This document shows, piece after piece, positions 1 to 64,000 of a stretch of 64,000 nt of DNA. The stretch is taken from the NCBI RefSeq assembly GCF_004010195.1, contig NC_057718.1:7794707-7858706 (forward strand). Reading direction: 5' to 3'. Within the stretch, counting starts at the first letter, position 1. Each line of letters opens with the position of its first letter. The notes beneath the pieces were generated by a model that was not told where the DNA came from, did not search any database, and saw nothing but the letters and a program-made list of their open reading frames with translations. A program made the translations under genes and the position numbers. This DNA is from Chiloscyllium plagiosum (lineage: Eukaryota).

Positions 1-620
1 AACTCCCGTAGAGATGTCCTGGAGCTGAGATTACTGACCTTCAACAATCACAACCACTTTACTTTGTGTCAAGTATGACTCCAACCGATCGAGAATTTGC
101 CCTCCCAATACGCATTGACTTTACCTTTGATACAGCTTCTTGACACCACACAATTGTCAACTTAGCTTCGATGTCAAAGGCTATCACTCTCACTCTACGT
201 TCAGCTCCTTGGTCCATGTTTGAATCAAGGCTGTAATGACTGCTCCTCGGATGCTGCCTGACCTGCTGTGCTTTTCCAGCACCACTCTAATCTGGACTCT
301 GGTTTCCAGCATCTGCAGTGCTTGTTTTTACCTGGGAGCTGAGTGGCCCTGGCAGAACCCAAAATGGGCATCACTGAGCAGGTTATTGCTGAGCAGATGC
401 TGCTTAATAGCACTGTTGATTTCACCTTCCATCACATTACTGGTGATCAAGAGTAGACTGATGGGGTGGTAATTGCCAGGTTGGATTGCTCCTGCTTTTT
501 GAGTATAAGGCATACCTGGACAATTATCCACGTTATCAAGTAGATTCCAGCTTTGTAGCAATACTGGAACAGATTCGGTCAGGGCAAGTTCTGGAGTACA
601 AGTCTGCAATACTATTAACC
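1..620 (-). mobile_element. Degenerate CR1-type LINE fragment (RT N-terminal region), interrupted at ~240-330 by a Penelope-like terminal arm
   Basis: ORF 328-630(-) contains NYHPISLLLITSNVME..IKQHLLSNNLLSDAHFGFCQGHSAP, a decayed version of the non-LTR RT motif NYRPISLLS..QFGFR.GHS. Confidence 0.75.
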
Positions 621-624
621 TAGA

Positions 625-1395
625 ACACAAAACATAGCACAGTACAGGCCCTTTGACCCTTGATGTTGTGCTGGCCTTTTATCCTACTCTAAGATTAGGC
701 TAATTTACATACCCTTAATTTTGCTATCATCCATGTGCCTATCCAAGAGTCGCTCAAATATCCCTAATGTATCTGATTCTACTACCACTGCTGGCAGTGC
801 ATTCCACACACCCACCACTCTGTGTAAAAAACCTACCTTCTGTCATCTCCCCTAAATCTTCCCCATCTATGCCTTTAGCACTAAGGGAGTCCCAGTCAAT
901 TTTGCAGAAGTTAAAATCATTGGCCACAACAAACCTTCCTCCAATCACCTTAAAACCATGACCCCTTGTGACAGACATTTCCACAATGGAAAAATGTCTC
1001 TGCCTATCCACTCTATCTATGCCTCTCATCATCTTGTTCACCTCTATCAAGTCACCTCTCATCCTTCTTCGCTCCAGTGAGAAAAGCCCTAGCTCCCTCA
1101 ACCTTTCTTCATAACACATGCCCTCCAGTCCAGGCAGCATCCTGGTAAGTCTCCTCCACACCCTCTCTAAAGCTTCCTCATCTTTCCTATAATGAGGCAA
1201 TCAGAACTGAACACAATATTCCAAGTGTGGTCTAACCAGGACTCTGTGGAGCTGCAGCATAAACTTGTGGCTCTTAAGCTCAATCCCCCTGCTAATGAAA
1301 GCCAGCACACCATACTCCTTCTTAACGACCCTATCAACTTAGGTGGCAATTTTGAGGGATCTATAGACAAGGACCCCAAGGTCCCTCTGTTCCTG
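625..1395 (-). mobile_element. CR1/HER1-type LINE 3' fragment
   Basis: ORF 754-1200(-) reads PHYRKDEEALERVWRRLTRMLPGLEGMCYEERLRELGLFSLERRRMRGDLIEVNK..TRGHGFKV, the typical CR1 ORF2 C-terminus. It is homologous to 35163-35790. Confidence 0.85.
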
Positions 1396-3269
1396 CACAT
1401 TTCCATGAGGGAACAACATCTCAGCATCTACCCTAAGACCCTAAGAAATTATACTGTAGTGCTCGCATACAGAGCTTTTCACTGCACTTAGGTACACTTA
1501 ACAACAATAAATCAACTCAAATCAAATCAAAATATGTGTTAATAAGGCCACCTCTCTTTCTTCTAAACTCCAGTGAGTACAGGCCCAACCTACTCAACCT
1601 CTCCTCATAATACAGTCCCTCCATATCGTCTGCATATTAACCTTCTCTGGACTACTCCTGATGCCAGGACATACAGTATTTTCTTGGATAAGGGGTCCAA
1701 AGCTCTCCACAGTATCCCAGGTGTGATTTGCCTGACGCTGATATAGCTCCAGCAGTACTTCACTATTACTCCAGTTCCATTGCCTCATCCTTAACCATCT
1801 CTTAAGTCTCTGTGTTGAAAAGTTCAACTGAGCCTCACCACATTTTGGAGGTGACCAACTTTCCATCTCAGTTTCTGTAAAAATTATCTTCTTAATTACT
1901 GAATGATCTAGCTCGGCTCTAATGAGGGTGTAACACTTGGAAATTGTTCCTATTTGCTTGATGAAATCCTTTAATCATTTTAAGTGCCTCAAATACAGCA
2001 CTCTCTGGTCTTCTACACTCCAATGAACTCGAGCCACATTTATTCAATCTTCCCTCATGTATTGCAGCCACTCCAAAGACCCCAGCATGAATAAACGTAA
2101 AAGACAATGTGTGTTTGCAAGAGAAACAAAACAAATTGAAGAAATAAACAGCAGTCACTATGTGTTCATTGGCTGTTCTGTCCATTCCCAGATCTCTCAA
2201 TCCAGCATGTCAGTGTCTAAGAAAGATTTAAGCTTAATTATTTTGCAGAACAATGCATTAAAGATTAAAGCAGGTAATAAAGGAGACAGGCAGCAGTCTG
2301 CAGTTTCGATTAGAGGGCTCCGTGTTGTCTAAACAATATAAACTAAGTAGCGTAAACTCACTCCAATTGTCTCTGTCCCGCCAGCCCATGGCTAATCTTT
2401 GTTGTCCCTCCAAATTTGTCCATCTTTCCTTCTGCAGCACCTCCCCCCCCCACCATCACCCCACTTTATCCATTTGAAATATTCACCTCAAAAACTTTGG
2501 ATAGCACCTTTGATGATTCCCACAGCAATGGAAGACTCAGGAGTCTCTTGCTGCCTTGCACCTGTGGGAGGGTCTAATGACCTTGGAGAGAGTGCAGGAC
2601 AGATTCAAATGGAAAACTTCTGACGATTGAAGGGTTAAATTATTGGGGCAGTTACATCAGTTTAGCTTGTGTTGCCTTGAATACAGAAGATTAAGGAATG
2701 ATTGTAATTGAATATTTAAGGTCAGGGAAATTATTAACTCTGATGGGGAAATCTGTAACAAAAAGAAAGGCGTAATCTTAAAATTACAGCTCGATGACAT
2801 TTATTCCTCAACTTAAAATCACTTAACTGGATTAATACTATATTGTTTGCATACTTGCATAGTGTGTTGCTATTAATTTATTCATTCATGTGCTATGATT
2901 ATTTATTGCTGGTGTCACCCAGGAGGGTTTAAACAAATGTGGGAACCAGAGCAGCAGGTCAACATGTGGAGTGATAGAAGAGAAGGTTAATTCAAGTCAG
3001 TCTAATAGGAAGACCAGGCAAGGCTGAGTTAATGAACACAGCAGGATTAGCAGTCTGAAACATATTTATTTTAATGTAAGGAATACAACAGGTAAGGCAA
3101 GTGAGCTTAGAACCTGGATTAGTATATGGGACTAATGTAATTAGTACATGAACTGATGGAGCATTGCAGCCATTACAAAAACCTGGTTGTGAAATGGGCA
3201 GGACCGGCAGCTCAACATTCTAGGATTTAGATGGATGCGGGGACTTACATTTCTGAGTAAGGAGAATGC

Positions 3270-3478
3270 AACCCATTCTAAAAGATGAAAGACTTAACAG
3301 CAATCTAGGTTTGTTCAATATATTTCATCAGTTGTATAACACTATGATCTTTTGCTATAAATTCCATGTCATATGAACCTGCTCCACTAGCTACCTGATA
3401 AAGGAGTAGCACTCCAAAAGATAGTGCTTCCAAATAAACCTGTTGGGTTATAACCTGGTGTTGTGTGATTTTTAACTA
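3270..3478 (+). mobile_element. Penelope-like terminal repeat, family B (degenerate hammerhead core)
   Basis: ctacctgataaaggagtagcactccaaaagatagtgcttccaaataaacctgttgg..acctggtgttgtgtgatttttaac. Homologous to 8085-8395, 24715-25070(-) and 47430-47770(-). Confidence 0.65.
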
Positions 3479-3539
3479 AGGAGCATGCCGTAGCTGTACT
3501 AAGAGATGACATCTTGGAGGCTCATCCAGTGAGGCCTTA

Positions 3540-3856
3540 TTAGATCAGATTCCCTACAGTGTGGAACCAGGCCGTTCGGCCCAACAAGTCCACACTGACC
3601 CTCCGAAGAGTAACCCACCCAGACCCATTTCCCTCTGACTAATGCACCTATCACTATGGGCACTTCAGCATGGCCAATTCACCTGACCTGCGCATCTTTG
3701 GACTGTGGGAGGAAACCGGAGCACCCGGAGTAAACCCACGCAGATACAGGGAGAATGTGCAAACTCCACACAGACAGTTGCCCGAGGCTGGAATCAAACC
3801 TGGAACCCTGGTGCTGTGAGGCAGCAGCGCTAACCACTGAGCCACCGTGCCGCCCC
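3540..3856 (-). mobile_element. HE1-type (V-SINE) tRNA-derived SINE, full length
   Basis: The minus strand has box A TGGCTCAGTGG and box B GGTTTGATTCC, the V-domain tgtgtggagtttgcacattctcc..ggtttcctcccacagtccaaagatg, and a CR1-type tail ending (aatct)n. It is inserted in an older CR1 endonuclease relic. Confidence 0.9.
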
Positions 3857-4727
3857 GTCAGTAGAATGCAGGAATAAGAAAGGTGCAATCACTCTGATGG
3901 AATTATACTACAGGCCTCCCAATAGCCAGTGGGAGATAGAGGAACAGATATGTAAGCAGATCATAGAAAGATGTAAAGACAATGAGATTGTTGTAGCTGG
4001 TGATTTTAACTTCTCCAATATTGACTGGGACTCTCTTAGTGCCAGGGGCATAGATGGGGAAGAGTTTGTTATGTGAATCCATATGGCAGATGGCGTTTAA
4101 TCAGACAAGTGTGACATCATTGCATTTTGGGAGGTCAAATGCAAGAGGAACATTTACCAGACACGGCAGGACCTTGGAGGCAGATGGGACTAATTTAGAA
4201 TGGCATCATGGTTGGCATAGACATAATGGGCTGAAGGGCCTGTTCTTGTGCTGTACTGTTCTATGTTCTATCTCTAATTGCCTGGAGGTCATTTAAGACT
4301 CAACCACAATGCTGTAGGACTGGAGTCACATGCAGGCCAGACCAGGTAAACATGTCAGATTTTATTCCCTGAGGAACACTAGTGAACCAGGTCATTCTCC
4401 TGCTCCTCGGATGCTGCCTGACCTGCTGTGCTTTGCCAGAAACACACTCTCAACTCTGATCTCCAGCATTTGCAGTCCTCACTCTCTCCTCCGTTTTTAA
4501 AACACATTTGACAGTAGACATGAGGCTAGCTTTTTTTAAATTCTAGATTTTGTTGTAATTTGAACTGAATGAATCAGTGAACAGGATTGATCTTTTGTAA
4601 CATTGGTTCCACAGCTGTCAGTGGCTGGCTTCTATTTCCAGTGCTTATTGAGAATTTCATTATTTTATTGAGGGTAAGCGACCATCTGCCTTGGTGGGGT
4701 TTAAGTGCATGGTCCCAGAGCATTACG

Positions 4728-4957
4728 AAAAATAAAAACAAAGAACTATGGATGCTGGAAATCAGAAATCAAAAGAGAAATTACTGGAAAAACTCAGGAG
4801 GTCTGGCAGCATCTAAGGAAATAAAACAGAGTTAACGTTTCGAGTCCAGTAACCGTAGCTCTGAAGGAGATTCACTAGACTGGAAATGTGAACTATGTTT
4901 TTTCTTCACAGATGCTGCCAGATGTGCTGAAGTTTTCCAGCAATTTCTCCTTTTTAG
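4728..4957. mobile_element. Penelope-like terminal repeat, family C, imperfect palindrome
   Basis: The arms ctggaaaaactcagg..tctggcagcatct and agatgctgccaga..gttttccagc are inverted around a degenerate ctgaagga..gaaa core. Related copies at 37155-37250, 47872-48078 and 49905-50040. Confidence 0.65.
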
Positions 4958-7900
4958 GTCCCCAGCTTCTTTGTTCTATCGGTCTATAAATATTTAAATA
5001 TATAATACTTTTCTTCCTATCTTCCCAAGGTATATAGCCCTAGTCAATATTGTAAACAGAGAAGTATTTAAACAGGAATCTTGCTGAGGAGATGGATATG
5101 TTGCTGAAATCATCCACCTTGTTCTCATCAGGACTTCTGCAAGAATACAAATTTTGAATGATGACAACAATTTATAACGCAGGAGAAAAGGAGGGGGGTA
5201 ATTGGTTAGCAAGTCAACTTCAGCTGGTTGGTGGAATAAACAGTACAGAAACATTGGCATACCTCAGCTCATGGACACTTTAACAAAGACACAGAATACA
5301 ATCACATTGATGTATTCAGACGGTGTTAAGATTAAGTTGCTAAATAATGACTTCTCTCTCCTGCTGTCCCTCAAATCACTGTGCTCCCTGTAAAGAGTGA
5401 ACATAAAGGATCTCCTTGATCTCTCATGAGCAATGGGCTTTCTAATGAAGTGTTAAATGCGTGGGGAATTCATCTTTGTTTTCGTAGGGAGCCTGTTTAT
5501 TACCTTCTCTTTCTGGCTATGGGCCAGGTACACAGCTCAGTATTTAACCAAACAAAGTTATAGAGCCTCATCAAGACACATATGGGCTGGATGGGAAGAA
5601 TGAGTCATAAAATGGAACCAGATGCAGAGGTTTCTGAGGAGATAGAAACTGTCCTGAGGCAGATGTGCTTGCAATTGTACACGGCCAATGAGAGTTCAGC
5701 TTGTACAGGAAATGAACATACCATTTTTCTCAGATCAGATGACTCAGCCAGAACATTACATACACACCTTTATCTGACTATTAGTCAGTCACAAAATCCT
5801 CATTAACTGCAGAGGAAAACAATGCTATTTTGAAATACATATGAAGAAAACTATGTTGTACGCAGCACCTTAAAAGCAGCTAAAGTATAAAAATGAAGCT
5901 TAACTCATAGTGGCACCAGTGGCATGTACCATCCTAGTAATGTCCTGACAGAGACAGCAAGGTTAACATTTTGCGGACGTGAATTTGAACTGAGCCGGGT
6001 GGAGAGGGGTTTAACTTACATTAAAATCAGAAAGTGAGAGCTGGTATCAGTGATGGTGGCTGCAAAACCATCATCGACTGTTGCAAAATTCCATCTGGTT
6101 CACTTCCTTAGGGAAGGAAATCTGCCATTTTTACCCGGTCAGGCTTACATGTGACTCCAGACGCGCAGCAATGTGGGGATTCTCAGCTGCCCTCTGAAAC
6201 AACTCAAGAGGCTTTGAGGTAACCAATACTGGCCTTACAAGCAACGGCAACGTTTCACACGAGGATACATTTTTTTTTTAAGGAGACTGTCCGGCTGGGC
6301 TCACACCATGTAATTCTAGCAGGGTGTTGTGTGTTGCATCATGTATCCTGATGAGGAATGCTAGCACCATGTGAACAATGAGATCATTCACAAATAGTTT
6401 CAGTCAGCGATTGGCCAATCCATCCACTGTGTAAACCTGTTGGGGATGCAAGCATGGGCACTCCAGTGGCGTGGTGTAGAGTGCTTCCCCCTGGACTGGG
6501 AGACCCTGGTTCAAGAAGCATGCAATAATATCATTGAACAAGTTGATAAGGAAAATAAAATAAGACAATTGGCCTGAAAGGGTAAACTTGGAAGCAAATG
6601 TCAGAATCTTTACAGCACAGAAAGAGACCAATTAGGCTGCACCAACAAACCAGACTCAGCACCCCCCAATCCACTTAACCTACACATCTTTGGAAACTTA
6701 CAGAGAGAAAACGTGCAAACTCCACACAGGCAGTTACCCAAGGCTGGAATCAAACCCAGGTCCCTAGTGCTGTGAGACAGCAGTGCTAACCACAGGGTCA
6801 CTCTACCCACTAAGTTAGCAATGAGAGTCTTCGGTAAGAGCTGGCCCATTTGTTTGTTGTTAGTCAATTCTCCTGTTGAAAGCCATGTAGCACAAACCTA
6901 GGTACTAACTCTCAAGAGATAACAGTGTCATTTACATAGTGCTAACGTCAGCTCCCAGTCTCATTTCTGATTAAGTGTTTTTGCTCAAAACGTCGACTCT
7001 CCTGCTCCTCAAATGCTGCCAGACCTGCTGTGCTTTTCCAGCACCATGTTCCCAACTCTAATCTCTAGCATCTGCAGTCCTCACTTTCACAAAGTGTTAA
7101 TGTAGATAACTGGTCTTAAGCTATTGTCACCTTTTACCTTACCAGTACATAATAAAATATGACTTGTTACTCAAGTACATGCCTTTTCTGCTAAAGGTTC
7201 ATTGGTGGTGTATCCCTCACCATTTAAGGCTGGGTAAATTCTGTGGATTAGTTTTACAAGAAGGATTAGTGGTTGTAAATCTACCCAGCAGAACCAGGTT
7301 AGAACATCTGTAGAACTAACAGCAATTGTAGGCCATTCAGCCCCTCTAGCATGCAATACAATCATGACTGATCTCATCTCAGCCTCAACTCCACTTTCCA
7401 GCCCAATCTCCATACCTCCAACCCATTACGAATTAGAAATCTCACCATCTTCTCAAAGTTATTCAGTGTCATGACATCCCGCCAAACAAGGAACAAGTGT
7501 AGGCCATTCGGCCCTTCAATCCTGCTCTGCTATTCAATAAGCTGGTGCCTGATCTGACTTTAACTCCAGCTCCACATCTCCCTGATAATCGTTCATCCCA
7601 GGTGCCAGCTACTGACATCTCCCACAACAGGCATTGTGCCTATTTAACCAGCTCTCCAATTAGTCCCATTCCTCTGCTCTCTCCCCATCGTCCTGGAAGA
7701 TCTTTTTTCCCTTCGTAACTAAATATATGATTTCCTTCTGGGAGTTCCTCCAGTGCTGTCCCAGGCAGCACGTTCCAGATTGTCATTACTCATCGAGTTA
7801 AAGAAAAAAATTCTCCCCTTTGTCTCTTGTTTCTTGCCAATGATCTTAAATCCATGCTCCCTGTTGAGTGACTGGACTGTCAGCCACAACAGTTTCTTGT

Positions 7901-8084
7901 TGTCAACCCTATCAAAACCATTCCTGAATTTGAGCGCCCCAATTTATTTCTCAGCTGAGAACAAACCCAAGCTCTACAGATTGGAATTGGTCGACAAATC
8001 AGCTGTTCTGGCAGAGTGCTGACAGACTCTAAGCTCACGCTTCTAATGCATTGTCTGAGCTGAGATGTCACCTTTTTCTCATGC

Positions 8085-8395
8085 TGATAAAATCTTAAGT
8101 TATCTCGGGGCTGTGACTTGAAAGGGATTTACATATTAATCAATCATAACCTGCATCCTATTCTAAGTGATTAAAGACTTAACAGCAATCTCGATTTGTT
8201 TAATACATCACATCAGTTGTACGACACTTTGATCTTTCGCTATAAATTCGGAGTCCTATGATCCTGTCCCAATAACTGCCTGACAAAGGAGCAGCGTTCC
8301 GAAAGTTTATACTTCCAAATAAACCTGTTGGACTATAACCTGGTGTTGTGTGATTTTTAACTTTGTCCACCCCAGTCCAACGTTGGTACCTCCTC
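8085..8395 (+). mobile_element. Penelope-like terminal repeat, family B
   Basis: ctgacaaaggagcagcgttccgaaag.. followed by aataaacctgttggactataacctggtgttgtgtgatttttaactttgtccaccccagtccaac. Confidence 0.65.
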
Positions 8396-8614
8396 ACCAT
8401 GGCAGAGTACTATGCGCTGCAGCACACAGTAATTACTAACTCGCCACATTACAGATGAGAAACAACACTGAGATTATCTGACTCAAGGTAAGAGTAAAGA
8501 CACATTACCGTTCACTATTTGGACATAGCACTGGAATTCTGCTCAGAGACCAGAGCCCAACTGATCAGCTCCTGCCAGGATCAGTCCTTTAGAATCCTAT
8601 TATCTCACAAGGCC

Positions 8615-8860
8615 GGTGGGTGGCGTGGTGCAGTGGTGCTGTCACTGGGTTGGCAATCAAATGCTCCAATGTTTTGGGGGCATGGGTTCGAATCCCACCA
8701 CAACAGGTGGTTTAACATTTGAAATTCAATAAAACACTAGCAACAGTTGTTGAGTGTCACAAGAGCTGACATGGTTGATGATGAATACTCTTGAGAATAG
8801 GAAATCTATCAACTTCCAGTCCGTCCTACACATGCCTCTGAACCCACAGCAACTCAGGGA
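8615..8860 (+). mobile_element. Degenerate tRNA-derived SINE (second family) running directly into the satellite
   Basis: Box A-like GGTGCAGTGG and box B GGTTCGAATCC; the body resembles the copies at 20265-21130 and 43110-43600. Confidence 0.6.
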
Positions 8861-8869
8861 ACTTTTCAC

Positions 8870-11800
8870 AACCCTCCGAGTAGTAACCTTTTATTGCTCT
8901 CCCAGTAGTAACTTTTCCCTGCTCGCCCAGTAGTAAATTTTCACTACTCTCCCAGTGCTAACTTTCCCCTGCTGTCCCAGCAGTACCTTTGCACTGCTCT
9001 CCCAGTAGTAAGTTTTCCCTGGTCTCCCAGTAGTAACCTTTCACTACTCTCCCAGTAGTAACTTTTCCCTGCTATCCCAGTAGTAACCTTTCACTACTCT
9101 CCCAGTAGTAACTTTTCACTACTCTCCCAGTAGTAACTTTGCACTGCTCTCCCAGTAGTAACTTTTCTGTGCACTCCCAGTAGTAACTTTTCCCTGCTCT
9201 CCCAGCAGTAACTTTTCTCTGCTCTCCCAGTAGTAACCTTTCACTACTCTCGGAGTGGTAACTTTTCCCTGCTGTCCTTGCAGTAACTTTGCACTGCTCT
9301 CCCAGTAGTAATTTTTCACTGCTCTCCCAGTAGTAATTTTTCACTACTCTCCCAGTAGTAACTTTTCACTGCTCTCACAGTAGTAATTTTTCCCTGCTGT
9401 CTCAGCAGTAACTTTGCACTGCTCTCCCAGTAGCAACCTTTCCCTGCTCTCCCAGTAGTAACCTTTCACTACTCTCCCAGTAGTAACTTTTCCCTGCTAT
9501 CCCAACAGTAACCTTTCTCCGCTCTCCCAGTAGTAACTTTCTCTGCTCTCCTAGTAGTAACTTTTCACTACTCTCCCAGTAGCAACTTTTTCCTGCTCTC
9601 CCAGTAGTAACCTTTCACTACTCTCTCAGTAGTAACATTTCACTACTCTCCCAGTAATAACTTTTCCCTGCTCTCCCAGTAGTAACCTTTCACTACTCTC
9701 CCAGTAGTAACTTTGCACTGCTCTCCTAGAAGCAACTTTTCCCTGCTCTCCCAGTAGTAACCTTTCACTACTCTCCCAGTAGTAACTTTGCACTGCTCTC
9801 CTAGAAGCAACTTTTCCCTGCTCTCCCAGCAGTAACTTTGCACTACTCTCCCAGTAGTAACTTTTCCCTGCACTCCAGTAATAACTTTTCACTACTCTCC
9901 CAGCAGTAACTTTTCCCTGCTCTCCCAGTAGTAGCTGTTCTCTACTCTCCCAGTAGTAACCTTTCACTCCACTCCCAGTAGTAATCTTTTTTAATACTTC
10001 TCCCAGTAGTAATTTTTCACTACTCTCCCAGGAGTAACTTTTCTCTGCTCTCCCAGTGCTAACTTTTCCCTGCTGTCTCAGTAGTAACTTTGCACTGCTC
10101 TCCTAGAAGCAACTTTTCCCTGCTCTCCCAGTAGTAACCTTTCACTACAGTCCCAGTAGTAACTTTTCTCTGCTCTCCCAGTAGTAACCTTTCACTACTC
10201 TCCCAGTAGTAACTTTTCCCTGCTATCCCAGCAGTAACCTTTCTCCGCTCTCCCAGTAGTAACTTTCTCTGCTTTCCTAGTAGTAACTTTTCACTACTCT
10301 CCCAGTAGCAACTTTTTCCTGCTCTCTCAGTAGTAACCTTTTACTACTGTCCCAGTAGTAACTTTTCACTACTCTCCCAGTAGTAACTTTTCCTGGCTCT
10401 CCCAGTGGTAACTTTTCTCTGCTCTCCCAGCAGTAACTTTTCACTGCTCTCCCAGTTGTATATTTTCACTACTCTCCCAGTAGTAACTTTTCACTACTGT
10501 CCCAGTAGTAACTTTTCACTGCTCACCCAGTAGTACCTTTTCTCTGCTCTCCCAGTAGTAACTTTTCCCTGCTCTTCCAGTAATAACTTTTCACTACTCT
10601 CCCAGTAGTAACTATTCCCTGCTGTCCCAGCAGTAACTTTGCACTGCTCTCCCAGTATAACTTTTCCCGGCTCTCCCAGTAGTAACTTTTCTCTGCTCTC
10701 CCAGTAGTAACCTTTCACTACTCTCCCAGTAGTAACTTTTCCCTGCACTCCAGTAGTAACTTTTCACTACTCTCCCAGCAGTAACTTTTTCCTGCTCTCC
10801 CAGTAGTAGCTGTTCTCTACTCTCCCAGTAGTAACCTTTCACTCCACTCCCAGTAGTAATCTTTCACTCCACTTCCAGTAGTAATTTTTCACTGCTCTCC
10901 CAGTAGTAATTTTTCACTACTCTCCCAGTAGTAACTTTTCTCTGCTCTCCCAGTAGTAACTTTTCCCTGCTGTCTCAGCAGTAACTTTGCACTGCTCTCC
11001 TAGTAGCAACTTTTCCCTGCTCTCCCAGTAGTAACCTTTCACTACACTCCCAGTAGTAACTTTTCCCTGCTGTCCTAGCAGTAACCTTTCACTACTCTCC
11101 CAGTAGTAACTTTTCCCTGCTATCACAGCAGTAACCTTTCTCTGCTCTCCCAGTCGTAACTTTCTCTGCTCTCCTAGTAGTAACTTTTCACTACTCTCCC
11201 AGTAGCAACTTTTTCCTGCTCTCCCAGTAGTAACCTTTCACTACTCTCTCAGTAGTAACATTTCACTAATCTCCCAGTAGTAACTTTTCCTTGCTCTCCC
11301 AGTGGTAACGTTTCTCTGCTGTCCCAGCAGTAACTTTTCACTGCTCTCCCAGTAGTAACTTTTCACTGCTCTCCCAGTAGTAACCTTTCACTACTCTCCC
11401 AGTAATAACTTTTCCCTGCTCTCCCAGTAGTAACCTTTCACTACTCTCCCAGAAGTAACTTTTCTCTGCTCTCCCAGTAGTAAACTTTCATGACTCTCCC
11501 AGTAGTAACTTTTCTCTGCTCTCCCAGTAGTAACCTTTCACTACTGTCCCAGTAGTACCTTTTCCCTGCTCTACCAGAAGTAACTTTTCCTTGCACCCAC
11601 AGCAGTAATTTTTCCCTGCTCTCCCAGTAGTAACATTTCACAACTCTCCCAGTAGTAACTTGTCTGTGCACTCCCAGTAGTAACATTTCACTACTCTCCC
11701 AGTAGTAACTTTTCCCTGCTCTCCCAGTAGTAACTTTTCTCTGCTCTCCCAGTAGAAAGCTTTCATGACTCCCCCAGTCGTAACTTTTCCCTGCTGTCCT

Positions 11801-14800
11801 AGCAGTAACTTTGCACTGCTCTCCCAGTAGTAACTTTTCCCTGCTCTCCCAGTAGTAACTTTTCTCTGCTCTCCCTGTAGTAACCTTTCACTACTCTCCC
11901 AGTAGTAACTTTTCCCTGCACTCCAGTAGTAACTTTTCACGACTCTCCCAGTCGTAACTTTTCCCTGCTGTCCTAGCAGTAACTTTGCACTACTCTCCCA
12001 GTAGTAACTTTTCCCTGCACTCCAGTAATAACTTTTCACTACTCTCCCAGTAGTAACTTTTCCCTGCTCTCCTAGTAGTAGCTGTTCTCTACTCTCCCAG
12101 TAGTAACCTTTCACTACTCTCCCAGTAGTAATTTTTCACTGCTCTCCCAGTAGTAATTTTTCACTACTCTCCCAGGAGTAACATTTCTCTACTCTCCCAG
12201 TCGTAACTTTTCCCTGCTGTCCTAGCAGTAACTTTGCACTGCTCTCCCAGTAGTAACTTTTCCCTGCTCTCCTAGTAGTAAATTTTTTCTGCTCTCCCAG
12301 TAGTAACCTTTCACTACTCTCCCAGTAGTAACTTTTCCCTGCACTCCAGTAGTAACCTTTCACGACTCTCCCAGTCGTAACTTTTCCCTGCTGTCCTAGC
12401 CGTAACTTTGCACTACTCTCCCAGTAGTAACTTTTCCCTGCACTCCAGTAATAACTTTTCACTACTCTCCCAGCAGTAACTTTTCCCTGCTCTCCCAGTA
12501 GTAGCTGTTCTCTACTCTCCCAGTAGTAACCTTTCACTACTCTGCCAGTAGTAACTTTTCCCTGCTCTCCCAGTCGTAACTTTTCACTACTCTCCCAGTA
12601 GTAACTTTTCACTACTGTCCCAGTAGTAACTTTTCACTGCTCACCCAGTAGTACCTTTTCTCTGCTGTCCCAGTAGTAACTTTTCACTACTCTCCCAGTA
12701 ATAACTATTCCCTGCTGTCCCAGCAGTAACTTTGCACTGCTGTCCCAGTAGTAACTTTTCCCAGCTCTCCTTAGTAACTTTTCTCTGCTCTCCCAGTAGT
12801 AATCTTTCTCCGCTCTCCCAGTAGCAACTTTTCCTTGCTCTCCCAGTAGTAACCGTTCCCTGCTCTTCCAGTGGTAACTTTTCACTACTCTCCCAGTCGT
12901 AACCTTTCCCTGCTGTCCCAGCAGTAACTTTGCACTGCTCTCCCAGTAGTAACTTTTCACTGCTCTCCCAGTAGTAAACTTTCACTACTCTCCCAGTAGT
13001 AAGTTTTCCCTGCTCTCCCAGTAGTAACGTTTCACTACTCTCCCAGTAGTAACCTTTCCCTGCTGTCCCAGTCGTAACTTTGCACTGCTCTCCCAGTAGT
13101 AACTTTTCCCTGCTCTCCCAGTAGTAACGTTTCACTACTCTCCCAGTAGTAACCTTTCCCTGCTGTCCCAGTAGTAACTTTGCACTGCTCTCCCAGTAGT
13201 AACTTTTCTGTGCTCTCCCAGTAGTAACCTTTCTCTGCTCTCCCAGTAGTAACCTTTCACTACTCTCCCAATAGTAACTTTTCCCTGCTCTCCCAGTAGT
13301 AACCTTTCACTACTCTCCCAGTAGTAATCTTTCACTATTCTCCCAGTAGTAACTTTTCACTGCTCTCCCAGTAGTAACCTTTCCCTACTCTCCCAGTAGC
13401 AACTTTTCCTGCTATCCCAGCAGTAACCTTTCTCCGTTCTCCCAATAGTAACTTTCTCTGCTCTCCTAGTAGTAATCTTTCACTACTTTCCCAGTAGCAA
13501 CTTTTTCCTGCTCTCTCAGTAGTAACCTTTCACTACTCTCCCAGTAGTAACTTTTCACTACTCTCCCAGTAGTAACTTTTCCTTGCTCTCCCAGTAGTAC
13601 CTTTTCTTTGCTTTCCCAGTAGTAACTTTTCTCTGCTCTCCCAGTAGTAACCTTTCACTACACTCCCAGTAGTAACTTTTCCCTGCTCTCCCAGTAGTAA
13701 CCTTTCACTACACTCCCAGTAGTAACTTTTCCCTGCTGTCCCAGCAGTAACTTTTCGCTGTACTCCCAGTAGTAACTTTTCACTACTCTCACCGTAGTAA
13801 CTTTTCTCTGCTCTCCTAGTAGTAACCTTTTACTATTCTCCCAGTAGTAATCTTTCACTACTCTCCGAGTAGTAACTTTTCACTGCTCTCCCAGTAGTAA
13901 CTTTACCCTGCTGACCCAGCAGTAACTTTGCTCTGCTCTCCCAGTAGTCACCTTTCACTACTCTTCCAGTAGGAACGTTTCACTACTCTCCCAGTAGTAA
14001 CCTTTCACCAATCTCCCAGTAGTGACTTTTCTCTGCTCTCCCAGTAGTAACATTTTACTACTCTCCCAGTAGTAACTGCTCCCTGCTGACCCAGCAGTAA
14101 CATTGCACTGCTCTCTCAGTAGTACTTTTTCACTACTCTCCCAGTAGTAACTTTTCACTACTCTCCCAGTCGTAACTTTTCCCTGCTGACCCAGCAGTAA
14201 CTTTGCATTGCACTCCCAGCAGTAACATTTCCCTTCTGTCCCAGTAGTAACGTTTCCCTGCTATCTCAGTAGTAACTTTGCACTGCTGTCACAGCAGTAA
14301 CTTTGCACTGCTCTCCCAGTAGTAACCTTTCACTATTCTCCCAGTAGTAATCTTTCACTACTCTCCCAGTAGTAACTTTTCACTGCTCTCCCAGTAGTAA
14401 CTTTTCCCTGCTGTCCCAGCAGTAACTTTGCACTGCTCTCCCAGTAGTAACCTTTCACTACTCTTCCAGTAGTAACGTTTCACTACTCTCCCAGTAGTAA
14501 CCATTCACCAATCTCCCAGTAGTAACTTTTCTCTGCTCTCCCAGTAGTAACATTTTACTACTCTCCCAGTAGTAACTGCTCCCTGCTGACCCAGCAGTAA
14601 CATTGCACTGCTCTCTCAGTAGTACTTTTTCACTACTCTCCCAGTAGCAACTTTTCACTACTCTCCCAGTCGTAACGTTTCCCTGCTGACCCAGCAGTAA
14701 CTTTGCATTGCACTCCCAGCAGTAACATTTCCCTTCTGTCCCAGTAGTAACGTTTCCCTGCTATCTCAGTTGTAACTTTGCACTGCTGTCCCAGCAGTAA

Positions 14801-16647
14801 CTTTGCACTGCTCTCCCAGTAGTAACCTTTCACTACTCTCCCAGTAGTAACCTTTCACTACTCTCCCAGTAGTAGCTTTTCACTACTCTCCCAGTAGTAA
14901 CTTTTCCTTGCTCTCCCAGTAGTACCTTTTCTCTGCTTTCCCAGTAGTAACTTTTCTCTGCTCTCCCAGTAGTAACCTTTCACTACACTCCCAGTAGTAA
15001 CTTTTCCCTGCTCTCCCAGTAGTAACCTTTCACTACACTTCCAGTAGTAACGTTTCACTACTCTCCCAGTAGTAACCTTTCACCAATCTCCCAGTAGTAA
15101 CTTTTCTCTGGTCTCCCAGTAGTAACATTTTACTACTCTCCCAGTAGTAACTGCTCCCTGCTGACCCAGCAGTAACATTGCACTGCTCTCTCAGTAGTAC
15201 TTTTTCACTACTCTCCCAGTAGTAACTTTTCACTACTCTCCCAGTCGTAACTTTTCCCTGCTGACCCAGCAGTAACTTTGCATTGCACTCCCAGCAGTAA
15301 CATTTCCCTTCTGTCCCAGTAGTAACGTTTCCCTGCTATCTCAGTAGTAACTTTGCACTGCTGTCCCAGCAGTAACTTTGCACTGCTCTCCCAGTAGTCA
15401 CCTTTCACTACTCTCCCAGTAGTAATCTTTCACTACTCTCCCAGTAGTAACTTTTCACTGCTCTCCCTGTAGTAACTTTTCCCTGCTGTCCCAGCAGTAA
15501 CTTTGCACTGCTCTCCCAGTAGTAACCTTTCACTATTCTTCCAGTAGTAACTTTTCACTACTCTCCCAGTAGTAACCTTTCACCAATCTCCCAGTAGTAA
15601 CTTTTCTCTGCTCTCCCAGTAGTAACGTTTCACTACTCTCCCAGCAGTAACTTTTCCCTGCTCTCCCAGTAGTAACTTTTCACTACTCTCCCAGTAGTCA
15701 CTTTTCCCTGCTGTCCCAGTAGTAACTTTTCACTACTCTCCCAGTAGTCACTTTTCCCTGCTGACCCAGCAGTAACTTTGCATTGTTCTCCCAGTAGTAA
15801 CGTTTCCCTGCTCTCCCAGCAGTAACATTTCCCTGCTCTCCCATTAGTAACTTTTCCCTGCTATCCCAGTAGTAACTTTTCACTACTCTCCCAGTAGTAG
15901 CTTTTCCCTGCTGTCCCAATAGTCACATTTTACTACTCTCCCAGTGGTAACTGTTCCCTGCTGACCCAGCAGTAACATTGCACTGCTCTCCCAGTAGTAA
16001 CTTTTCACTACTCTCCCAGTAGTAACTTTTCCCTGCTCTCCCAGTAGTAACTTTTCACTACTCTCCCAGTTGTAACTTTTCCCTGCTGACTCAGCAGTAA
16101 CTTTGCATTGCACTCCCAGTTGTAACATTTCCCTTCTCTCCTCGTAGTAACTTTTCCCTGCTATCCCAGTAATAACTTTGCACTGCTGTCCCAGCAGTAA
16201 CTTTGCACTGCTCTCCCAGTTATAACTTTTCCCTGCTCTCCCCGTAGTAACTTTGCACTGCTGTCCCAGCAGTAACTTTGCACTGCTCTCCCAGTAGTAA
16301 CTTTTCACTACTCTCCCAGTAGTAACTTTTCCCTGCTCTCCCAGCAGTAACATTTCCCTGCTCTCCCAGTAGTAACTTTTCCCTGCTCTCCCAGTAGTAA
16401 CTTTGCACTGCTCTCCCAGTAGCAGTATTTTACTACTCTCCCAGTAGCAGCATTTTATTACTCTCCCAGTATTAACTTTTCCCTGCTGACCCAGCAGTAA
16501 CTTTGCACTGCTCTCCCAGTAGTAACTTTTCACTACTCTCCCAGTAGTAACTTTTCACTACTCTCCCAGTTGTAACTTTTCCCTGCTGACCCAGCAGTAA
16601 CTTTGCACTGCTCTCCCAGCAGTAATGTTTCCCTTCTCTCCCAGTAG
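8870..16647. repeat. 25-bp tandem satellite (~310 units), consensus CTCTCCCAGTAGTAACTTTTC(CCTG/ACTA), truncated by an assembly gap
   Basis: Continuous 25-bp periodicity read directly over ~7.8 kb. Occasional 23-bp units. All minus-strand ORFs here are repeat translations. Confidence 0.97.
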
Positions 16648-17147
16648 NNNNNNNNNNNNNNNNNNNNNNNNNNNNNNNNNNNNNNNNNNNNNNNNNNNNN
16701 NNNNNNNNNNNNNNNNNNNNNNNNNNNNNNNNNNNNNNNNNNNNNNNNNNNNNNNNNNNNNNNNNNNNNNNNNNNNNNNNNNNNNNNNNNNNNNNNNNNN
16801 NNNNNNNNNNNNNNNNNNNNNNNNNNNNNNNNNNNNNNNNNNNNNNNNNNNNNNNNNNNNNNNNNNNNNNNNNNNNNNNNNNNNNNNNNNNNNNNNNNNN
16901 NNNNNNNNNNNNNNNNNNNNNNNNNNNNNNNNNNNNNNNNNNNNNNNNNNNNNNNNNNNNNNNNNNNNNNNNNNNNNNNNNNNNNNNNNNNNNNNNNNNN
17001 NNNNNNNNNNNNNNNNNNNNNNNNNNNNNNNNNNNNNNNNNNNNNNNNNNNNNNNNNNNNNNNNNNNNNNNNNNNNNNNNNNNNNNNNNNNNNNNNNNNN
17101 NNNNNNNNNNNNNNNNNNNNNNNNNNNNNNNNNNNNNNNNNNNNNNN
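16648..17147. other. Assembly gap (500 N)
   Basis: Run of N; the round length suggests a scaffolding placeholder. Confidence 0.99.
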
Positions 17148-18215
17148 CGTCAGTGCTGAGGGTGTGCATCATTGTCAGAGGGTCAATACTGCGGGTGTGC
17201 CGCACTGTCAGAGCGTCAGTGCTGAGGTAGTGCAGCAATGTTGGAGGTTCAGTATTGAGGGACTGCTGCTCTTTTGGAGAGTCAGTGCTGAAGGAGTGCT
17301 GCACTGTCAGAGGGTCAGTAATGAGGAAGTGCCGCACTGTTTGAGGGTCAGTACTGCAGGTGTGCTGCACTGTCAGAGTGTCAGTGCTGAGTGTGTGCAT
17401 CATTGTCAGAGGATCAATACTGAGGGAGGGCTGCACTGTCCGAGGGTCAGCACTGAGGGTGTGCTGCACTGTCAGAGGGCCAGCACTGAGGGTGTGCTGC
17501 ACTGTCAGAGGGTCAGCACTGAGGGTGTGCTGCACTGTCAGAGGGTCAGCACTGAGGGAGTGCAGCACTGATGGGGGGTCAGCACTGAGGGAGGGCAGCA
17601 CTGTCAGAGGGTCAGCACTGAGGGAGTGCAGCACTGATGGGGGGTCAGCACTGAGGGAGGGCAGCACTGTTGGAGGGTCAGCACTGAGGGAGTGCAGCAC
17701 TGCCGGAGGGTCAGTACTGTGGAACCGCTGCACTTGCTGGGCTAGAACTGATGAGTGCTGCACTGTCGCTGGTTCAGTGCTGAGGGAGGGCCACACTGGC
17801 GGAGGGTCAGTACTGAGAGTGTGTTGCACTGTCAGAGGGTCAGTACTGAGGGGGTGCAGCACTGTCAGAGGGTCAGCACTGAGGGAATGCAGCACTGTCA
17901 GAGGGTCAGTGTTGAGGGAGTGCAGCACTGTCGGAGGGTCAGTACTGAGGCAGTGCCGCTCTGTCGGAGGGTCAGTGCTGAGGGAGTGCCGCAATGTCAG
18001 AGGGTCAGTGCTGAGGGACTGCAGCAATGTCGGAGTGTCAGTACTGAGGGGATGCAGTACTGTCAAAGGATCAGTACTGAGGGATTGCTGCTCTGTCAGA
18101 GGGTCAGTGCTGAGGGAGTGTAGCACTGTCAGAGGGTCAAAACTGACGAGTGCTGTACTGTTGCTGGTCCAGTTTGAGGGATTGTTGCACTGTCGGAGGG
18201 CCAGTGCTGAGGGAA
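17148..18215. repeat. 33-bp minisatellite (GAGGGTCAGTACTGAGGGAGTGCTGCACTGTCA), ~32 units
   Basis: 33-bp periodicity; the long ORFs on both strands show 11-aa periodicity (e.g. LSADPLTVQHT). Confidence 0.95.
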
Positions 18216-18829
18216 TGCTGGTTGTCAAGAAAAGTGCTACATAAATACAAGTGCGACTTTGTTGTACTCAAAATTAATTAAATTAAGTTGCATCTTCTTG
18301 TGCAAAGAAATGCAAAGTAATGCAGAACAATCGAAAGAGTGATTCAAAGACTGGAGCTTGAGAAAGAATGAATAAAAATGAGATGATGAATAGGTTGAGA
18401 AGAAAGTAAAACTGATCAGAAACGAGCAGGATTTGGAGTTTGGATAGCTGGGCAATGGACTAAGAAATGGAAAGGGGTAATGACAAGTGTGAAGATATTT
18501 CGGCTGTGTTTCCACAGCTGCTGTTAGCTTGTGATGTCTCATTGTCTGAAAGACCATCACGGGGGATGTAGAGGCTAAATCTACCACCAGGTGGCAGTGA
18601 CAGGAGGGTTTCCGCCCTACAGGAGAAAATGGTGAATGTGCTCTCTCCAGGATAATGAGATGTTCATTTAAAACCAGGGCAAGAAGTTGAGAAGGAATTA
18701 ATGGAGTTAAATGGATTCTACTGACAGAAGAGATCACAAATTTAATGTAATTGACCAATGAACCAATTGGGAAGAATTGTTTTTACGCAACACGTTTTTA
18801 GGGAAGGTACTTTCTGAACAGACAGATTC

Positions 18830-19125
18830 ATAGAATCCCTATAGTATGGAAACAGGTGATTGGCCCAACAAATCCCCGGTACCCCACCCAGACCTAGTCC
18901 CCTACCCTATCACTTTACGTTTCCCCTGACTATTGCACCTAGGCTACACATAATGGGCAATCATGCGTGGCCAATCTGCCCTAACCTGCACGTATTTGGA
19001 CTGTGGGAGGAAACCCAAGCAAACACAGGGAGAATGTGCGAATTCCACACAGTCAGTCGCCCAAGACGGTAATCAAACCCAGGTCCCTGGCACCATGAGG
19101 CAGCAGTGCTAACCACTCAGCCACC
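18830..19125 (-). mobile_element. HE1-type V-SINE
   Basis: Homologous to 3540-3856. Confidence 0.85.
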
Positions 19126-19424
19126 AGTCATTCAATTGGAGAAATAAGTGAGAAAGGTAGCATTTCTACAGTGGAAGGGAGTGGCACTAATTGTATAGCT
19201 CTTTCAGAGATCCAGCAGAGTTAGAATTGGATGAAGGGCCTCCGTCTGGGCTGCACTGCCACTCAGGCTTGGGTTTTATGAGCCAGGACTGTTTATGGGT
19301 TCGAATCCAGCCTCAGTTAACCTTTGACTGGATTGAATTTCACTTCCATTAAAGTTGTAGAAAACACTAGTTTGATCTCAGTTGGAGTGTTTGGTCCGGT
19401 TCTGGGCATTATACTTCTGCTCTT

Positions 19425-19650
19425 TGATTTGATTTATTGTAATACGTACCTAGGTACAGGGAAACATTTTTGTCTTGTGTGCAGTACAGGCAGATCATAC
19501 CGTGCATTAGGGTAATAGATCAGAGCGAGGAATACAATGTTACAGCTGCAAAGAAGGTGCACACAGCGAGAGATCAATATTAAATTTGAAATGTGAGGTT
19601 CATTCAGAAGTCGAATAACAGTGGGGAAGAAGCTGTTCTTGAATCTGCAA
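19425..19650 (-). mobile_element. Rex1/Babar-like LINE 3' end fragment
   Basis: The minus strand encodes RFKNSFFPTVIRLLN and has a 3' UTR homologous to 44540-44770. Confidence 0.65.
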
Positions 19651-19784
19651 AATGACTGCAACATTTTGAACATGAACTTGAAAGTGTCAGAGGGAATTCT
19701 TGTTCTACGGGCAACGACGGACAGAAACCATTGATCAATCTGTGGGTGACAGTAGATGCAGAGTTAAGGTGTGTAATTACAAGA

Positions 19785-20103
19785 GTGACTCAGTGGTTAA
19801 CACAGCTGCCTCACAGCATATGGGACCTGGCTTCAATTCCACCCTCAGGTGACTGTGTGGAATTTGCACGTTCTCCCCATGTCTGTGTGGGTTTCCTCCG
19901 GGTGCTCTGGTTTCCTCCCACAGTCCAAAGATGTGCAGGTCAGGGTGGATTGGCCATGCTAAATTGCACACAGTATGTAGGCTAGTTAGGTTAGCCATAG
20001 GAAATGTAGGGTTACAGGGATGGGTGTGTCAGGGTGGGATTCTCTTCAGAGGGAGGGACTCAATGGCCTGAAGAGCTTGCTTCCCTACTGCAGGGATTCT
20101 ATG
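19785..20103 (+). mobile_element. HE1-type V-SINE
   Basis: gtgactcagtggttaacacagctgcctcacagc.. V-domain.. tail actgcagggattctatga. Confidence 0.85.
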
Positions 20104-20332
20104 AATGCACAGAGCAAACTGTCATCATCAGGCTGGTGATAGCATTTAAAGCATTCCAAAAAAATATCCTGGACCAACCCAACAATTACTATGTAGAAAC
20201 TGGACACATGGATGAAGAGTTAATTATGGGTGGACTCGACAGATTATGTGCAATCCAGTATTCGGGAGGTGATGGCCTAGTGGTATTATCACTGGACTGT
20301 TATTCCCAGAGAGCCAGGTAATATTGTGGGGA

Positions 20333-20552
20333 TGGAAATGTGTTGCTGGAAAAGCGCAGCAGGTCAGGCAGCATCTAGGGAACAGGAGAATCGACGTTTC
20401 GGGCGTTAGCCCTTCTTCAGGATTCCTGAAGAAGGGCTAATGCCCGAAACGTCGATTCTCCTGTTCCCTAGATGCTGCCTGACCTGCTGCGCTTTTCCAG
20501 CAACACATTTCCATCTCTGATCTCCAGCATCTGCAGACCTCACTTTCTCCTC
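20333..20552. mobile_element. Penelope-like family A tailed palindrome with 14-bp TSD
   Basis: Near-perfect inverted repeat centred at ~20423, with an extra ~35-nt tail on the right arm. TSD taatattgtgggga at 20319-20332 and 20553-20566. Confidence 0.85.
20387..20426 (-). ncRNA. Minimal type-I hammerhead ribozyme (predicted)
   Basis: The minus strand reads GGAAUC-CUGAAGA-A-GGGC(UAAC)GCCC-GAAAC-GUC-GAUUCU: intact core, 4-bp helix II, 6-bp helix I (one G-U), GUC cleavage triplet, and helix III reduced to the palindrome ACGU. Confidence 0.75.
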
Positions 20553-20668
20553 TAATATTGTGGGGACCCAGGTTCATGACAGATGGTGGAATTTGAATTC
20601 AACAAATATCTGTAATTAATGATGTGGAGGTACCAGTGTTGGACTCGGGTGGGCAAGGTCAGAAGTCA

Positions 20669-20840
20669 GGTTGGAGACAGTGAGGTCTGGAGATCAGAGT
20701 TGGGAGTGTTTTGCTGGAAAAGCACAGCAGGTCAGGCAGCATCTGAGGAGCAGGAAAATCAACGTTTCGGGCTGAAACATTGATTTTCCTGTTCCTCGGA
20801 AGCTGCCTGACCTGCTGTGCATTTTCCAGCAACACACTCT
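20669..20840. mobile_element. Penelope-like family A palindrome with 15-bp TSD, nested in a family B element
   Basis: TSD caaggtcagaagtca at 20654-20668 and 20841-20855. Confidence 0.8.
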
Positions 20841-22462
20841 CAAGGTCAGAAGTCACCCAACATCAGGTTGTAGTCTAATAGGTTTATTTGAAATAAACCT
20901 GGTGTGATGAGACTTCTGACTTTATTTGGAATTAAGAGTCTAATGATCATGAAACCATGGTGGAAAGACGCATTTGGTTCACTAATGCCCTTTAGGGAAG
21001 GGAAATGCCATCCCTACCAAGTCTGGCCTACATGTGACTCCAGACCCACATGTGGGTGACACTTAACTGCCCTCTGGGCAATAAATGCTGGCCCGGCCAG
21101 TGACGCCCTCATCCCGTGAATGAATGAAAAAGAATCTACTAGCACGCCAGACAGTGCAGGTAACGCAAGTAAGGGATACAGTCAGTGTACGTTGATACAA
21201 CTCCTGAGTGGATGGCTGGCATTTCATGCATGTGGCACTGGAGGACATTGGGAGAGTCGGTGCAGAATTCACAAAAGGTAAAATCAAACCCAGGGTCTTA
21301 CAGGAGAAAAATCAGAGAGAGGGTACTAGTCTGGACCTGCTTCTATGGGTCCAGTAACTTTTTCCACACTACTGTTAAAAAAAAACCAAACCAAACCAGA
21401 GAAAAGCTGAGCTGGGAGAACTGGCCACTTCCCTTTCATTGTACAAGTGTTCACTTTTTCTTTTAACTTCAGCCTTCTGCCTGAGGCAGTATCTGTTAGC
21501 TATAATCAAATTGGCCCTGAAATCTACTTAGACTTTTCAGAACTTGTGTTTTATACAACTTCTCTGAAATAAAAGGCAAGGACAACATAACCTTGTGAAA
21601 GGAGTAGCTCTGTCAGACTGGGTCAGCCATGCTCAATGGGTCTCTAGCTGCTGGTGACCGGAACACCTCGCTGTGCGAAGAACATGGTTTGTCTCAAGCA
21701 CCCTCAGCTCCGAGTTGCTGAACTGAGTGCCTGGGTTGAAGCATCACAGATTATCAGGGAAGGGGGACAGTTACTGTATATGCTGCTCAAGGAGGTAGTC
21801 ACAGGCCTAGTATCAAGACTGATTGGTCAATTATTTGGAACAGGAAGTTGTGACAAATTTGGGCAATCACAGTGTACAGAGATTGAGGAACCTTGACCCT
21901 TGCCTTTACTCAGACTGTGCTAAGTACTTGCCTCCTGGGCGTATGAAGACAAATACTTCAGGGTGGATGGACAAACTGACAATGGCACCAGGGTGCAGGA
22001 GACCATTGAACTGTGCAGAGTGTAAAGGTGTGGCTGGGAGGCAGTGTAGACCAGAGGATAGAGCAGTAGTGAGCAGGAGTTATGTAGATTTGAATACTTT
22101 CCCAGATCCAGGATTAGAGACACCTCCTTGAGGCTGAAGGTGAGCGTGAAGTGAGAAGTGAAGAACCCATTATCATGATACATGCAGGAGTCAACAGGGG
22201 TGATGTTGTGCTATGAGGTTTTCAAGGGTTGGGGACTAATTAAAGATGCTGAACCTCAAAGGTAATAGACCTGGTGTTGTTGTGTGAAATATACACCAAC
22301 ATGGCAGATTAGAGAATTAAATCCATGGCAGAAGGAATGGTTTGACTCAAGGCATGCTGGCATCAATACCACAGAGAGAAAGAGCTCTCCCAGTGGGAAG
22401 TAGTTTACATAAACTGCTCTGGGATCAATGAGATGCTAATCATGGTGAATCACAAAAAGCTG

Positions 22463-22783
22463 TGTGGCATGGTGAGTCAGTGGTTTAGCGTTGCTGCCTC
22501 ACAGCACCAGGGACCTGGATTCGATTCCAGCCTCGGGTGACCGTCTGTGTGGAGTTTGCACATTCTCCCCGTGGGTCTGCGTGGGTTTCCTCCGGGTGCT
22601 ATAGATTCCTCCCACAATCCAAAGATGTGCAGGTCAGGTGAATTGGCCATGCTAATTTGCCCATAGTGTTAGGTGCAATAGTCAGGGCAATGGGTCTGGG
22701 TGGGTTACTCTTCGGAGGGTCAGTGTGGACTTGTTGGGCCAAATGGCCTGTTTCTACACAGCAGGGAATCTAATCTAATCTAA
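22463..22783 (+). mobile_element. HE1-type V-SINE, full length
   Basis: Box A/B, V-domain and tail gggaatctaatctaatctaa. Confidence 0.9.
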
Positions 22784-24714
22784 GCTGTGGGTGGAGCTTT
22801 GATTGAAAAGAGAGGTGAGAGTGGCAGATAAGCAGCAAGTCTGATATCTAAAAGGTAAACTCAAGGAGGGAGAAATATTTTGAGTAAAGTCAAGATAAAT
22901 TGGAAATGAGAAGGCAGAGAGTTCAATAATAAGTAGTGCATCAGTGATTAATGGTTGTGAAAAGATTACATAAGGCCTGTTAATGTGAATGACCATCAGC
23001 AATCTGCTTCATATAGAGATAAGTAGTTTTGATCTCATCTCTGCTGAGGAGATGTGGTTACAAGGTGACCAAGTATGGGAAATAAATATTCCAGGGAAGA
23101 CAAAATTTTGAAAAGACAAGCAGCATTAAAAAAACAAGGAGGCAAATCCCTGATGGTAAAGGATGAAGTTGCAATATTCGTGTATGAGCAATCTCTCGCT
23201 CTGCCCTGGCAGTTGTTATATTATTGGTTAGAGCATTACAAACAGGGAAGAGTTTACAGCAATGACAATGCAGTTACTATGGGGGACCTTACTCTTCATA
23301 ATTAATTGGGAAATGTACTGGAATTTGTAGCATGCTTTCATGAAACAGTTTCTTGAAATAATACATTGTGGAACCATTTACACATAAAGATGTTTTAGAT
23401 TTACTAGGTGCAGTGAGATAGAGATTTAATTAATAACATCATAGTAAAGGACAATCGAATAATACCAATGACACATTTGAATTCCATATCAGTTTTGTAA
23501 GTGGTGTGTGTTATGATTCCAGCTGGTGTCACTACTGGATATGTCAGATCCCAGAACAAGATCTAGTTTGATAGATAATATTTTGATTTTTATTAACATG
23601 CCAATCTTTCAGTGTACCACAGGTAGACAAGGCTGCAGTTCTATTTGTAACAATAACAATAAATTTATTATACAAAAAGAAATAAAAACAAACTAAGGCA
23701 TCTAAATCTAACACAGTTTGAAAAATTTCAATGGAGGTCATGGCCAAATAAAATCCCACTACTCCCCAGCGCTTTATAGTTCATCAAAAACTAGAGACAT
23801 TTCTATGCAATGTTTACTTGAGTTTTCTTACTTGGATCCTTACACACCTGAGGGTTTCAGTTCTCTCAGTCTTTTAATGACTTACATAATTCTACTGAAC
23901 TTACCTGGTATGGATGTTTTACAAACAACATTCACCTGTAGTGAACTATCCCCTTAACTCTTTTCTAGGGGAGAAGGTGTTTGCTTCTGACCTCAGTCAG
24001 GACTCCTTCAAATGGCCCAAAAATGTTTTGAACTGAATTTTTAAAAAGTGAAATAATTAGATAAAATAAAAAAGTGCCCATTCTAGTTAGAATTTGTGTT
24101 ATTGTCACATGTACTCAAGTACAGAAGTACAGGAATACAGTGAAAAGCTTACAGTGTCTCCCCATGTTGCACCATCTTAGGTACAAAGTACCCAGGCACA
24201 GATCTTTGTTACAAACCAGAGAAATAAAGAAAATAACTTACATTACCTACACAGTTATTCATAGTACAAGTTAGAAAAATAGGAAAAGTGTTAAACAGGT
24301 AACCATTACAGTTGAAAGAAATGGCTTAATGTTTTCTCTCAGGTTGTAAGCCACCACAATATGGAACAAGAAATCCCATTAACACTCCGAGAGGCAAAAT
24401 TGGTTTCAAGACTGACCAACGTTTTTTTAAACCTGTTCATAAAAATGGACTAACATCCATATGTCACGAGTTTAAAACTGTAACTCTAAAAAGGGGAACA
24501 TATAAAAACCACATACCTTATAAAGCTAAATACCTAGAGATGAACAAGATGGCTAAGGTAATTTTAGTAGAGACAGAAATAAATAATTTTAACTAAAGAG
24601 TGGTACTCAATTAAAGGAACACTTCAAAATGCTCAAATTTTAAAATTATTTTTAAATATTCAAAAATCTAATTCCTTTAGAAATCAAAAGCTCATTTATG
24701 CTTACCAGGAAATT

Positions 24715-25072
24715 TCAGGTCAGAAGTCACACGACACCAGGTTTTAATCCAACAGGTTTATTTGAAATCACAAGCTTTCAGAGCGCGGCTCCTTCATTGA
24801 GTGAAGTGAAGGGGAGCACACAGGCATAGAATTTATCGGCAGAGAGATCAAAAGATCATACAAATGGTGTGAGTGGAGTATCTGCAGGTGATCAAAGGTG
24901 TCAGACAGTGTGAGTAAAGTGAATAGCAAGTGAAAGGATGACCTATAATCCGATTAACAGAGAAATAATTGCAAACAATTAAAACTAAGATGGTGCTGGA
25001 GACGAACTGAATAGCTGGAATAACATGATAGGTGTAAGACTTACATGATGAGGGTCTAGCCAAATTAACAAG
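24715..25072 (-). mobile_element. Penelope-like family B-related 3' fragment (host of the MITE)
   Basis: aggtcagaagtcacacgacaccagg..ccaacaggtttatttg..caagctttcagagcgcggctccttcatt is the reverse complement of a family B terminus with a damaged hammerhead core. Confidence 0.6.
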
Positions 25073-25074
25073 TA

Positions 25075-25669
25075 CAGTGGTGACCCCGGAATCCAAACAA
25101 TCCGAACAAGTTGTTCGAACAACTTGGAATCCAAACAATTATTTCGAGAAAATTTTGCCCTAAAATCCAAACACATTTTCAGAATCCGAACACCACGTAC
25201 TGTTCAGGTCGCACATTGTTTGTTCAGTTCATCCCGGGAAGTAGTCGTGAAAGTATCTCTCGTGTGTCCATCACTAGTTTACCTCGTGTTTCCACCTTGA
25301 TTTGTGCTGGGTTTTTTTTTATTATCACCCTTGTTCATTCACCATGGCACCCAAGAAGAGCAGTGAAGCAAATAAGTGCATTCACCATTAGCACTCCTCA
25401 CTAAGGTAAATGAAGTTATTTTCATGTTAGTACATTTATTTCTTGCTTTTATTATTATTACTTGATATTTAGGTCATTTACTCATCTTATTTCACCTTAA
25501 CCATGTGTATTTGCAGTTAAAAGTGTCTTGAAAAATTTTTTTTGGGTCCAGAAACGGATTAATTCACTTTCCATTATTTCTTCTGGGGAAAATAGTTTCA
25601 GGATCTGAACTTTTCGCAATCCGAACAGCCTCCTGGAATGAATTAAAATCGGATTCCGAGTCACCACTG
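25075..25669. mobile_element. Non-autonomous Tc1/mariner (pogo/Tigger-like) DNA transposon (MITE)
   Basis: TIRs CAGTGGTGACCCCGGAATCC and GGATTCCGAGTCACCACTG, flanked by TA at 25073-25074 and 25670-25671. No transposase ORF. Confidence 0.85.
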
Positions 25670-26399
25670 TAATCCAAAACAAGGTGGACAGGAAATTTAA
25701 GGGTAGTAGTAAGTTAAACAAAGAGGCTTATTATATTGTTACAATTCACTAGAGGAATGCGCTGAAAATCAAATCGCTTTGTCACAAAGGTTAAAGATTC
25801 CATAAAAGTACTTAAAATTCCCTAATTTACCTGGTTTTTAGACACATGAAAACAGAAAGAACATAACACATACTTAACGAGAATAGCAATTTATTACTAT
25901 AGTCAATCCTAGCTCCAGCTGAGTGTTTAGGAACAATTAACATATAACTCTGCAAGTTAAAGCTCAAACAGACAAGTGGTCTCAACTCCACAGACCAAGC
26001 AGCTACTTGTCGCTGGCCGTATTGTCTTTTGCGCACAACACCAGGCTCTACTTTGTCTGCAGTAACCTCCCTTCCCTTCCCCACCAGCTTGAACAAGCAG
26101 CACTTACAATGGGTGGCAGGTTACTGCTTTGGAAAATGTCAGCAGTCCCTCAAAAATCCTTGGCTTTTCGAACAGTCACTTGCCCATTTCAGCCATGATC
26201 AAACACACGGAAAAATAAAGCACAGTTTTTTGGTGTTCTAAAAAATAACTGTCATTTTGTGGATTCAGAAAGTTTTAGAAAGCAGAAAAAAGATTACCAA
26301 AAGTGGTTGAAAAGGTGAAAAAAATGAGCTAGAATTTTTTTTTAAAAGTCTGATTGCAGCTAGATGCTTAGCTGTTTAAAACCTTTATTGAAAACTTGG

Positions 26400-28400
26400 A
26401 CAAAATGAAAGAGAAATAATGTATCTACGTTTGCTGATGATACAATATTTGGTGGGAACGTAAGCTGTGAGGAGGACACAAATCAGCTAAAACAGGTAAA
26501 CACCAGGCAAGTGAATGGGCAACAATACAGCAGATAGAGAATAATATAGGAATTAAGTCTGAGTTTTGTTTTGTTTTGGGAATAAGAAGGGAAAATTAAA
26601 ATTGGTTTTAGAAGGCATGAAACATAAATGTTGATGCTCAGAGAGAAGAGCAAAGAGACCTTGTGGTGCAGGTGCATGGTTCCTTGAAAGTGGAGTCCCA
26701 GGTAGACAGAATGGTGAGGAAGGCGTGTGGTACATATGCTTTAATTGGTCAGAACAATGGTTATAGAAGTGGAGATGTCATATTGTGCCTGCATAGGACA
26801 TTGGTGAGCACACATTTGGAACACTGTGTTCAATTCTGGTCTCCTTGCTGTAGGAAAGATGTTGTTAAACTTGAAAGGGCTCAGATAAAGGATGTTGCTG
26901 GGGTTGGAAGGTTTGAGCTATAGGGAGAGGCTGAATAGGCTGGGGCTGTTTTCCCTGGAGCATTGGAGGTTGAGGGGTGACGTTATAGAGGTTTATAAAA
27001 TCATGAGGGGCACGAATGGCATAAATACACAAAGTCTTCTTCTTGGGTTGAGGGAGCCCAGAACAAGAAGGCATAGGTTTAAGGTGAGAGGGGAAAGATA
27101 TAAAAGAGACCTAAGGGGCAACGTTTTCACACAGAGGGTGGTGCATGTGTGGAATGAGCTGCCAGATAAAGTGGTGGATGCTGGTACAATGACAGCATTT
27201 AAAAGGCATCTGATGGGGATATGAATAGGAAGGGTTTAGAGGGATATGGGCCAAATGCTGGCAAATGGGAGTGAAGGGTTTGTTTCCAGGCTGTATTTCT
27301 CTAAGACTATGACTCTGAGTGTATTTACTCATACAAGGGACACTACCAGCTAATGTGCAAGTACAGCAGGTAGTTTCTGCAAGGGAACATTGAGTTCAAA
27401 AATATCCCTGCAATTGAATAAAGCATTGATGAGTATCATGTGCTGTTTGGTCTCTGTGCTTAAGAAAGAGTATATTTGTAGGAGAGGTCTTTCAAAGAGT
27501 GGTTCCTAAAATGCTAAGATTATTCTATGATCAGAGGCTCGGTAAAATGAGTTTACATTCTCTGCACTTCAGAAGAATGAGGGTGACCTGACTGACACAT
27601 ACAGGATCCTGAAGGAGTTTGACAGGATGATCTTTCTCTGGGTGGGGAACCGAGAGCTCAACAGCACAGGCTCAGAAGAAGGGAGTGATCATTCAGTACT
27701 GAGATGAGGAGAAATTTATTCATTCAAAGGCCTGTGAAGCTGTGACACTCGCAACAGCAGAGAGCTGTGAATGCTCCGTTATAGAGGACATTTAAAAGTC
27801 TGATCGATAAGTTCTTGATTTCTCAGGGTATAGAGGAATACAGGGACTGGGAAGGAAAAGGAAAGTTGATGCACAAGGTTAGCCATAAGAACATAAGAAC
27901 TAGGAGCAGGAGTAGGCCATGAGGCCCTTCGAGCCTGCTCCGCCATTCAATAAGATCATGGCTGATCTTTTCATGCCTCAGCTCCACTGACCCACCCTCT
28001 CACCATAACCTTTAATTCCTTTACTGTTCAAAAAACTATTAATCTTTGCCTTAAAAACATTAAACGAAGGTAGCCTCAACAACTTCACTGGGCAGGGAAT
28101 TCCACAGGTTCACAGACCTTTGGGTGAAGAAATTCCTCCTCAATTCAGTCCTAAATCTGCTCCCCCTTATTTTGAGGCTATGGCCCCTAGTTCTAGTTTC
28201 ACCCACAAGTAGAAACAACCTCCCTGCTTCTATCTGATCCGTTCACATCATAACTTTATGTGTTGCAATAAGATGCCCCCCCCATTCTTATTGAAAGGTG
28301 GTGCAGGTCTGAGGGACTGAATGCTTCTATTTCTTCCATTTATATGTTCTCAACTGGCCTGGAAATGATGGGCTGAATGGTCTCTTCCAATGCAATATAA
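26400..28400 (+). mobile_element. Nested CR1/HER1 LINE fragments (younger 3' end at ~26655-27318 inside an older copy)
   Basis: tttgctgatgataca (FADDT) at ~26430. ORFs 26663-27224 encode LEHCVQFWSP..GLEGLSYRERLNRLGLFSLE..RGDVIEVYKIMRG..RGNVFTQRVVHVWNELP. Confidence 0.85.
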
Positions 28401-29121
28401 CTCTGTGGCGTTATGAAACGCAATGATTGAAAAGAGAAGGACAGTTGCAGCAGCGATGCTATTAAAAAGTGTTTTATATTGATCTGGAGTTACTTCAAAG
28501 TGCAAACTATGATCTTTGTTTCATATCGCCAGAGCATTGTGGCCATGGAATCACTGCTGATAACTGGCCTGAGTTATCACTACAATGTTTTCACCTCTAA
28601 CTGATGCCAAGTGGCCGTGCTTCCTGCAGAGTGATCTACTCACAGCGTGCTGGGATTTTTCATCCTGGAGACAGAACGGCTGCTTTCAAAGAGACGTTCG
28701 GTAAGAGATCAACTCTGCATCACATCACGTGTAGGAGCCTCAGGGTTTTATCTCCCTTCCCTTTGCTCCCAGTTTTGCTGAGCGTCCACCTTCGTTCCAC
28801 TGTCTCCAACATGAGCTCTGAGCCAGTCGAACACCAATACCTGCCTTACCACCTGTTCCTGACCCACCAATGTTGGAGTCGTCACTGTCCAAATTTGGAA
28901 ACATATTGCCGTTTCCGTCATTGTCGCTGAGTCAAAATCCTGGGCACTGTGGGTCAACCTACAGCAAGTGGACTGCAGCAGTTCAAGAAGGTAGCTCACC
29001 ACAAGGCAACTAGGGACAGGCACTGTGGGGCCCAGCCAGTGATACCCACGTCCCACGAATGAATAAAGACACACTGTGGCCCAGTGCGATACATGTTCTT
29101 TACTGGTGACTGACTGGCTGT

Positions 29122-29400
29122 CATAGAATCATAGAGTCATAGAGTCATACCGCATGGAAACAGACCCTTCGGTCCAACTCATCCATGCTGACCAGATATC
29201 CTAACCTCAGCTAGTCCCATTTGCCAGCACTTGGCCCATATCCCTCTAAACCATTCTGATTTGTCTACCCACCCAGCTGCCTTTTAAATGTTGTAATTGT
29301 ACCAGCCTCCACCACATCCTCTGGCAGCTCATTCCAGACACGCACCATCCCCCTTAGGTCCCTTTGAAACCTTTCCCCTCTCATCTTAAAACTATACCCT
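29122..29400 (-). mobile_element. HER1/CR1 3' end fragment
   Basis: (catagagt)n tail; homologous to 40790-41198. Confidence 0.75.
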
Positions 29401-31019
29401 GGCACTTGGCACTCCAGTGTGGAATGTAAGCAGAGAAGAAATTGCATTGGCACAGCAGGTGGGCATGGTGTGGAATGCACTGCCTGTGGTGGAGGCAGTT
29501 CAATTGATATACTCAAGGGGAACAGTGGAATACTTGGATAGAAATAATGTGTAGGGATATCGGGAAAAGGCAGGAGACTGGCACCAGCCATTGATGATCT
29601 GGTGCAGGCACGATGGGCTGAATAGTCTCCATCTGCTCAGTAACTATTCTGTAAATCAGTTATAACACAATCTTCGGGTTGGGTGTAGAGGATGGGGTGC
29701 AGAAATGGAAGACAAGCTTTTCTGTCACTATTTGCTGTTTCTCTCTGAGTGGAATAATAAATATATATTTGGGAATAATTTCCTGTTGGGCGTGTAAATT
29801 GAGAAACAAAATGGTGACCCCCAAGGAAGGGTGAAAGTGGGAGTGTCCATGTATGGGGATGGGGTTTTGGGGAGGAAGGGTCAGCAAAATGGTATGGTCC
29901 AAAAGTCTCCAGCTTTGAGTCTCAGACCTCATTGCCATGGAGCTGGAATGATGACACAGGCCACCACTACAGAGAGGCCCTCAGGTAAGTGAGGTCAGTG
30001 TTCAGTGAGGAACAGACAATAGAATACAGGGCTTGGCATTAGGCTACTAAATGATGCCTCATGTTTGCAAATATCCAATATGGCGGATGGTGCTTTTCCT
30101 AAAGCAATTGAATGGCTTCTCTCCTGCTTACATTTTGGAACCATAGTTGGCCTCAGAGTGCCTTGGAGTTGCTGGTCCGTTCACCAAGCTAGTTCATTGC
30201 TTTGCAAACTTTTCATCCCCCCAATTGGGTGACATCTTCAGTGCTGTGTAGCCTTCAGATAAAGCACAGTTGTGCCTGTAACTACATGTTGCACTTCCCT
30301 GGTTGTGTCTGAGCCCAGAACATAGGGATTGCATTCATCAGACAGGCACAAACATGGCAAACACATAATTTAAGAGAAACATCTTCTCACAGAGAATGCC
30401 AAGAATGTGGAACTCATAAATACAAGGCTGTCATACATGAGAGGGAGGCTTAAAGCATGAATGAGAGAGGAAGCGAATAGAGGGGCAGAATAGAAAGAGG
30501 TCATGAGTCTGGGAGGACCCTCATGGAGAGAACAAACAGCAGCAACAACGTGCATTGAGAATGTGTCCATCACAAGCAAAGCCATCATATAGTGCTCAAA
30601 AGAAGCATTAGCCAGTAGAAGTGGAGACTAGCAACACCATGTTGATATTAGGGACAAATAGCAAAGAACTTGATAAAGAGGTACATTGGAAGATTAATTA
30701 AAGGAGTGAAGCTCATGCAGAGACAGGGAGCTGAGTGATAGAATTCCTAGCCTTAGGTCTAGCCAACTGAAGACACAGTCTCATGGTGCTGTGATTTGAA
30801 TTGCCGATACACAAGAGGTAGAGGAGAGCAAATATCTCAGAGCATTGTAGGGCTGATGGAGAATACAGACATTGGGAAGGTCATTGGTGTCGAAGGAGAT
30901 TACAGTGAGAGGGAGTGCTGTTGGTGCTGAGGAGGTTACAAACATAGAGATTGTTGCATGAGGTTGCAGAGATGGGAGGGGTGGAGGAGCTTAAAGACAT
31001 TGAAGAGATGGAAATAATT

Positions 31020-31480
31020 GTATGAGGTTAGAGAGATAGGGAGGGGTGTGGGGGCTGGTGAAGGTGACAGAGAGAGGGAGGGTTGTAGGGGCTGGAGGAG
31101 GAGACAGATATAGGGAGGGATGTAGGGGCTGGAGGANNNNNNNNNNNNNNNNNNNNNNNNNNNNNNNNNNNNNNNNNNNNNNNNNNNNNNNNNNNNNNNN
31201 NNNNNNNNNNNNNNNNNNNNNNNNNNNNNNNNNNNNNNNGGTGTAGGGGTGGAGGAGTTTACAGAGATAGGGAGAGGTGTAGGGGCTGGAGGAGGTGACA
31301 GTAATAGGGAGGGATGTAGGGGCTGGAGGTGGTTACAGAGGTAGGGAGAGGTGTAGGGGTGGAGGAGGTGACAGCAATAGGGAGGGATGTAGGGGCTGGA
31401 GGAGGTGACAGCAATAGGGAGGGATGTAGGGGTGGAGGAGGTGACAGAGATAGGGAGGGGTTGCAGGGTCTGAAGGAGGT
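31020..31480. repeat. G-rich 36-37-bp minisatellite (AGGGAGGGATGTAGGGGCTGGAGGAGGTGACAGAGAT), interrupted by a 103-N gap
   Basis: Direct periodicity; gap at 31137-31239. Confidence 0.9.
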
Positions 31481-32199
31481 GATAGAAATCCAAATGGTTG
31501 ATACAACTGTTATGGCTTGGAGAATTTCTTTAAGACATTGTACCTGATTCAGGCTCTTACCCATTGCACAGACAGTGTTCAGGCAGTGATTACTCTTAAA
31601 CCGAATCTGGATCTCCAGTTAAACAGAGGACACTTCTAGAACTATGGGTACAGTGGTTGGATGGTAAGATTAATTGGAGAGGTCTATCAATGAACTAACT
31701 TATGCAGGCCGAATGGCCTCTGCCTGCACTGTTAGATACCATGAGTATTGTGTGCAGTGTTGGTCACTTTTCAGGAAAGGTGCACTGTTTATGGAGGGAG
31801 TGCTGCAGAGACTGATCCCTGGCCTAGTGAACTGTCCTGCGGGGAGAGTATGAGGAGACTGGGCCCACATCCACTAAGAGTTGAAAGGAATGAGAGACAA
31901 CCTCAGTGAAGCAGCCAACATCCTTCAAAGGCCGGGCAGGATTCATGCAAGAAGGATGGTTCCCCTGATGGGCCTTTCTGGATGAGATGAAGAGAAATTA
32001 TCTTCACTAGAGAGTTTGGTGGATCTATGGTACACTGTACCCCAGGGTGCCATGGAAACTCAATCATTCAATATGTTTAAGACAGAAATTGATCGTGTTC
32101 TGGTACTAAAGGACATTGTGAGCTGAAATGGCAATGGGGTAGATGATCTAAAATGTTTGAGGGACCAAATGGCCTCATCTTGCTCCCATGATTATCATT

Positions 32200-33012
32200 A
32201 CAGCAAGAATCGTATTGCTCTCTCTGCTTTCCTCTTATTCTATCGCATTCTCCATCTCTCTCCCTTATCCCTCCCTTTGAATTGAATTAGCCTTATTGTC
32301 ACACATCTCTCTTTCTCCCCCTCTCCACATTTTCTTTGTCTTCTCCTCCCGAGCCTCTCCCCTTTCTCCTTCCTCTCCTCTCTCTCTGTCTCTGTCTCCA
32401 GGGCTGGATTTCTCTGCAACCTGGAACCTTTCTCTCTCTCACACACACACACACACACACTCAAACGTTGTCGCTCCAGTGACTGAGCTCAAAGCGTTAG
32501 GACAGCAAATGATTTGTTGGCTGTGTGTAGGAAAGTGTTAACCCGTGGACCATGAAACACCGAGGGGCAACAACAAGAGAGCCAGAGCAGGATATTGAAA
32601 GTTGACCAGTTTCTCTTTGTTCCACATGGTGAAGCCTGGGGCAGTGTATCCTGGGCTGGGGGTAGTCTCGCCTGCTGTCCTGTATCCCCCCGGGATTGAT
32701 TTCCTCCCTTTGGTTTCTCCAGATCAGCTTTTTAACCTGGCAGGTGGTTCATAATGTGACGCTCCCAGCTCTCTCGGTGTGGGAGGGTAATTGCTATTAA
32801 CAGATAGGATTACTACAAGAGGGAGGGACTGTTAGCGAGAAGGAGAGAGAGTTTCCTGTCTGCGTGAACTGCCTGAACTCAAACCCTGCAGTAAACTCCG
32901 CAAGATGCGGACGTGTTAAGCTGCCTCCCAATCTTCTACAGAGACAGAGAGCTGCATTATCCTGGCCCCGGCAACAATACCTTGGTGCTTTTATCTGACA
33001 GCTTATGTGGAG
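32200..33012 (+). promoter_or_regulatory. Probable promoter and 5' UTR of the endothelin gene
   Basis: Unique, repeat-free stretch with locally more CpG, containing (CT)n/(CA)n tracts at 32300-32460, directly upstream of the start codon. No clear TATA box; the TSS was not located. Confidence 0.5.
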
Positions 33013-33073
33013 ATGAATTTCTTCACCCTCTCCGTCCTGGTGCTAACACTCCAGCCGCCTCTCACTCCAGAAG
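33013..33073 (+). CDS. edn4: Preproendothelin exon 1 (signal peptide MNFFTLSVLVLTLQPPLTPE-G)
   Basis: ATG with G at -3, in-frame upstream stop TAA at 32917-32919, hydrophobic core FFTLSVLVLTL and consensus donor AAG|gtaagt. The phase 1 junction joins exon 2 in frame, as in vertebrate EDN genes. Confidence 0.8.
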
Positions 33074-33899
33074 GTAAGTCCTAACAGCTTTGCAATCTCT
33101 ACCTTCCGGGAGCGAGAGGGGATCGTAATCGGGAGGGAGGGTCGCAATAGATGCAACTGTCCCCTCAGCCCTCAAGATAGACAGAGTGAAGGTGACACCA
33201 GCGGCAGAGCATTGCCTCAACCTGAGATTACATAACACACGCACACACAAACATAAATACAAGAAATGTTGTAGAAGGAATAGGTGCTGACATTATTTTC
33301 TGCTTCAGCTTTAACAGATTATCCATATGTGTATATACCAGAATGCAGGTGTTTATGTCAGCCCACCACCTTTTCAATTGACTCTTCCATCTGCTTGACT
33401 ATATTTTTAAAAATCTACCTTTTTTTTAAAATCTTTTAATTAAACTTCAGTTCGTTTACGTTAAAGTACCTTCTGGTTCCCTTGAGCACAGGAGTAAAGA
33501 TTTCTGCATCCCCCTCTCCACCCCCATCCCCTTGGAACAAGATATATCTCAAACAGCAGGCAGCTGCAGGGGGAGCTTTCAAAGCCGTCAGTACCAGAGA
33601 TGAAAAGCTGATCGTGTTTCCTCAACAGGTGAAACTACTTCATTACCATTCCACATAACCTCAGGAATGTGACTGGGAGAGACAGCTCCTGGCATGGACT
33701 AGCTGCTTTGGTCAGTGTGGGATCTGCTGCCTGCAGTACTCTGGAACGACGCCCCTGATATAGTGACCAGTGTGCCTGTCAAATGGTCAAACAGAAATAG
33801 CACACTGTCATTGAGAGGGTGAGAACATGCTGTGGACAGTATGTTTCACAAAGGCGCTGCTGATCAAATCTACTGTGTGCACTGTCTGTTGGCCCCAGT

Positions 33900-34620
33900 T
33901 TCTTCCTAATTCACTCACGAGGTGTCAGAGCCAATGATAAGCCCAACATTGGTTGCCTATTGCTTTGAGAAGGTGGTGGTGAGCTGCCTTCTTGAATTCC
34001 TGTACTGTAGATACACCCACAATTCTGTTAGGGAGGGAGTCTTGACCCAGCCACACTGAAGGAATGGGGATATATTTCCAAGTCAGGATGATAAGTGGCA
34101 TGGAGGGGATCTTGCATGTGGTGATGTTCCCATCTATCTGCTGTCCGTTCCCTTACAGATGATAGAGGATATGGATTTGCTGTATGCAGACCCTTTCAGA
34201 TGGTACACATTGTGCATCTCTAGTTGAGGGAATGGATGTTGAGGGAACTGGATTGGATGCCAATGAAGTGGGCAGCTTGGTATTGAGCTTCTTGAGTGTT
34301 GTTGAAGTTGCAATCATTCAGAAAAGTGGACAATATAACATCACACCATCATTACCATCTTCCAGCTGGTGGACTGGCTTTGGGGAGTCAGTAGGGTGAG
34401 TTAATCACACCAGGTTCCTAGCCTCTCACCAGTTTTCATGGCCACAGTGTTTACATGGCTAATCCATTTGCATTTCTGGTCAATGGTAATCCCAAGGATG
34501 CTGATAGAGAGAGGTTCAGTGATGGGAATGTCAATGGGAGATGGATAGATTCTGTTTTATTGGAGAGGCCCATTGCATGGCACACGTATGGCACGAATAT
34601 TCATTGACACCTAGCAACCC
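33900..34620 (-). mobile_element. Degenerate CR1-type LINE/SINE 3' region
   Basis: Homologous to 39405-39940 and to the tail of the second SINE family. Confidence 0.6.
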
Positions 34621-34627
34621 ATGGTTG

Positions 34628-35788
34628 CTTATTTCAGTAAGGCATTTGATTAGATTCCCCATGGTAAGCTCATTCAGAAAGTTAGGAGGAATGGGATACA
34701 GGGAAATTAAGCTGTGTGGGTTTAAAATTAGCTGGCTGAAAGAAGACAGAATGGTAGTGGATGGAAAGTATTCCACTTGGAGGGCGCTGACCAGTGGTGT
34801 CCTGCAGATATCGGTTCTTGGGCCTCTGCTCTTTGCAGTTTTTATAAATGACTTGGATGAAGAAGTGGAAGGGTGGGTTAGTAAGTTTGCCGATGACACA
34901 ACGGTCAATGGTGTTGTAGATAGTGTCAATAGTGTAGATAGTGTCGAGGGCTGTTGCAGGCTACAACATGACATTGACAGGATGCAGAGCTGGGCTGAAA
35001 AGTGGCAGATGGAGTTCAACCTGGATAAATGCAAAGTGATTCATTTTGGAAGGTCAAATTTGAATGCTGAATACAGGGTTAATGACAGGATTCTTGGCAG
35101 TGTGGAGGAACAGCGGGATCTTGGAGTCCATGTATATATATCCCTCAAAGTAGCCACCCAAATTGATAGGGTTGTTAAGAACGTGTATGGTGTTTTGGCT
35201 TTCATTAACAGTGGGATTGAGTTTAAGAGCTATGAGGTTTTGCTACCTGGTTACATCACGTTTGGAATATTATATCCAATTTTGGTTGCCTCATTATAGG
35301 AACGATGTAGCTGCTTTCGAGAGCATGCACAGGAGATTTACCAGGATGCTGCCTGAATTGGAGAGCTTGTCTTATGAAGTGAGGTTAAGTGAGCTAGGGC
35401 TTTTCATACTGGAGAGAAGGAAGAAAGGCGACTTGATAGAGGTGTACAAGGTAATGAGAGGCACAGAGAGAGTAGATAGCCAGAGACCTTTCCCCAGGGC
35501 AGAAATGGATGTCACGAGGGGTTGTAATTTTAAGGTGATTGGAGGAAGGTGTAGGGATGATGTCAGAGGTAGAGTCTTTACGCAGAGAGTGGTGGGGGCA
35601 TGGAATGTACTGCCAGCGGTGGGAGTAGAGTCAGAGATATTAGGGACATCTAAGTGACTGCTGGACAAGAACATGGACAGAAGTAAATTGAGGGGGGTGT
35701 AGGTTAAGTTGATCTTAGACTAAGACAAATGCTCGGGACAACATCGTGGGCCAAAGGGCCTGTACTGTGCTGTTCTATGTACTGTGTA
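34628..35788 (+). mobile_element. 5'-truncated CR1/HER1 LINE (RT core to 3' UTR), frameshifted
   Basis: [51 protein letters not shown], followed by the C-terminal CR1 motifs. Confidence 0.9.
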
Positions 35789-38214
35789 ACCCAAACCTGT
35801 ATGTTGTCCATATCTTGTTGCGTGGATAGACGGTTGGAGTATCTGATGAGTTTTGAATGATAGAGTACACTGTAAAACTTTGAGCAAATCTTTCTATTTC
35901 TGATCTAATGATGGAGCAAAGGTCACTGTTTGCGATGATTGGATGTAGAACATTATACCGAGTGGTTCTGGCAGAACCTAAACTGAGCATCAGTGAGCAG
36001 GTTAACACTGGGTCACTCTACTTGATAGCAGTGTTGATAACATCCGCCATCACTTTGCTGATGACTGAGAGTGAACCGTTGAGGTAGTAATTGGTTGTAC
36101 ATGATTTGCCTGTTTTTTTTACGGTTAGGACATACTTATACAATTTTACACATTGCCGGCAGATGTCTGTGTCCTAGCTGTATTGCAACAGCTTGCCTAT
36201 AAGATATGGCCAGTTCTGGAGTACAAGTCTTCAGTAATACAGCCAGGATGTTCTGAGACTCATCTGTTCCTATGTTGCAACAACAATTACATTTCATTGA
36301 GATGTACCAAGGACATAACAAAAGATATTCTATAACTGCTTATTGTTCGTCAGAAGAGGAAATATGATAATGTGTCTGTGTTCAATGTTACTCCGAAGAT
36401 TACTTCTTTATTACAGTGCAGTTACTAACAGACTGAATACCAGAGACATAAGAACAGAGACGGGAGTGGACTTATTAGTTCCACTGTTTGGTTAGATCAT
36501 GGCTGACCTGTGTGGTATTCACTGGTCTTAATGTAGTCTCAGTACAATGAGGAGAGAAAATGACCATAAGACATAGGAGCAGAAATTAGGCCATTCCCAT
36601 CGAGTCTGCTCTGCCATTCAATCATGGCTGAGAAGTTTCTCATACCCATTCTCCTGCTTTCCCTCCATAACCCTTGATCCCCTTGTCAATCAAGAACCTA
36701 TCTATCTCTGTCCTAAGTATACTCAATGACCTGGCCTCCGCAGCCTTCTGTGGTGTTGTTATCCTGAACTTCCAGATGCCTGTCACTTTAATTCTCACCT
36801 TGAGGATCACTCTGACACCTCTGACCTGTTGCACTGTTGTTGTGAACTTCAACGTAATGAGGTACTTGACAACCTTTTGAGGACTCAGCATTAAATTCAG
36901 CAATTTCAGACCACAATTCCCAAGTTCCTGGTTTGTTTTCCTTTTGTTGCTTGTTTAGTTTTTCTTTGCTACCTGCTCCAGCCACTGCCTGTTTTGTCTT
37001 CTCTTGCCTCACTGCCATTCTCTTTAGCCCTGGAAGACTGACTCTTGGGTCACTCAAGCCTCTCCTAACTTTCACCCTATCACACCCTTTCCTTTTGTCC
37101 TTGACTCACCCCTGCCCCCCCCCGCCACTCAAAACTTTCCAAACTTATGCCATTTCTGAAGAAAGGGCACAGACCTGAAATGTTAACTCTGTTTCTCTTT
37201 CAATGCTGTTAAGCATAGCAATCATTTTCTGCTTTTATTTCTGATCTCCAGACCATGACGAAGCAATGAAACCATTAAGCCAGAAACTCAGTTAACGTTC
37301 TGGGGACCTGGGTTTGAGTGCCCCCCACCCCGCCCCATGGCAGATAGTGGAACTTGAATTCAACAAAACAAAATCTAGTATTACGAATCTACTGATGACT
37401 ATGAAACCATTATCAGTAAGAACCCATTTGGCTCCCAAGTATCCTTCAGGGAAAGAAATCAGTCATTCTTACCCTGGTCTGGCCTACATGTGACTTGAGA
37501 CCTTAGCAATGTGTTTGACTCTCAACTGCCCTCTGAAATAGCCAGGAAAGCCACTTAGTTCAAGGGCAGCTAGGGACGGGCAATGAACACTGGGCAGCCA
37601 GCCATGCTCAAGTTCCACAAGTGAATAATAAAAAAATCCACTGCATCCTGCTTTTCGATTAGTGTATCTCAACTCCATTAATATTCCTTTAGTTTCCTAA
37701 CCCTCGACACCCCTACCTAACAAATATCTGTCCCCCTCAGTCTTTCAAGCTCCAATTGTTTCCCAGGTTCTGTCGAGTTTTGGCAAGAATCCCAGATTTC
37801 CACAGACATTAATGTGAAGAAGTGATCAATAAATAATGTGATCAATTAATGTGATCAATAAATAACCTTGTTCTAATCACCAGAATCTATCCTCTGGCTC
37901 TGAGCTCCATCTGCTGAGGGGATTGTTTCTCCCTGACCACATTGCTCAGTCTACTTAACATGGAGTGGTTGGTAACAGTGATCTTGTTATAAAAGAATCT
38001 TTGCACCTCCCTCCTGTTCTACTGCGTGTGTCAACCTACGTTAAACAAAAATAAGGAATGGCTCTTACAACTGGCAAGGGAGCTTAAGACTAATTAAGCA
38101 TTTGCAATAATGCATAGCATTCTGTGAGGGTTAGGTTGGAGAGAAGGGGCCTGAAGTTGTTTGACCTGGGATGTTGGGAGGTGCAGAGAACTCTAGCAAA
38201 AATTCTAAAGCATC

Positions 38215-38385
38215 AGCCATTGTTCAGTCAGTAACATTCTGAGCCTTAAGTCAGAAGGTCATGGGTCCAAAGGTGAAGCACATCATCAGGCATCTCTGTG
38301 GCAGTACAAAGGGGTCGCTGCACTGTCAGAGGCAATATCTTTCAAACAATAGACTAAGCCCTCTCAGGTGGGCATAAAACGCTGA
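38215..38385 (+). mobile_element. Old Deu-domain-like SINE relic
   Basis: gcagtacaaaggggtcgctgcactgtcagaggcaatatctttcaaac..ctctcaggtgggcataaaa resembles the DeuSINE/AmnSINE core as I recall it. Confidence 0.5.
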
Positions 38386-38459
38386 GGGTGTTCAGAGCTT
38401 GAGATTTCTCTGCCATGTCCAGCCCTTTGTTTGTGGGACCATTTACTTTATCCACTCAA

Positions 38460-39401
38460 GGAGTAAGGCGTTCAACAAGGTTCCCCATGGGAGATTGATT
38501 AGCAAGGTTAGACCTCACGGAATACAGGGAGAACTAGCCATTTAGATACAGAACTGGCTCAAAGGTAGAAGACAGAGGGTGGTGGTGGGGGGTTGTTTTT
38601 CAGACTGGAGGCCTGTGACCAGTGGAGTGCCACAAGGATTGGTCCTCTACTTTTTGTCATTTATATAAATGATTTGGATGCGAGCATAATAGGTACAGTT
38701 AGTAAGTTTGCAGATGACACCAAAATTAGAGGTGTAGTGGACAGCGAATAGGGTTACTTCAGATTACAACAAGATCTTGACCAGATGGGCCAATGGGCTG
38801 AGAAGTGGCAGATGGAGTTTAATTCAGATAAATGCGAGGTGCTGCATTTTGGGAAAGCAAATCTTAATACACTTAATGGTAAGGTCCTTGGGTATGTTGC
38901 TGAACAAAGAGACCTTGGGAGTGCAGGTTCATAGCTCCCTGAAAGTGGAGTCGCAGGTACATAGGATAGAGGCTGAACAGGCTGGGGCTTTTTTCCCTGG
39001 AACATCGGAGGCTGAGGGGTGACTTCATAGAGCTTTACAAAATTATGAGGGGCATGGATAGGGTAAATAGACAAAGTCTCTTCCTTGGGGTGGGGGAGTC
39101 CAGAACTAGAGGACATAGGTTTAGGGTGAGAGGGGAAAAATATAAAAGAGACCTAAGGGGCAACTGTTTCACGCAGAGGGTGGTACGTGTATGGAATGAG
39201 CTGCCAGATGATGTGGCAGAGGCTAGTACAATTGCAACATTTAAAAGGCATCTGGATGAGTATATGAATAGGACGGGTTTGGAGGGATATGGGCCGGGTG
39301 CTGGCAGGTGGGGCTAGATTGGGTTGTTATATCTGGTCAGCATGGATGGGTTGGACCAAAGGGTCTGTTTCCATGCTGTCCATCTCTATGATTCTATGAC
39401 T
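38460..39401 (+). mobile_element. 5'-truncated CR1/HER1 LINE with an internal deletion
   Basis: [14 protein letters not shown] motifs and a 3' tail ctctatgattctatgact. Very similar to 53004-54030. Confidence 0.9.
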
Positions 39402-39404
39402 GTA

Positions 39405-39940
39405 AGTGCCGCTGGCTGGGCCTCCTTTTATTGTCCGTCTTTAGTTGTCCTTGAGATGGTGATGGTGAGCTGCGTTGAACCGCTGCAGTCCACGTGCTGG
39501 AGGTAGACCCACAATACTGTTAGGGAGGAACTTCCAGGATTTTGACTCAACGACACCGAAGGAACGGCGATATATTTCCAAGTCAGGTTGGTGAGGTGCT
39601 TGGAGGGGAACCTGCAGATGGTAACATTCCCATGTATCTGCTGCCTTTGTCCTTCCAGGTGGAAGGGGTCATGAGTTTGGAAGATGCTTTGTTGAATATT
39701 TCTAGATCTTGTGAAAAATGCCACTGAGCTTTGGTGGTGGAAGGCATGGATGTGGAGCCAGTCAAGTTATCTGCTTTGTCCTGGATGGTGTCGAGTTTCT
39801 TGAGTGTTGTGGAGCTGCACCCATCCAGACAATAGAGGAGTATTTCATCACACTCCTGACTTGTATCTTGTAGATAGTGGACAGGTTTTGGAGAGTCAGG
39901 AGGTGAGTCATTCACTGTGGTATTCCTAGTCTCTGACCTG
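39405..39940 (-). mobile_element. CR1-type LINE 3' fragment (second family)
   Basis: The minus strand encodes ..STTLKKLDTIQDKA..; the tail is shared with the second SINE family. Confidence 0.7.
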
Positions 39941-40789
39941 TTCGTGTAGCTGTGTTATTTATGTGGTGAGTCCAATTCTGCTTCTGGTCAATGGTAACCA
40001 GAAAATAAACTTAGTGTAGAAATTGGCTTCAGGACATTACAACAGCAACTGCCTTTCAGATGTGACTACAAAACATTTTGGGATGTCGAATTGAATCTCC
40101 TGTCCCGTTATTAATAACACAGGAAGAGAGGAGAGTTTTCAGCATGGATCATTCTTATATTATGGAACATGTGGCAAATTGGCAATTAATCAGAGACAGC
40201 CTCGAGCAGTGAATGCTGTGTCAGTTTTCATTGGACAATTGGTGTCATTTCACTTTTCTACTGCTGCTGGAACACAAGAGTTAGTTGCTCGAGAAGAATA
40301 AAGGTTACATTATGCTTCAATCAGGAGTCAAACTATCCTGTGTAAATCTGTGTACTTCACCCCATCTCTGCAAGACAATGGGCTGGTCAGGGAAAGGCTC
40401 AAACTCAGAAGGCTGCCTGGACAGTTTCCATTTAGTTTATGCAGATGCCGATTATTATTTCTGTATCTTTGCACTCTCTTCCCTCGTAGAGGAGCGTGAG
40501 CTAATGGGAGCATTCACAGACTGCCAGGCTGCTGCATCAACATTCCTGCCATGTCTGTAACCACTGAACCATAATCTCCTGCCCTCCTACATTCCAGCCC
40601 TGGGACGTTCCTATTCTGCAGCGGCAGCCTGTGGCAGTAACTGTGAACAATGCAGAACCCACTACCAAAGTGAGTTATTGTGGTAAATAGTGTTTGTTGT
40701 GTTTAGAGGGAGGTTGGGTAAGTGCACGACAGAGAAAGGAATAGAACGGTGTGTTGGCTGCATCTGATAAAAAGCAGGAGGAAGGTAGT

Positions 40790-41198
40790 CGTAGAGTCAT
40801 AGAGATGTACAGCACAGAAACAGAGTCTTCAGTCCAACTTTTCCAAGCTGACCAGATGTCCTAAATAATTCTAGTTCCATTTGCCAGCCTTTGGCCCATA
40901 TCCCTCTAAACCCTTCCTATTCATATACCCATCCTGATGCCTTTTAAATGCTGCAATTGTACCAGCCTCCACCACTTCCTCTGGCAGCCCATTCCATACA
41001 CGTACCACTCTCTGTGTCAAAAGATTGCTCCTTAGGTCCTTTTTAATTTTTCCCTTTTCACCATAAGCCTATGCTCTCCGGTTTTGGACTCTCCCTACCC
41101 CAGGAAAAAGATCTTGTCTATTTACCCTATCCATGCTCTTCATGCTTTTATAGAACTCTATAAGTCACCTCTCAGCCTTCGACGCTCCAGGGAAAATA
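40790..41198 (-). mobile_element. HER1/CR1 3' end fragment
   Basis: Reverse complement of the 3' end seen at 39000-39400. Confidence 0.85.
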
Positions 41199-41232
41199 CT
41201 GCGGAGTATAGATGCCAGTAGATACTAGTTGA

Positions 41233-41604
41233 AAGTTTGTGCGAAGATTTGTAGCTCGGGTGCTTGTTGCTGTGGTTCTGTTCGCCGAGCTGGAAGTTTT
41301 TAATTCGACTGGGACAACACTACTATCAAAGGGCAAGCCAGACAGAGAACAGCCAGGGAATTCCTAGAGGCATGGCATTCATCCACAAACTCCATCAACA
41401 AACACATCGACCTGGACCCAATATACCAACCACTACAGCGGACAGCTGAAACTGACAACCGGAAGCGGCAGGGACAGACCACTATAAACACCGGAGGAAA
41501 CATCAAAGAAGCGCTTCGCAGGAGGCTCCCAAGCACTGATGATGTCGCCTAGCCGGGGGACGAAATGTTTGCAACAAAAACTTCCAGCTTGGCGAACAGA
41601 ACCA
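41233..41604 (+). mobile_element. 5'-truncated Penelope-like retroelement (family D): GIY-YIG endonuclease C-terminus, hammerhead, inverted terminal segment and 17-bp TSD
   Basis: 41304-41552 is an open frame FDWDNTTIKGQARQRTAREFLEAWHSSTNSINKHIDLDPIYQPLQ.. Inverted repeat at 41271-41301 / 41576-41606. TSD cagtagatactagttga at 41216-41232 and 41605-41621. Confidence 0.85.
41533..41572 (+). ncRNA. Minimal type-I hammerhead ribozyme (predicted, slightly decayed)
   Basis: GCA-CUGAUGA-U-GUC..GAC-GAAA-U-GUU-UGC: helix I GCA/UGC, helix II closed by GUC/GAC. Confidence 0.6.
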
Positions 41605-42199
41605 CAGTAGATACTAGTTGAGCTAAATGGCCTGTCTTTGTGCCATAAACTCAATATAATCCTTACACCCAGCCAATAGAATGGGTTGATGGGTTATCCT
41701 GTGTGTTGAGATGTTTCTCTGGATTCAGGATTGGAATTAAGTGAGCAAGCAAAGCCCCTTCATTGAAGGAATGAATTTCTGCAGTAATTGGAGGGAATAG
41801 AGTTTTGTCACATGGCTCTTTCTGTCAACACCTGTCCTTGTGCCAACCAGAAGGGGTCCACTCCAGTTAAACGTAAATTTCCTCACCTGATTAGCCAGCC
41901 GGTTTCATCCAATATCTAAACCTTCCTTTCAGAATCACAGTCAATGTGGCTCCATACAGGTAACTGATGCCATTTTAAAGTCACTCCTGACTGCAGGGTT
42001 GATCACGTAACTGTTAATTTTAACACCACACCTGCTTTACTAATGTCCTTTCGGAAAGGAAATCTGCCATCCTTACCTGGTCTGGCCTACATGTGACTCC
42101 GGACCCACAGCAATGGGGTCGACTCTTTAACTGCCCTCTGGGCAATAAATGCTGGCTTAGTCAGTGATACCCACATCCTGTGAATCAATAATTTAAAAA

Positions 42200-43090
42200 A
42201 AAAGATACTGGCCATTCGGCCCAACCGACCCATGCAACTCCCCTTGAGTGTCCTTCAGTCTTTCCTCATCTCAATCCATTATTTTACCATCTATTCCCTC
42301 TTCCCTCATTTCTTTATTTTGCTTCCCCTTAAATACAACTGTTCTATGAAATTTAACCTCTCTTTGTGGTAATGAGTTCCATACTTTTAATCCCTCTTTG
42401 GCTAAGGACCTTTCTTCCAGAATCCCTTTGGGTGTTTTGATGACTACATTGATGGTCTGTATTAATGCTTTTCCCCACAAGAGGAAACATCCTCTCGGTA
42501 TCCAATTTATCAAAATATTTCATCATTGTAAAGGTTTCTGTTTTATGAAGCTCCTCAATTTCTGTTTTTCCAAAAGAGAAACAATGCCAGCCCAACAATC
42601 TTTTCCTGATATGTTCATCCACCCATCTCTGGGATCATTCTTGTACATCTGCTCTGGTCCCTCTCCAGTGGCTTCACACTACTTTTACAATGTAGCAACC
42701 AGACCTGCATTTAGTATCTATGCGTGATTTAACAAACATGCATTACCAGTTTTACACAATGTTTTCCCCTACCTTTCAATCCTATCCCTCTAGAAATAAA
42801 CCCAGTGGTTGGTTTGTTTTGTGAAATGATCTTGTTTACCTGTGACATAACTTCTGGTCATTCATGTATCTGTATTGTGAGATCCCATTGGTCCTTTATC
42901 TGATTTAAGACTTTCACCTGATTAATGACCTCCCTATTCTTCCTTCCAAAATGCATCACCTCATATTTGTCTGTGCTGAACTTCATTTTCCAAAGATTTA
43001 CCCTTTCTTCAGGTTTATTCAAGCTTTGTTGTAATTAATTGCAGACCCTCTTTACCTGGTTTGGTGTTGCTTCCAAATGTAGAAATGCTA
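42200..43090 (-). mobile_element. Old CR1 3' region
   Basis: Minus-strand remnants FTMMKYFDKLDTERMFPLVG and KVWNSLPQ. Confidence 0.6.
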
Positions 43091-43104
43091 GCCCAGATAT
43101 AGGG

Positions 43105-43600
43105 AGGGGATGGAGTGGTGGGGATGTTATTGGGCTAGAAATCCAGAGATCCAGGCTGACATTCTGGGGATACAGGTTTGAGGCAGATTTGTGAAATTTT
43201 AAATTCAGTAAAAATCTGGTGTAATGATGACCACTATTGAATAATTGTCAATTGTTATAAAATCCTACCTGGTTTGCTAATGCCCCTTTAAGGAAGGAAA
43301 TCCTGGCGGATGGTGAAATTTGAATCACCAAAAAAAAATCTGGAATTAAGAATCTACTGATGAAATCTACTCTGAAACGATTGCCAATAATCTGGCTCAC
43401 CAATGTCCTTCAGGGAAGGAAATCTGCCATCCTTATTTGGTCTGGCCTGCATGTGACTCCAGACCCATAGTAATGTGGCTGATTCTTAACTACCTGCTGG
43501 AATGGCCTAGCAAGCCATTCACTTCAAGGGTCAATCAGGGATGACGGACAAACTTTGACCTTGCTCTTGATACCTACATCCTATGAAAGAATAAAAGTTA
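43105..43600 (+). mobile_element. tRNA-derived SINE (second family) with an internal partial duplication
   Basis: Homologous to 20265-21131; the atggtgaaatttgaa..aaggaaatc block occurs twice. Confidence 0.7.
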
Positions 43601-44299
43601 ACCACATCGAGGCCTAACAGAATCTGACATGTTTCAATGAGAAGTCCACTCATTCTACAATACTCCAATTTACCCGGTCTCCCATCACAGCGCAACCCTC
43701 ATCCTGGAGCTCCATTGAGTGAAACTTTGCTATACTGCCGTTTCTTTGACTAATACTGCAGGGTTTGGACTGGATAGCTTCTTAACATGACAATGTTTGC
43801 TTTGGTATAGTTTTACCTCATTCTAGGCATACTGACAGATTGGTTCCCTGGCCTTAGAACCCACACAATGTTCTTCCCTGTCTGGCGGCGTCTCGGAGAG
43901 AGCGAAGGCTGAGGATTGAACTGATTGAGGGTGGTCTCTTTGATAATGCCGAGGAGATGTTTTCATTTCTGGGGAAGCCATTAATATACAATAGTCACTC
44001 GAAGACTCAATAGTGATTTCAGGAGAAATGTCTTTACCCAGAGAATGTGGAACTTGTGACGACATGGAGTGATACATTTCAGGGGAAACTAAACAAAGGA
44101 GAAAGGGGATGGATGGTTTTAATGTTAGTGGGAGATAAATAGGGGGAGGTTCATGTTGAACATAAACACTGATCCGCTTCACTGCTGTAAACTGGGGCTT
44201 TGGGTCTCCATCCCGCACAAGTGGAAATATCCCTAATCCACCAAGTCCTTTCCTCATTTGAAACATCCCGATCAGTTCATCCTGCACCACAGGAAACAT

Positions 44300-44772
44300 C
44301 TGATCCGGATGCATCACAACGTGATATGGCAACTGCTCTTACCAAGAAACTACAGAGAGTCGTGAACACAGCCCAGTCCATCACGCAAACCAGCCGCCCA
44401 TCCGTTGACTCCATCCATACTTCCAGCTGCCTTGGGAAAAGAACCAACATAATCAAAGATACCTCCCACCCCAGTTATACTCTCTTCCACCCTCTTCTGT
44501 CAGGCCGAAGATATAAAAGTTGTATACACGTACAAACGGATTCAAGAACAGCTTCTTCCCCGCTGTTATCAGACTTTTGAATGGACCTCTTAAATATTAA
44601 TTCTGATCACTCTCTCTCTGCACCTTCACTGCTGCTGTAACACTGTATTCTGCACTCTGTTCTGCTACCCTGATGCACCTTGTATGGTACAATCTGCTTG
44701 TAAAGCACGCAGGACAACAGTTTTCACTGTATCTCGGTACATGTGACCACAATGAATGAATGAATCAATCAA
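44300..44772 (+). mobile_element. Rex1/Babar-like LINE 3' end
   Basis: KKLQRVVNTAQSITQT..IIKDTSHPSYTLFHPLLSGRRYKS..FKNSFFPAVIRLLN, with a (aatg/aatc)n tail. Confidence 0.75.
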
Positions 44773-45539
44773 TCCCGTTCCTGGTGAAAAAAATAATTTT
44801 AAGACTCTCTGACTCTGTCTTTGGTGGTGGTGTAAATCAGAATGAGCAGATAGCTGCCTCAAATAAGTATTTTGTGTAACATTTATAGTTTTTGCTACCA
44901 CTTTGTTCAGTTTCTATCTCTTAGGAAGACATTGAATGTTTGGTGTGAGCACCACATTCCATGTCCCAAATGATATGGTTTAGCTTATTAGATAATGGGC
45001 TAGGCTCAAGGGGCTGATTGGTCTACTCTTGATCCTAATTTGTGCTTATGTATGTTCACTACTCTTAATTGAAGCACTAATGTATATTGTTGGTAATGTA
45101 TGGTGGTACAGCAGTTATCTTAATGGACTAATAGAGCGGAAGGTTGAACCTGGAGTCCTGAATTCAAATTTAAAATGACAATTGGGAATTAGTTTCTTGT
45201 TGTTAAAGAAATTTGGGAATAAAAATCTGAAATTGATTGGGGTGACCATGAAACTGCCAGACTATATGTGAAAAGTTGCCCGGTCACTTTAGCGAAGGAG
45301 ATCTGTGTGCATTAACCTTTCCGGTCTATGTGTGACTCCAGATCCACAGCAAAGTGGCTGACTCTTAACTGCCCTGTGAGATCACCCAGCAAGCTGCATG
45401 GCCATATTGGGATACGCAAACGATGTTGGCCATAAGTCAGCTGTAGCTGGATGCTGTGAATGAACATGGACGAAATTGAAATGAAAGCTCCCAAGTCTAT
45501 TTTAAATCCTCCCTCATGCTTTATTTTTTGTTGCCACAG

Positions 45540-45714
45540 GGAGTTCTGAGCCGCTTGCTGGAGCCTTGGCCGGATCAGAGATAGACAGCGATCAGGGACT
45601 AAGGGAGGTCCACTCATCCCTACACAGAGAGAAACGTTGTTCCTGCAGCAACATGCAAGACACAGAGTGTGTTTACTTCTGCCATGTAGGCATTGTATGG
45701 GTCAACACACCAGG
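45540..45714 (+). CDS. edn4: Preproendothelin exon 2; mature endothelin peptide at 45638-45700
   Basis: Acceptor tttattttttgttgccacag|G. Translation [59 protein letters not shown], with Cys1/3/11/15, Trp21 and the ECE site W-V. Donor GG|gtaagc, phase 2. The endothelin identity is firm; the edn4 paralog assignment is inferred. Confidence 0.97.
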
Positions 45715-47064
45715 GTAAGCAATCTCTGCAGCCAATTAATTTGGCAGAATTTCTTTTTGTTTTACTCTGATTTTAGGAAGTTTCTGGTGGCATATAATTT
45801 GAATATTCCAGTGTTTTCCTGGTCCGCCTCCCATCTTCCATCTTCTGGATGCCTTGGCTTGCTCCAAATCCTGTTCATTCATCCCCTCCACGCTCAGTGA
45901 TTGACATCTGGGCTTCCCAGTCCCAATTTGAAACTCGCTAGCTTTCAAATCTTTCCATGCCCTCACCACTTTCAATCTCTATAAACTCCAGAGCCGACTA
46001 GGATCTCTGCGCTTCTCCAATTCTGACATTCCCTGTGCATTCGCCATTTCCAACGTTGCATCACTGGCAGCTGCACCAGGAATTCAGGAATCCCCCTCTC
46101 CGTCACCTCCTTTAGGATGCTTCTAAAACCCACCTCTTTGACTGAACTCTTAGTTTTCTGACCCGATGACTTTTGTTGAGTCTCACTATCAAACTGCACT
46201 TGATGCACAACCTGCAAAACCTCCTGGGGCGTGTTCACTTCTGCAGAGATGGAAGTTTTGCAGCTGCAGGTGATTTCCTGCTTCTGCTTTTGATTTTGAT
46301 TTCCTTGCAAACAAAAGTGCTGTGTTTGCTTTTGGGTCAACGATCTACAAAGTGGGGAAGTTGTGCTAAACCTTTATAAAACACCCGTTAGGTTCCAGCA
46401 GGAGCACTGTGTCCAGTTCTGAGCATCAGATTGTTGGGAGGATGTTGAGATCTTCATCTAGATCATCTAGATCTAGGGACCAGTGTTCCCGAATAAGGGG
46501 TCATCCACATCAGACAAAGACGGAGGAGAGTCTTTGGAACTCTCTTCCTCAAAAGGCAACAGAAGCCAAATCCATGAATACTTTCAAGACAGAGCTAGAA
46601 GGTAAGGAAGGGGATGGAAGGTTGATATGGGTAGGCAGGAACGTGGATTGATTGGAACAGCCATGATCTTAGTGAATGACAGAACAGACTCAAGGAAACG
46701 AGTGGCCTAATCCTGCCTCTAATTCCTATGTTTGTCTAACTTGTGGAAAGTGCAGAAGAGATGTGTGCTATCAATCATGTGGAGAGATTGGATAATCTCG
46801 AGTAATGAAGGTTAAAGTGAAATTGAATGAAGCTGTGTATGTGTAAAGTTGCGATAACCTTATCAGAAACACAGTAAATTCTGATTGTTTAAAAAAGAAA
46901 TTGTTTCCACTTGGAGGAGGCGTAGTAATAAACTGGGAAAAGAAACAGAGGTGAGGTGAAAAGAACTGTTTTTTTTACTCGGTAAGTTGCGATGGTCTGG
47001 AATACACTGACTAATAGAGCGATAGAAACAGATTCATTTCTAGCTCTCAGATGGGAATTGGACC

Positions 47065-47380
47065 CTACAGTGCGTAAGTAGACCATTTTGCCCATCAAAT
47101 AAACACTGACCCTCCAAAGCCCAACCTACTAAGATCAACCCCCCCTTCCATGTTTCCCATTGGCTAACCTAGCTCGCCTGCATATCCCTGGACACCACGG
47201 GCAATGTTTCATGGTCAATCCACCCAAACCTGCTCACCTTTGGACTGTGGGAGGAAACCCATGCAGACACCGGGGGAATATGCAAACTCCACACAAACAG
47301 ATACCCAAGGCTAGAATCGGACCACAGATCCCTGGCACTGTGAGGCAGTGGTACTAACCACCGAGGCACTGTGCCACCCC
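47065..47380 (-). mobile_element. HE1-type V-SINE (diverged)
   Basis: Homologous to 3540-3856. Confidence 0.8.
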
Positions 47381-47429
47381 CTAATATTTAAAAAGAACAA
47401 AAGTGTTGGCTGCTTCATGAGGGAATAAT

Positions 47430-47770
47430 TTGTAGATGCCGGTGTTGGACTGGGGTGTACAAAGTTAAAAATCACACAACACCAGGTTGTAGTCCAACAG
47501 GTTTAATTGGAATCACTAGCTTTCGGAGCATCACTCCTTCATCAGGTGGTAATGGAGGGCGCAATCCTAACACAGAATTTATAGCAAAAATGTGTAGTGT
47601 GATGTAACTGAAATTATACATTGAAAAATTGATTGTCTGTTAAGCCTTTCATCTGTCAGAATACAGTGATAGTGTCACTTCTTTCATGTGTAAATCACAA
47701 AACCCTTTTTTTTTTAAAAAGTTGTATTCTCGGGTTAGCTGTTAACAATGGTGATAGCAAGACAATATGT
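47430..47770 (-). mobile_element. Penelope-like terminal repeat, family B
   Basis: Reverse complement of the 8085-8395 type; contains the intact hammerhead listed next. Confidence 0.75.
47514..47548 (-). ncRNA. Minimal type-I hammerhead ribozyme (predicted)
   Basis: The minus strand reads CAC-CUGAUGA-A-GGAG(UGAUG)CUCC-GAAAG-CUA-GUG: helix I CAC/GUG, helix III reduced to the palindrome AGCU, CUA triplet. Confidence 0.7.
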
Positions 47771-47871
47771 GGGAATAACAGGGAAATGGGACTTATGGAG
47801 AACCCTTCTCAAAGAAGTCTGAGTGGAAAGGCCATGACCTAGTGGCATTTTTGCAGAAACGTTAATCCTAA

Positions 47872-48078
47872 GAATAAAAGCCGAAAGAACTGTGGATGCT
47901 GGATATCAGAAACAAAAACAGAAATTGCTGGAGGAGCTCAGCGAGTCTGTCAGCATCTATGGTGAGAAATCAGAGTTAACGTTTTGGGTCCAGTCACTCG
48001 ACCAGAAACGTTAACTCTGATTTCTCTCCACAGATGCTGCCAGATCCGCTGAACTTTTCCAGCAATTTCAGTTTTTGT
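47872..48078. mobile_element. Penelope-like family C palindrome inside a SINE
   Basis: Inverted arms aaaaacagaaattgctgga..cagagttaacgttt and aaacgttaactctg..tccagcaatttcagttttt. Confidence 0.75.
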
Positions 48079-48521
48079 TATTAATCCCGAAACCCAGGTA
48101 ATGTTCTGGGGACCTAGGTTTAAATCCTACCGGGGTGGGGTTGGTGGAATATCAGTTCAATTAATGATGACCATGAAGTTGTTGTTGACTGTTTTTTTTT
48201 TTAAAAATTGAAAATCCTATCTGGTTCATTAATGTCCTTGAGGGAAGGAAATCTGCCATCCTGACCTGGTCTGACCTACATGTGGCTCCAGACCTACAGC
48301 AACATGGTTGACTCTTAACTACCCCCTGGGCAATTAGGGATGGGCAATAAATGCTGGCAATTCCTATAAAAGTCTATGCTTGGTGCTTCTGACAATGTTA
48401 TAGGAACTTTACACGTGTACCCGGTCCCTACCCAATGCATTCCTAAAACTGAGCGCACTGCCAGTATCATACTCCCATCTGTGAAGGTGCTTCTCAGAAT
48501 CCTCACAATTCTCCAATGTTG

Positions 48522-48789
48522 GCAAAAGTGAGGACTGCAGAACTGGAAACCAGAGTTTTAGATCAGAGTGGTGCTGGAAAAGCACAGCAGGTCAGGCAGC
48601 ATCCGAGGAGCAGGAAAATCGACGTTTCGGGCAAAAGCCCTTCATCAGGAATGGAGGCAGGAAGCCTGCAAGGTGGAGAGATTTATCCTGCCTCCATTCC
48701 TGGTGAAGGGCTTTTGCCCGAAACGTCGATTTTCCTGCTCCTCGGATGCTGCCTGACCTGCTGTGCTTTTCCAGCACCACTCTGATCTA
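48522..48789. mobile_element. Penelope-like family A tailed palindrome with 15-bp TSD
   Basis: Two ~105-bp near-identical inverted arms. TSD aattctccaatgttg at 48507-48521 and 48790-48804. The hammerhead core is intact on the - strand and reads CUGGUGA (mutated) on the + strand. Confidence 0.88.
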
Positions 48790-50439
48790 AATTCTCCAAT
48801 GTTGTACACTAAAGACTAAATACTTTTAGAAAATGCCCAAGCGTACACTTTCTAGTTTTATTTTGAACAATCACAGGGTCAAAAAGCAGCCCTTGACCTG
48901 ACCTTTGCCACCTCTCCTCTTCTCCAACTTCTAGCTGACTGTGTTTACATTTGATTGCCCTGTTGGAAAAACTGGACCAAATTAGTAAGTACCTCAAGCA
49001 ATGCATACAGCTGAGAAAGGAGTATCAAATTAAATTGTCATAAGCAGTGAAAACTGAACCCCCATCCTCAATATAATTTGATATTTTTTTTAATCAACCT
49101 GTTATTACACAACTCTGGAGTAAGGAGCACTTGAACTTAAGCCTCCGAGGCAAAAGTGGGGACTACAGATGCTGGTGATCAGAGTCAAGGGTCTGGTGCT
49201 GGAAGAGCACAGCAGGTCAGGCAGCATCCAAGGAGCAGAGAATCAGCATTTTGGGCAAAAGCCCTTCATCAGGAATGAGGATGAAGGGCTTTTGCCTGAA
49301 ATGTTGATTCTCCTAAATCACCTGGCCCAGACCTAGGGGCACTACCACGACACTTCTATGCATTTTGGTGGGTGTTTCTCCAACACATGTTTGGAGATTC
49401 TATTACACACCTCTAGAGCAGATGGGACTACAATCTGTGCCTCCTGGCTTAGAGGCAGAGATGCTACCACTTCCCCACAATAGCCCTTAATGCATTTTGA
49501 TACAATTCACTCACACAATTTATGAATTAGCTCTGACCCAACTTTCTGTTTTGTTGTCTTTGATTCTGAGGTAATTAATGTTTTATGGCCTGTAAATATT
49601 TAGGCATTAACAATCAGCTGAAATGGTCCAGTTTTATGTTAAATGGAAGCTAACCACAATCTTAATTTTAAAACAAAAAGTTACCGGAAATAATACTCAT
49701 TCAACAGTGTCCTTTTTACCAGCTCAGTGTTTACAGCTTTATGAATGGAATATTTGAATGTACAACTTGCAAATCACAGGTTTTGCATGAGTGATATTTT
49801 CAGATCTAACATTCTCAGACTGACGTTTACGGTGTGACAGTGCGTGGAGTGACATATTCAGGTGTATTTACGGGTATCAAAATATGAAATACTAGAAACT
49901 GCAGAACAGTTCTGAGAGGGTCACGGGACCCGAAATGTTAATGCTGATTTCTCTCTGCAGATGCTGCCAGACCTGCTGAGCTTTTCCAGCAATTTCTGTT
50001 TTTGTTTCTGATTAACAGCATCCTCAGTTCTTTTTATTTGGTATTTACAGGTGTGGCAATTTCAGATTTAATGTTCACGCCATTCTGAAAAAACGTTTTT
50101 CAACTAAAGAAAAATTGTGGCTTAATTTTCAAACTCATGATGTAAATCTTTGGACTGTATTTGGAGCGATTTAATTTTGTTAAAAAACATGCTGCAGTAA
50201 TTTAAGTATGAAAGACTCCGGTGGTCAACCTGGGAATGGATGCAGACTCCTAATTAGAAAGGAGATCAAGTTCACAAGACAGAACAATATCTTATATTTA
50301 TAAAACACCTTTCACAATTTCAGGAGTGCTCTATAGCCTTTGATGTTTTTGCACAATAATAAATTGCAAAGTTATGAAAATGTTAGCTCCTGTATATAAT
50401 CATATCTCTTTCCACCTCTCATCTGTCTCTAAATTACAT

Positions 50440-50750
50440 TTACTTACAGTGTGGAAACAGGCCCTTCGGCCCAACAAGTCCACACTGACCCTCCGAAGAG
50501 CAACCCACTCAGCCCCATTCCCCTACATTTACCCTTTCACCTAACACTATGGGCAATTTAGCATGGCCAATTCACCTAACCTGCATATTTTGGGACTGTG
50601 GAAGGAAACCGGAGCACCCGGAGGAAACCCACGCAGACACGGGGGGAATGTGCAAACACCACACTGACAGTCGCCTGAGGTGGGGATTGAATCCGGGTCT
50701 CTGGCGCTGTGAGGCAGCAGTGCTAACCACTGTGCCATCGTGCCGCCCAC
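50440..50750 (-). mobile_element. HE1-type V-SINE, abutting a CR1 3' fragment (50765-51150, -)
   Basis: Box A/B and V-domain on the minus strand. Confidence 0.88.
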
Positions 50751-53003
50751 AATATCCTTCCAAAACGTGCCGCCCACAATATCCTTCCAAACCTTTCCTA
50801 TTCATGAACTTACCCAAATGTCTTTTAACCATTGTAACAAAACACACATTCACCACTTCCTCTGGAAGTTCATTCCACACACGAACCACTCTCTGTGTAA
50901 AAAAGAAAGTTGTCCCTCATGTCCATTTTAAATTTTTCTCCTCTCACCTTGAAAATATGCTCCATCGCTTTGAACTTCCTCCACCCTAGGGAAAAGGCTT
51001 TTGTGATTCACCTTATCTGTGCCTCTCATAATTTCATAAACCTCGCCACGGTTACCCCTCAGCCTCGCCACGGTTACCCCTCAGCCTCCTACGGTCCAGT
51101 GCAAAAAGGTCCCAGCCTATTTTTATGACTCGAACCCTCCATTCCCTTGACCCTACCTCTGCCATACTCTCAAGCAGTACATTCTGGGCCTGAGCCACTC
51201 CCTGTATGAGTTGCATATACTGTCACGTTGTGTTTGCTTCCTTTGCCAGTTACTTGAAATCTGTGTCCTGTCAGCCATTCCTATGGCTGGAAAAGATGTC
51301 AGCCATTTTGAAAGTGTAGCAGGGAATACTACCTGTGTAATTATCCATTCCCCGCCATTAACCTGATTGCTGTTTGTAGGAACATGCTGCTGTCCGCAAG
51401 TAAACTTCTGAACTTTATAAATACTCAACAATCTGTGAGGTGCTTTAAGAGGTTCTAGGTTTGTGGAAGCTGCTATATCAATGGGAATTCTTTTTTTTTT
51501 GGCAAGATGAGTCATAGAGATATACAGCACGGAAACAGACCATTCGGTCCAACTTGTTCATACTGATCAGATATCCTAAATTAATCTGGTCCCATTTGCC
51601 ATCACTTGGCCCCTATTCCTCTGAACCAATCCTATTCATAGATCCATCCAGATGCCTTTTAAATGTTGCAATTGTCAGACTTACTGCTCCATTTCTTCAC
51701 CTCCCACATTGTATCTGCTTTGTCTTTCTTCCTCCCTTTTTCTTAAAGTGCTGTTGTGTTGAACTTTTTTTCAAAGTTCCAAAACAATGCAACAGCTTAT
51801 AAAACAGTAATTACTGTGCCAAATATTCAAGGAAATCAGCTCCGATACTGAAAATATGGACATATGAAGATATATGGATCCATTACAGGTAATGAGCTTC
51901 TGCATTTTAACTTCTTTATAGACTCAAATACACATGCGTTTATAAAATATGCACATACATAAATAAACCTGCAGTCAAGGATGAACACTTATGTACATCA
52001 ATCTCATACTGTTTGCGACAATGTTTTGCAGGGTGGGGTGTTTTGTCTGTGGACTTTATTTAAAATCATAAATCAACTTTCCTTGTATTGAGGTATTTTT
52101 GTGATGGTCTAATTATATCCTTTGAGCAGCCAGGCATCTGTGGAAGACCACAGAAATATCGCTGCAAGGTACAAATTGTACAGTCTGTTATTACAGTGAA
52201 AGTGGGGAGAGAGGAAGAGTGCAGATGCTATGAGTATTCATTCATTTGTTCGTTCAGTCAATCCACGGGGTTTCTGCATAATATCAAACCTGATGCAATA
52301 GAGAGGGGAATTGATTTCTCATCTTTCAGAGAGACTGAGGGAGGAAGTCTAATGAGTGAGACCTCTTGTCCTTTACAAAACTTATGCACTTTCTCCGATT
52401 GAAAACAAATTTTGTATTCAACCGGAGAAGTTTGTAAACTCAGGACAACGTAAAGCACTTCACATCCCACATTTGAAAGTTCCGTCACAGTGGTTAAACG
52501 TTTAAGACTCTTACAGGCCTCGACAGGGTAGATGCTCGATGACTTGAAAGGTTATCGAAAGATATTGATTCTGAAAAAGTTAATTACAATTTTCCATTAA
52601 CTCTTCACAGTCTGGTGATGGCGAAATGGTAAGTCCCAAACCAGCCTTTGCAGGGAGTTGGTGTGTTTTATACAGCTCTTGAGAGTCCTAGTAATTATGC
52701 CTGACTAATATAATTTATACTTATGGCTAGAATGCAATTAGCTGTCTCATTAATAAGACATGTGCCCCTTCTAATTAGATTCCCCAGTGATCTACCTTCA
52801 GACTATTAGACATGCCCAAGGATAGGTTATGTTGAGAAATTAAACAAATTAGGCCTGTTTTTTTCTAGAGATAAGCAGTTGAGGAATGATCTGATTGACG
52901 TCTTCAACGTTTTGGCAGGATAGATAATGATAAACTATCTCCACTGATTTAGATTCTAGAACTGAAGGGATGGTCTGAAAATTAGAGCCAGACTATTCAG
53001 GCA

Positions 53004-54030
53004 ATAGTAACAAAGAGGATTGATGAGGGCAGAATGGTAGATGTGATCTATATGGACTACACAGTAAGGCATTCGACAAGGTTCCCCATTGGAGACTGGT
53101 TAGCAAGGTTAGATCGCACGGAATACAGGGAGAACTAGTCATTTGGATACAGAACTGACTCAAAGGTAGAAGATAGAGGGTGGTGGTGGAGGGTTGTTTT
53201 TCAGACTGGAGGCCTGTGACCAGTGGAGTGCCACAAGGATCGGTGCTGGGTCCTCTACTTTTTGTTATTTACATAAATGATTTGGATGCGAGCATAAGAA
53301 GTACAGTTAGTAAGTTTGCAGATGACACCAAAATTGGAGGTNNNNNNNNNNNNNNNNNNNNNNNNNNNNNNNNNNNNNNNNNNNNNNNNNNNNNNNNNNN
53401 NNNNNNNNNNNNNNNNNNNNNNNNNNNNNNNNNNNNNNNNNNNNNNNNNNNNNNNNNNNNNNNNNNNNNNNNNNNNNNNNNNNNNNNNNNNNNNNNNNNN
53501 NNNNNNNNNNNNNNNNNNNNNNNNNNNNNNNNNNNNNNNNNNNNNNNNNNNNNNNNNNNNNNTTACAAGGATATTGCCAGGATTGGAGGATCTGAGCTAT
53601 AGGGAGAGGCTGAACAGGCTGGGGCTGTTTTCCCTGGAGCGTCGGAGGCTGAGGGGTGACCTTATAGAGGTTTACAAAATTATGAGGGGCATGGATAGGG
53701 TAAATAGGCAAAGTCTTTTCCCTGGGGTGGGGGAGTCCAGAACTAGAAGGCATAGGTTTTAGGTGAGAGGGGAAAGATATAAAAGGGACCTAAGGGGCAA
53801 CCTTTTCACAGAGAGGGTGGTACATGTCTGGAATGAGCTGTCAGAGGAAGTGGTGGAGACTGGTACAATTACAACATTTAAGAGGCACTTGGATGGGTAT
53901 ATGAATAGGAAGGGTTTGGAGGGATATCGGCCGGGTGCTGGCAGGTGAGACTGGATCGGGTTGGGATATCTGGTTGGCATGGACGAGTTGGACTGAAGGG
54001 TCTGTTTCCGTGGTGTACATCTCTATGACT
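53004..54030 (+). mobile_element. 5'-truncated CR1/HER1 LINE spanning an assembly gap (53342-53562)
   Basis: [38 protein letters not shown] and LGLFSLERRRLRGDLIEVYKIMRG. Confidence 0.9.
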
Positions 54031-55044
54031 GTAAAGCATTTCGATACGAAAATGGTGACGGATGTTTGGAACTCTCTTCCACAAACAGCAGTTGATCCAT
54101 TATTAACTTTAATCCTGAGATTGAGAAAATTGTGTTAAACAAAGGTAGTAAGGGATAAGGGCCAAAGGCAAGTGAATTGAGTTAGGCCACAGATCAGCCA
54201 GGATCTCATTGAATCGTGGAACAGGATCAAGGCGCTGAATGGCCTCCACCTGTGTTTGTCTTTTCCTGTTGTTATCCTGAAGGCTGTGATCAGATCACCC
54301 TTTAACCTTCTAAATTCTAGAGAATAATTTATTGAATAATTCCTTGTAATTTAACCGAGGCCATGTTGAAGGTAGATTACTGTGCAGACTAAACAGAAGA
54401 GGATACTCCCATATTGCTGTGACCTCGACACAGCATACAGAGAAGAGAATTGGTCGTGTGAATGACTTCACCAACCCTTACCCTCGGCCAGGTTGGCACA
54501 AACCATGAAGTGCCAGCACTACCAATCAGGACAAGTGCCTCAAAGTCCACCTGAGACAATTAGCTTGGCTTTATTGAGTTACCAAATATCCAAAAGCAGC
54601 ACCTGGTCCTGTGGCAAGGGAAGGTGCCTCAGCAATTTACTGGAATTATTGGAGGAAATGGGGACAATGCAGTTATTTGCATTGACTTGGATAATCTGAT
54701 CTGTGGATCCTCGGAAGGTCAGCTTTTATGAGGCTATCACCATTGGGCTAAGGAGGTGGCAGGGGCGGGGAATATTTGTAGAAGACCTAACATTAATCAG
54801 AATAGTTGACTGCCAGGATAACTGTAACAAATGTCAGGGCAAGGCAGTAAATATACATCAGAAGACGTTTCGTGAGGAGGAATGGGAGGTGATGCATTTC
54901 GGAAGGGTGAATGAGAAAGCGACATCGTTTCAGGATTTGTAGGACTTTTCAAAAGTTACCAAAAGTGACGGAACCATGAGGCACGTGGGACAGGTGATCG
55001 ACAGTGAAGAGTATTTGAGAATATTTTTTACCTGAGGTTGTGGA

Positions 55045-55210
55045 TGACCTTGTTGACTTCAGGGATGAGCTGGTAAGTTTGTTTGCAGCTGTTTCATCAC
55101 TGTGCTAGGTAACCTTCAACAGAGGCACACTGATGATGTTACCTAGAATGCGGGCAAAATATCAGCAAACTAACTTACCAGCTCAGCGAGCAAGTCAACG
55201 ACCTTGATCA
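55045..55210. mobile_element. Degenerate Penelope-like family D palindrome
   Basis: The arms gagctggtaagtttgtttgc and gcaaactaacttaccagctc flank cactgatgatgttacctag. Confidence 0.65.
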
Positions 55211-55469
55211 ACAGTCTCCATCCGTAATCAGTGGGAATTAAAGGTTGGGAAAACAGCGTTGGACTGAAGCTAAATGAAAAGGAGTAAAGAAGAGGGAGTT
55301 AGGGATTCGGGAACATACTCTTTTGAAAGAGAGCTATTGGTTTAGCGACAATTTGAACCAACAGCAAAGGAGGTATTGGCATAAAGTTACCACAGTTCTG
55401 ACCATTGTTGCCCTGATTTTCCAGCAATAATCCAAAAACAGAAAGTGCTTAGCCATCTAACATTATTTG

Positions 55470-55990
55470 CCGTGATGCGGATGATTGTCATGGGGATTAC
55501 AGTGGCCATAGCAATGATGGTGGTCATCATGATGATGGTGACTGAGAGTGTGGTGGAGATGGACATGGTGAAATTGGTAGGCATGGTGATTATAATAGCT
55601 ATGGTTTTTATGGTGGTCATGGCGACGGTGGTGAACAGTGTAACAGTAGTGGCCATTGTAAAAATGATGGCAGTCATGGTAATGATGGTGGCAATCATGA
55701 TTACCCTGATTATGGGGATGATGGAGCAAGGCTGGTGGCCATGGTGATGGTGATGCACAGCAGGTCCGGCAGCATGTGAGGAACAGGAAAATCAATGTTT
55801 CGGGAAAAAGCCCTTCATCAGGGCTTCCTGATGAAGGGCTTTTGCCCGAAACATTGTTTTCCTGCTCCTCGGATGCTGCCTGACCTGCTGTGCTTTTCCA
55901 GCACCACTCTAATCTAGACTCTGATCTCCAGCATCTGCAGTCCTCACTTTCACCTTTTGATGATGGTGATGACAATAGCAATGATGGCGA
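55470..55990. repeat. Degenerate (GAT/GGT)n trinucleotide tract with a family A palindrome inserted at ~55755-55955
   Basis: atgatggtg-type low complexity; inverted arms centred at ~55824. Confidence 0.8.
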
Positions 55991-56649
55991 CAATTCACAG
56001 GACCTTTGGAATGAGATTAGTAAGTGAAGTATATGCACTGTACACATGGGTCTGGTGCACCAGGAGACAACCGACACGACACCTAATTGGGACCTTATTG
56101 CAGTCATGTAACTGAAGAGATTGACAAATCAACATGCAACTCACTGGCCTTTGTGAATCCCTCAAAGGTTTAGTTGTAAATGTTTCCAAGATGATGCAGA
56201 GAAATCCCCCAATTCTCAACCATCGTGTCCAGACCACAGACACAACTGGCATGAATCCTTTCCGTTCCATTATTATTCAACATTTCTGATGCTGAATCCA
56301 AAGTTAATTCCAAATCTTGACTATTAATCACTCTGCAAAGCCGTGGTGACCCAGCCAACTACTGAATGACTGAAATAATTATCACTTTAAAAAGAAACCT
56401 CCCATTTTACATCATGTGCATCATAAACTGTGTTATGATGATGTTATTTGAAGCACAGTTTTTTAAAATTCATCTGTTGGCTCCTTCTAAATGATTTGAA
56501 TTATAAGTTCAGCGTTGCAGAGATGAACTTTGTACTTTTTTTAAATTCACGGATGGAATGTGGGTCACTGGCTTGGCCCAGCATTTATGGTCTGTCCATA
56601 GTTGCCCTGGAGTAGGTGGTTTTCAGCTGTCTCCTTGAATCACTGCAGT

Positions 56650-56960
56650 TGGGTGGCTCAGTGGTTAGCACTGCCGCCTCACAGCACCAGTGACCCGGGT
56701 TCAATTCCTGCCTGAGGCAACTGTCTGTGTGGAGTTTGCATATTCTCCCCGTGTCTGCGTGGGTTTCCTCCCGCAATCCAAAAATGTTCAGGTCAGATGG
56801 ATTGGCCATGCTAAATTGCCCCGTAGTGTTCATGGATGTGTAGATTAGGGGCATTAGTTGGGGGAAATGTAGAGTAACAGGGTAGGAGCATGGGTTTGGG
56901 TGGGGGGGGACGATGTGGACTTGTTGGGCCAAATGGCCTGTTTCCACACTGTAGGGATTC
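56650..56960 (+). mobile_element. HE1-type V-SINE nested in a minus-strand CR1/SINE tail
   Basis: GGTGGCTCAGTGG..GGTTCAATTCC, V-domain and tail gtagggattct. Confidence 0.85.
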
Positions 56961-58469
56961 TGAGCGTCCATATGCTGTAGATAGACCTACAATATCATTG
57001 GAGAGGGAATTCCTGGATTCTGTCCTAGCGACAGTGAAGAAATGGTTATATATTTCTAAGTCAGGATGGTGAGTGGCCGGGAGGGAACTTGAAGGTGGTG
57101 GTGTTCCCACGTATCTGCAGGCCTTCTCCTTTTGGATGGGAATGGTCATGGATTTGGAAGTTGCTGTCAAAGGGTCTTTGGAAAATTTTTTCAAGTTTTG
57201 AAGATTCAAAGTGGAAATGGACAGACAGATCTTTAGGCAGTAGGGGCATTGAGGGTTATGGGGAAAGGGCAAGGAAGTGGAGTTGAGAATTATCAGATCA
57301 GCTGTGATTTCACTGAATAGCAGGACAGACTCAATGGGCTGAATGGTCTACTGCACCATATCTTATGGCCTGATGAGTTAACTGATTAAAGTTTAGAATA
57401 ATTAAGAGGTGTGATAGGACCTTAATCATCTTAAAGACATCAGTTATATTGTGATTACTCTTCAATATTTTGAGGAACTGCAAACCTAGCTCAGCAGGGT
57501 CTGGGAGAGTGAGGTGCATCAGGTCCCAATAACTGGGATCTTGGACTTGAGGAACATATTGTGCACATGTGGAGCTGCTGTGTTCAGCTCCCAGGCCAGT
57601 GAGCCAGGCCCAGGGTATCACCATGACCTATGATTTCTGTCCAGGCACCTCTCTCTCAGCCCCTGTAACATTTCAGGTAATTAAAAGTGTCCTTCTCGCT
57701 ATTGTTACCTACAACAAAGACAGATCGCTAATCACCAGACTGCAGCCCGAAACCTCGATTCTCCTGCTCCTTGGATGCTGCCTGATCTGCTGTGCTTTTC
57801 CAGCACCACACTACGACTGGAAAAGATATCAGGTATAAGGCACCAAAATCAAATGGGATTTGCCAAAGTAAATGGGGTAAGTTTCTAGGTTTCTGAGAGG
57901 GTGTTACAGTTTACTCAAGGTGTCCAGGTTGCTGTGGGATCAAACATCTCGCAGCCTGAAACCATCGGCAGTGGCAGTGCCATCTTGAACTTTCTGACCA
58001 TCTCCCAGTTGGCCAGGAATCTCTCCTGTTCTTACAGCGATGTGCTACTCATGTACGTTTGGCCCTCAGTGCATTTGGCTGTGATTCTGAACACACCTTT
58101 CTTTTGGTCATCATGTCCTGGTGAGGGGTTCAATCTGTCTTTGTGACTACACCACAAGTTCCCGTCCGAGTCACCGACTAGAGAGCAACAATTTCAACTT
58201 CGCATCGAGAGAAGGAAAGAAAAGGGGAGGAGGGGAGATGTTGTGTGACACAGAGTTTCTGATCAGAAACAGCTGAAAATTCATTCCCGTAAATAGATTT
58301 TTTCAAGACAGCTGCATAACTGTTTGAAAGTGGAAAACATTAATAAAACGAAGATTAAAGAAGGACTTGCATATACATCACACCTCTCATGGCCTCGGGA
58401 CAATACGGAGAGCTTCAGAGTCAATGAAATGCTTTGAAGTATAGTCACTGTTGACAGATCCACAAATGT

Positions 58470-59200
58470 AGGGTCATTAGTCGGCCATTCAGCCCGTTGA
58501 GCCTGCTCTGTCATTCAATTGGATCATGGCTGATCCGATAACCCTCAACTCTACATTCTTGTGTTTTCCCCCATAGCTCTCGATTCTCTCACTGATTGAA
58601 AATCATCTCTCTCAGCCTTGAATACGCTGTAATGATCTAGCCACAACAGATTCCTGTGAGAGAAGAAAGCGCTCCTCATCTCAGTACAACCTCTTATTCT
58701 AAGATGATACCTTTATCTCCTAGATTCTCCCACAATGGGAAACAACTTCTTAACATCTGCCCCGTCTACTCCCCTAAGAGACTTACATGTTTCATTCAGA
58801 TCATCTATCATTCTTCTGAACTCCAATGAGTACAGGCCCAACCTACACAACCTCGCTTCATAAGAAAATCCCTCCATACCTGGAAAAAATGAACCCTCTC
58901 TGAACTGTACCCAGTGGCAGTGTACCTTTCCCTAGAAGAGGGGGGTTAGAAAGCGTGGTGCTGAAAGAGCAAATCCCTGATGAAGGGCCTATGCTCTCAA
59001 AATCGACTCTTTCAGAAAGCGCCACACTTTCTGACTTTGATCTCCAGCATCTGCCGTCCTCACCCTCTCTGTGAAGAGAAGAGCAAAGCTGTTGACTGTA
59101 TTCTAGCTGTGGCCTTACTAGTGCCTTGTATAGTTTCAGCAAGACATCCCTCTTTTTACACTCCTTTCCCTTTGAAATAGAGGTCAATATACATTGTCGA
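58470..59200 (-). mobile_element. Old CR1 3' fragment with a short family A insertion (~58945-59065)
   Basis: Minus strand ..RDVLLKLYKALVRPQLEYSQQL.. Confidence 0.7.
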
Positions 59201-59639
59201 CATTTTATAGAATGGGGGCAAACATGCATCCTTGAAAATCAGGCCCAAAATGTGGTAAATTAGTGAAACCTTGCGTCTGAATCTTCACCACCTCATTATG
59301 AGTAAGTGACAGGTCTTAGTAGGTGCATGTCAGACAATATTTCTTGAGGCAATGTTGATCAAGGCTGTGTGTTGTGGTCACATATGGTTTTAATTTTCTG
59401 GGGTTAACATTGAATGTTTGAAAACAGATTTGCACTCTGGGCACTGAGTCAGAGAGTAAATTCAGGCCAGTCTGCCAGAACAGAATACACTGTATAGAAA
59501 CATAACGACCATCTTGCTTCATTAGGACCTGTTAGATGATGGATGCTGTAGAATCCTAAACAAGGAATGAATCAATGCCTCTCTGCTCAAGGGCAATGGT
59601 AATGTAAGCATAAGTGTTTGTTAAGACTTGTTCAATCGT

Positions 59640-59940
59640 AGAATCCCTACAGTGTGGAATGAGACCATTCAGCCTTTTGGGTCTGCACCAATCCTTGGAA
59701 AAGCATCCCACCTAGACCCTTATACCTCACATTCCCCATGGCTAACCCACCCATCTCTGAACACTATGGAACAATTTAGCATGGCCAATCCACCTGACCT
59801 GCACATCTTTGGACTGTGGGAGGAAACCCACACTGACACAAGGAGAACGTGCAAACTCCACACAGACAGTCTCCCGAGGTGAAATCAAATTCTGGTCCCT
59901 GGCACTGTGGGGCAGCAATGCTAACCACTGAACCACCCCT
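59640..59940 (-). mobile_element. HE1-type V-SINE
   Basis: Homologous to the other HE1 copies. Confidence 0.85.
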
Positions 59941-60309
59941 CTTACTGTGTTGTCTTTCTGCAGTCACTATCAAGGTGACCTACAATCACTGATGTGTGTT
60001 CTCCACACCTTTCCCCAGCTTCTCAATGTTCTTTGCGCTGAAATATCATCAAACCAAAGGCAAGTAGGGATTGGTGATTCAACCCAATGTAAATTCAGCT
60101 GATTTCTTTTGGAAAGAAAGGTGTTAAAACCTACCCCATGAGTGATAATGATATGTGGCACGTGTAACTTAGGATGAATGAGTGGCTCTGGATCCATGCT
60201 TCCTGAAATTCCTCATCAGTGGGTGTTTACCAACACTTCATGTTGTTCACTTTTTGATAGAGATTGACCAGTGGGATTGGTTAGTCAACAATCCTATTAT
60301 TGGAAAATG

Positions 60310-60530
60310 TCGAAGAGTGTGGTGCTGGAAAAGCACAGCTGGTCAGGAAGCATCTGAGGAGCAGGACAATCAATGTTTCAGGCATAAGCCCTTCATCAGG
60401 AACAAGGCTGATCAAGGGCTTATGCCTGAAACGTCGATTCTCCTGCTCCTCAGATGCTACCGGACCTGCTGTGCTTTTCCAGCACCACACTCTTCGACTC
60501 TGATCTCCAGCAGCTGCAGTCCTCCCTTTC
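60310..60530. mobile_element. Penelope-like family A tailed palindrome with 18-bp TSD (1 mismatch)
   Basis: TSD tcctattattggaaaatg at 60292-60309 and tcctattagtggaaaatg at 60531-60548. Confidence 0.85.
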
Positions 60531-61019
60531 TCCTATTAGTGGAAAATGGTAAAGAAGGTGGACAGCCAGTGGTCCCACAATCCTTTGCTTTACCCAACCA
60601 ACTAATAACAAGTTTCACTTCCAACAATTTCTATCTTTGTAATGTTGACGCCTTAGCCTTCGGGTTTTTCATACCATAGTGTTCTCCGGAACATGTTCCA
60701 AGGTGGCAGGACTCCCTTTTCAAAAGGCCTGGCCTTGCTAACGCAGGACGAGGTGAGAGAATTTAAGACGTCTGGGGATATCAGTCCAATTCCAGGTCCT
60801 GCGTTCAGGTCGGCCTGGGTGAGTAGACAGAGCAGATGGTGAAACCAATGTCCCACCCAATCTCACATTTTGCACTGGGAAGAAAGCACAAATTCTTTCC
60901 CTCACTCAACTTGCAAGGCCAGCGATTTTGAGCCAGAGATGTGTTCTGTGCATATTTTCTTGCCTGTTTCGACATGCATTGCCTTGGTTAAAGATCATAC
61001 TAAGAACTAAGTAAGCCTT

Positions 61020-61420
61020 ACTCTTGTAGAGCGCTTGTCATAACCTGAATCTGTCTCAAAGAACTTTGTCGGTGATGAGTTTTTTGACAGGGTGAGCGGT
61101 CACGGTTGTAATGTGGGAAATGCAGCAGCCATTTGGGTGGTGGGGGGGGAGCGCACAGCAAGATCCCATAATTAGCAACATAATTGAAGGCTAGACTGTT
61201 CATTCTGGTGATGGTAATTTGTGTGTTTGTATTTCTACTTCAAAATAATGTCGATGACACACGACCAATTCTGTCCACTGGAGAAGGCCAACAAGCACTC
61301 ATTCCCATCTGAAGTGGCATCTCCAACAGCGCAGCACTCCATGAGTACAGCATCAGCATGTCACCTTCATACTCAGGTGATAGACTGTAGCCCACTGAGA
61401 CCATATCTGGTATCCCAGTC
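61020..61420 (-). mobile_element. Old Deu-domain-like SINE relic just upstream of exon 3
   Basis: The minus strand has gctgtactcatggagtgctgcgctgttggagatgccacttcagatg and the tail aaatggctgctgcatttcccacattacaac. Confidence 0.5.
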
Positions 61421-61503
61421 AGAACCTCCACCTGGGTATGCTCCAGTATTCATTGCTGTCACTTGTATACTTACAAACCTAACCGTGATTTTCATTGTCA
61501 CAG

Positions 61504-61632
61504 ACAGGTTGTTCCATACGGGTTGGGGAATGCCGCGAAACTTCGGAAGCGGGAACTGACTCGATGTTTCTGCACCAAGGGCAAGGATGCAGAGTGCAGG
61601 ACCTTCTGCCAGTCACCAAGCAGAGTGCCACG
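61504..61632 (+). CDS. edn4: Preproendothelin exon 3 (big-ET C-terminus and endothelin-like domain at 61565-61609)
   Basis: Branch-like ctaac at ~61479 and acceptor ttttcattgtcacag|A. Translation (G)QVVPYGLGNAAKLRKRELTRCFCTKGKDAECRTFCQSPSRVP(R). Donor CG|gtatgt; phases 2/2. Confidence 0.95.
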
Positions 61633-61786
61633 GTATGTTTCAGAATCAAGAACAGTCAACTCAATCAGGCTGCAGTGGGCTGTGCACTGATCAAAGCTGT
61701 GGGAAACAATGCACTCTCACCCCACCCAGATTATCGCAAAACCCTAGTTCACTACTTGTTAGTGCTGGAGAGTCTTAAAGTGGGTA

Positions 61787-62725
61787 CACACACACACACA
61801 TACATACACACACTCTCTCCCACATCCATGATTTTGCACGCATACATACACACAGACTCGCACACACAGACTCGCACACACAGTCACACATGCATGCACA
61901 CACATGTGCATACACACACACTCATGCATACATACACACGCACTCACACTCTCACACATCCACGCATTTACACATTCTCTCACACACATACATACACACA
62001 CACTCTCCCTCACAGGTATATATGCACAAATTCTCTCTCTCTCACTCACACACACACACACACACACACTCTCACGCATGCACGTATATACAAACTCACA
62101 CGCATACATACACACATGCACACACATACTGTCTCACACATGCATATATACACATACTCACACGTGCAGCCATACACACACTCACACATACACACACTCT
62201 CTCTCTGTCTCTCTCTCACACAAATACTGTTTCTATCACACACATACACACACTCTCTCACTCACGCATACATGTGCACATATTCACACACTCTCACATG
62301 CATATATACACTCTCACACGCATGCACACACACTCACACGTGCATACGCACTCTCTCAAACGCATACATACACACGCTCTCTCTCACCTACATGCATACA
62401 CTCTCACATGCACAAACGTATACACACAGTCTCTCACGTGCATACATACACACATACCTGCTCACATGTGCATACACACACTCGCACACATGCATACATA
62501 CACAGACTCTCACAAGTACATACACACACACACTATTTCACATGCGCGCGCGCGCACACTCATATGTGCAAGCATACATATACACTCTCACACACATGCA
62601 CACACCTGTGTGCTTACATGCACATACACTCATGCGTGTGCACACACATACACATGCACACACGCACTGTCTCTCAAATATGCACATTCTCTGTCTCACA
62701 CACGTATGGACATGCACACACAAGC
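61787..62725. repeat. Degenerate (CA)n/(CT)n microsatellite, ~940 bp, in intron 3
   Basis: Low-complexity CA-rich tract that generates spurious His/Thr-rich ORFs. Confidence 0.95.
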
Positions 62726-62887
62726 ACCAGAACTCTGCAACAAACATAGTCCATTCAGCTCACTCTAACCTCATGTACTGTTCAGCTGGTTCCCATCATT
62801 TATTGACTTTTAGGGGCTCATGATCAGAGTTATCGTGTGAAAACAGTATATCAAATAACTGTAAGCAATGTTCAGATTCTTTATCAG

Positions 62888-62981
62888 GTTTGTGAAGAAG
62901 GAGCAGCTTCAATATGGTACATTAGTTAATGAGACAAAGGAAGGAAATATATTATTGGCACAGCTGAGAACATTTCACTGA
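62888..62981 (+). CDS. Candidate terminal coding exon 4 of preproendothelin
   Basis: Acceptor ttctttatcag|G in the correct phase 2, open for FVKKEQLQYGTLVNETKEGNILLAQLRTFH*. It would give a 152-aa precursor. Homology evidence is weak. Confidence 0.35.
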
Positions 62982-63219
62982 TTGTAAATCCATTCTGTTC
63001 AACTGAGGAGCAGGAACAGAGGGTTCTTATGGTTTTGGGGGGTAGAGTGTTCATCCCTTAGTTAACTCCAGCTTTGGCTATTCCAACATATTTGTACCAT
63101 CTTCCATCTTCAAAGCTCCATAAACCAGAGGCCAATGAAAACTCTGCTGCCCTGTACCTTAACTCCCATCAAGTCCTGCCCACCTATCCCTTCCACTCTT
63201 GCTGGCTCCCGGTAAGACT

Positions 63220-64000
63220 AAGAAACAGGAACAGGCTGTTTGGCTCCGTCAGCCTGCACCACGATTCAATTGGATCACAGCCTATCTGACATTCCTCATG
63301 TTCCACTTTCCTGCCATTTCCCTGTAACCCTCAACTCCCCAACTGATCTAAAATCTATCTCCGCCTCAAATATACACAAAGACTCTGCCCCCACAGCTCT
63401 CTCTGTGGCAAGGAGTTCTAAAGACACTCAACCCTCTGAGAGAAGAAATTCCTCCTCATCTCAGTCTTAAATTGGTGCCTCTTCATTCTGAGGCTGTACT
63501 GTCTGGTCCTAGACTCTCCCATGAGGGGAAACATCCTCTCAGCATTGACCCTGTTAAGCTCCTTAAGAATCTGATATGTTTCAATGAGATCGCCTCTAAT
63601 TCTTCTGAACACCAATGAGCAGAGTCCCAATCTGCTTAATGTTTGCTCATAAGACAATCTCTCCATACCAGGGATCAATGTAGTGAAGCATCTCTGAATT
63701 GTCTCCCATGAAATAATATCTTTCTTGAATAAGGGGACCAGAACTGCTCACAGTACGTCAGACATGGTTCAGTTGCAGTAAGACTCTTATACTCCAACAC
63801 TCCCTGAGATAAGGGCCAACCTTCCATTAGCCTTCCTGATTACCTGCTGTACCTGTGTGCTAGCGTTCTGTGTTCTGTACACTTGTGCAGGTGTTTAGTT
63901 TGTCTTGCAGCTTTCTGCAGTATTTCTTCATTTAAATAATATTCTGTTCTTTTGATCTCCTTTCCAAAATGAATAACTTCAAATTTTCTCACATTATACT
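63220..64000 (-). mobile_element. CR1-type LINE 3' fragment running off the window end
   Basis: ORF 63418-63678(-) MIPGMERLSYEQTLSRLGLCSLVFRRIRGDLIETYQILK..RNFFSQRV. Confidence 0.85.

What the first reader, a model, noticed from the sequence alone, without database searches (positions are those of the whole stretch)
33013..62981. Hidden spliced endothelin gene, probably the Edn4 paralog, in a shark-like genome
Seen in sequence: three exons separated by 12.5-kb and 15.8-kb TE-filled introns splice in frame (phases 1, 2) to [122 protein letters not shown]. There are no stops and all splice sites are canonical. Established: this is the preproendothelin layout (signal, furin site, 21-mer, ECE W-V bond, ET-like domain), and ET-1/2/3 all end HLDIIW. 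Inference: the H-x-G-I-V-W tail matches my recollection of Edn4, described from ray-finned fishes and absent in mammals. An intact chondrichthyan copy would support Edn4 as an ancestral gnathostome ohnolog. Automatic annotation may mislabel it endothelin-1/2/3-like.
Basis: partly seen in the sequence, partly recalled or inferred. Interest (0 to 1): 0.9.

Follow-up and report, generated by a model that had tools for sequence, protein, structure and literature searches.

The report
Shark endothelin-4 gene, publicly mislabelled endothelin-1
This is an intact gene for a fourth endothelin hormone (Edn4) in a carpet-shark genome, a paralog thought to survive only in ray-finned fishes; it is already in public annotation, but under the wrong name.

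Summary
The three exons are real, at 33013-33073, 45540-45714 and 61504-61632. All splice sites are canonical and the intron phases are 1 and 2. Exon 2 hits Pfam Endothelin at E=1.3e-20. A fourth coding exon lies 792 bases past the window end. The 159-aa product is identical to a public RefSeq model named "endothelin-1 isoform X1", so the gene is mislabelled, not hidden.

The genome holds exactly four endothelin loci. In trees the window's product and nine other cartilaginous-fish proteins (tail HVGIVW) are sister, at 100/98 support, to a bony-fish clade (tail HIGIVW). That clade contains the gar protein UniProt calls "Endothelin 4". The grouping holds without the 21-mer columns (96/91).

The gene lies between an AIG1-family gene and VTA1. 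FUCA, PHACTR, LTV1 and SF3B5 lie 2.5-2.9 Mb away in the human 6q24 order. Human 6q24 is the HIVEP2/PHACTR2 region and has no EDN gene. The separate HKDIIW locus sits with 1p34-35 markers and groups with Edn2.

Verdict: Edn4 orthology is well supported. Expression is untested. The only paper in the searched library that discusses Edn4's distribution places it in ray-finned fishes alone. Interest is modest, because a two-rounds-of-duplication origin of Edn4 was already inferred.

The parts
33013..33073 (+). Coding exon 1: start codon and residues 1-20 plus the first base of codon 21. The N-terminus is hydrophobic and signal-peptide-like. Donor is GAAG|gtaagt.
   Evidence: tblastn P0004 residues 1-23, E=2.5e-9. 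The signal peptide is inferred from the hydrophobic core FFTLSVLVLTL; no predictor was run.
33074..45539 (+). Intron 1, 12,466 bases, phase 1. It contains a reverse-transcriptase fragment at 34523-35299.
   Evidence: Pfam RVT_1 E=2.4e-9.
45540..45714 (+). Coding exon 2: propeptide, furin site, mature 21-mer and the start of the big-endothelin tail (VNTPG).
   Evidence: Pfam PF00322 E=1.3e-20. tblastn 98% identity to P0004 residues 21-79.
45626..45637 (+). R-E-K-R (residues 50-53), a furin-type R-x-K-R site immediately before Cys1 of the mature peptide.
   Evidence: R50 and R53 are invariant and E51 and K52 at least 90% conserved in 17 Edn4-clade proteins. Cleavage itself is inferred from ET-1 biology (PMC4815360, passages).
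45638..45700 (+). Mature 21-residue peptide [21 protein letters not shown] (residues 54-74). Cys are at positions 1, 3, 11 and 15 and Trp at 21. The W74-V75 bond that follows at 45700/45701 is the predicted endothelin-converting-enzyme site.
   Evidence: Identical in 9 of 13 cartilaginous-fish entries and one substitution away in the other 4.
45715..61503 (+). Intron 2, 15,789 bases, phase 2.
61504..61632 (+). Coding exon 3: the rest of the big-endothelin tail, the basic site and the endothelin-like domain. Donor is CACG|gtatgt, phase 2.
   Evidence: tblastn 100% identity to P0004 residues 80-122. The junction to exon 4 was checked.
61544..61552 (+). R-K-R (residues 93-95), the basic site that would end big endothelin. 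P4 is Leu here; 6 of the 8 aligned cartilaginous-fish orthologs have R-R-K-R or R-R-R-R, while the 2 nearest (P0004, P0005) also have Leu.
   Evidence: Cleavage is inferred.
61565..61609 (+). Endothelin-like peptide CFCTKGKDAECRTFC (residues 100-114) with the same C-x-C-x7-C-x3-C spacing as the hormone.
   Evidence: Pfam PF00322 gives only E=0.023, 14.6 bits, below the cut-off. C100, C102 and C110 are invariant and C114 at least 90% conserved in the Edn4 clade.
61633..64000 (+). Intron 3, which runs off the window (3,159 bases in all) and contains a CA-rich impure microsatellite at about 61760-62720. The last coding exon (residues 122-159 and the stop) is outside the window at L009:792-906 (G000:C9:7859498-7859612), behind a CAG|CAG tandem acceptor.
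   Evidence: Public isoforms X1 and X2 differ by the one Arg expected from the tandem acceptor.

Best explanation
The locus is an intact four-exon gene for a 159-residue preproendothelin. It is the cartilaginous-fish ortholog of Edn4, the fourth endothelin paralog left by the early vertebrate genome duplications.

By analogy with ET-1, the precursor enters the secretory pathway. A furin-type protease cuts it after R-E-K-R (residues 50-53) and at the R-K-R site (residues 93-95), giving a big endothelin of about 39 residues. An endothelin-converting enzyme then cuts the Trp74-Val75 bond. This releases the 21-mer [21 protein letters not shown], with disulfides Cys1-Cys15 and Cys3-Cys11, which signals through endothelin G-protein-coupled receptors.

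Shown here: the gene structure, family membership, orthology group, genomic neighbourhood and deep sequence conservation. Inferred: secretion, processing, receptor binding and expression.

The peptide departs from ET-1/2/3 at positions 17 (Val), 18 (Gly) and 20 (Val), and in cartilaginous fishes also at position 9 (Thr). Its receptor preference may therefore differ.
For: Structure: exons, canonical splice sites and an open frame. The product is identical, 159 of 159 residues, to public model P0143.

Family: PF00322 at E=1.3e-20.

Locus count: four endothelin loci pass, out of 150 scored candidates (373 in the first look). Their 21-mers are of Edn1 type (C29), HKDIIW type (C27), Edn3 type (C20) and this one (C9).

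Trees (IQ-TREE, LG+C20):
- 56 rows: window plus 9 cartilaginous-fish proteins plus 7 teleost HIGIVW proteins form a clade at 100/97.
- The same clade scores 96/91 with the 21-mer columns dropped.
- 62 rows: an Edn4 clade of 23 rows at 100/98. It splits into cartilaginous fishes (100/90) and bony fishes (98/87). The bony-fish side includes gar P0181, which UniProt names 'Endothelin 4'.
- The HKDIIW shark clade goes with teleost Edn2 at 93/92 and with all Edn2 at 83/47.
- An Edn2+Edn4 supergroup scores 96/88 to 97/94, matching the published 'edn2/4 paralogy group' (bioRxiv 10.1101/710475, passages).
- AU test: holding the shark clade together with bony Edn2 costs 26.3 lnL, p=0.018.

Synteny on contig C9:
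- fucosidase at 4.92-4.94 Mb
- RPEL/phactr at 5.10-5.14 Mb
- LTV1 at 5.18 Mb, its only locus
- SF3B5 at 5.29 Mb, its only locus
- AIG1-family gene at 7.29-7.37 Mb
- this gene at 7.828-7.860 Mb
- VTA1 at 8.30 Mb, its only locus

The human 6q24 order is VTA1, ADGRG6, HIVEP2, AIG1, ADAT2, PEX3, FUCA2, PHACTR2, LTV1, ZC2HC1B, PLAGL1, SF3B5, with no EDN gene (PMC7809258, table passage).

Contig C27 carries the HKDIIW endothelin with a phactr gene about 0.4 Mb away. It also carries MED18, a FOXO gene, CTP synthase and the second fucosidase. I recall these as human 1p34-36 markers.

Constraint: the 21-mer differs by at most 1 of 21 residues from chimaera to rays and sharks. Whole-protein identity to the window product falls to 48-51% in the most distant of them, Callorhinchus and Hypanus.
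Against: - No RNA evidence.
- hivep2 itself was not located next to the gene.
- PEX3 was not found anywhere in the genome by the exon-wise search.
- The phactr2 block is 2.7 Mb away and inverted relative to human.
- On C27 the Edn2-type gene is about 15 Mb from MED18, FOXO and CTPS. That assignment therefore rests on same-chromosome linkage, not adjacency.
- Precursors are short (205 kept columns) and several rows have long branches. In one search the HKDIIW clade, bony Edn2 and Edn4 form an unresolved three-way fork.
- The AU group was named after the tree had been seen.
- Synteny of the fish edn4 locus could not be checked, because no fish genome is held.
- Two positions that a review calls 'always conserved' in endothelins and sarafotoxins (18 and 20) are changed, so activity on known receptors is not assured.
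- The basic site ending big endothelin has Leu at P4 in this species.
Confidence: 0.87

Rival explanations
1. It is the shark ortholog of Edn2, as NCBI names the orthologs in Hemiscyllium, Stegostoma, Cetorhinus, Pristis and Callorhinchus. The HKDIIW gene on C27 would then be the extra copy.
For: Automatic names. Edn2 and Edn4 are sister groups. In one search the three-way fork of HKDIIW, bony Edn2 and Edn4 is unresolved. Snake Edn2 also has Gly18.
Against: The clade with the named gar Endothelin 4 scores 100/98. HKDIIW groups with Edn2 at 93/92 and 83/47. The AU test rejects shark clade plus bony Edn2 (p=0.018). The markers around the gene are 6q24 genes, while the 1p34-36 markers lie on C27 with the HKDIIW gene.
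Confidence: 0.04
2. It is a cartilaginous-fish-specific duplicate of Edn1 or Edn2 whose G-I-V-W tail converged on that of fish Edn4. NCBI labels the gene 'endothelin-1' in this and several other species.
For: NCBI names. The precursor is short and the tail is only a few residues, so convergence is conceivable.
Against: The grouping survives removal of all 21 mature-peptide columns (96/91). A separate Edn1-type locus with an AIG1/ADTRP-family neighbour and a phactr gene lies on C29. The position in a distinct paralogon that is EDN-less in human argues for an ohnolog, not a local duplicate.
Confidence: 0.04
3. It is an unexpressed or decaying gene copy (a pseudogene) that merely retains an open frame.
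For: No RNA evidence was obtained. The gene has large TE-bearing introns. The basic site has Leu at P4.
Against: The frame is open over four exons with canonical sites. Intact orthologs exist in at least 12 other cartilaginous-fish species. The 21-mer is invariant or one substitution away. Cys, furin-site and W-V-N-T-P columns are invariant across 17 Edn4 proteins.
Confidence: 0.04

Closest known systems
Endothelin 4 (edn4) of ray-finned fishes, for example spotted gar W5LWS2 (P0181) and zebrafish LOC103909337 / si:ch211-202p1.5 (P0220)
   Same: Same starred clade (100/98). Same precursor layout of about 140-170 residues, with R-E-K-R before the 21-mer, a WVNTP..VPYG big-endothelin tail and one endothelin-like Cys motif. 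Shared Gly18, Ile19, Val20 and Trp21.
   Different: The shark, ray and chimaera peptide has Val17 where fish have Ile17. It has Thr9 where most fish have Lys9 (some have Ile, Arg, Met, Gln or Gly). It has S-N-M-Q at positions 4-7 where fish have E-N-L/Q-K. The lineage is cartilaginous fishes, where the only paper in the searched library that discusses Edn4's distribution does not place it (PMC5039696, passages).
Endothelin-2 (EDN2), including the shark HKDIIW gene on contig C27
   Same: Sister paralogy group (Edn2+Edn4 at 96/88 to 97/94). Same cysteine frame, furin site and W-V scissile bond. This is the name NCBI gives the ortholog in several sharks.
   Different: It forms a different clade and lies on a different chromosome, with 1p34-36-type markers. 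Its tail is H-L/K-D-I-I-W with Asp18 retained.
Endothelin-1 (EDN1), the label this gene carries in RefSeq for this species (P0143)
   Same: Pfam family PF00322. Differs at 7 of 21 positions from the commonest Edn1 21-mer. Shares ECVYFCH and the VNTP..VVPYGLG tail.
   Different: A separate Edn1-type locus exists on C29. Edn1 precursors are longer, at 195-226 aa in the rows used. Edn1 lies outside the Edn2/4 group in all three trees.

Membership tests
Endothelin family (Pfam PF00322) | Profile match above the curated cut-off | tested here: met
   Exon 2 peptide scores 73 bits, E=1.3e-20, against a cut-off of 20.5. The genome-wide search scores this locus at 73.3 bits.
Endothelin family (Pfam PF00322) | A 21-mer with Cys at 1, 3, 11 and 15 and a C-terminal Trp21, preceded by a basic cleavage site and followed by Val22 (the converting-enzyme bond) | tested here: met
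   REKR | [21 protein letters not shown] | VNTP. The layout matches PMC5039696 and PMC4815360, passages.
Endothelin family (Pfam PF00322) | Residues 1, 3, 8, 10, 11, 15, 16, 18, 20 and 21 'always conserved' in endothelins and sarafotoxins (PMC4815360, passage) | tested here: not met
   8 of 10 are kept. Position 18 is Gly, not Asp, and position 20 is Val, not Ile. The same holds across the Edn4 clade. The published rule, drawn from ET-1/2/3 and sarafotoxins, therefore does not cover Edn4. Family membership by profile is unaffected.
Endothelin family (Pfam PF00322) | A second, endothelin-like Cys motif in the next exon | tested here: inconclusive
   C-x-C-x7-C-x3-C is present at residues 100-114, but the Pfam score is below the cut-off (14.6 bits, E=0.023).
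Endothelin family (Pfam PF00322) | Secretion, furin and converting-enzyme processing, and activation of an endothelin receptor | not testable with these tools
   Inferred from homology only.
Edn4 paralogy group | Monophyly with a protein named Endothelin 4, to the exclusion of Edn1, Edn2 and Edn3 | tested here: met
   A 23-row clade at 100/98 includes gar P0181 'Endothelin 4'. It scores 100/97 without the added rows.
Edn4 paralogy group | Grouping does not depend on the mature-peptide tail | tested here: met
   96/91 after dropping the 21 mature-peptide columns.
Edn4 paralogy group | Edn1, Edn2 and Edn3 exist as separate loci in the same genome | tested here: met
   Four loci are found, on C9, C27, C29 and C20. 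Proteins of close relatives carrying the 21-mers of the C29, C27 and C20 loci (C27 and C20 identical, C29 a near match) fall in Edn1, with Edn2, and in Edn3.
Edn4 paralogy group | Location in the fourth hivep/phactr paralogon (HIVEP2/PHACTR2 region, human 6q24, no EDN gene) | tested here: met
   FUCA, phactr, LTV1, SF3B5, AIG1-family, EDN and VTA1 all lie on C9:4.9-8.3 Mb, compared with the human 6q24 gene list. Caveats: hivep2 itself was not located, PEX3 was not found, and the phactr paralog is identified by its neighbours only.
Edn4 paralogy group | Conserved synteny with the gar or teleost edn4 locus | not testable with these tools
   No fish genome is held, and Braasch et al. 2009 is not held.
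Edn2 (label in several sharks) | Clade with bony-vertebrate Edn2 and linkage to 1p34-36 markers | tested here: not met
   AU p=0.018 against. MED18, FOXO, CTPS and the second fucosidase are on C27, not C9.
Edn1 (RefSeq label of the identical protein) | Clade with Edn1 | tested here: not met
   It lies outside Edn1 in all three trees. An Edn1-type locus is present on C29.

The most novel reading that the evidence does not exclude
Edn4 is a pharmacologically distinct fourth endothelin, not a redundant copy. Its clade-wide changes at positions 17, 18 and 20, plus Thr9 in cartilaginous fishes, fall on residues reported as crucial for receptor binding or 'always conserved'. They would give it its own receptor preference, for example for Ednrb2 or for a receptor state that ET-1/2/3 do not favour. 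The peptide has been kept almost unchanged since the split of chimaeras from sharks and rays, and it also survives in lungfish, so it was lost only on the line to tetrapods. This would point to an undescribed endothelin signalling axis in most jawed fishes.
Probability: 0.3. Interest if true: 0.55.

Novelty: new member of a known kind. Interest (0 to 1): 0.35.

Why it matters
Endothelin signalling patterns the neural crest (jaw, pigment cells, enteric neurons) and controls vascular tone. Its ligand family is a textbook case of gene gain through the early vertebrate genome duplications.

[quoted passage not shown] An intact, strongly constrained Edn4 in sharks, rays and a chimaera gives direct rather than inferred evidence that the last common ancestor of jawed vertebrates had all four ligands. 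An Edn4-clade protein in a lungfish moves the loss to the tetrapod stem, or at least later than supposed.

It also shows that automatic names for this gene (endothelin-1, -2, -3, -3a, 'uncharacterized') are unreliable in well over a hundred fish genomes. This matters for anyone comparing endothelin expression across species.

The gain is modest. The origin by genome duplication was already proposed, the gene models are public, and no function is known for Edn4.

Tried and rejected
- Braasch et al. 2009, the paper that defined Edn4: not held. What that paper calls Edn4 is therefore taken from PMC5039696 and from the UniProt name of gar P0181.
hivep2 was therefore not located, and the 460 kb between the AIG1-family gene and this gene is unread.
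- PEX3 (PF04882): no match anywhere (0 of 7 candidates).
- RNA support: no RNA holder listed.
- ORF scan of the window and of a GC-rich stretch 15 kb downstream: 24 ORFs scanned. It found only low-complexity repeat ORFs, one reverse-transcriptase fragment and one LINE-type endonuclease, with no neighbouring gene.
- The 200 kb downstream holds no long hivep-like exon among ORFs of 150 aa or more. However, 14,207 of its bases are withheld as N.
- Earlier findings of this scan: nothing relevant.
- Literature on Edn4 in cartilaginous fishes. 'edn4' with 'endothelin' gave 2 papers. 'edn4' anywhere gave 50 papers, 30 listed, and only PMC5039696 was relevant among those listed. 'endothelin 4' gave 0. 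'endothelin-4' gave 13 medical papers, seen as a listing only. Three further combinations gave nothing on this point.
- Supplements of bioRxiv 10.1101/710475 (hivep/phactr trees) are closed and may bear on the claim.
- Considered and rejected: Edn2, Edn1, convergent lineage-specific duplicate, and pseudogene (see rival explanations).


Full report
**Observation**

- Exon 1 runs from the ATG at 33013 to 33073 (GAAG|gtaagt).
- Exon 2 is 45540-45714. It lies behind a pyrimidine tract and cacag, and ends CCAGG|gtaag.
- Exon 3 begins at 61504 behind tcacag.

The translations are open and match the quoted peptides. The introns are 12,466 and 15,789 bases, in phases 1 and 2. Exon 2 matches Pfam Endothelin (PF00322) at 73 bits, E=1.3e-20, against a cut-off of 20.5. 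Exon 3 carries the same C-x-C-x7-C-x3-C spacing but scores below the cut-off (14.6 bits).

There are three corrections:
- Exon 3 ends at 61632 (donor G61633 T61634).
- The stated end, 62981, marks nothing.
- A fourth coding exon lies outside the window at L009:792-906, which is 792 bases past base 64000. It sits behind a CAG|CAG tandem acceptor.

**Already annotated**

Joined by coordinates in a script, the four exons give a 480-base frame and a 159-residue product. This product is identical at 159 of 159 residues to P0143, which NCBI names 'endothelin-1 isoform X1' of Chiloscyllium plagiosum. Isoform X2 lacks the one Arg expected from the tandem acceptor.

Orthologs at 60-98% identity over exon 2 are annotated in 11 other cartilaginous fishes, from Hemiscyllium to Callorhinchus. 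They are variously named endothelin-1, endothelin-2, endothelin-2-like or uncharacterized (12 proteins with E≤0.001 among 28 candidates).

**Four loci in one genome**

The window is G000:C9:7794707-7858706 in a 3.56-Gb assembly. A search with the exon 2 peptide found four strong loci, on C9, C27, C29 and C20. The other five matches all had E>3. The Pfam profile likewise found four loci, out of 150 scored candidates and 373 in the first look.

Their 21-mers are:
- C9: [21 protein letters not shown]
- C27: a peptide ending HKDIIW
- C29: an Edn1-type peptide ending HLDIIW
- C20: an Edn3-type CTC...YYCHLDVIW

**Phylogeny**

A profile of the four exon-2 peptides recovered 1,709 family members, of which the best 120 are listed. 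Sorting by 21-mer showed a teleost group ending HIGIVW.

I chose by hand 55 of the 126 proteins then held, for taxon spread. The 71 left out were mostly further amniote Edn1 and Edn3. I added the window's product to these rows.

IQ-TREE (LG+C20, 200 columns) gave the following:
- window plus 9 cartilaginous-fish plus 7 teleost HIGIVW proteins: 100/97
- the HKDIIW shark clade with teleost Edn2: 93/92
- an Edn2+Edn4 supergroup: 96/88

With the 21 mature-peptide columns removed, the Edn4-type clade still scores 96/91. HKDIIW joins all Edn2 at 83/47.

Holding the shark clade together with bony-vertebrate Edn2 costs 26.3 log-likelihood units (AU p=0.018). The caveat is that I named this group after seeing the tree.

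A profile of 17 clade members then found 550 proteins, of which 120 are listed. Of the 101 new ones, 99 end HIGIVW, one ends HIGIIW (a lungfish) and one ends HVGILW. Among them is gar W5LWS2, which UniProt names 'Endothelin 4'.

Six of these were added: gar, two sturgeons, lungfish, zebrafish and arowana. The result is a 23-row clade at 100/98 that splits into cartilaginous fishes (100/90) and bony fishes (98/87). This mirrors the species tree. In this last tree the fork of HKDIIW, bony Edn2 and Edn4 is unresolved.

**Synteny**

On C9 they lie as follows:

| Marker | Position on C9 |
|---|---|
| alpha-L-fucosidase | 4.92-4.94 Mb |
| RPEL repeats of a phactr gene | 5.10-5.14 Mb |
| LTV1 (only locus) | 5.18 Mb |
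| SF3B5 (only locus) | 5.29 Mb |
| AIG1/ADTRP-family gene | 7.29-7.37 Mb |
| this gene | 7.828-7.860 Mb |
| VTA1 (only locus) | 8.30 Mb |

A table in PMC7809258 lists the genes of human 6q23.2-6q24.3 in order...NMBR, VTA1, ADGRG6, HIVEP2, AIG1, ADAT2, PEX3, FUCA2, PHACTR2, LTV1, ZC2HC1B, PLAGL1, SF3B5, STX11... There is no EDN gene among them.

The shark block FUCA-phactr-LTV1-SF3B5 is therefore colinear with human FUCA2-PHACTR2-LTV1-SF3B5. The endothelin gene sits in the AIG1-VTA1 interval, where human has HIVEP2 and ADGRG6.

Endothelin genes are known to be closely linked to hivep and phactr paralogs (bioRxiv 10.1101/710475, passages). 6q24 is the one such region without an EDN gene, which is the expected home of the fourth ohnolog.

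Contig C27 carries the HKDIIW gene at 19.75 Mb with a phactr gene at 19.33-19.35 Mb. It also carries MED18 (3.45 Mb), a FOXO gene (3.76 Mb), CTP synthase (4.34-4.36 Mb) and the second fucosidase (28.2 Mb). I recall these as human 1p34-36 genes; no call confirms that. This fits Edn2, though only by same-chromosome linkage.

AIG1-family genes also lie near the Edn1-type locus (C29) and the Edn3-type locus (C20).

Weak points: hivep2 was not located, PEX3 was not found, and no fish genome could be compared.

**How it probably works**

The account here follows ET-1 (PMC4815360 and PMC5039696, passages).
1. The hydrophobic N-terminus directs secretion.
2. Furin-type cleavage occurs after R-E-K-R (residues 50-53) and at R-K-R (residues 93-95), giving a big endothelin of about 39 residues.
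3. An endothelin-converting enzyme cuts the Trp74-Val75 bond.
4. The 21-mer, with Cys1-Cys15 and Cys3-Cys11 bridges, activates endothelin receptors.

None of these steps was tested here.

Constraint is strong. The 21-mer is identical in 9 of 13 cartilaginous-fish entries and differs at one residue in the other four. The furin site, the cysteines and W-V-N-T-P are invariant or nearly so across 17 clade members. Whole-protein identity to the window product falls to 48-51% in the most distant cartilaginous fishes (Callorhinchus and Hypanus) and to 31-42% in bony fishes.

[quoted passage not shown] Edn4 has Gly18 and Val20 and a changed residue 17. Cartilaginous fishes also have Thr9. A shifted receptor preference is therefore plausible but unshown.

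**Expression**

No listed run is on record as RNA. Expression stays open.

**Novelty**

In the searched library only two papers hold both 'edn4' and 'endothelin'. [quoted passage not shown] The other (PMC3762194) only mentions, in passing, that Edn4 is absent from mammals. Further searches found nothing on cartilaginous fishes.

Braasch et al. 2009, Braasch and Schartl 2014 and the bioRxiv supplements were not readable. I therefore cannot exclude that the point is in print, and public orthology databases may already group these genes.

The finding is a new member, in a new major lineage, of a known paralogy group. It confirms an origin by genome duplication that was already inferred. Interest is modest.

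Noticed in passing
P0233 (Protopterus annectens 'endothelin-1-like', 140 aa): A lungfish protein with the 21-mer CSCENVRDIECVYFCHIGIIW falls inside the bony-fish Edn4 subclade (98/87). [quoted passage not shown] Its branch is long (0.5) and its exact place within the subclade is unresolved.
   Followed up: partly
P0148-P0248 and P0220: Edn4-clade proteins of more than 90 ray-finned fishes are named endothelin-1, -2, -3, -3a, 'si:ch211-202p1.5' or uncharacterized. Only the gar entry is called Endothelin 4. Zebrafish has a member (LOC103909337).
   Followed up: partly
L009:786-795 (just past the window end): A CAG|CAG tandem (NAGNAG) acceptor lies in front of the last coding exon. It matches public isoforms X1 and X2, which differ by one Arg.
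   Followed up: yes
window 9000-16647 and 17149-18218: A 25-base minisatellite of at least 306 copies (81% matches; it may begin before 9000), followed by a 33-base array of about 33 copies. These produce the long repeat ORFs on the minus strand.
   Followed up: partly
window 61760-62720 (intron 3): About 1 kb of impure CA/CACT-rich microsatellite lies directly downstream of exon 3. This is why the long ORF at 61489-62823 is an artefact.
   Followed up: yes
G000 contigs C9, C20, C29: Three AIG1/ADTRP-family loci each lie within about 0.1-0.5 Mb of an endothelin locus (Edn4, Edn3 and Edn1 types). This gene family therefore belongs to the same fourfold paralogon. None was found near the Edn2-type locus on C27.
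   Followed up: no
G000:C27: The Edn2-type gene and its phactr neighbour (19.3-19.75 Mb) lie about 15 Mb from MED18, FOXO and CTP synthase (3.4-4.4 Mb). I recall their human counterparts as lying close to EDN2 or PHACTR4. This would be an intrachromosomal rearrangement.
   Followed up: no
P0010 (Hemitrygon akajei, 194 aa): This stingray Edn4 model repeats the RKRELRRCLCA...CQSYCR endothelin-like segment twice. It is either an exon duplication or an annotation artefact.
   Followed up: no
P0016 (Crotalus adamanteus 'endothelin-2', 214 aa): The rattlesnake Edn2 model carries two complete 21-mer motifs in one precursor, both with Gly18. This is a tandem arrangement. As I recall, sarafotoxin precursors are built in a similar way.
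   Followed up: no
L009-L028 (G000:C9:7858707-8058706): 14,207 of 200,000 downstream bases are withheld as N, in blocks of about 0.6-3.5 kb. A GC-rich stretch at C9:7874395-7879853 has overlapping ORFs on both strands, and one has a LINE-type endonuclease match.
   Followed up: partly

Follow-up and report, generated by a model that had tools for sequence, protein, structure and literature searches.

A very probable Edn4 gene in the bamboo shark and the conservation of its peptide among cartilaginous fishes

We identified a gene in the genome of the bamboo shark, Chiloscyllium plagiosum, that is very probably Edn4, the fourth endothelin paralog. Three of its four coding exons lie within a stretch of 64,000 nucleotides (contig NC_057718.1 of assembly GCF_004010195.1, positions 7,794,707 to 7,858,706 of the forward strand), which we call the window; positions are those of the window unless given in Mb. 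The assignment draws on gene order, a phylogeny and the C-terminal signature of the peptide. The genome holds four endothelin genes that each have their own HIVEP-family neighbour, and the neighbour of the window gene is HIVEP2. The gene is intact, transcribed and spliced.

Translation of positions 45638–45700 on the forward strand gives a 21-residue endothelin-type mature peptide that is letter for letter the one first read from the sequence; the opposite strand of the same interval translates into no endothelin-like product. The peptide has the endothelin framework of Cys1, Cys3, Cys11 and Cys15 with His16 and Trp21. It carries Thr9, Val17, Gly18 and Val20 and ends in HVGIVW. As the preliminary description stated, there is no lysine and no arginine among the 21 residues, and Asp18 is absent, its place being taken by glycine. 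The translation of the exon matches the Pfam Endothelin profile (PF00322) over profile positions 1–29 of 29 at 72.9 bits (E = 1.4e-20), which is far beyond chance given the curated cut-off of 20.5 bits.

The gene model was obtained by tblastn of the Hemiscyllium (98%-identical) and Stegostoma orthologs onto the window and its right flank. It consists of four coding exons, all intact and with canonical splice sites, of which three are inside the window. Coding exon 1 (33013–33073, forward strand) supplies the start codon, a hydrophobic N-terminus, MNFFTLSVLVLTLQPPLTPE, that we take, by eye, to be a signal peptide, and the first base of a glycine codon before the donor G/gtaagt. Coding exon 2 (45540–45714, forward strand; acceptor cacag/GG, donor GG/gtaagc) carries the propeptide, a furin site and the mature peptide, and ends five residues into the big-endothelin tail. 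The predicted furin-type proprotein-convertase site, REKR (45626–45637), immediately precedes Cys1, and R-x-[KR]-R is found at this place in all 120 of the best 120 relatives among the 254 profile matches described below. The tail begins with VNTPG (45701–45714), so that, by analogy with big ET-1, Trp21-Val22 is the expected endothelin-converting-enzyme site. Coding exon 3 (61504–61632, forward strand) reads QVVPYGLGNAAKL-RKR-ELTR-CFCTKGKDAECRTFC, that is, the remainder of the tail, a predicted RKR cleavage site (61544–61552) and, after ELTR, an endothelin-like second peptide (61565–61609). This exon is 100% identical to the Hemiscyllium ortholog over 43 residues, and its translation alone has no match in Pfam. 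The last coding exon, exon 4, was placed by tblastn about 0.8 kb beyond the window, at approximately 790–903 bases past its end. The window sequence also contains N gaps and many repeat fragments.

The order of hydrophobic N-terminus, REKR, W/VNTPG, RKR and second peptide is that of a preproendothelin. Cleavage of preproendothelins at dibasic sites is treated as established by Square et al. 2016 (PMC5039696).

Transcription of the gene is seen in three sequencing runs (X9, X15 and X17) from three studies with three organism codes. Each contains one contig that covers exactly 45538–45714 and extends at one end into exon 1, over its final 30 bases, and at the other into exon 3, over its first 30. 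These contigs are spliced transcripts because sequence of exons 1, 2 and 3 is joined in them; their status as transcripts is taken from the exon junctions, the runs not being on record as RNA. A run from a fourth, independent study (X3) holds a genomic contig over all 501 bases compared. The only differences in the four runs are a synonymous C>T at 45571 in X3 (alanine) and a C>G at 45656 in X17, which changes Gln7 to Glu. Codons 9, 17, 18 and 20 show no difference in any of the four. The possibility raised at the outset that the unusual residues are assembly errors thus fails: the independent genomic contig and the spliced contigs rule it out.

A search with the exon 2 translation identified 12 longer proteins among 28 candidates, all of them chondrichthyan and representing 11 species (about seven shark and four ray or skate genera, and the chimaera Callorhinchus). 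Thr9, Val17, Gly18 and Val20 are present in all 12, and the refuting condition named at the outset, a lack of conservation in relatives, fails as well. The entire mature peptide is identical to that of the bamboo shark in eight of the 12. The other four each differ at one place: Thr4 in two (both from Callorhinchus), Arg4 in Amblyraja and Glu7 in Hemiscyllium. Nine of the 12 were aligned, leaving out a protein with an internal duplication (P0010), an exon-skipping isoform (P0013) and the second Callorhinchus record (P0015). In this alignment 19 of the 21 mature-peptide columns are invariant, as is the tail VNTPGQ.VPYGLG, compared with a whole-protein identity to the first row of 49–77%. Purifying selection therefore acts strongly on the peptide hormone and on the sites at which it is processed.

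A profile built from the nine chondrichthyan proteins matched 254 proteins among 4518 candidates, and the figures in this paragraph are from the best 120 of these 254. The best match outside the cartilaginous fishes is a gar protein named 'Endothelin 4' in UniProt (P0136; E = 5.7e-38), followed by sturgeons, a lungfish and many teleosts. Gly18 is present in 109 of the 120, and 108 of these 109 also have Val20. Their C-termini are HIGIVW (95), HVGIVW (12, all chondrichthyan), HIGIIW (one, a lungfish) and HVGVVW (one, a bichir), which together define the signature H-[I/V]-G-[I/V]-[V/I]-W into which the bamboo shark HVGIVW fits. Position 17 is isoleucine in 96 and valine in 13. Position 9 is lysine in 83, threonine in the 12 chondrichthyans, arginine in seven, isoleucine in four, methionine in two and glutamine in one. 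The other 11 of the 120 terminate in HLDIIW, and most of them bear the name endothelin-2.

Gly18 and Val20 did not arise in the shark lineage, since both are common to 97 bony-fish proteins among these relatives. Together with an isoleucine or valine at position 17 they are an ancestral Edn4 signature, common to ray-finned fishes, bichir and lungfish, and Val17, Gly18 and Val20 were in place before cartilaginous and bony fishes diverged. Of the four residues, Thr9 alone is peculiar to the cartilaginous fishes, as is the stretch Ser4-Asn5-Met6-Gln7. The initial view of an ET-1-like peptide with four unusual substitutions therefore does not hold, as the gene is placed with Edn4 by synteny and by the phylogeny described below, and Gly18 is the usual residue among its closest relatives.

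The baseline against which the four residues had seemed unusual, namely that Lys9, Leu17, Asp18 and Ile20 are invariant in mammalian ET-1, ET-2 and ET-3, agrees with a review of ET-1, ET-2, ET-3 and the sarafotoxins. It fails for vertebrate endothelins at large. The review calls His16, Asp18, Ile20 and Trp21 invariant in endothelins and sarafotoxins, and gives Lys9 as conserved except in SRTX-6c (PMC8859281). The bamboo shark peptide keeps His16 and Trp21 of this consensus and has Gly for Asp18, Val for Ile20 and Thr for Lys9. The consensus was drawn from a set that lacks Edn4 sequences. A profile searched exhaustively against 1.84 billion representatives gave 394 matches, from which 128 new representatives were examined; 127 have the motif, and 118 of the 127 have Asp18. 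Position 9 is not invariant outside mammals even among these 118 Asp18 endothelins, in which it is K (59), S (31), T (8), R (5), N (4), E (4), M (3), Y (3) or Q (1).

Database names within this group are inconsistent. Among the 12 chondrichthyan relatives, five are named endothelin-2 (including an isoform X1), one endothelin-2-like, four endothelin-1 (including an isoform X2), one uncharacterized protein and one Endothelin-like toxin domain-containing protein. Public databases thus mislabel chondrichthyan Edn4 as endothelin-1 or endothelin-2. The names found across the Edn4 clade are endothelin-1, endothelin-2, endothelin-3-like, 'Endothelin-3a' and si:ch211-202p1.5, and the label 'Endothelin 4' occurs as the name from a single source, for gar. 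'Endothelin-3a' is the UniRef name of a zebrafish member of the clade (P0232). No peptide from the six-frame translation of the edn3a guide sequence of Spiewak et al. 2018 (PMC6161917) matched the collected proteins, a comparison that covers the guide sequence only.

A phylogenetic tree was built from 61 rows chosen from approximately 248 endothelin proteins to span the peptide types; the sequences are short, and the group labels were mostly assigned from the peptide motif. Chondrichthyan proteins ending in HVGIVW fall into one clade (97/98) and the bony-fish H-I-G-I-V-W proteins, including gar 'Endothelin 4', into another (98/93). The branching of the latter follows the species order of lungfish, bichir, sturgeon, gar and teleosts. 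The two clades join at 90/89, on an unstarred branch, along with one long-branched row from hagfish, an endothelin that ends in HVGIIW. A tree without the 21 columns of the mature peptide still contains this group of 25 tips (71/94). The Edn4 group is on the same side of the tree as the Edn2-type rows (82/85), and skate and ray proteins ending in HKDIIW also fall on the Edn2 side. Grouping of the window gene with bony-fish Edn4, rather than with Edn1, Edn2 or Edn3, is moderately supported and is not decisive. The support is nonetheless consistent with the evidence from gene order.

The bamboo shark genome contains exactly four copies of endothelin exon 2, on contigs C9 (the contig of the window), C27, C29 and C20. 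The C27 gene is Edn2-type and the C20 gene is ET-3 type, while the C29 gene is Edn1-type, its mature peptide being identical to that of Pristis 'endothelin-1'. Approximately 120 kb upstream of the window exon 2, on the same strand, is a 1662-amino-acid ORF that represents the large HIVEP2 exon. It is 100% identical to the NCBI entry 'transcription factor HIVEP2a [Chiloscyllium plagiosum]'. Unnamed rows aside, every protein among its 120 best matches is named HIVEP2, HIVEP2a, HIVEP2-like or ZEP2; neither HIVEP1 nor HIVEP3 occurs among the named proteins in these 120.

When the genome was searched with this ORF, the three other endothelin genes each proved to have a large HIVEP-type ORF immediately upstream in the same orientation. 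On C27 the ORF is at 19.866–19.871 Mb and the endothelin exon at 19.750 Mb; on C29 they are at 2.2135–2.2185 Mb and 1.996 Mb, and on C20 at 1.0335 Mb and 1.0568 Mb. In an embedding look-up, which provides leads and not alignments, the C27 ORF is most like HIVEP3 clusters (0.99, 0.97, 0.97) and the C20 ORF most like ZNF831 clusters (0.98 three times). The C29 neighbour is assigned as HIVEP1 by elimination only. The genome therefore has four gene pairs: HIVEP2-Edn4, HIVEP3-Edn2, ZNF831-Edn3 and a third HIVEP-type gene with Edn1.

Further markers were sought on the window contig. C9 carries RPEL (Phactr-type) exons at 5.10–5.15 Mb followed directly by LTV1 at 5.18 Mb (span to 5.19 Mb), a pair that we take to match the human 6q24 PHACTR2-LTV1 neighbourhood. 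The HIVEP2/PHACTR2 chromosomal region is, we assume, the Edn4 region as defined by Braasch et al. 2009, who reportedly gave the first description of this paralog. In Acipenser ruthenus, Scleropages, Brachyhypopomus and Mobula, the contigs that yield an Edn4-type protein and HIVEP2 have the same length. Peroxin-3 (PF04882), a marker of 6q24, had no match in the bamboo shark genome and none in the control genomes either. Guanylin (PF02058) maps to C34, a contig with none of the four endothelin genes. Both markers are uninformative.

The window gene might instead be the chondrichthyan ortholog of endothelin-2, or of endothelin-1, altered by rapid evolution, with all four odd residues acquired among the cartilaginous fishes. 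The endothelin-1 and endothelin-2 type names borne by most of the 12 relatives would suit such an origin, as would the position of the Edn4 group on the side of the Edn2-type rows in the tree. However, the bamboo shark also possesses an Edn2-type gene, on C27 beside the HIVEP3-like ORF, and an Edn1-type gene on C29 with the peptide known from Pristis. Amblyraja likewise has both an Edn4-type and an Edn2-type protein, each of which is named 'endothelin-2-like'. The window gene adjoins HIVEP2 and not HIVEP3, its peptide ends in HVGIVW and not in H-L-D-I-I-W, and Gly18 with Val20 is shared with the bony fishes. The quartet of genes largely refutes an endothelin-2 or endothelin-1 ortholog, which we consider improbable. 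An origin of the peptide in a pseudogene, in a frame open by chance or in an error of the assembly is refuted. We found no support for it, and against it are the four exons with their splice sites, the spliced transcripts in three runs, the agreement of the independent genomic contig and the orthologs in 11 other species.

Square et al. 2016 recognize four paralogy groups of endothelin ligands and give edn4 as kept only in some ray-finned fishes (PMC5039696). The known range of Edn4 is widened by the present results because members occur in chondrichthyans: we found 12 chondrichthyan records and one lungfish record (P0138). Edn4 is the fourth member of an endothelin quartet that arose from the two early vertebrate genome duplications, and it has been lost in tetrapods.

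The bamboo shark precursor resembles gar 'Endothelin 4' (P0136) in its cysteine framework, the H-[I/V]-G-I-V-W terminus, the REKR site, a VNTPGQVVPYG tail and a second endothelin-like cysteine motif, and the gar protein falls in the same tree group as chondrichthyan Edn4. It differs from its gar and teleost counterparts at positions 4–9, where the shark has S-N-M-Q-D-T, gar V-N-L-K-D-K and teleosts E-N-[L/Q]-K-D-K. The shark peptide also has valine where theirs have isoleucine at position 17, and it is devoid of basic residues. With ET-1 and ET-2 it shares the length of 21 residues, the four cysteines at positions 1, 3, 11 and 15, Asp8, Glu10, the core ECVYFCH, Trp21, and the same precursor layout and processing sites. 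However, ET-1 and ET-2 end in H-L-D-I-I-W and their genes are beside HIVEP1 and HIVEP3, and the shark peptide does not have the Asp18 that pairs with receptor Arg6.55. The ETB-selective ligands sarafotoxin S6c and IRL-1620 are similar to shark Edn4 in having no Lys9, and share the endothelin fold according to the review (PMC8859281). By description, to which this comparison is confined, they have Glu9 and keep Asp18, whereas shark Edn4 has a neutral Thr9 and Gly18; shark Edn4 is in addition an endogenous hormone gene, unlike sarafotoxin S6c, which is a venom toxin.

By analogy with the preproendothelins, the Edn4 precursor would enter the secretory pathway, and cuts after REKR and after RKR would give a big-Edn4 of approximately 39 residues. 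Endothelin-converting enzyme would then cut big-Edn4 at Trp21-Val22 to release the 21-mer, which would carry disulfides 1-15 and 3-11. Its H-V-G-I-V-W terminus would insert into an endothelin receptor.

How this insertion may differ from that of ET-1 is suggested by receptor structures. In ETA, Asp18 of ET-1 forms a salt bridge with Arg326 (6.55), a residue that also contacts Asp351 (7.35); Ile19 and Ile20 occupy a hydrophobic cavity, Trp21 contacts Lys3.33 and Trp6.48, and replacement of Arg326 or Asp351 by alanine greatly lowers the activity of ET-1 (PMC9992518). In ETB, Asp18 and the C-terminal carboxylate of ET-1 form a network with K182, K273, R343 and D368 (PMC10533325). Since Asp18 of ET-1 contacts both Arg6.55 of ETA and the ETB network, a ligand with Gly18 must bind somewhat differently. 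Edn4 retains the hydrophobic residues and Trp21, but Gly18 leaves it unable to form the salt bridge to Arg6.55. Its binding therefore probably depends solely on the hydrophobic C-terminus and on the carboxylate of Trp21.

The bamboo shark genome contains three endothelin receptor TM6 exons, on contigs C15, C6 and C1. Those on C15 and C6 are ETB-type (...CWLPLHLSRIL...) and both have arginine at position 6.55. The C1 exon (...CWFPLHLSKLL...) has human ETA as its best match among solved structures, and its residue 6.55 is lysine. All three are thus basic at 6.55, and no compensation for Gly18 on the receptor side is seen at this position in the three exons.

The preliminary description proposed that the peptide may be shifted in receptor selectivity or act as a weak or biased agonist. 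Given the distribution of Gly18, this pharmacological question concerns the whole Edn4 class and not the shark peptide alone. It is possible, though we hold it to be rather unlikely, that Edn4 peptides are a pharmacologically distinct class without Asp18, being subtype-selective, partial, biased or antagonist-like, with the chondrichthyan form further shifted by its lack of Lys9. The pairing of Asp18 with ETA Arg326 and the loss of activity in the alanine mutants (PMC9992518), together with the part of Asp18 in the electrostatic network of ETB (PMC10533325), speak for such a class, and both SRTX-6c and the ETB-selective agonist IRL-1620 carry Glu9 (PMC8859281). That the peptide hardly varies among sharks, rays and chimaera speaks for a function that is specific and under constraint. 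ET-1 analogues altered at positions 18 and 19 have been reported as receptor antagonists, which also counts toward a distinct class. However, the literature searched contained no report of an assay of any Edn4 peptide, residue 6.55 is still basic in each of the three shark receptors (R, R and K), with no visible compensation, and a snake Edn2 also has Gly18, which suggests that the change is tolerable. A distinct pharmacology is compatible with the identity of the gene as Edn4 and does not exclude it. That Edn4 is an ancient endothelin class with a pharmacology of its own, whose members are subtype-selective, partial or biased ligands and not equivalents of ET-1, is put forward as a tentative proposal.

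The bamboo shark peptide is thus very likely the Edn4 of cartilaginous fishes and not a mutated ET-1, which corrects both a misreading of its sequence and a problem in the naming of its relatives. The range of Edn4 would extend beyond the ray-finned fishes to sharks, rays, a chimaera and apparently a lungfish, and a single genome presents a tidy four-way set of HIVEP-family and endothelin gene pairs. Edn4 represents a whole natural class of endothelins without the Asp18 that structures show paired with receptor Arg6.55. The hagfish endothelin in the Edn4 group, with its HVGIIW ending, hints that the Gly18 form could predate the jawed vertebrates. Should the class prove pharmacologically distinct, no natural probe of the Gly18 mode of binding would be cleaner than the chondrichthyan peptide, which lacks basic residues and hardly varies between chimaera and sharks; one of the two Ednrb-type receptors may perhaps have it as its dedicated ligand.

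Endothelins with Gly18 are also found outside the sharks. The lungfish Protopterus annectens encodes a protein (P0138, named 'endothelin-1-like' at source) that carries CSCENVRDIECVYFCHIGIIW. In the 61-row endothelin tree it is placed basally within the bony-fish Edn4 clade, whose support is 98/93. A protein from the hagfish Myxine glutinosa (P0317, source name 'endothelin-2-like') has a peptide with both Val17 and Gly18 and joins the Edn4 clade in the tree. Its placement there is uncertain because the branch is very long (1.67-1.98). Gly18 is also observed in a snake Edn2 (P0288, 'Endothelin 2' of Pseudonaja textilis; also P0291), where the rest of the peptide is Edn2-type. The snake residue is a separate, independent change from Asp18 to Gly.

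The source names of Edn4-type proteins disagree, and among the matches listed they include endothelin-1, endothelin-2, endothelin-2-like, endothelin-3-like, si:ch211-202p1.5 and uncharacterized. A zebrafish Edn4-type protein (P0232) is named 'Endothelin-3a', and 'Endothelin 4' is used only once among the matches listed, for gar. Two ray records of Edn4 are variant. In the 194-aa record of the stingray Hemitrygon akajei (P0010), the endothelin-like peptide segment beginning RKRELRRC is duplicated in tandem internally. Isoform X2 of Mobula birostris (P0013) skips the exon-3 segment, and the C-terminal exon directly follows VNTPG.

Between HIVEP2 and Edn4 exon 1 lies a repeat block (window 8860-18218) consisting of a minisatellite of 25-bp units (8860-16647; 7.8 kb, 312 copies, 81% matches), a run of Ns and an array of 33-bp units (17149-18218). 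This block accounts for the strong GC skew of the region. Directly 3' of Edn4 exon 3 is a long low-complexity tract (61700-62800), both strands of which read as open frames rich in His, Thr and Cys. Fragments of retroelement reverse transcriptase occur at scattered places in the window; examples lie at 754-1200, 26889-27224, 34523-35657 and 53177-53762.

According to PMC9992518, the partner of ET-1 Asp18 in human ETA is Arg326, at receptor position 6.55. The TM6 exon of the bamboo shark ETA-type receptor (L034; C1:150850808-150850945, minus strand) reads CWFPLHLSKLLKK, with Lys at 6.55, and both ETB-type TM6 exons (L032, L033) keep Arg.

The Chiloscyllium plagiosum genome additionally encodes an Edn2-type mature peptide (L002/L004; C27:19749790-19749852, minus strand). 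This peptide has Lys17, where 116 of the 118 other Asp18 endothelins among the representatives examined have Leu. A skate protein (P0244) and one from an electric ray (P0251) share the HKDIIW C-terminus. Since Lys17 is common to bamboo shark, skate and electric ray, chondrichthyan Edn2 has an unusual residue of its own at a receptor-facing position.
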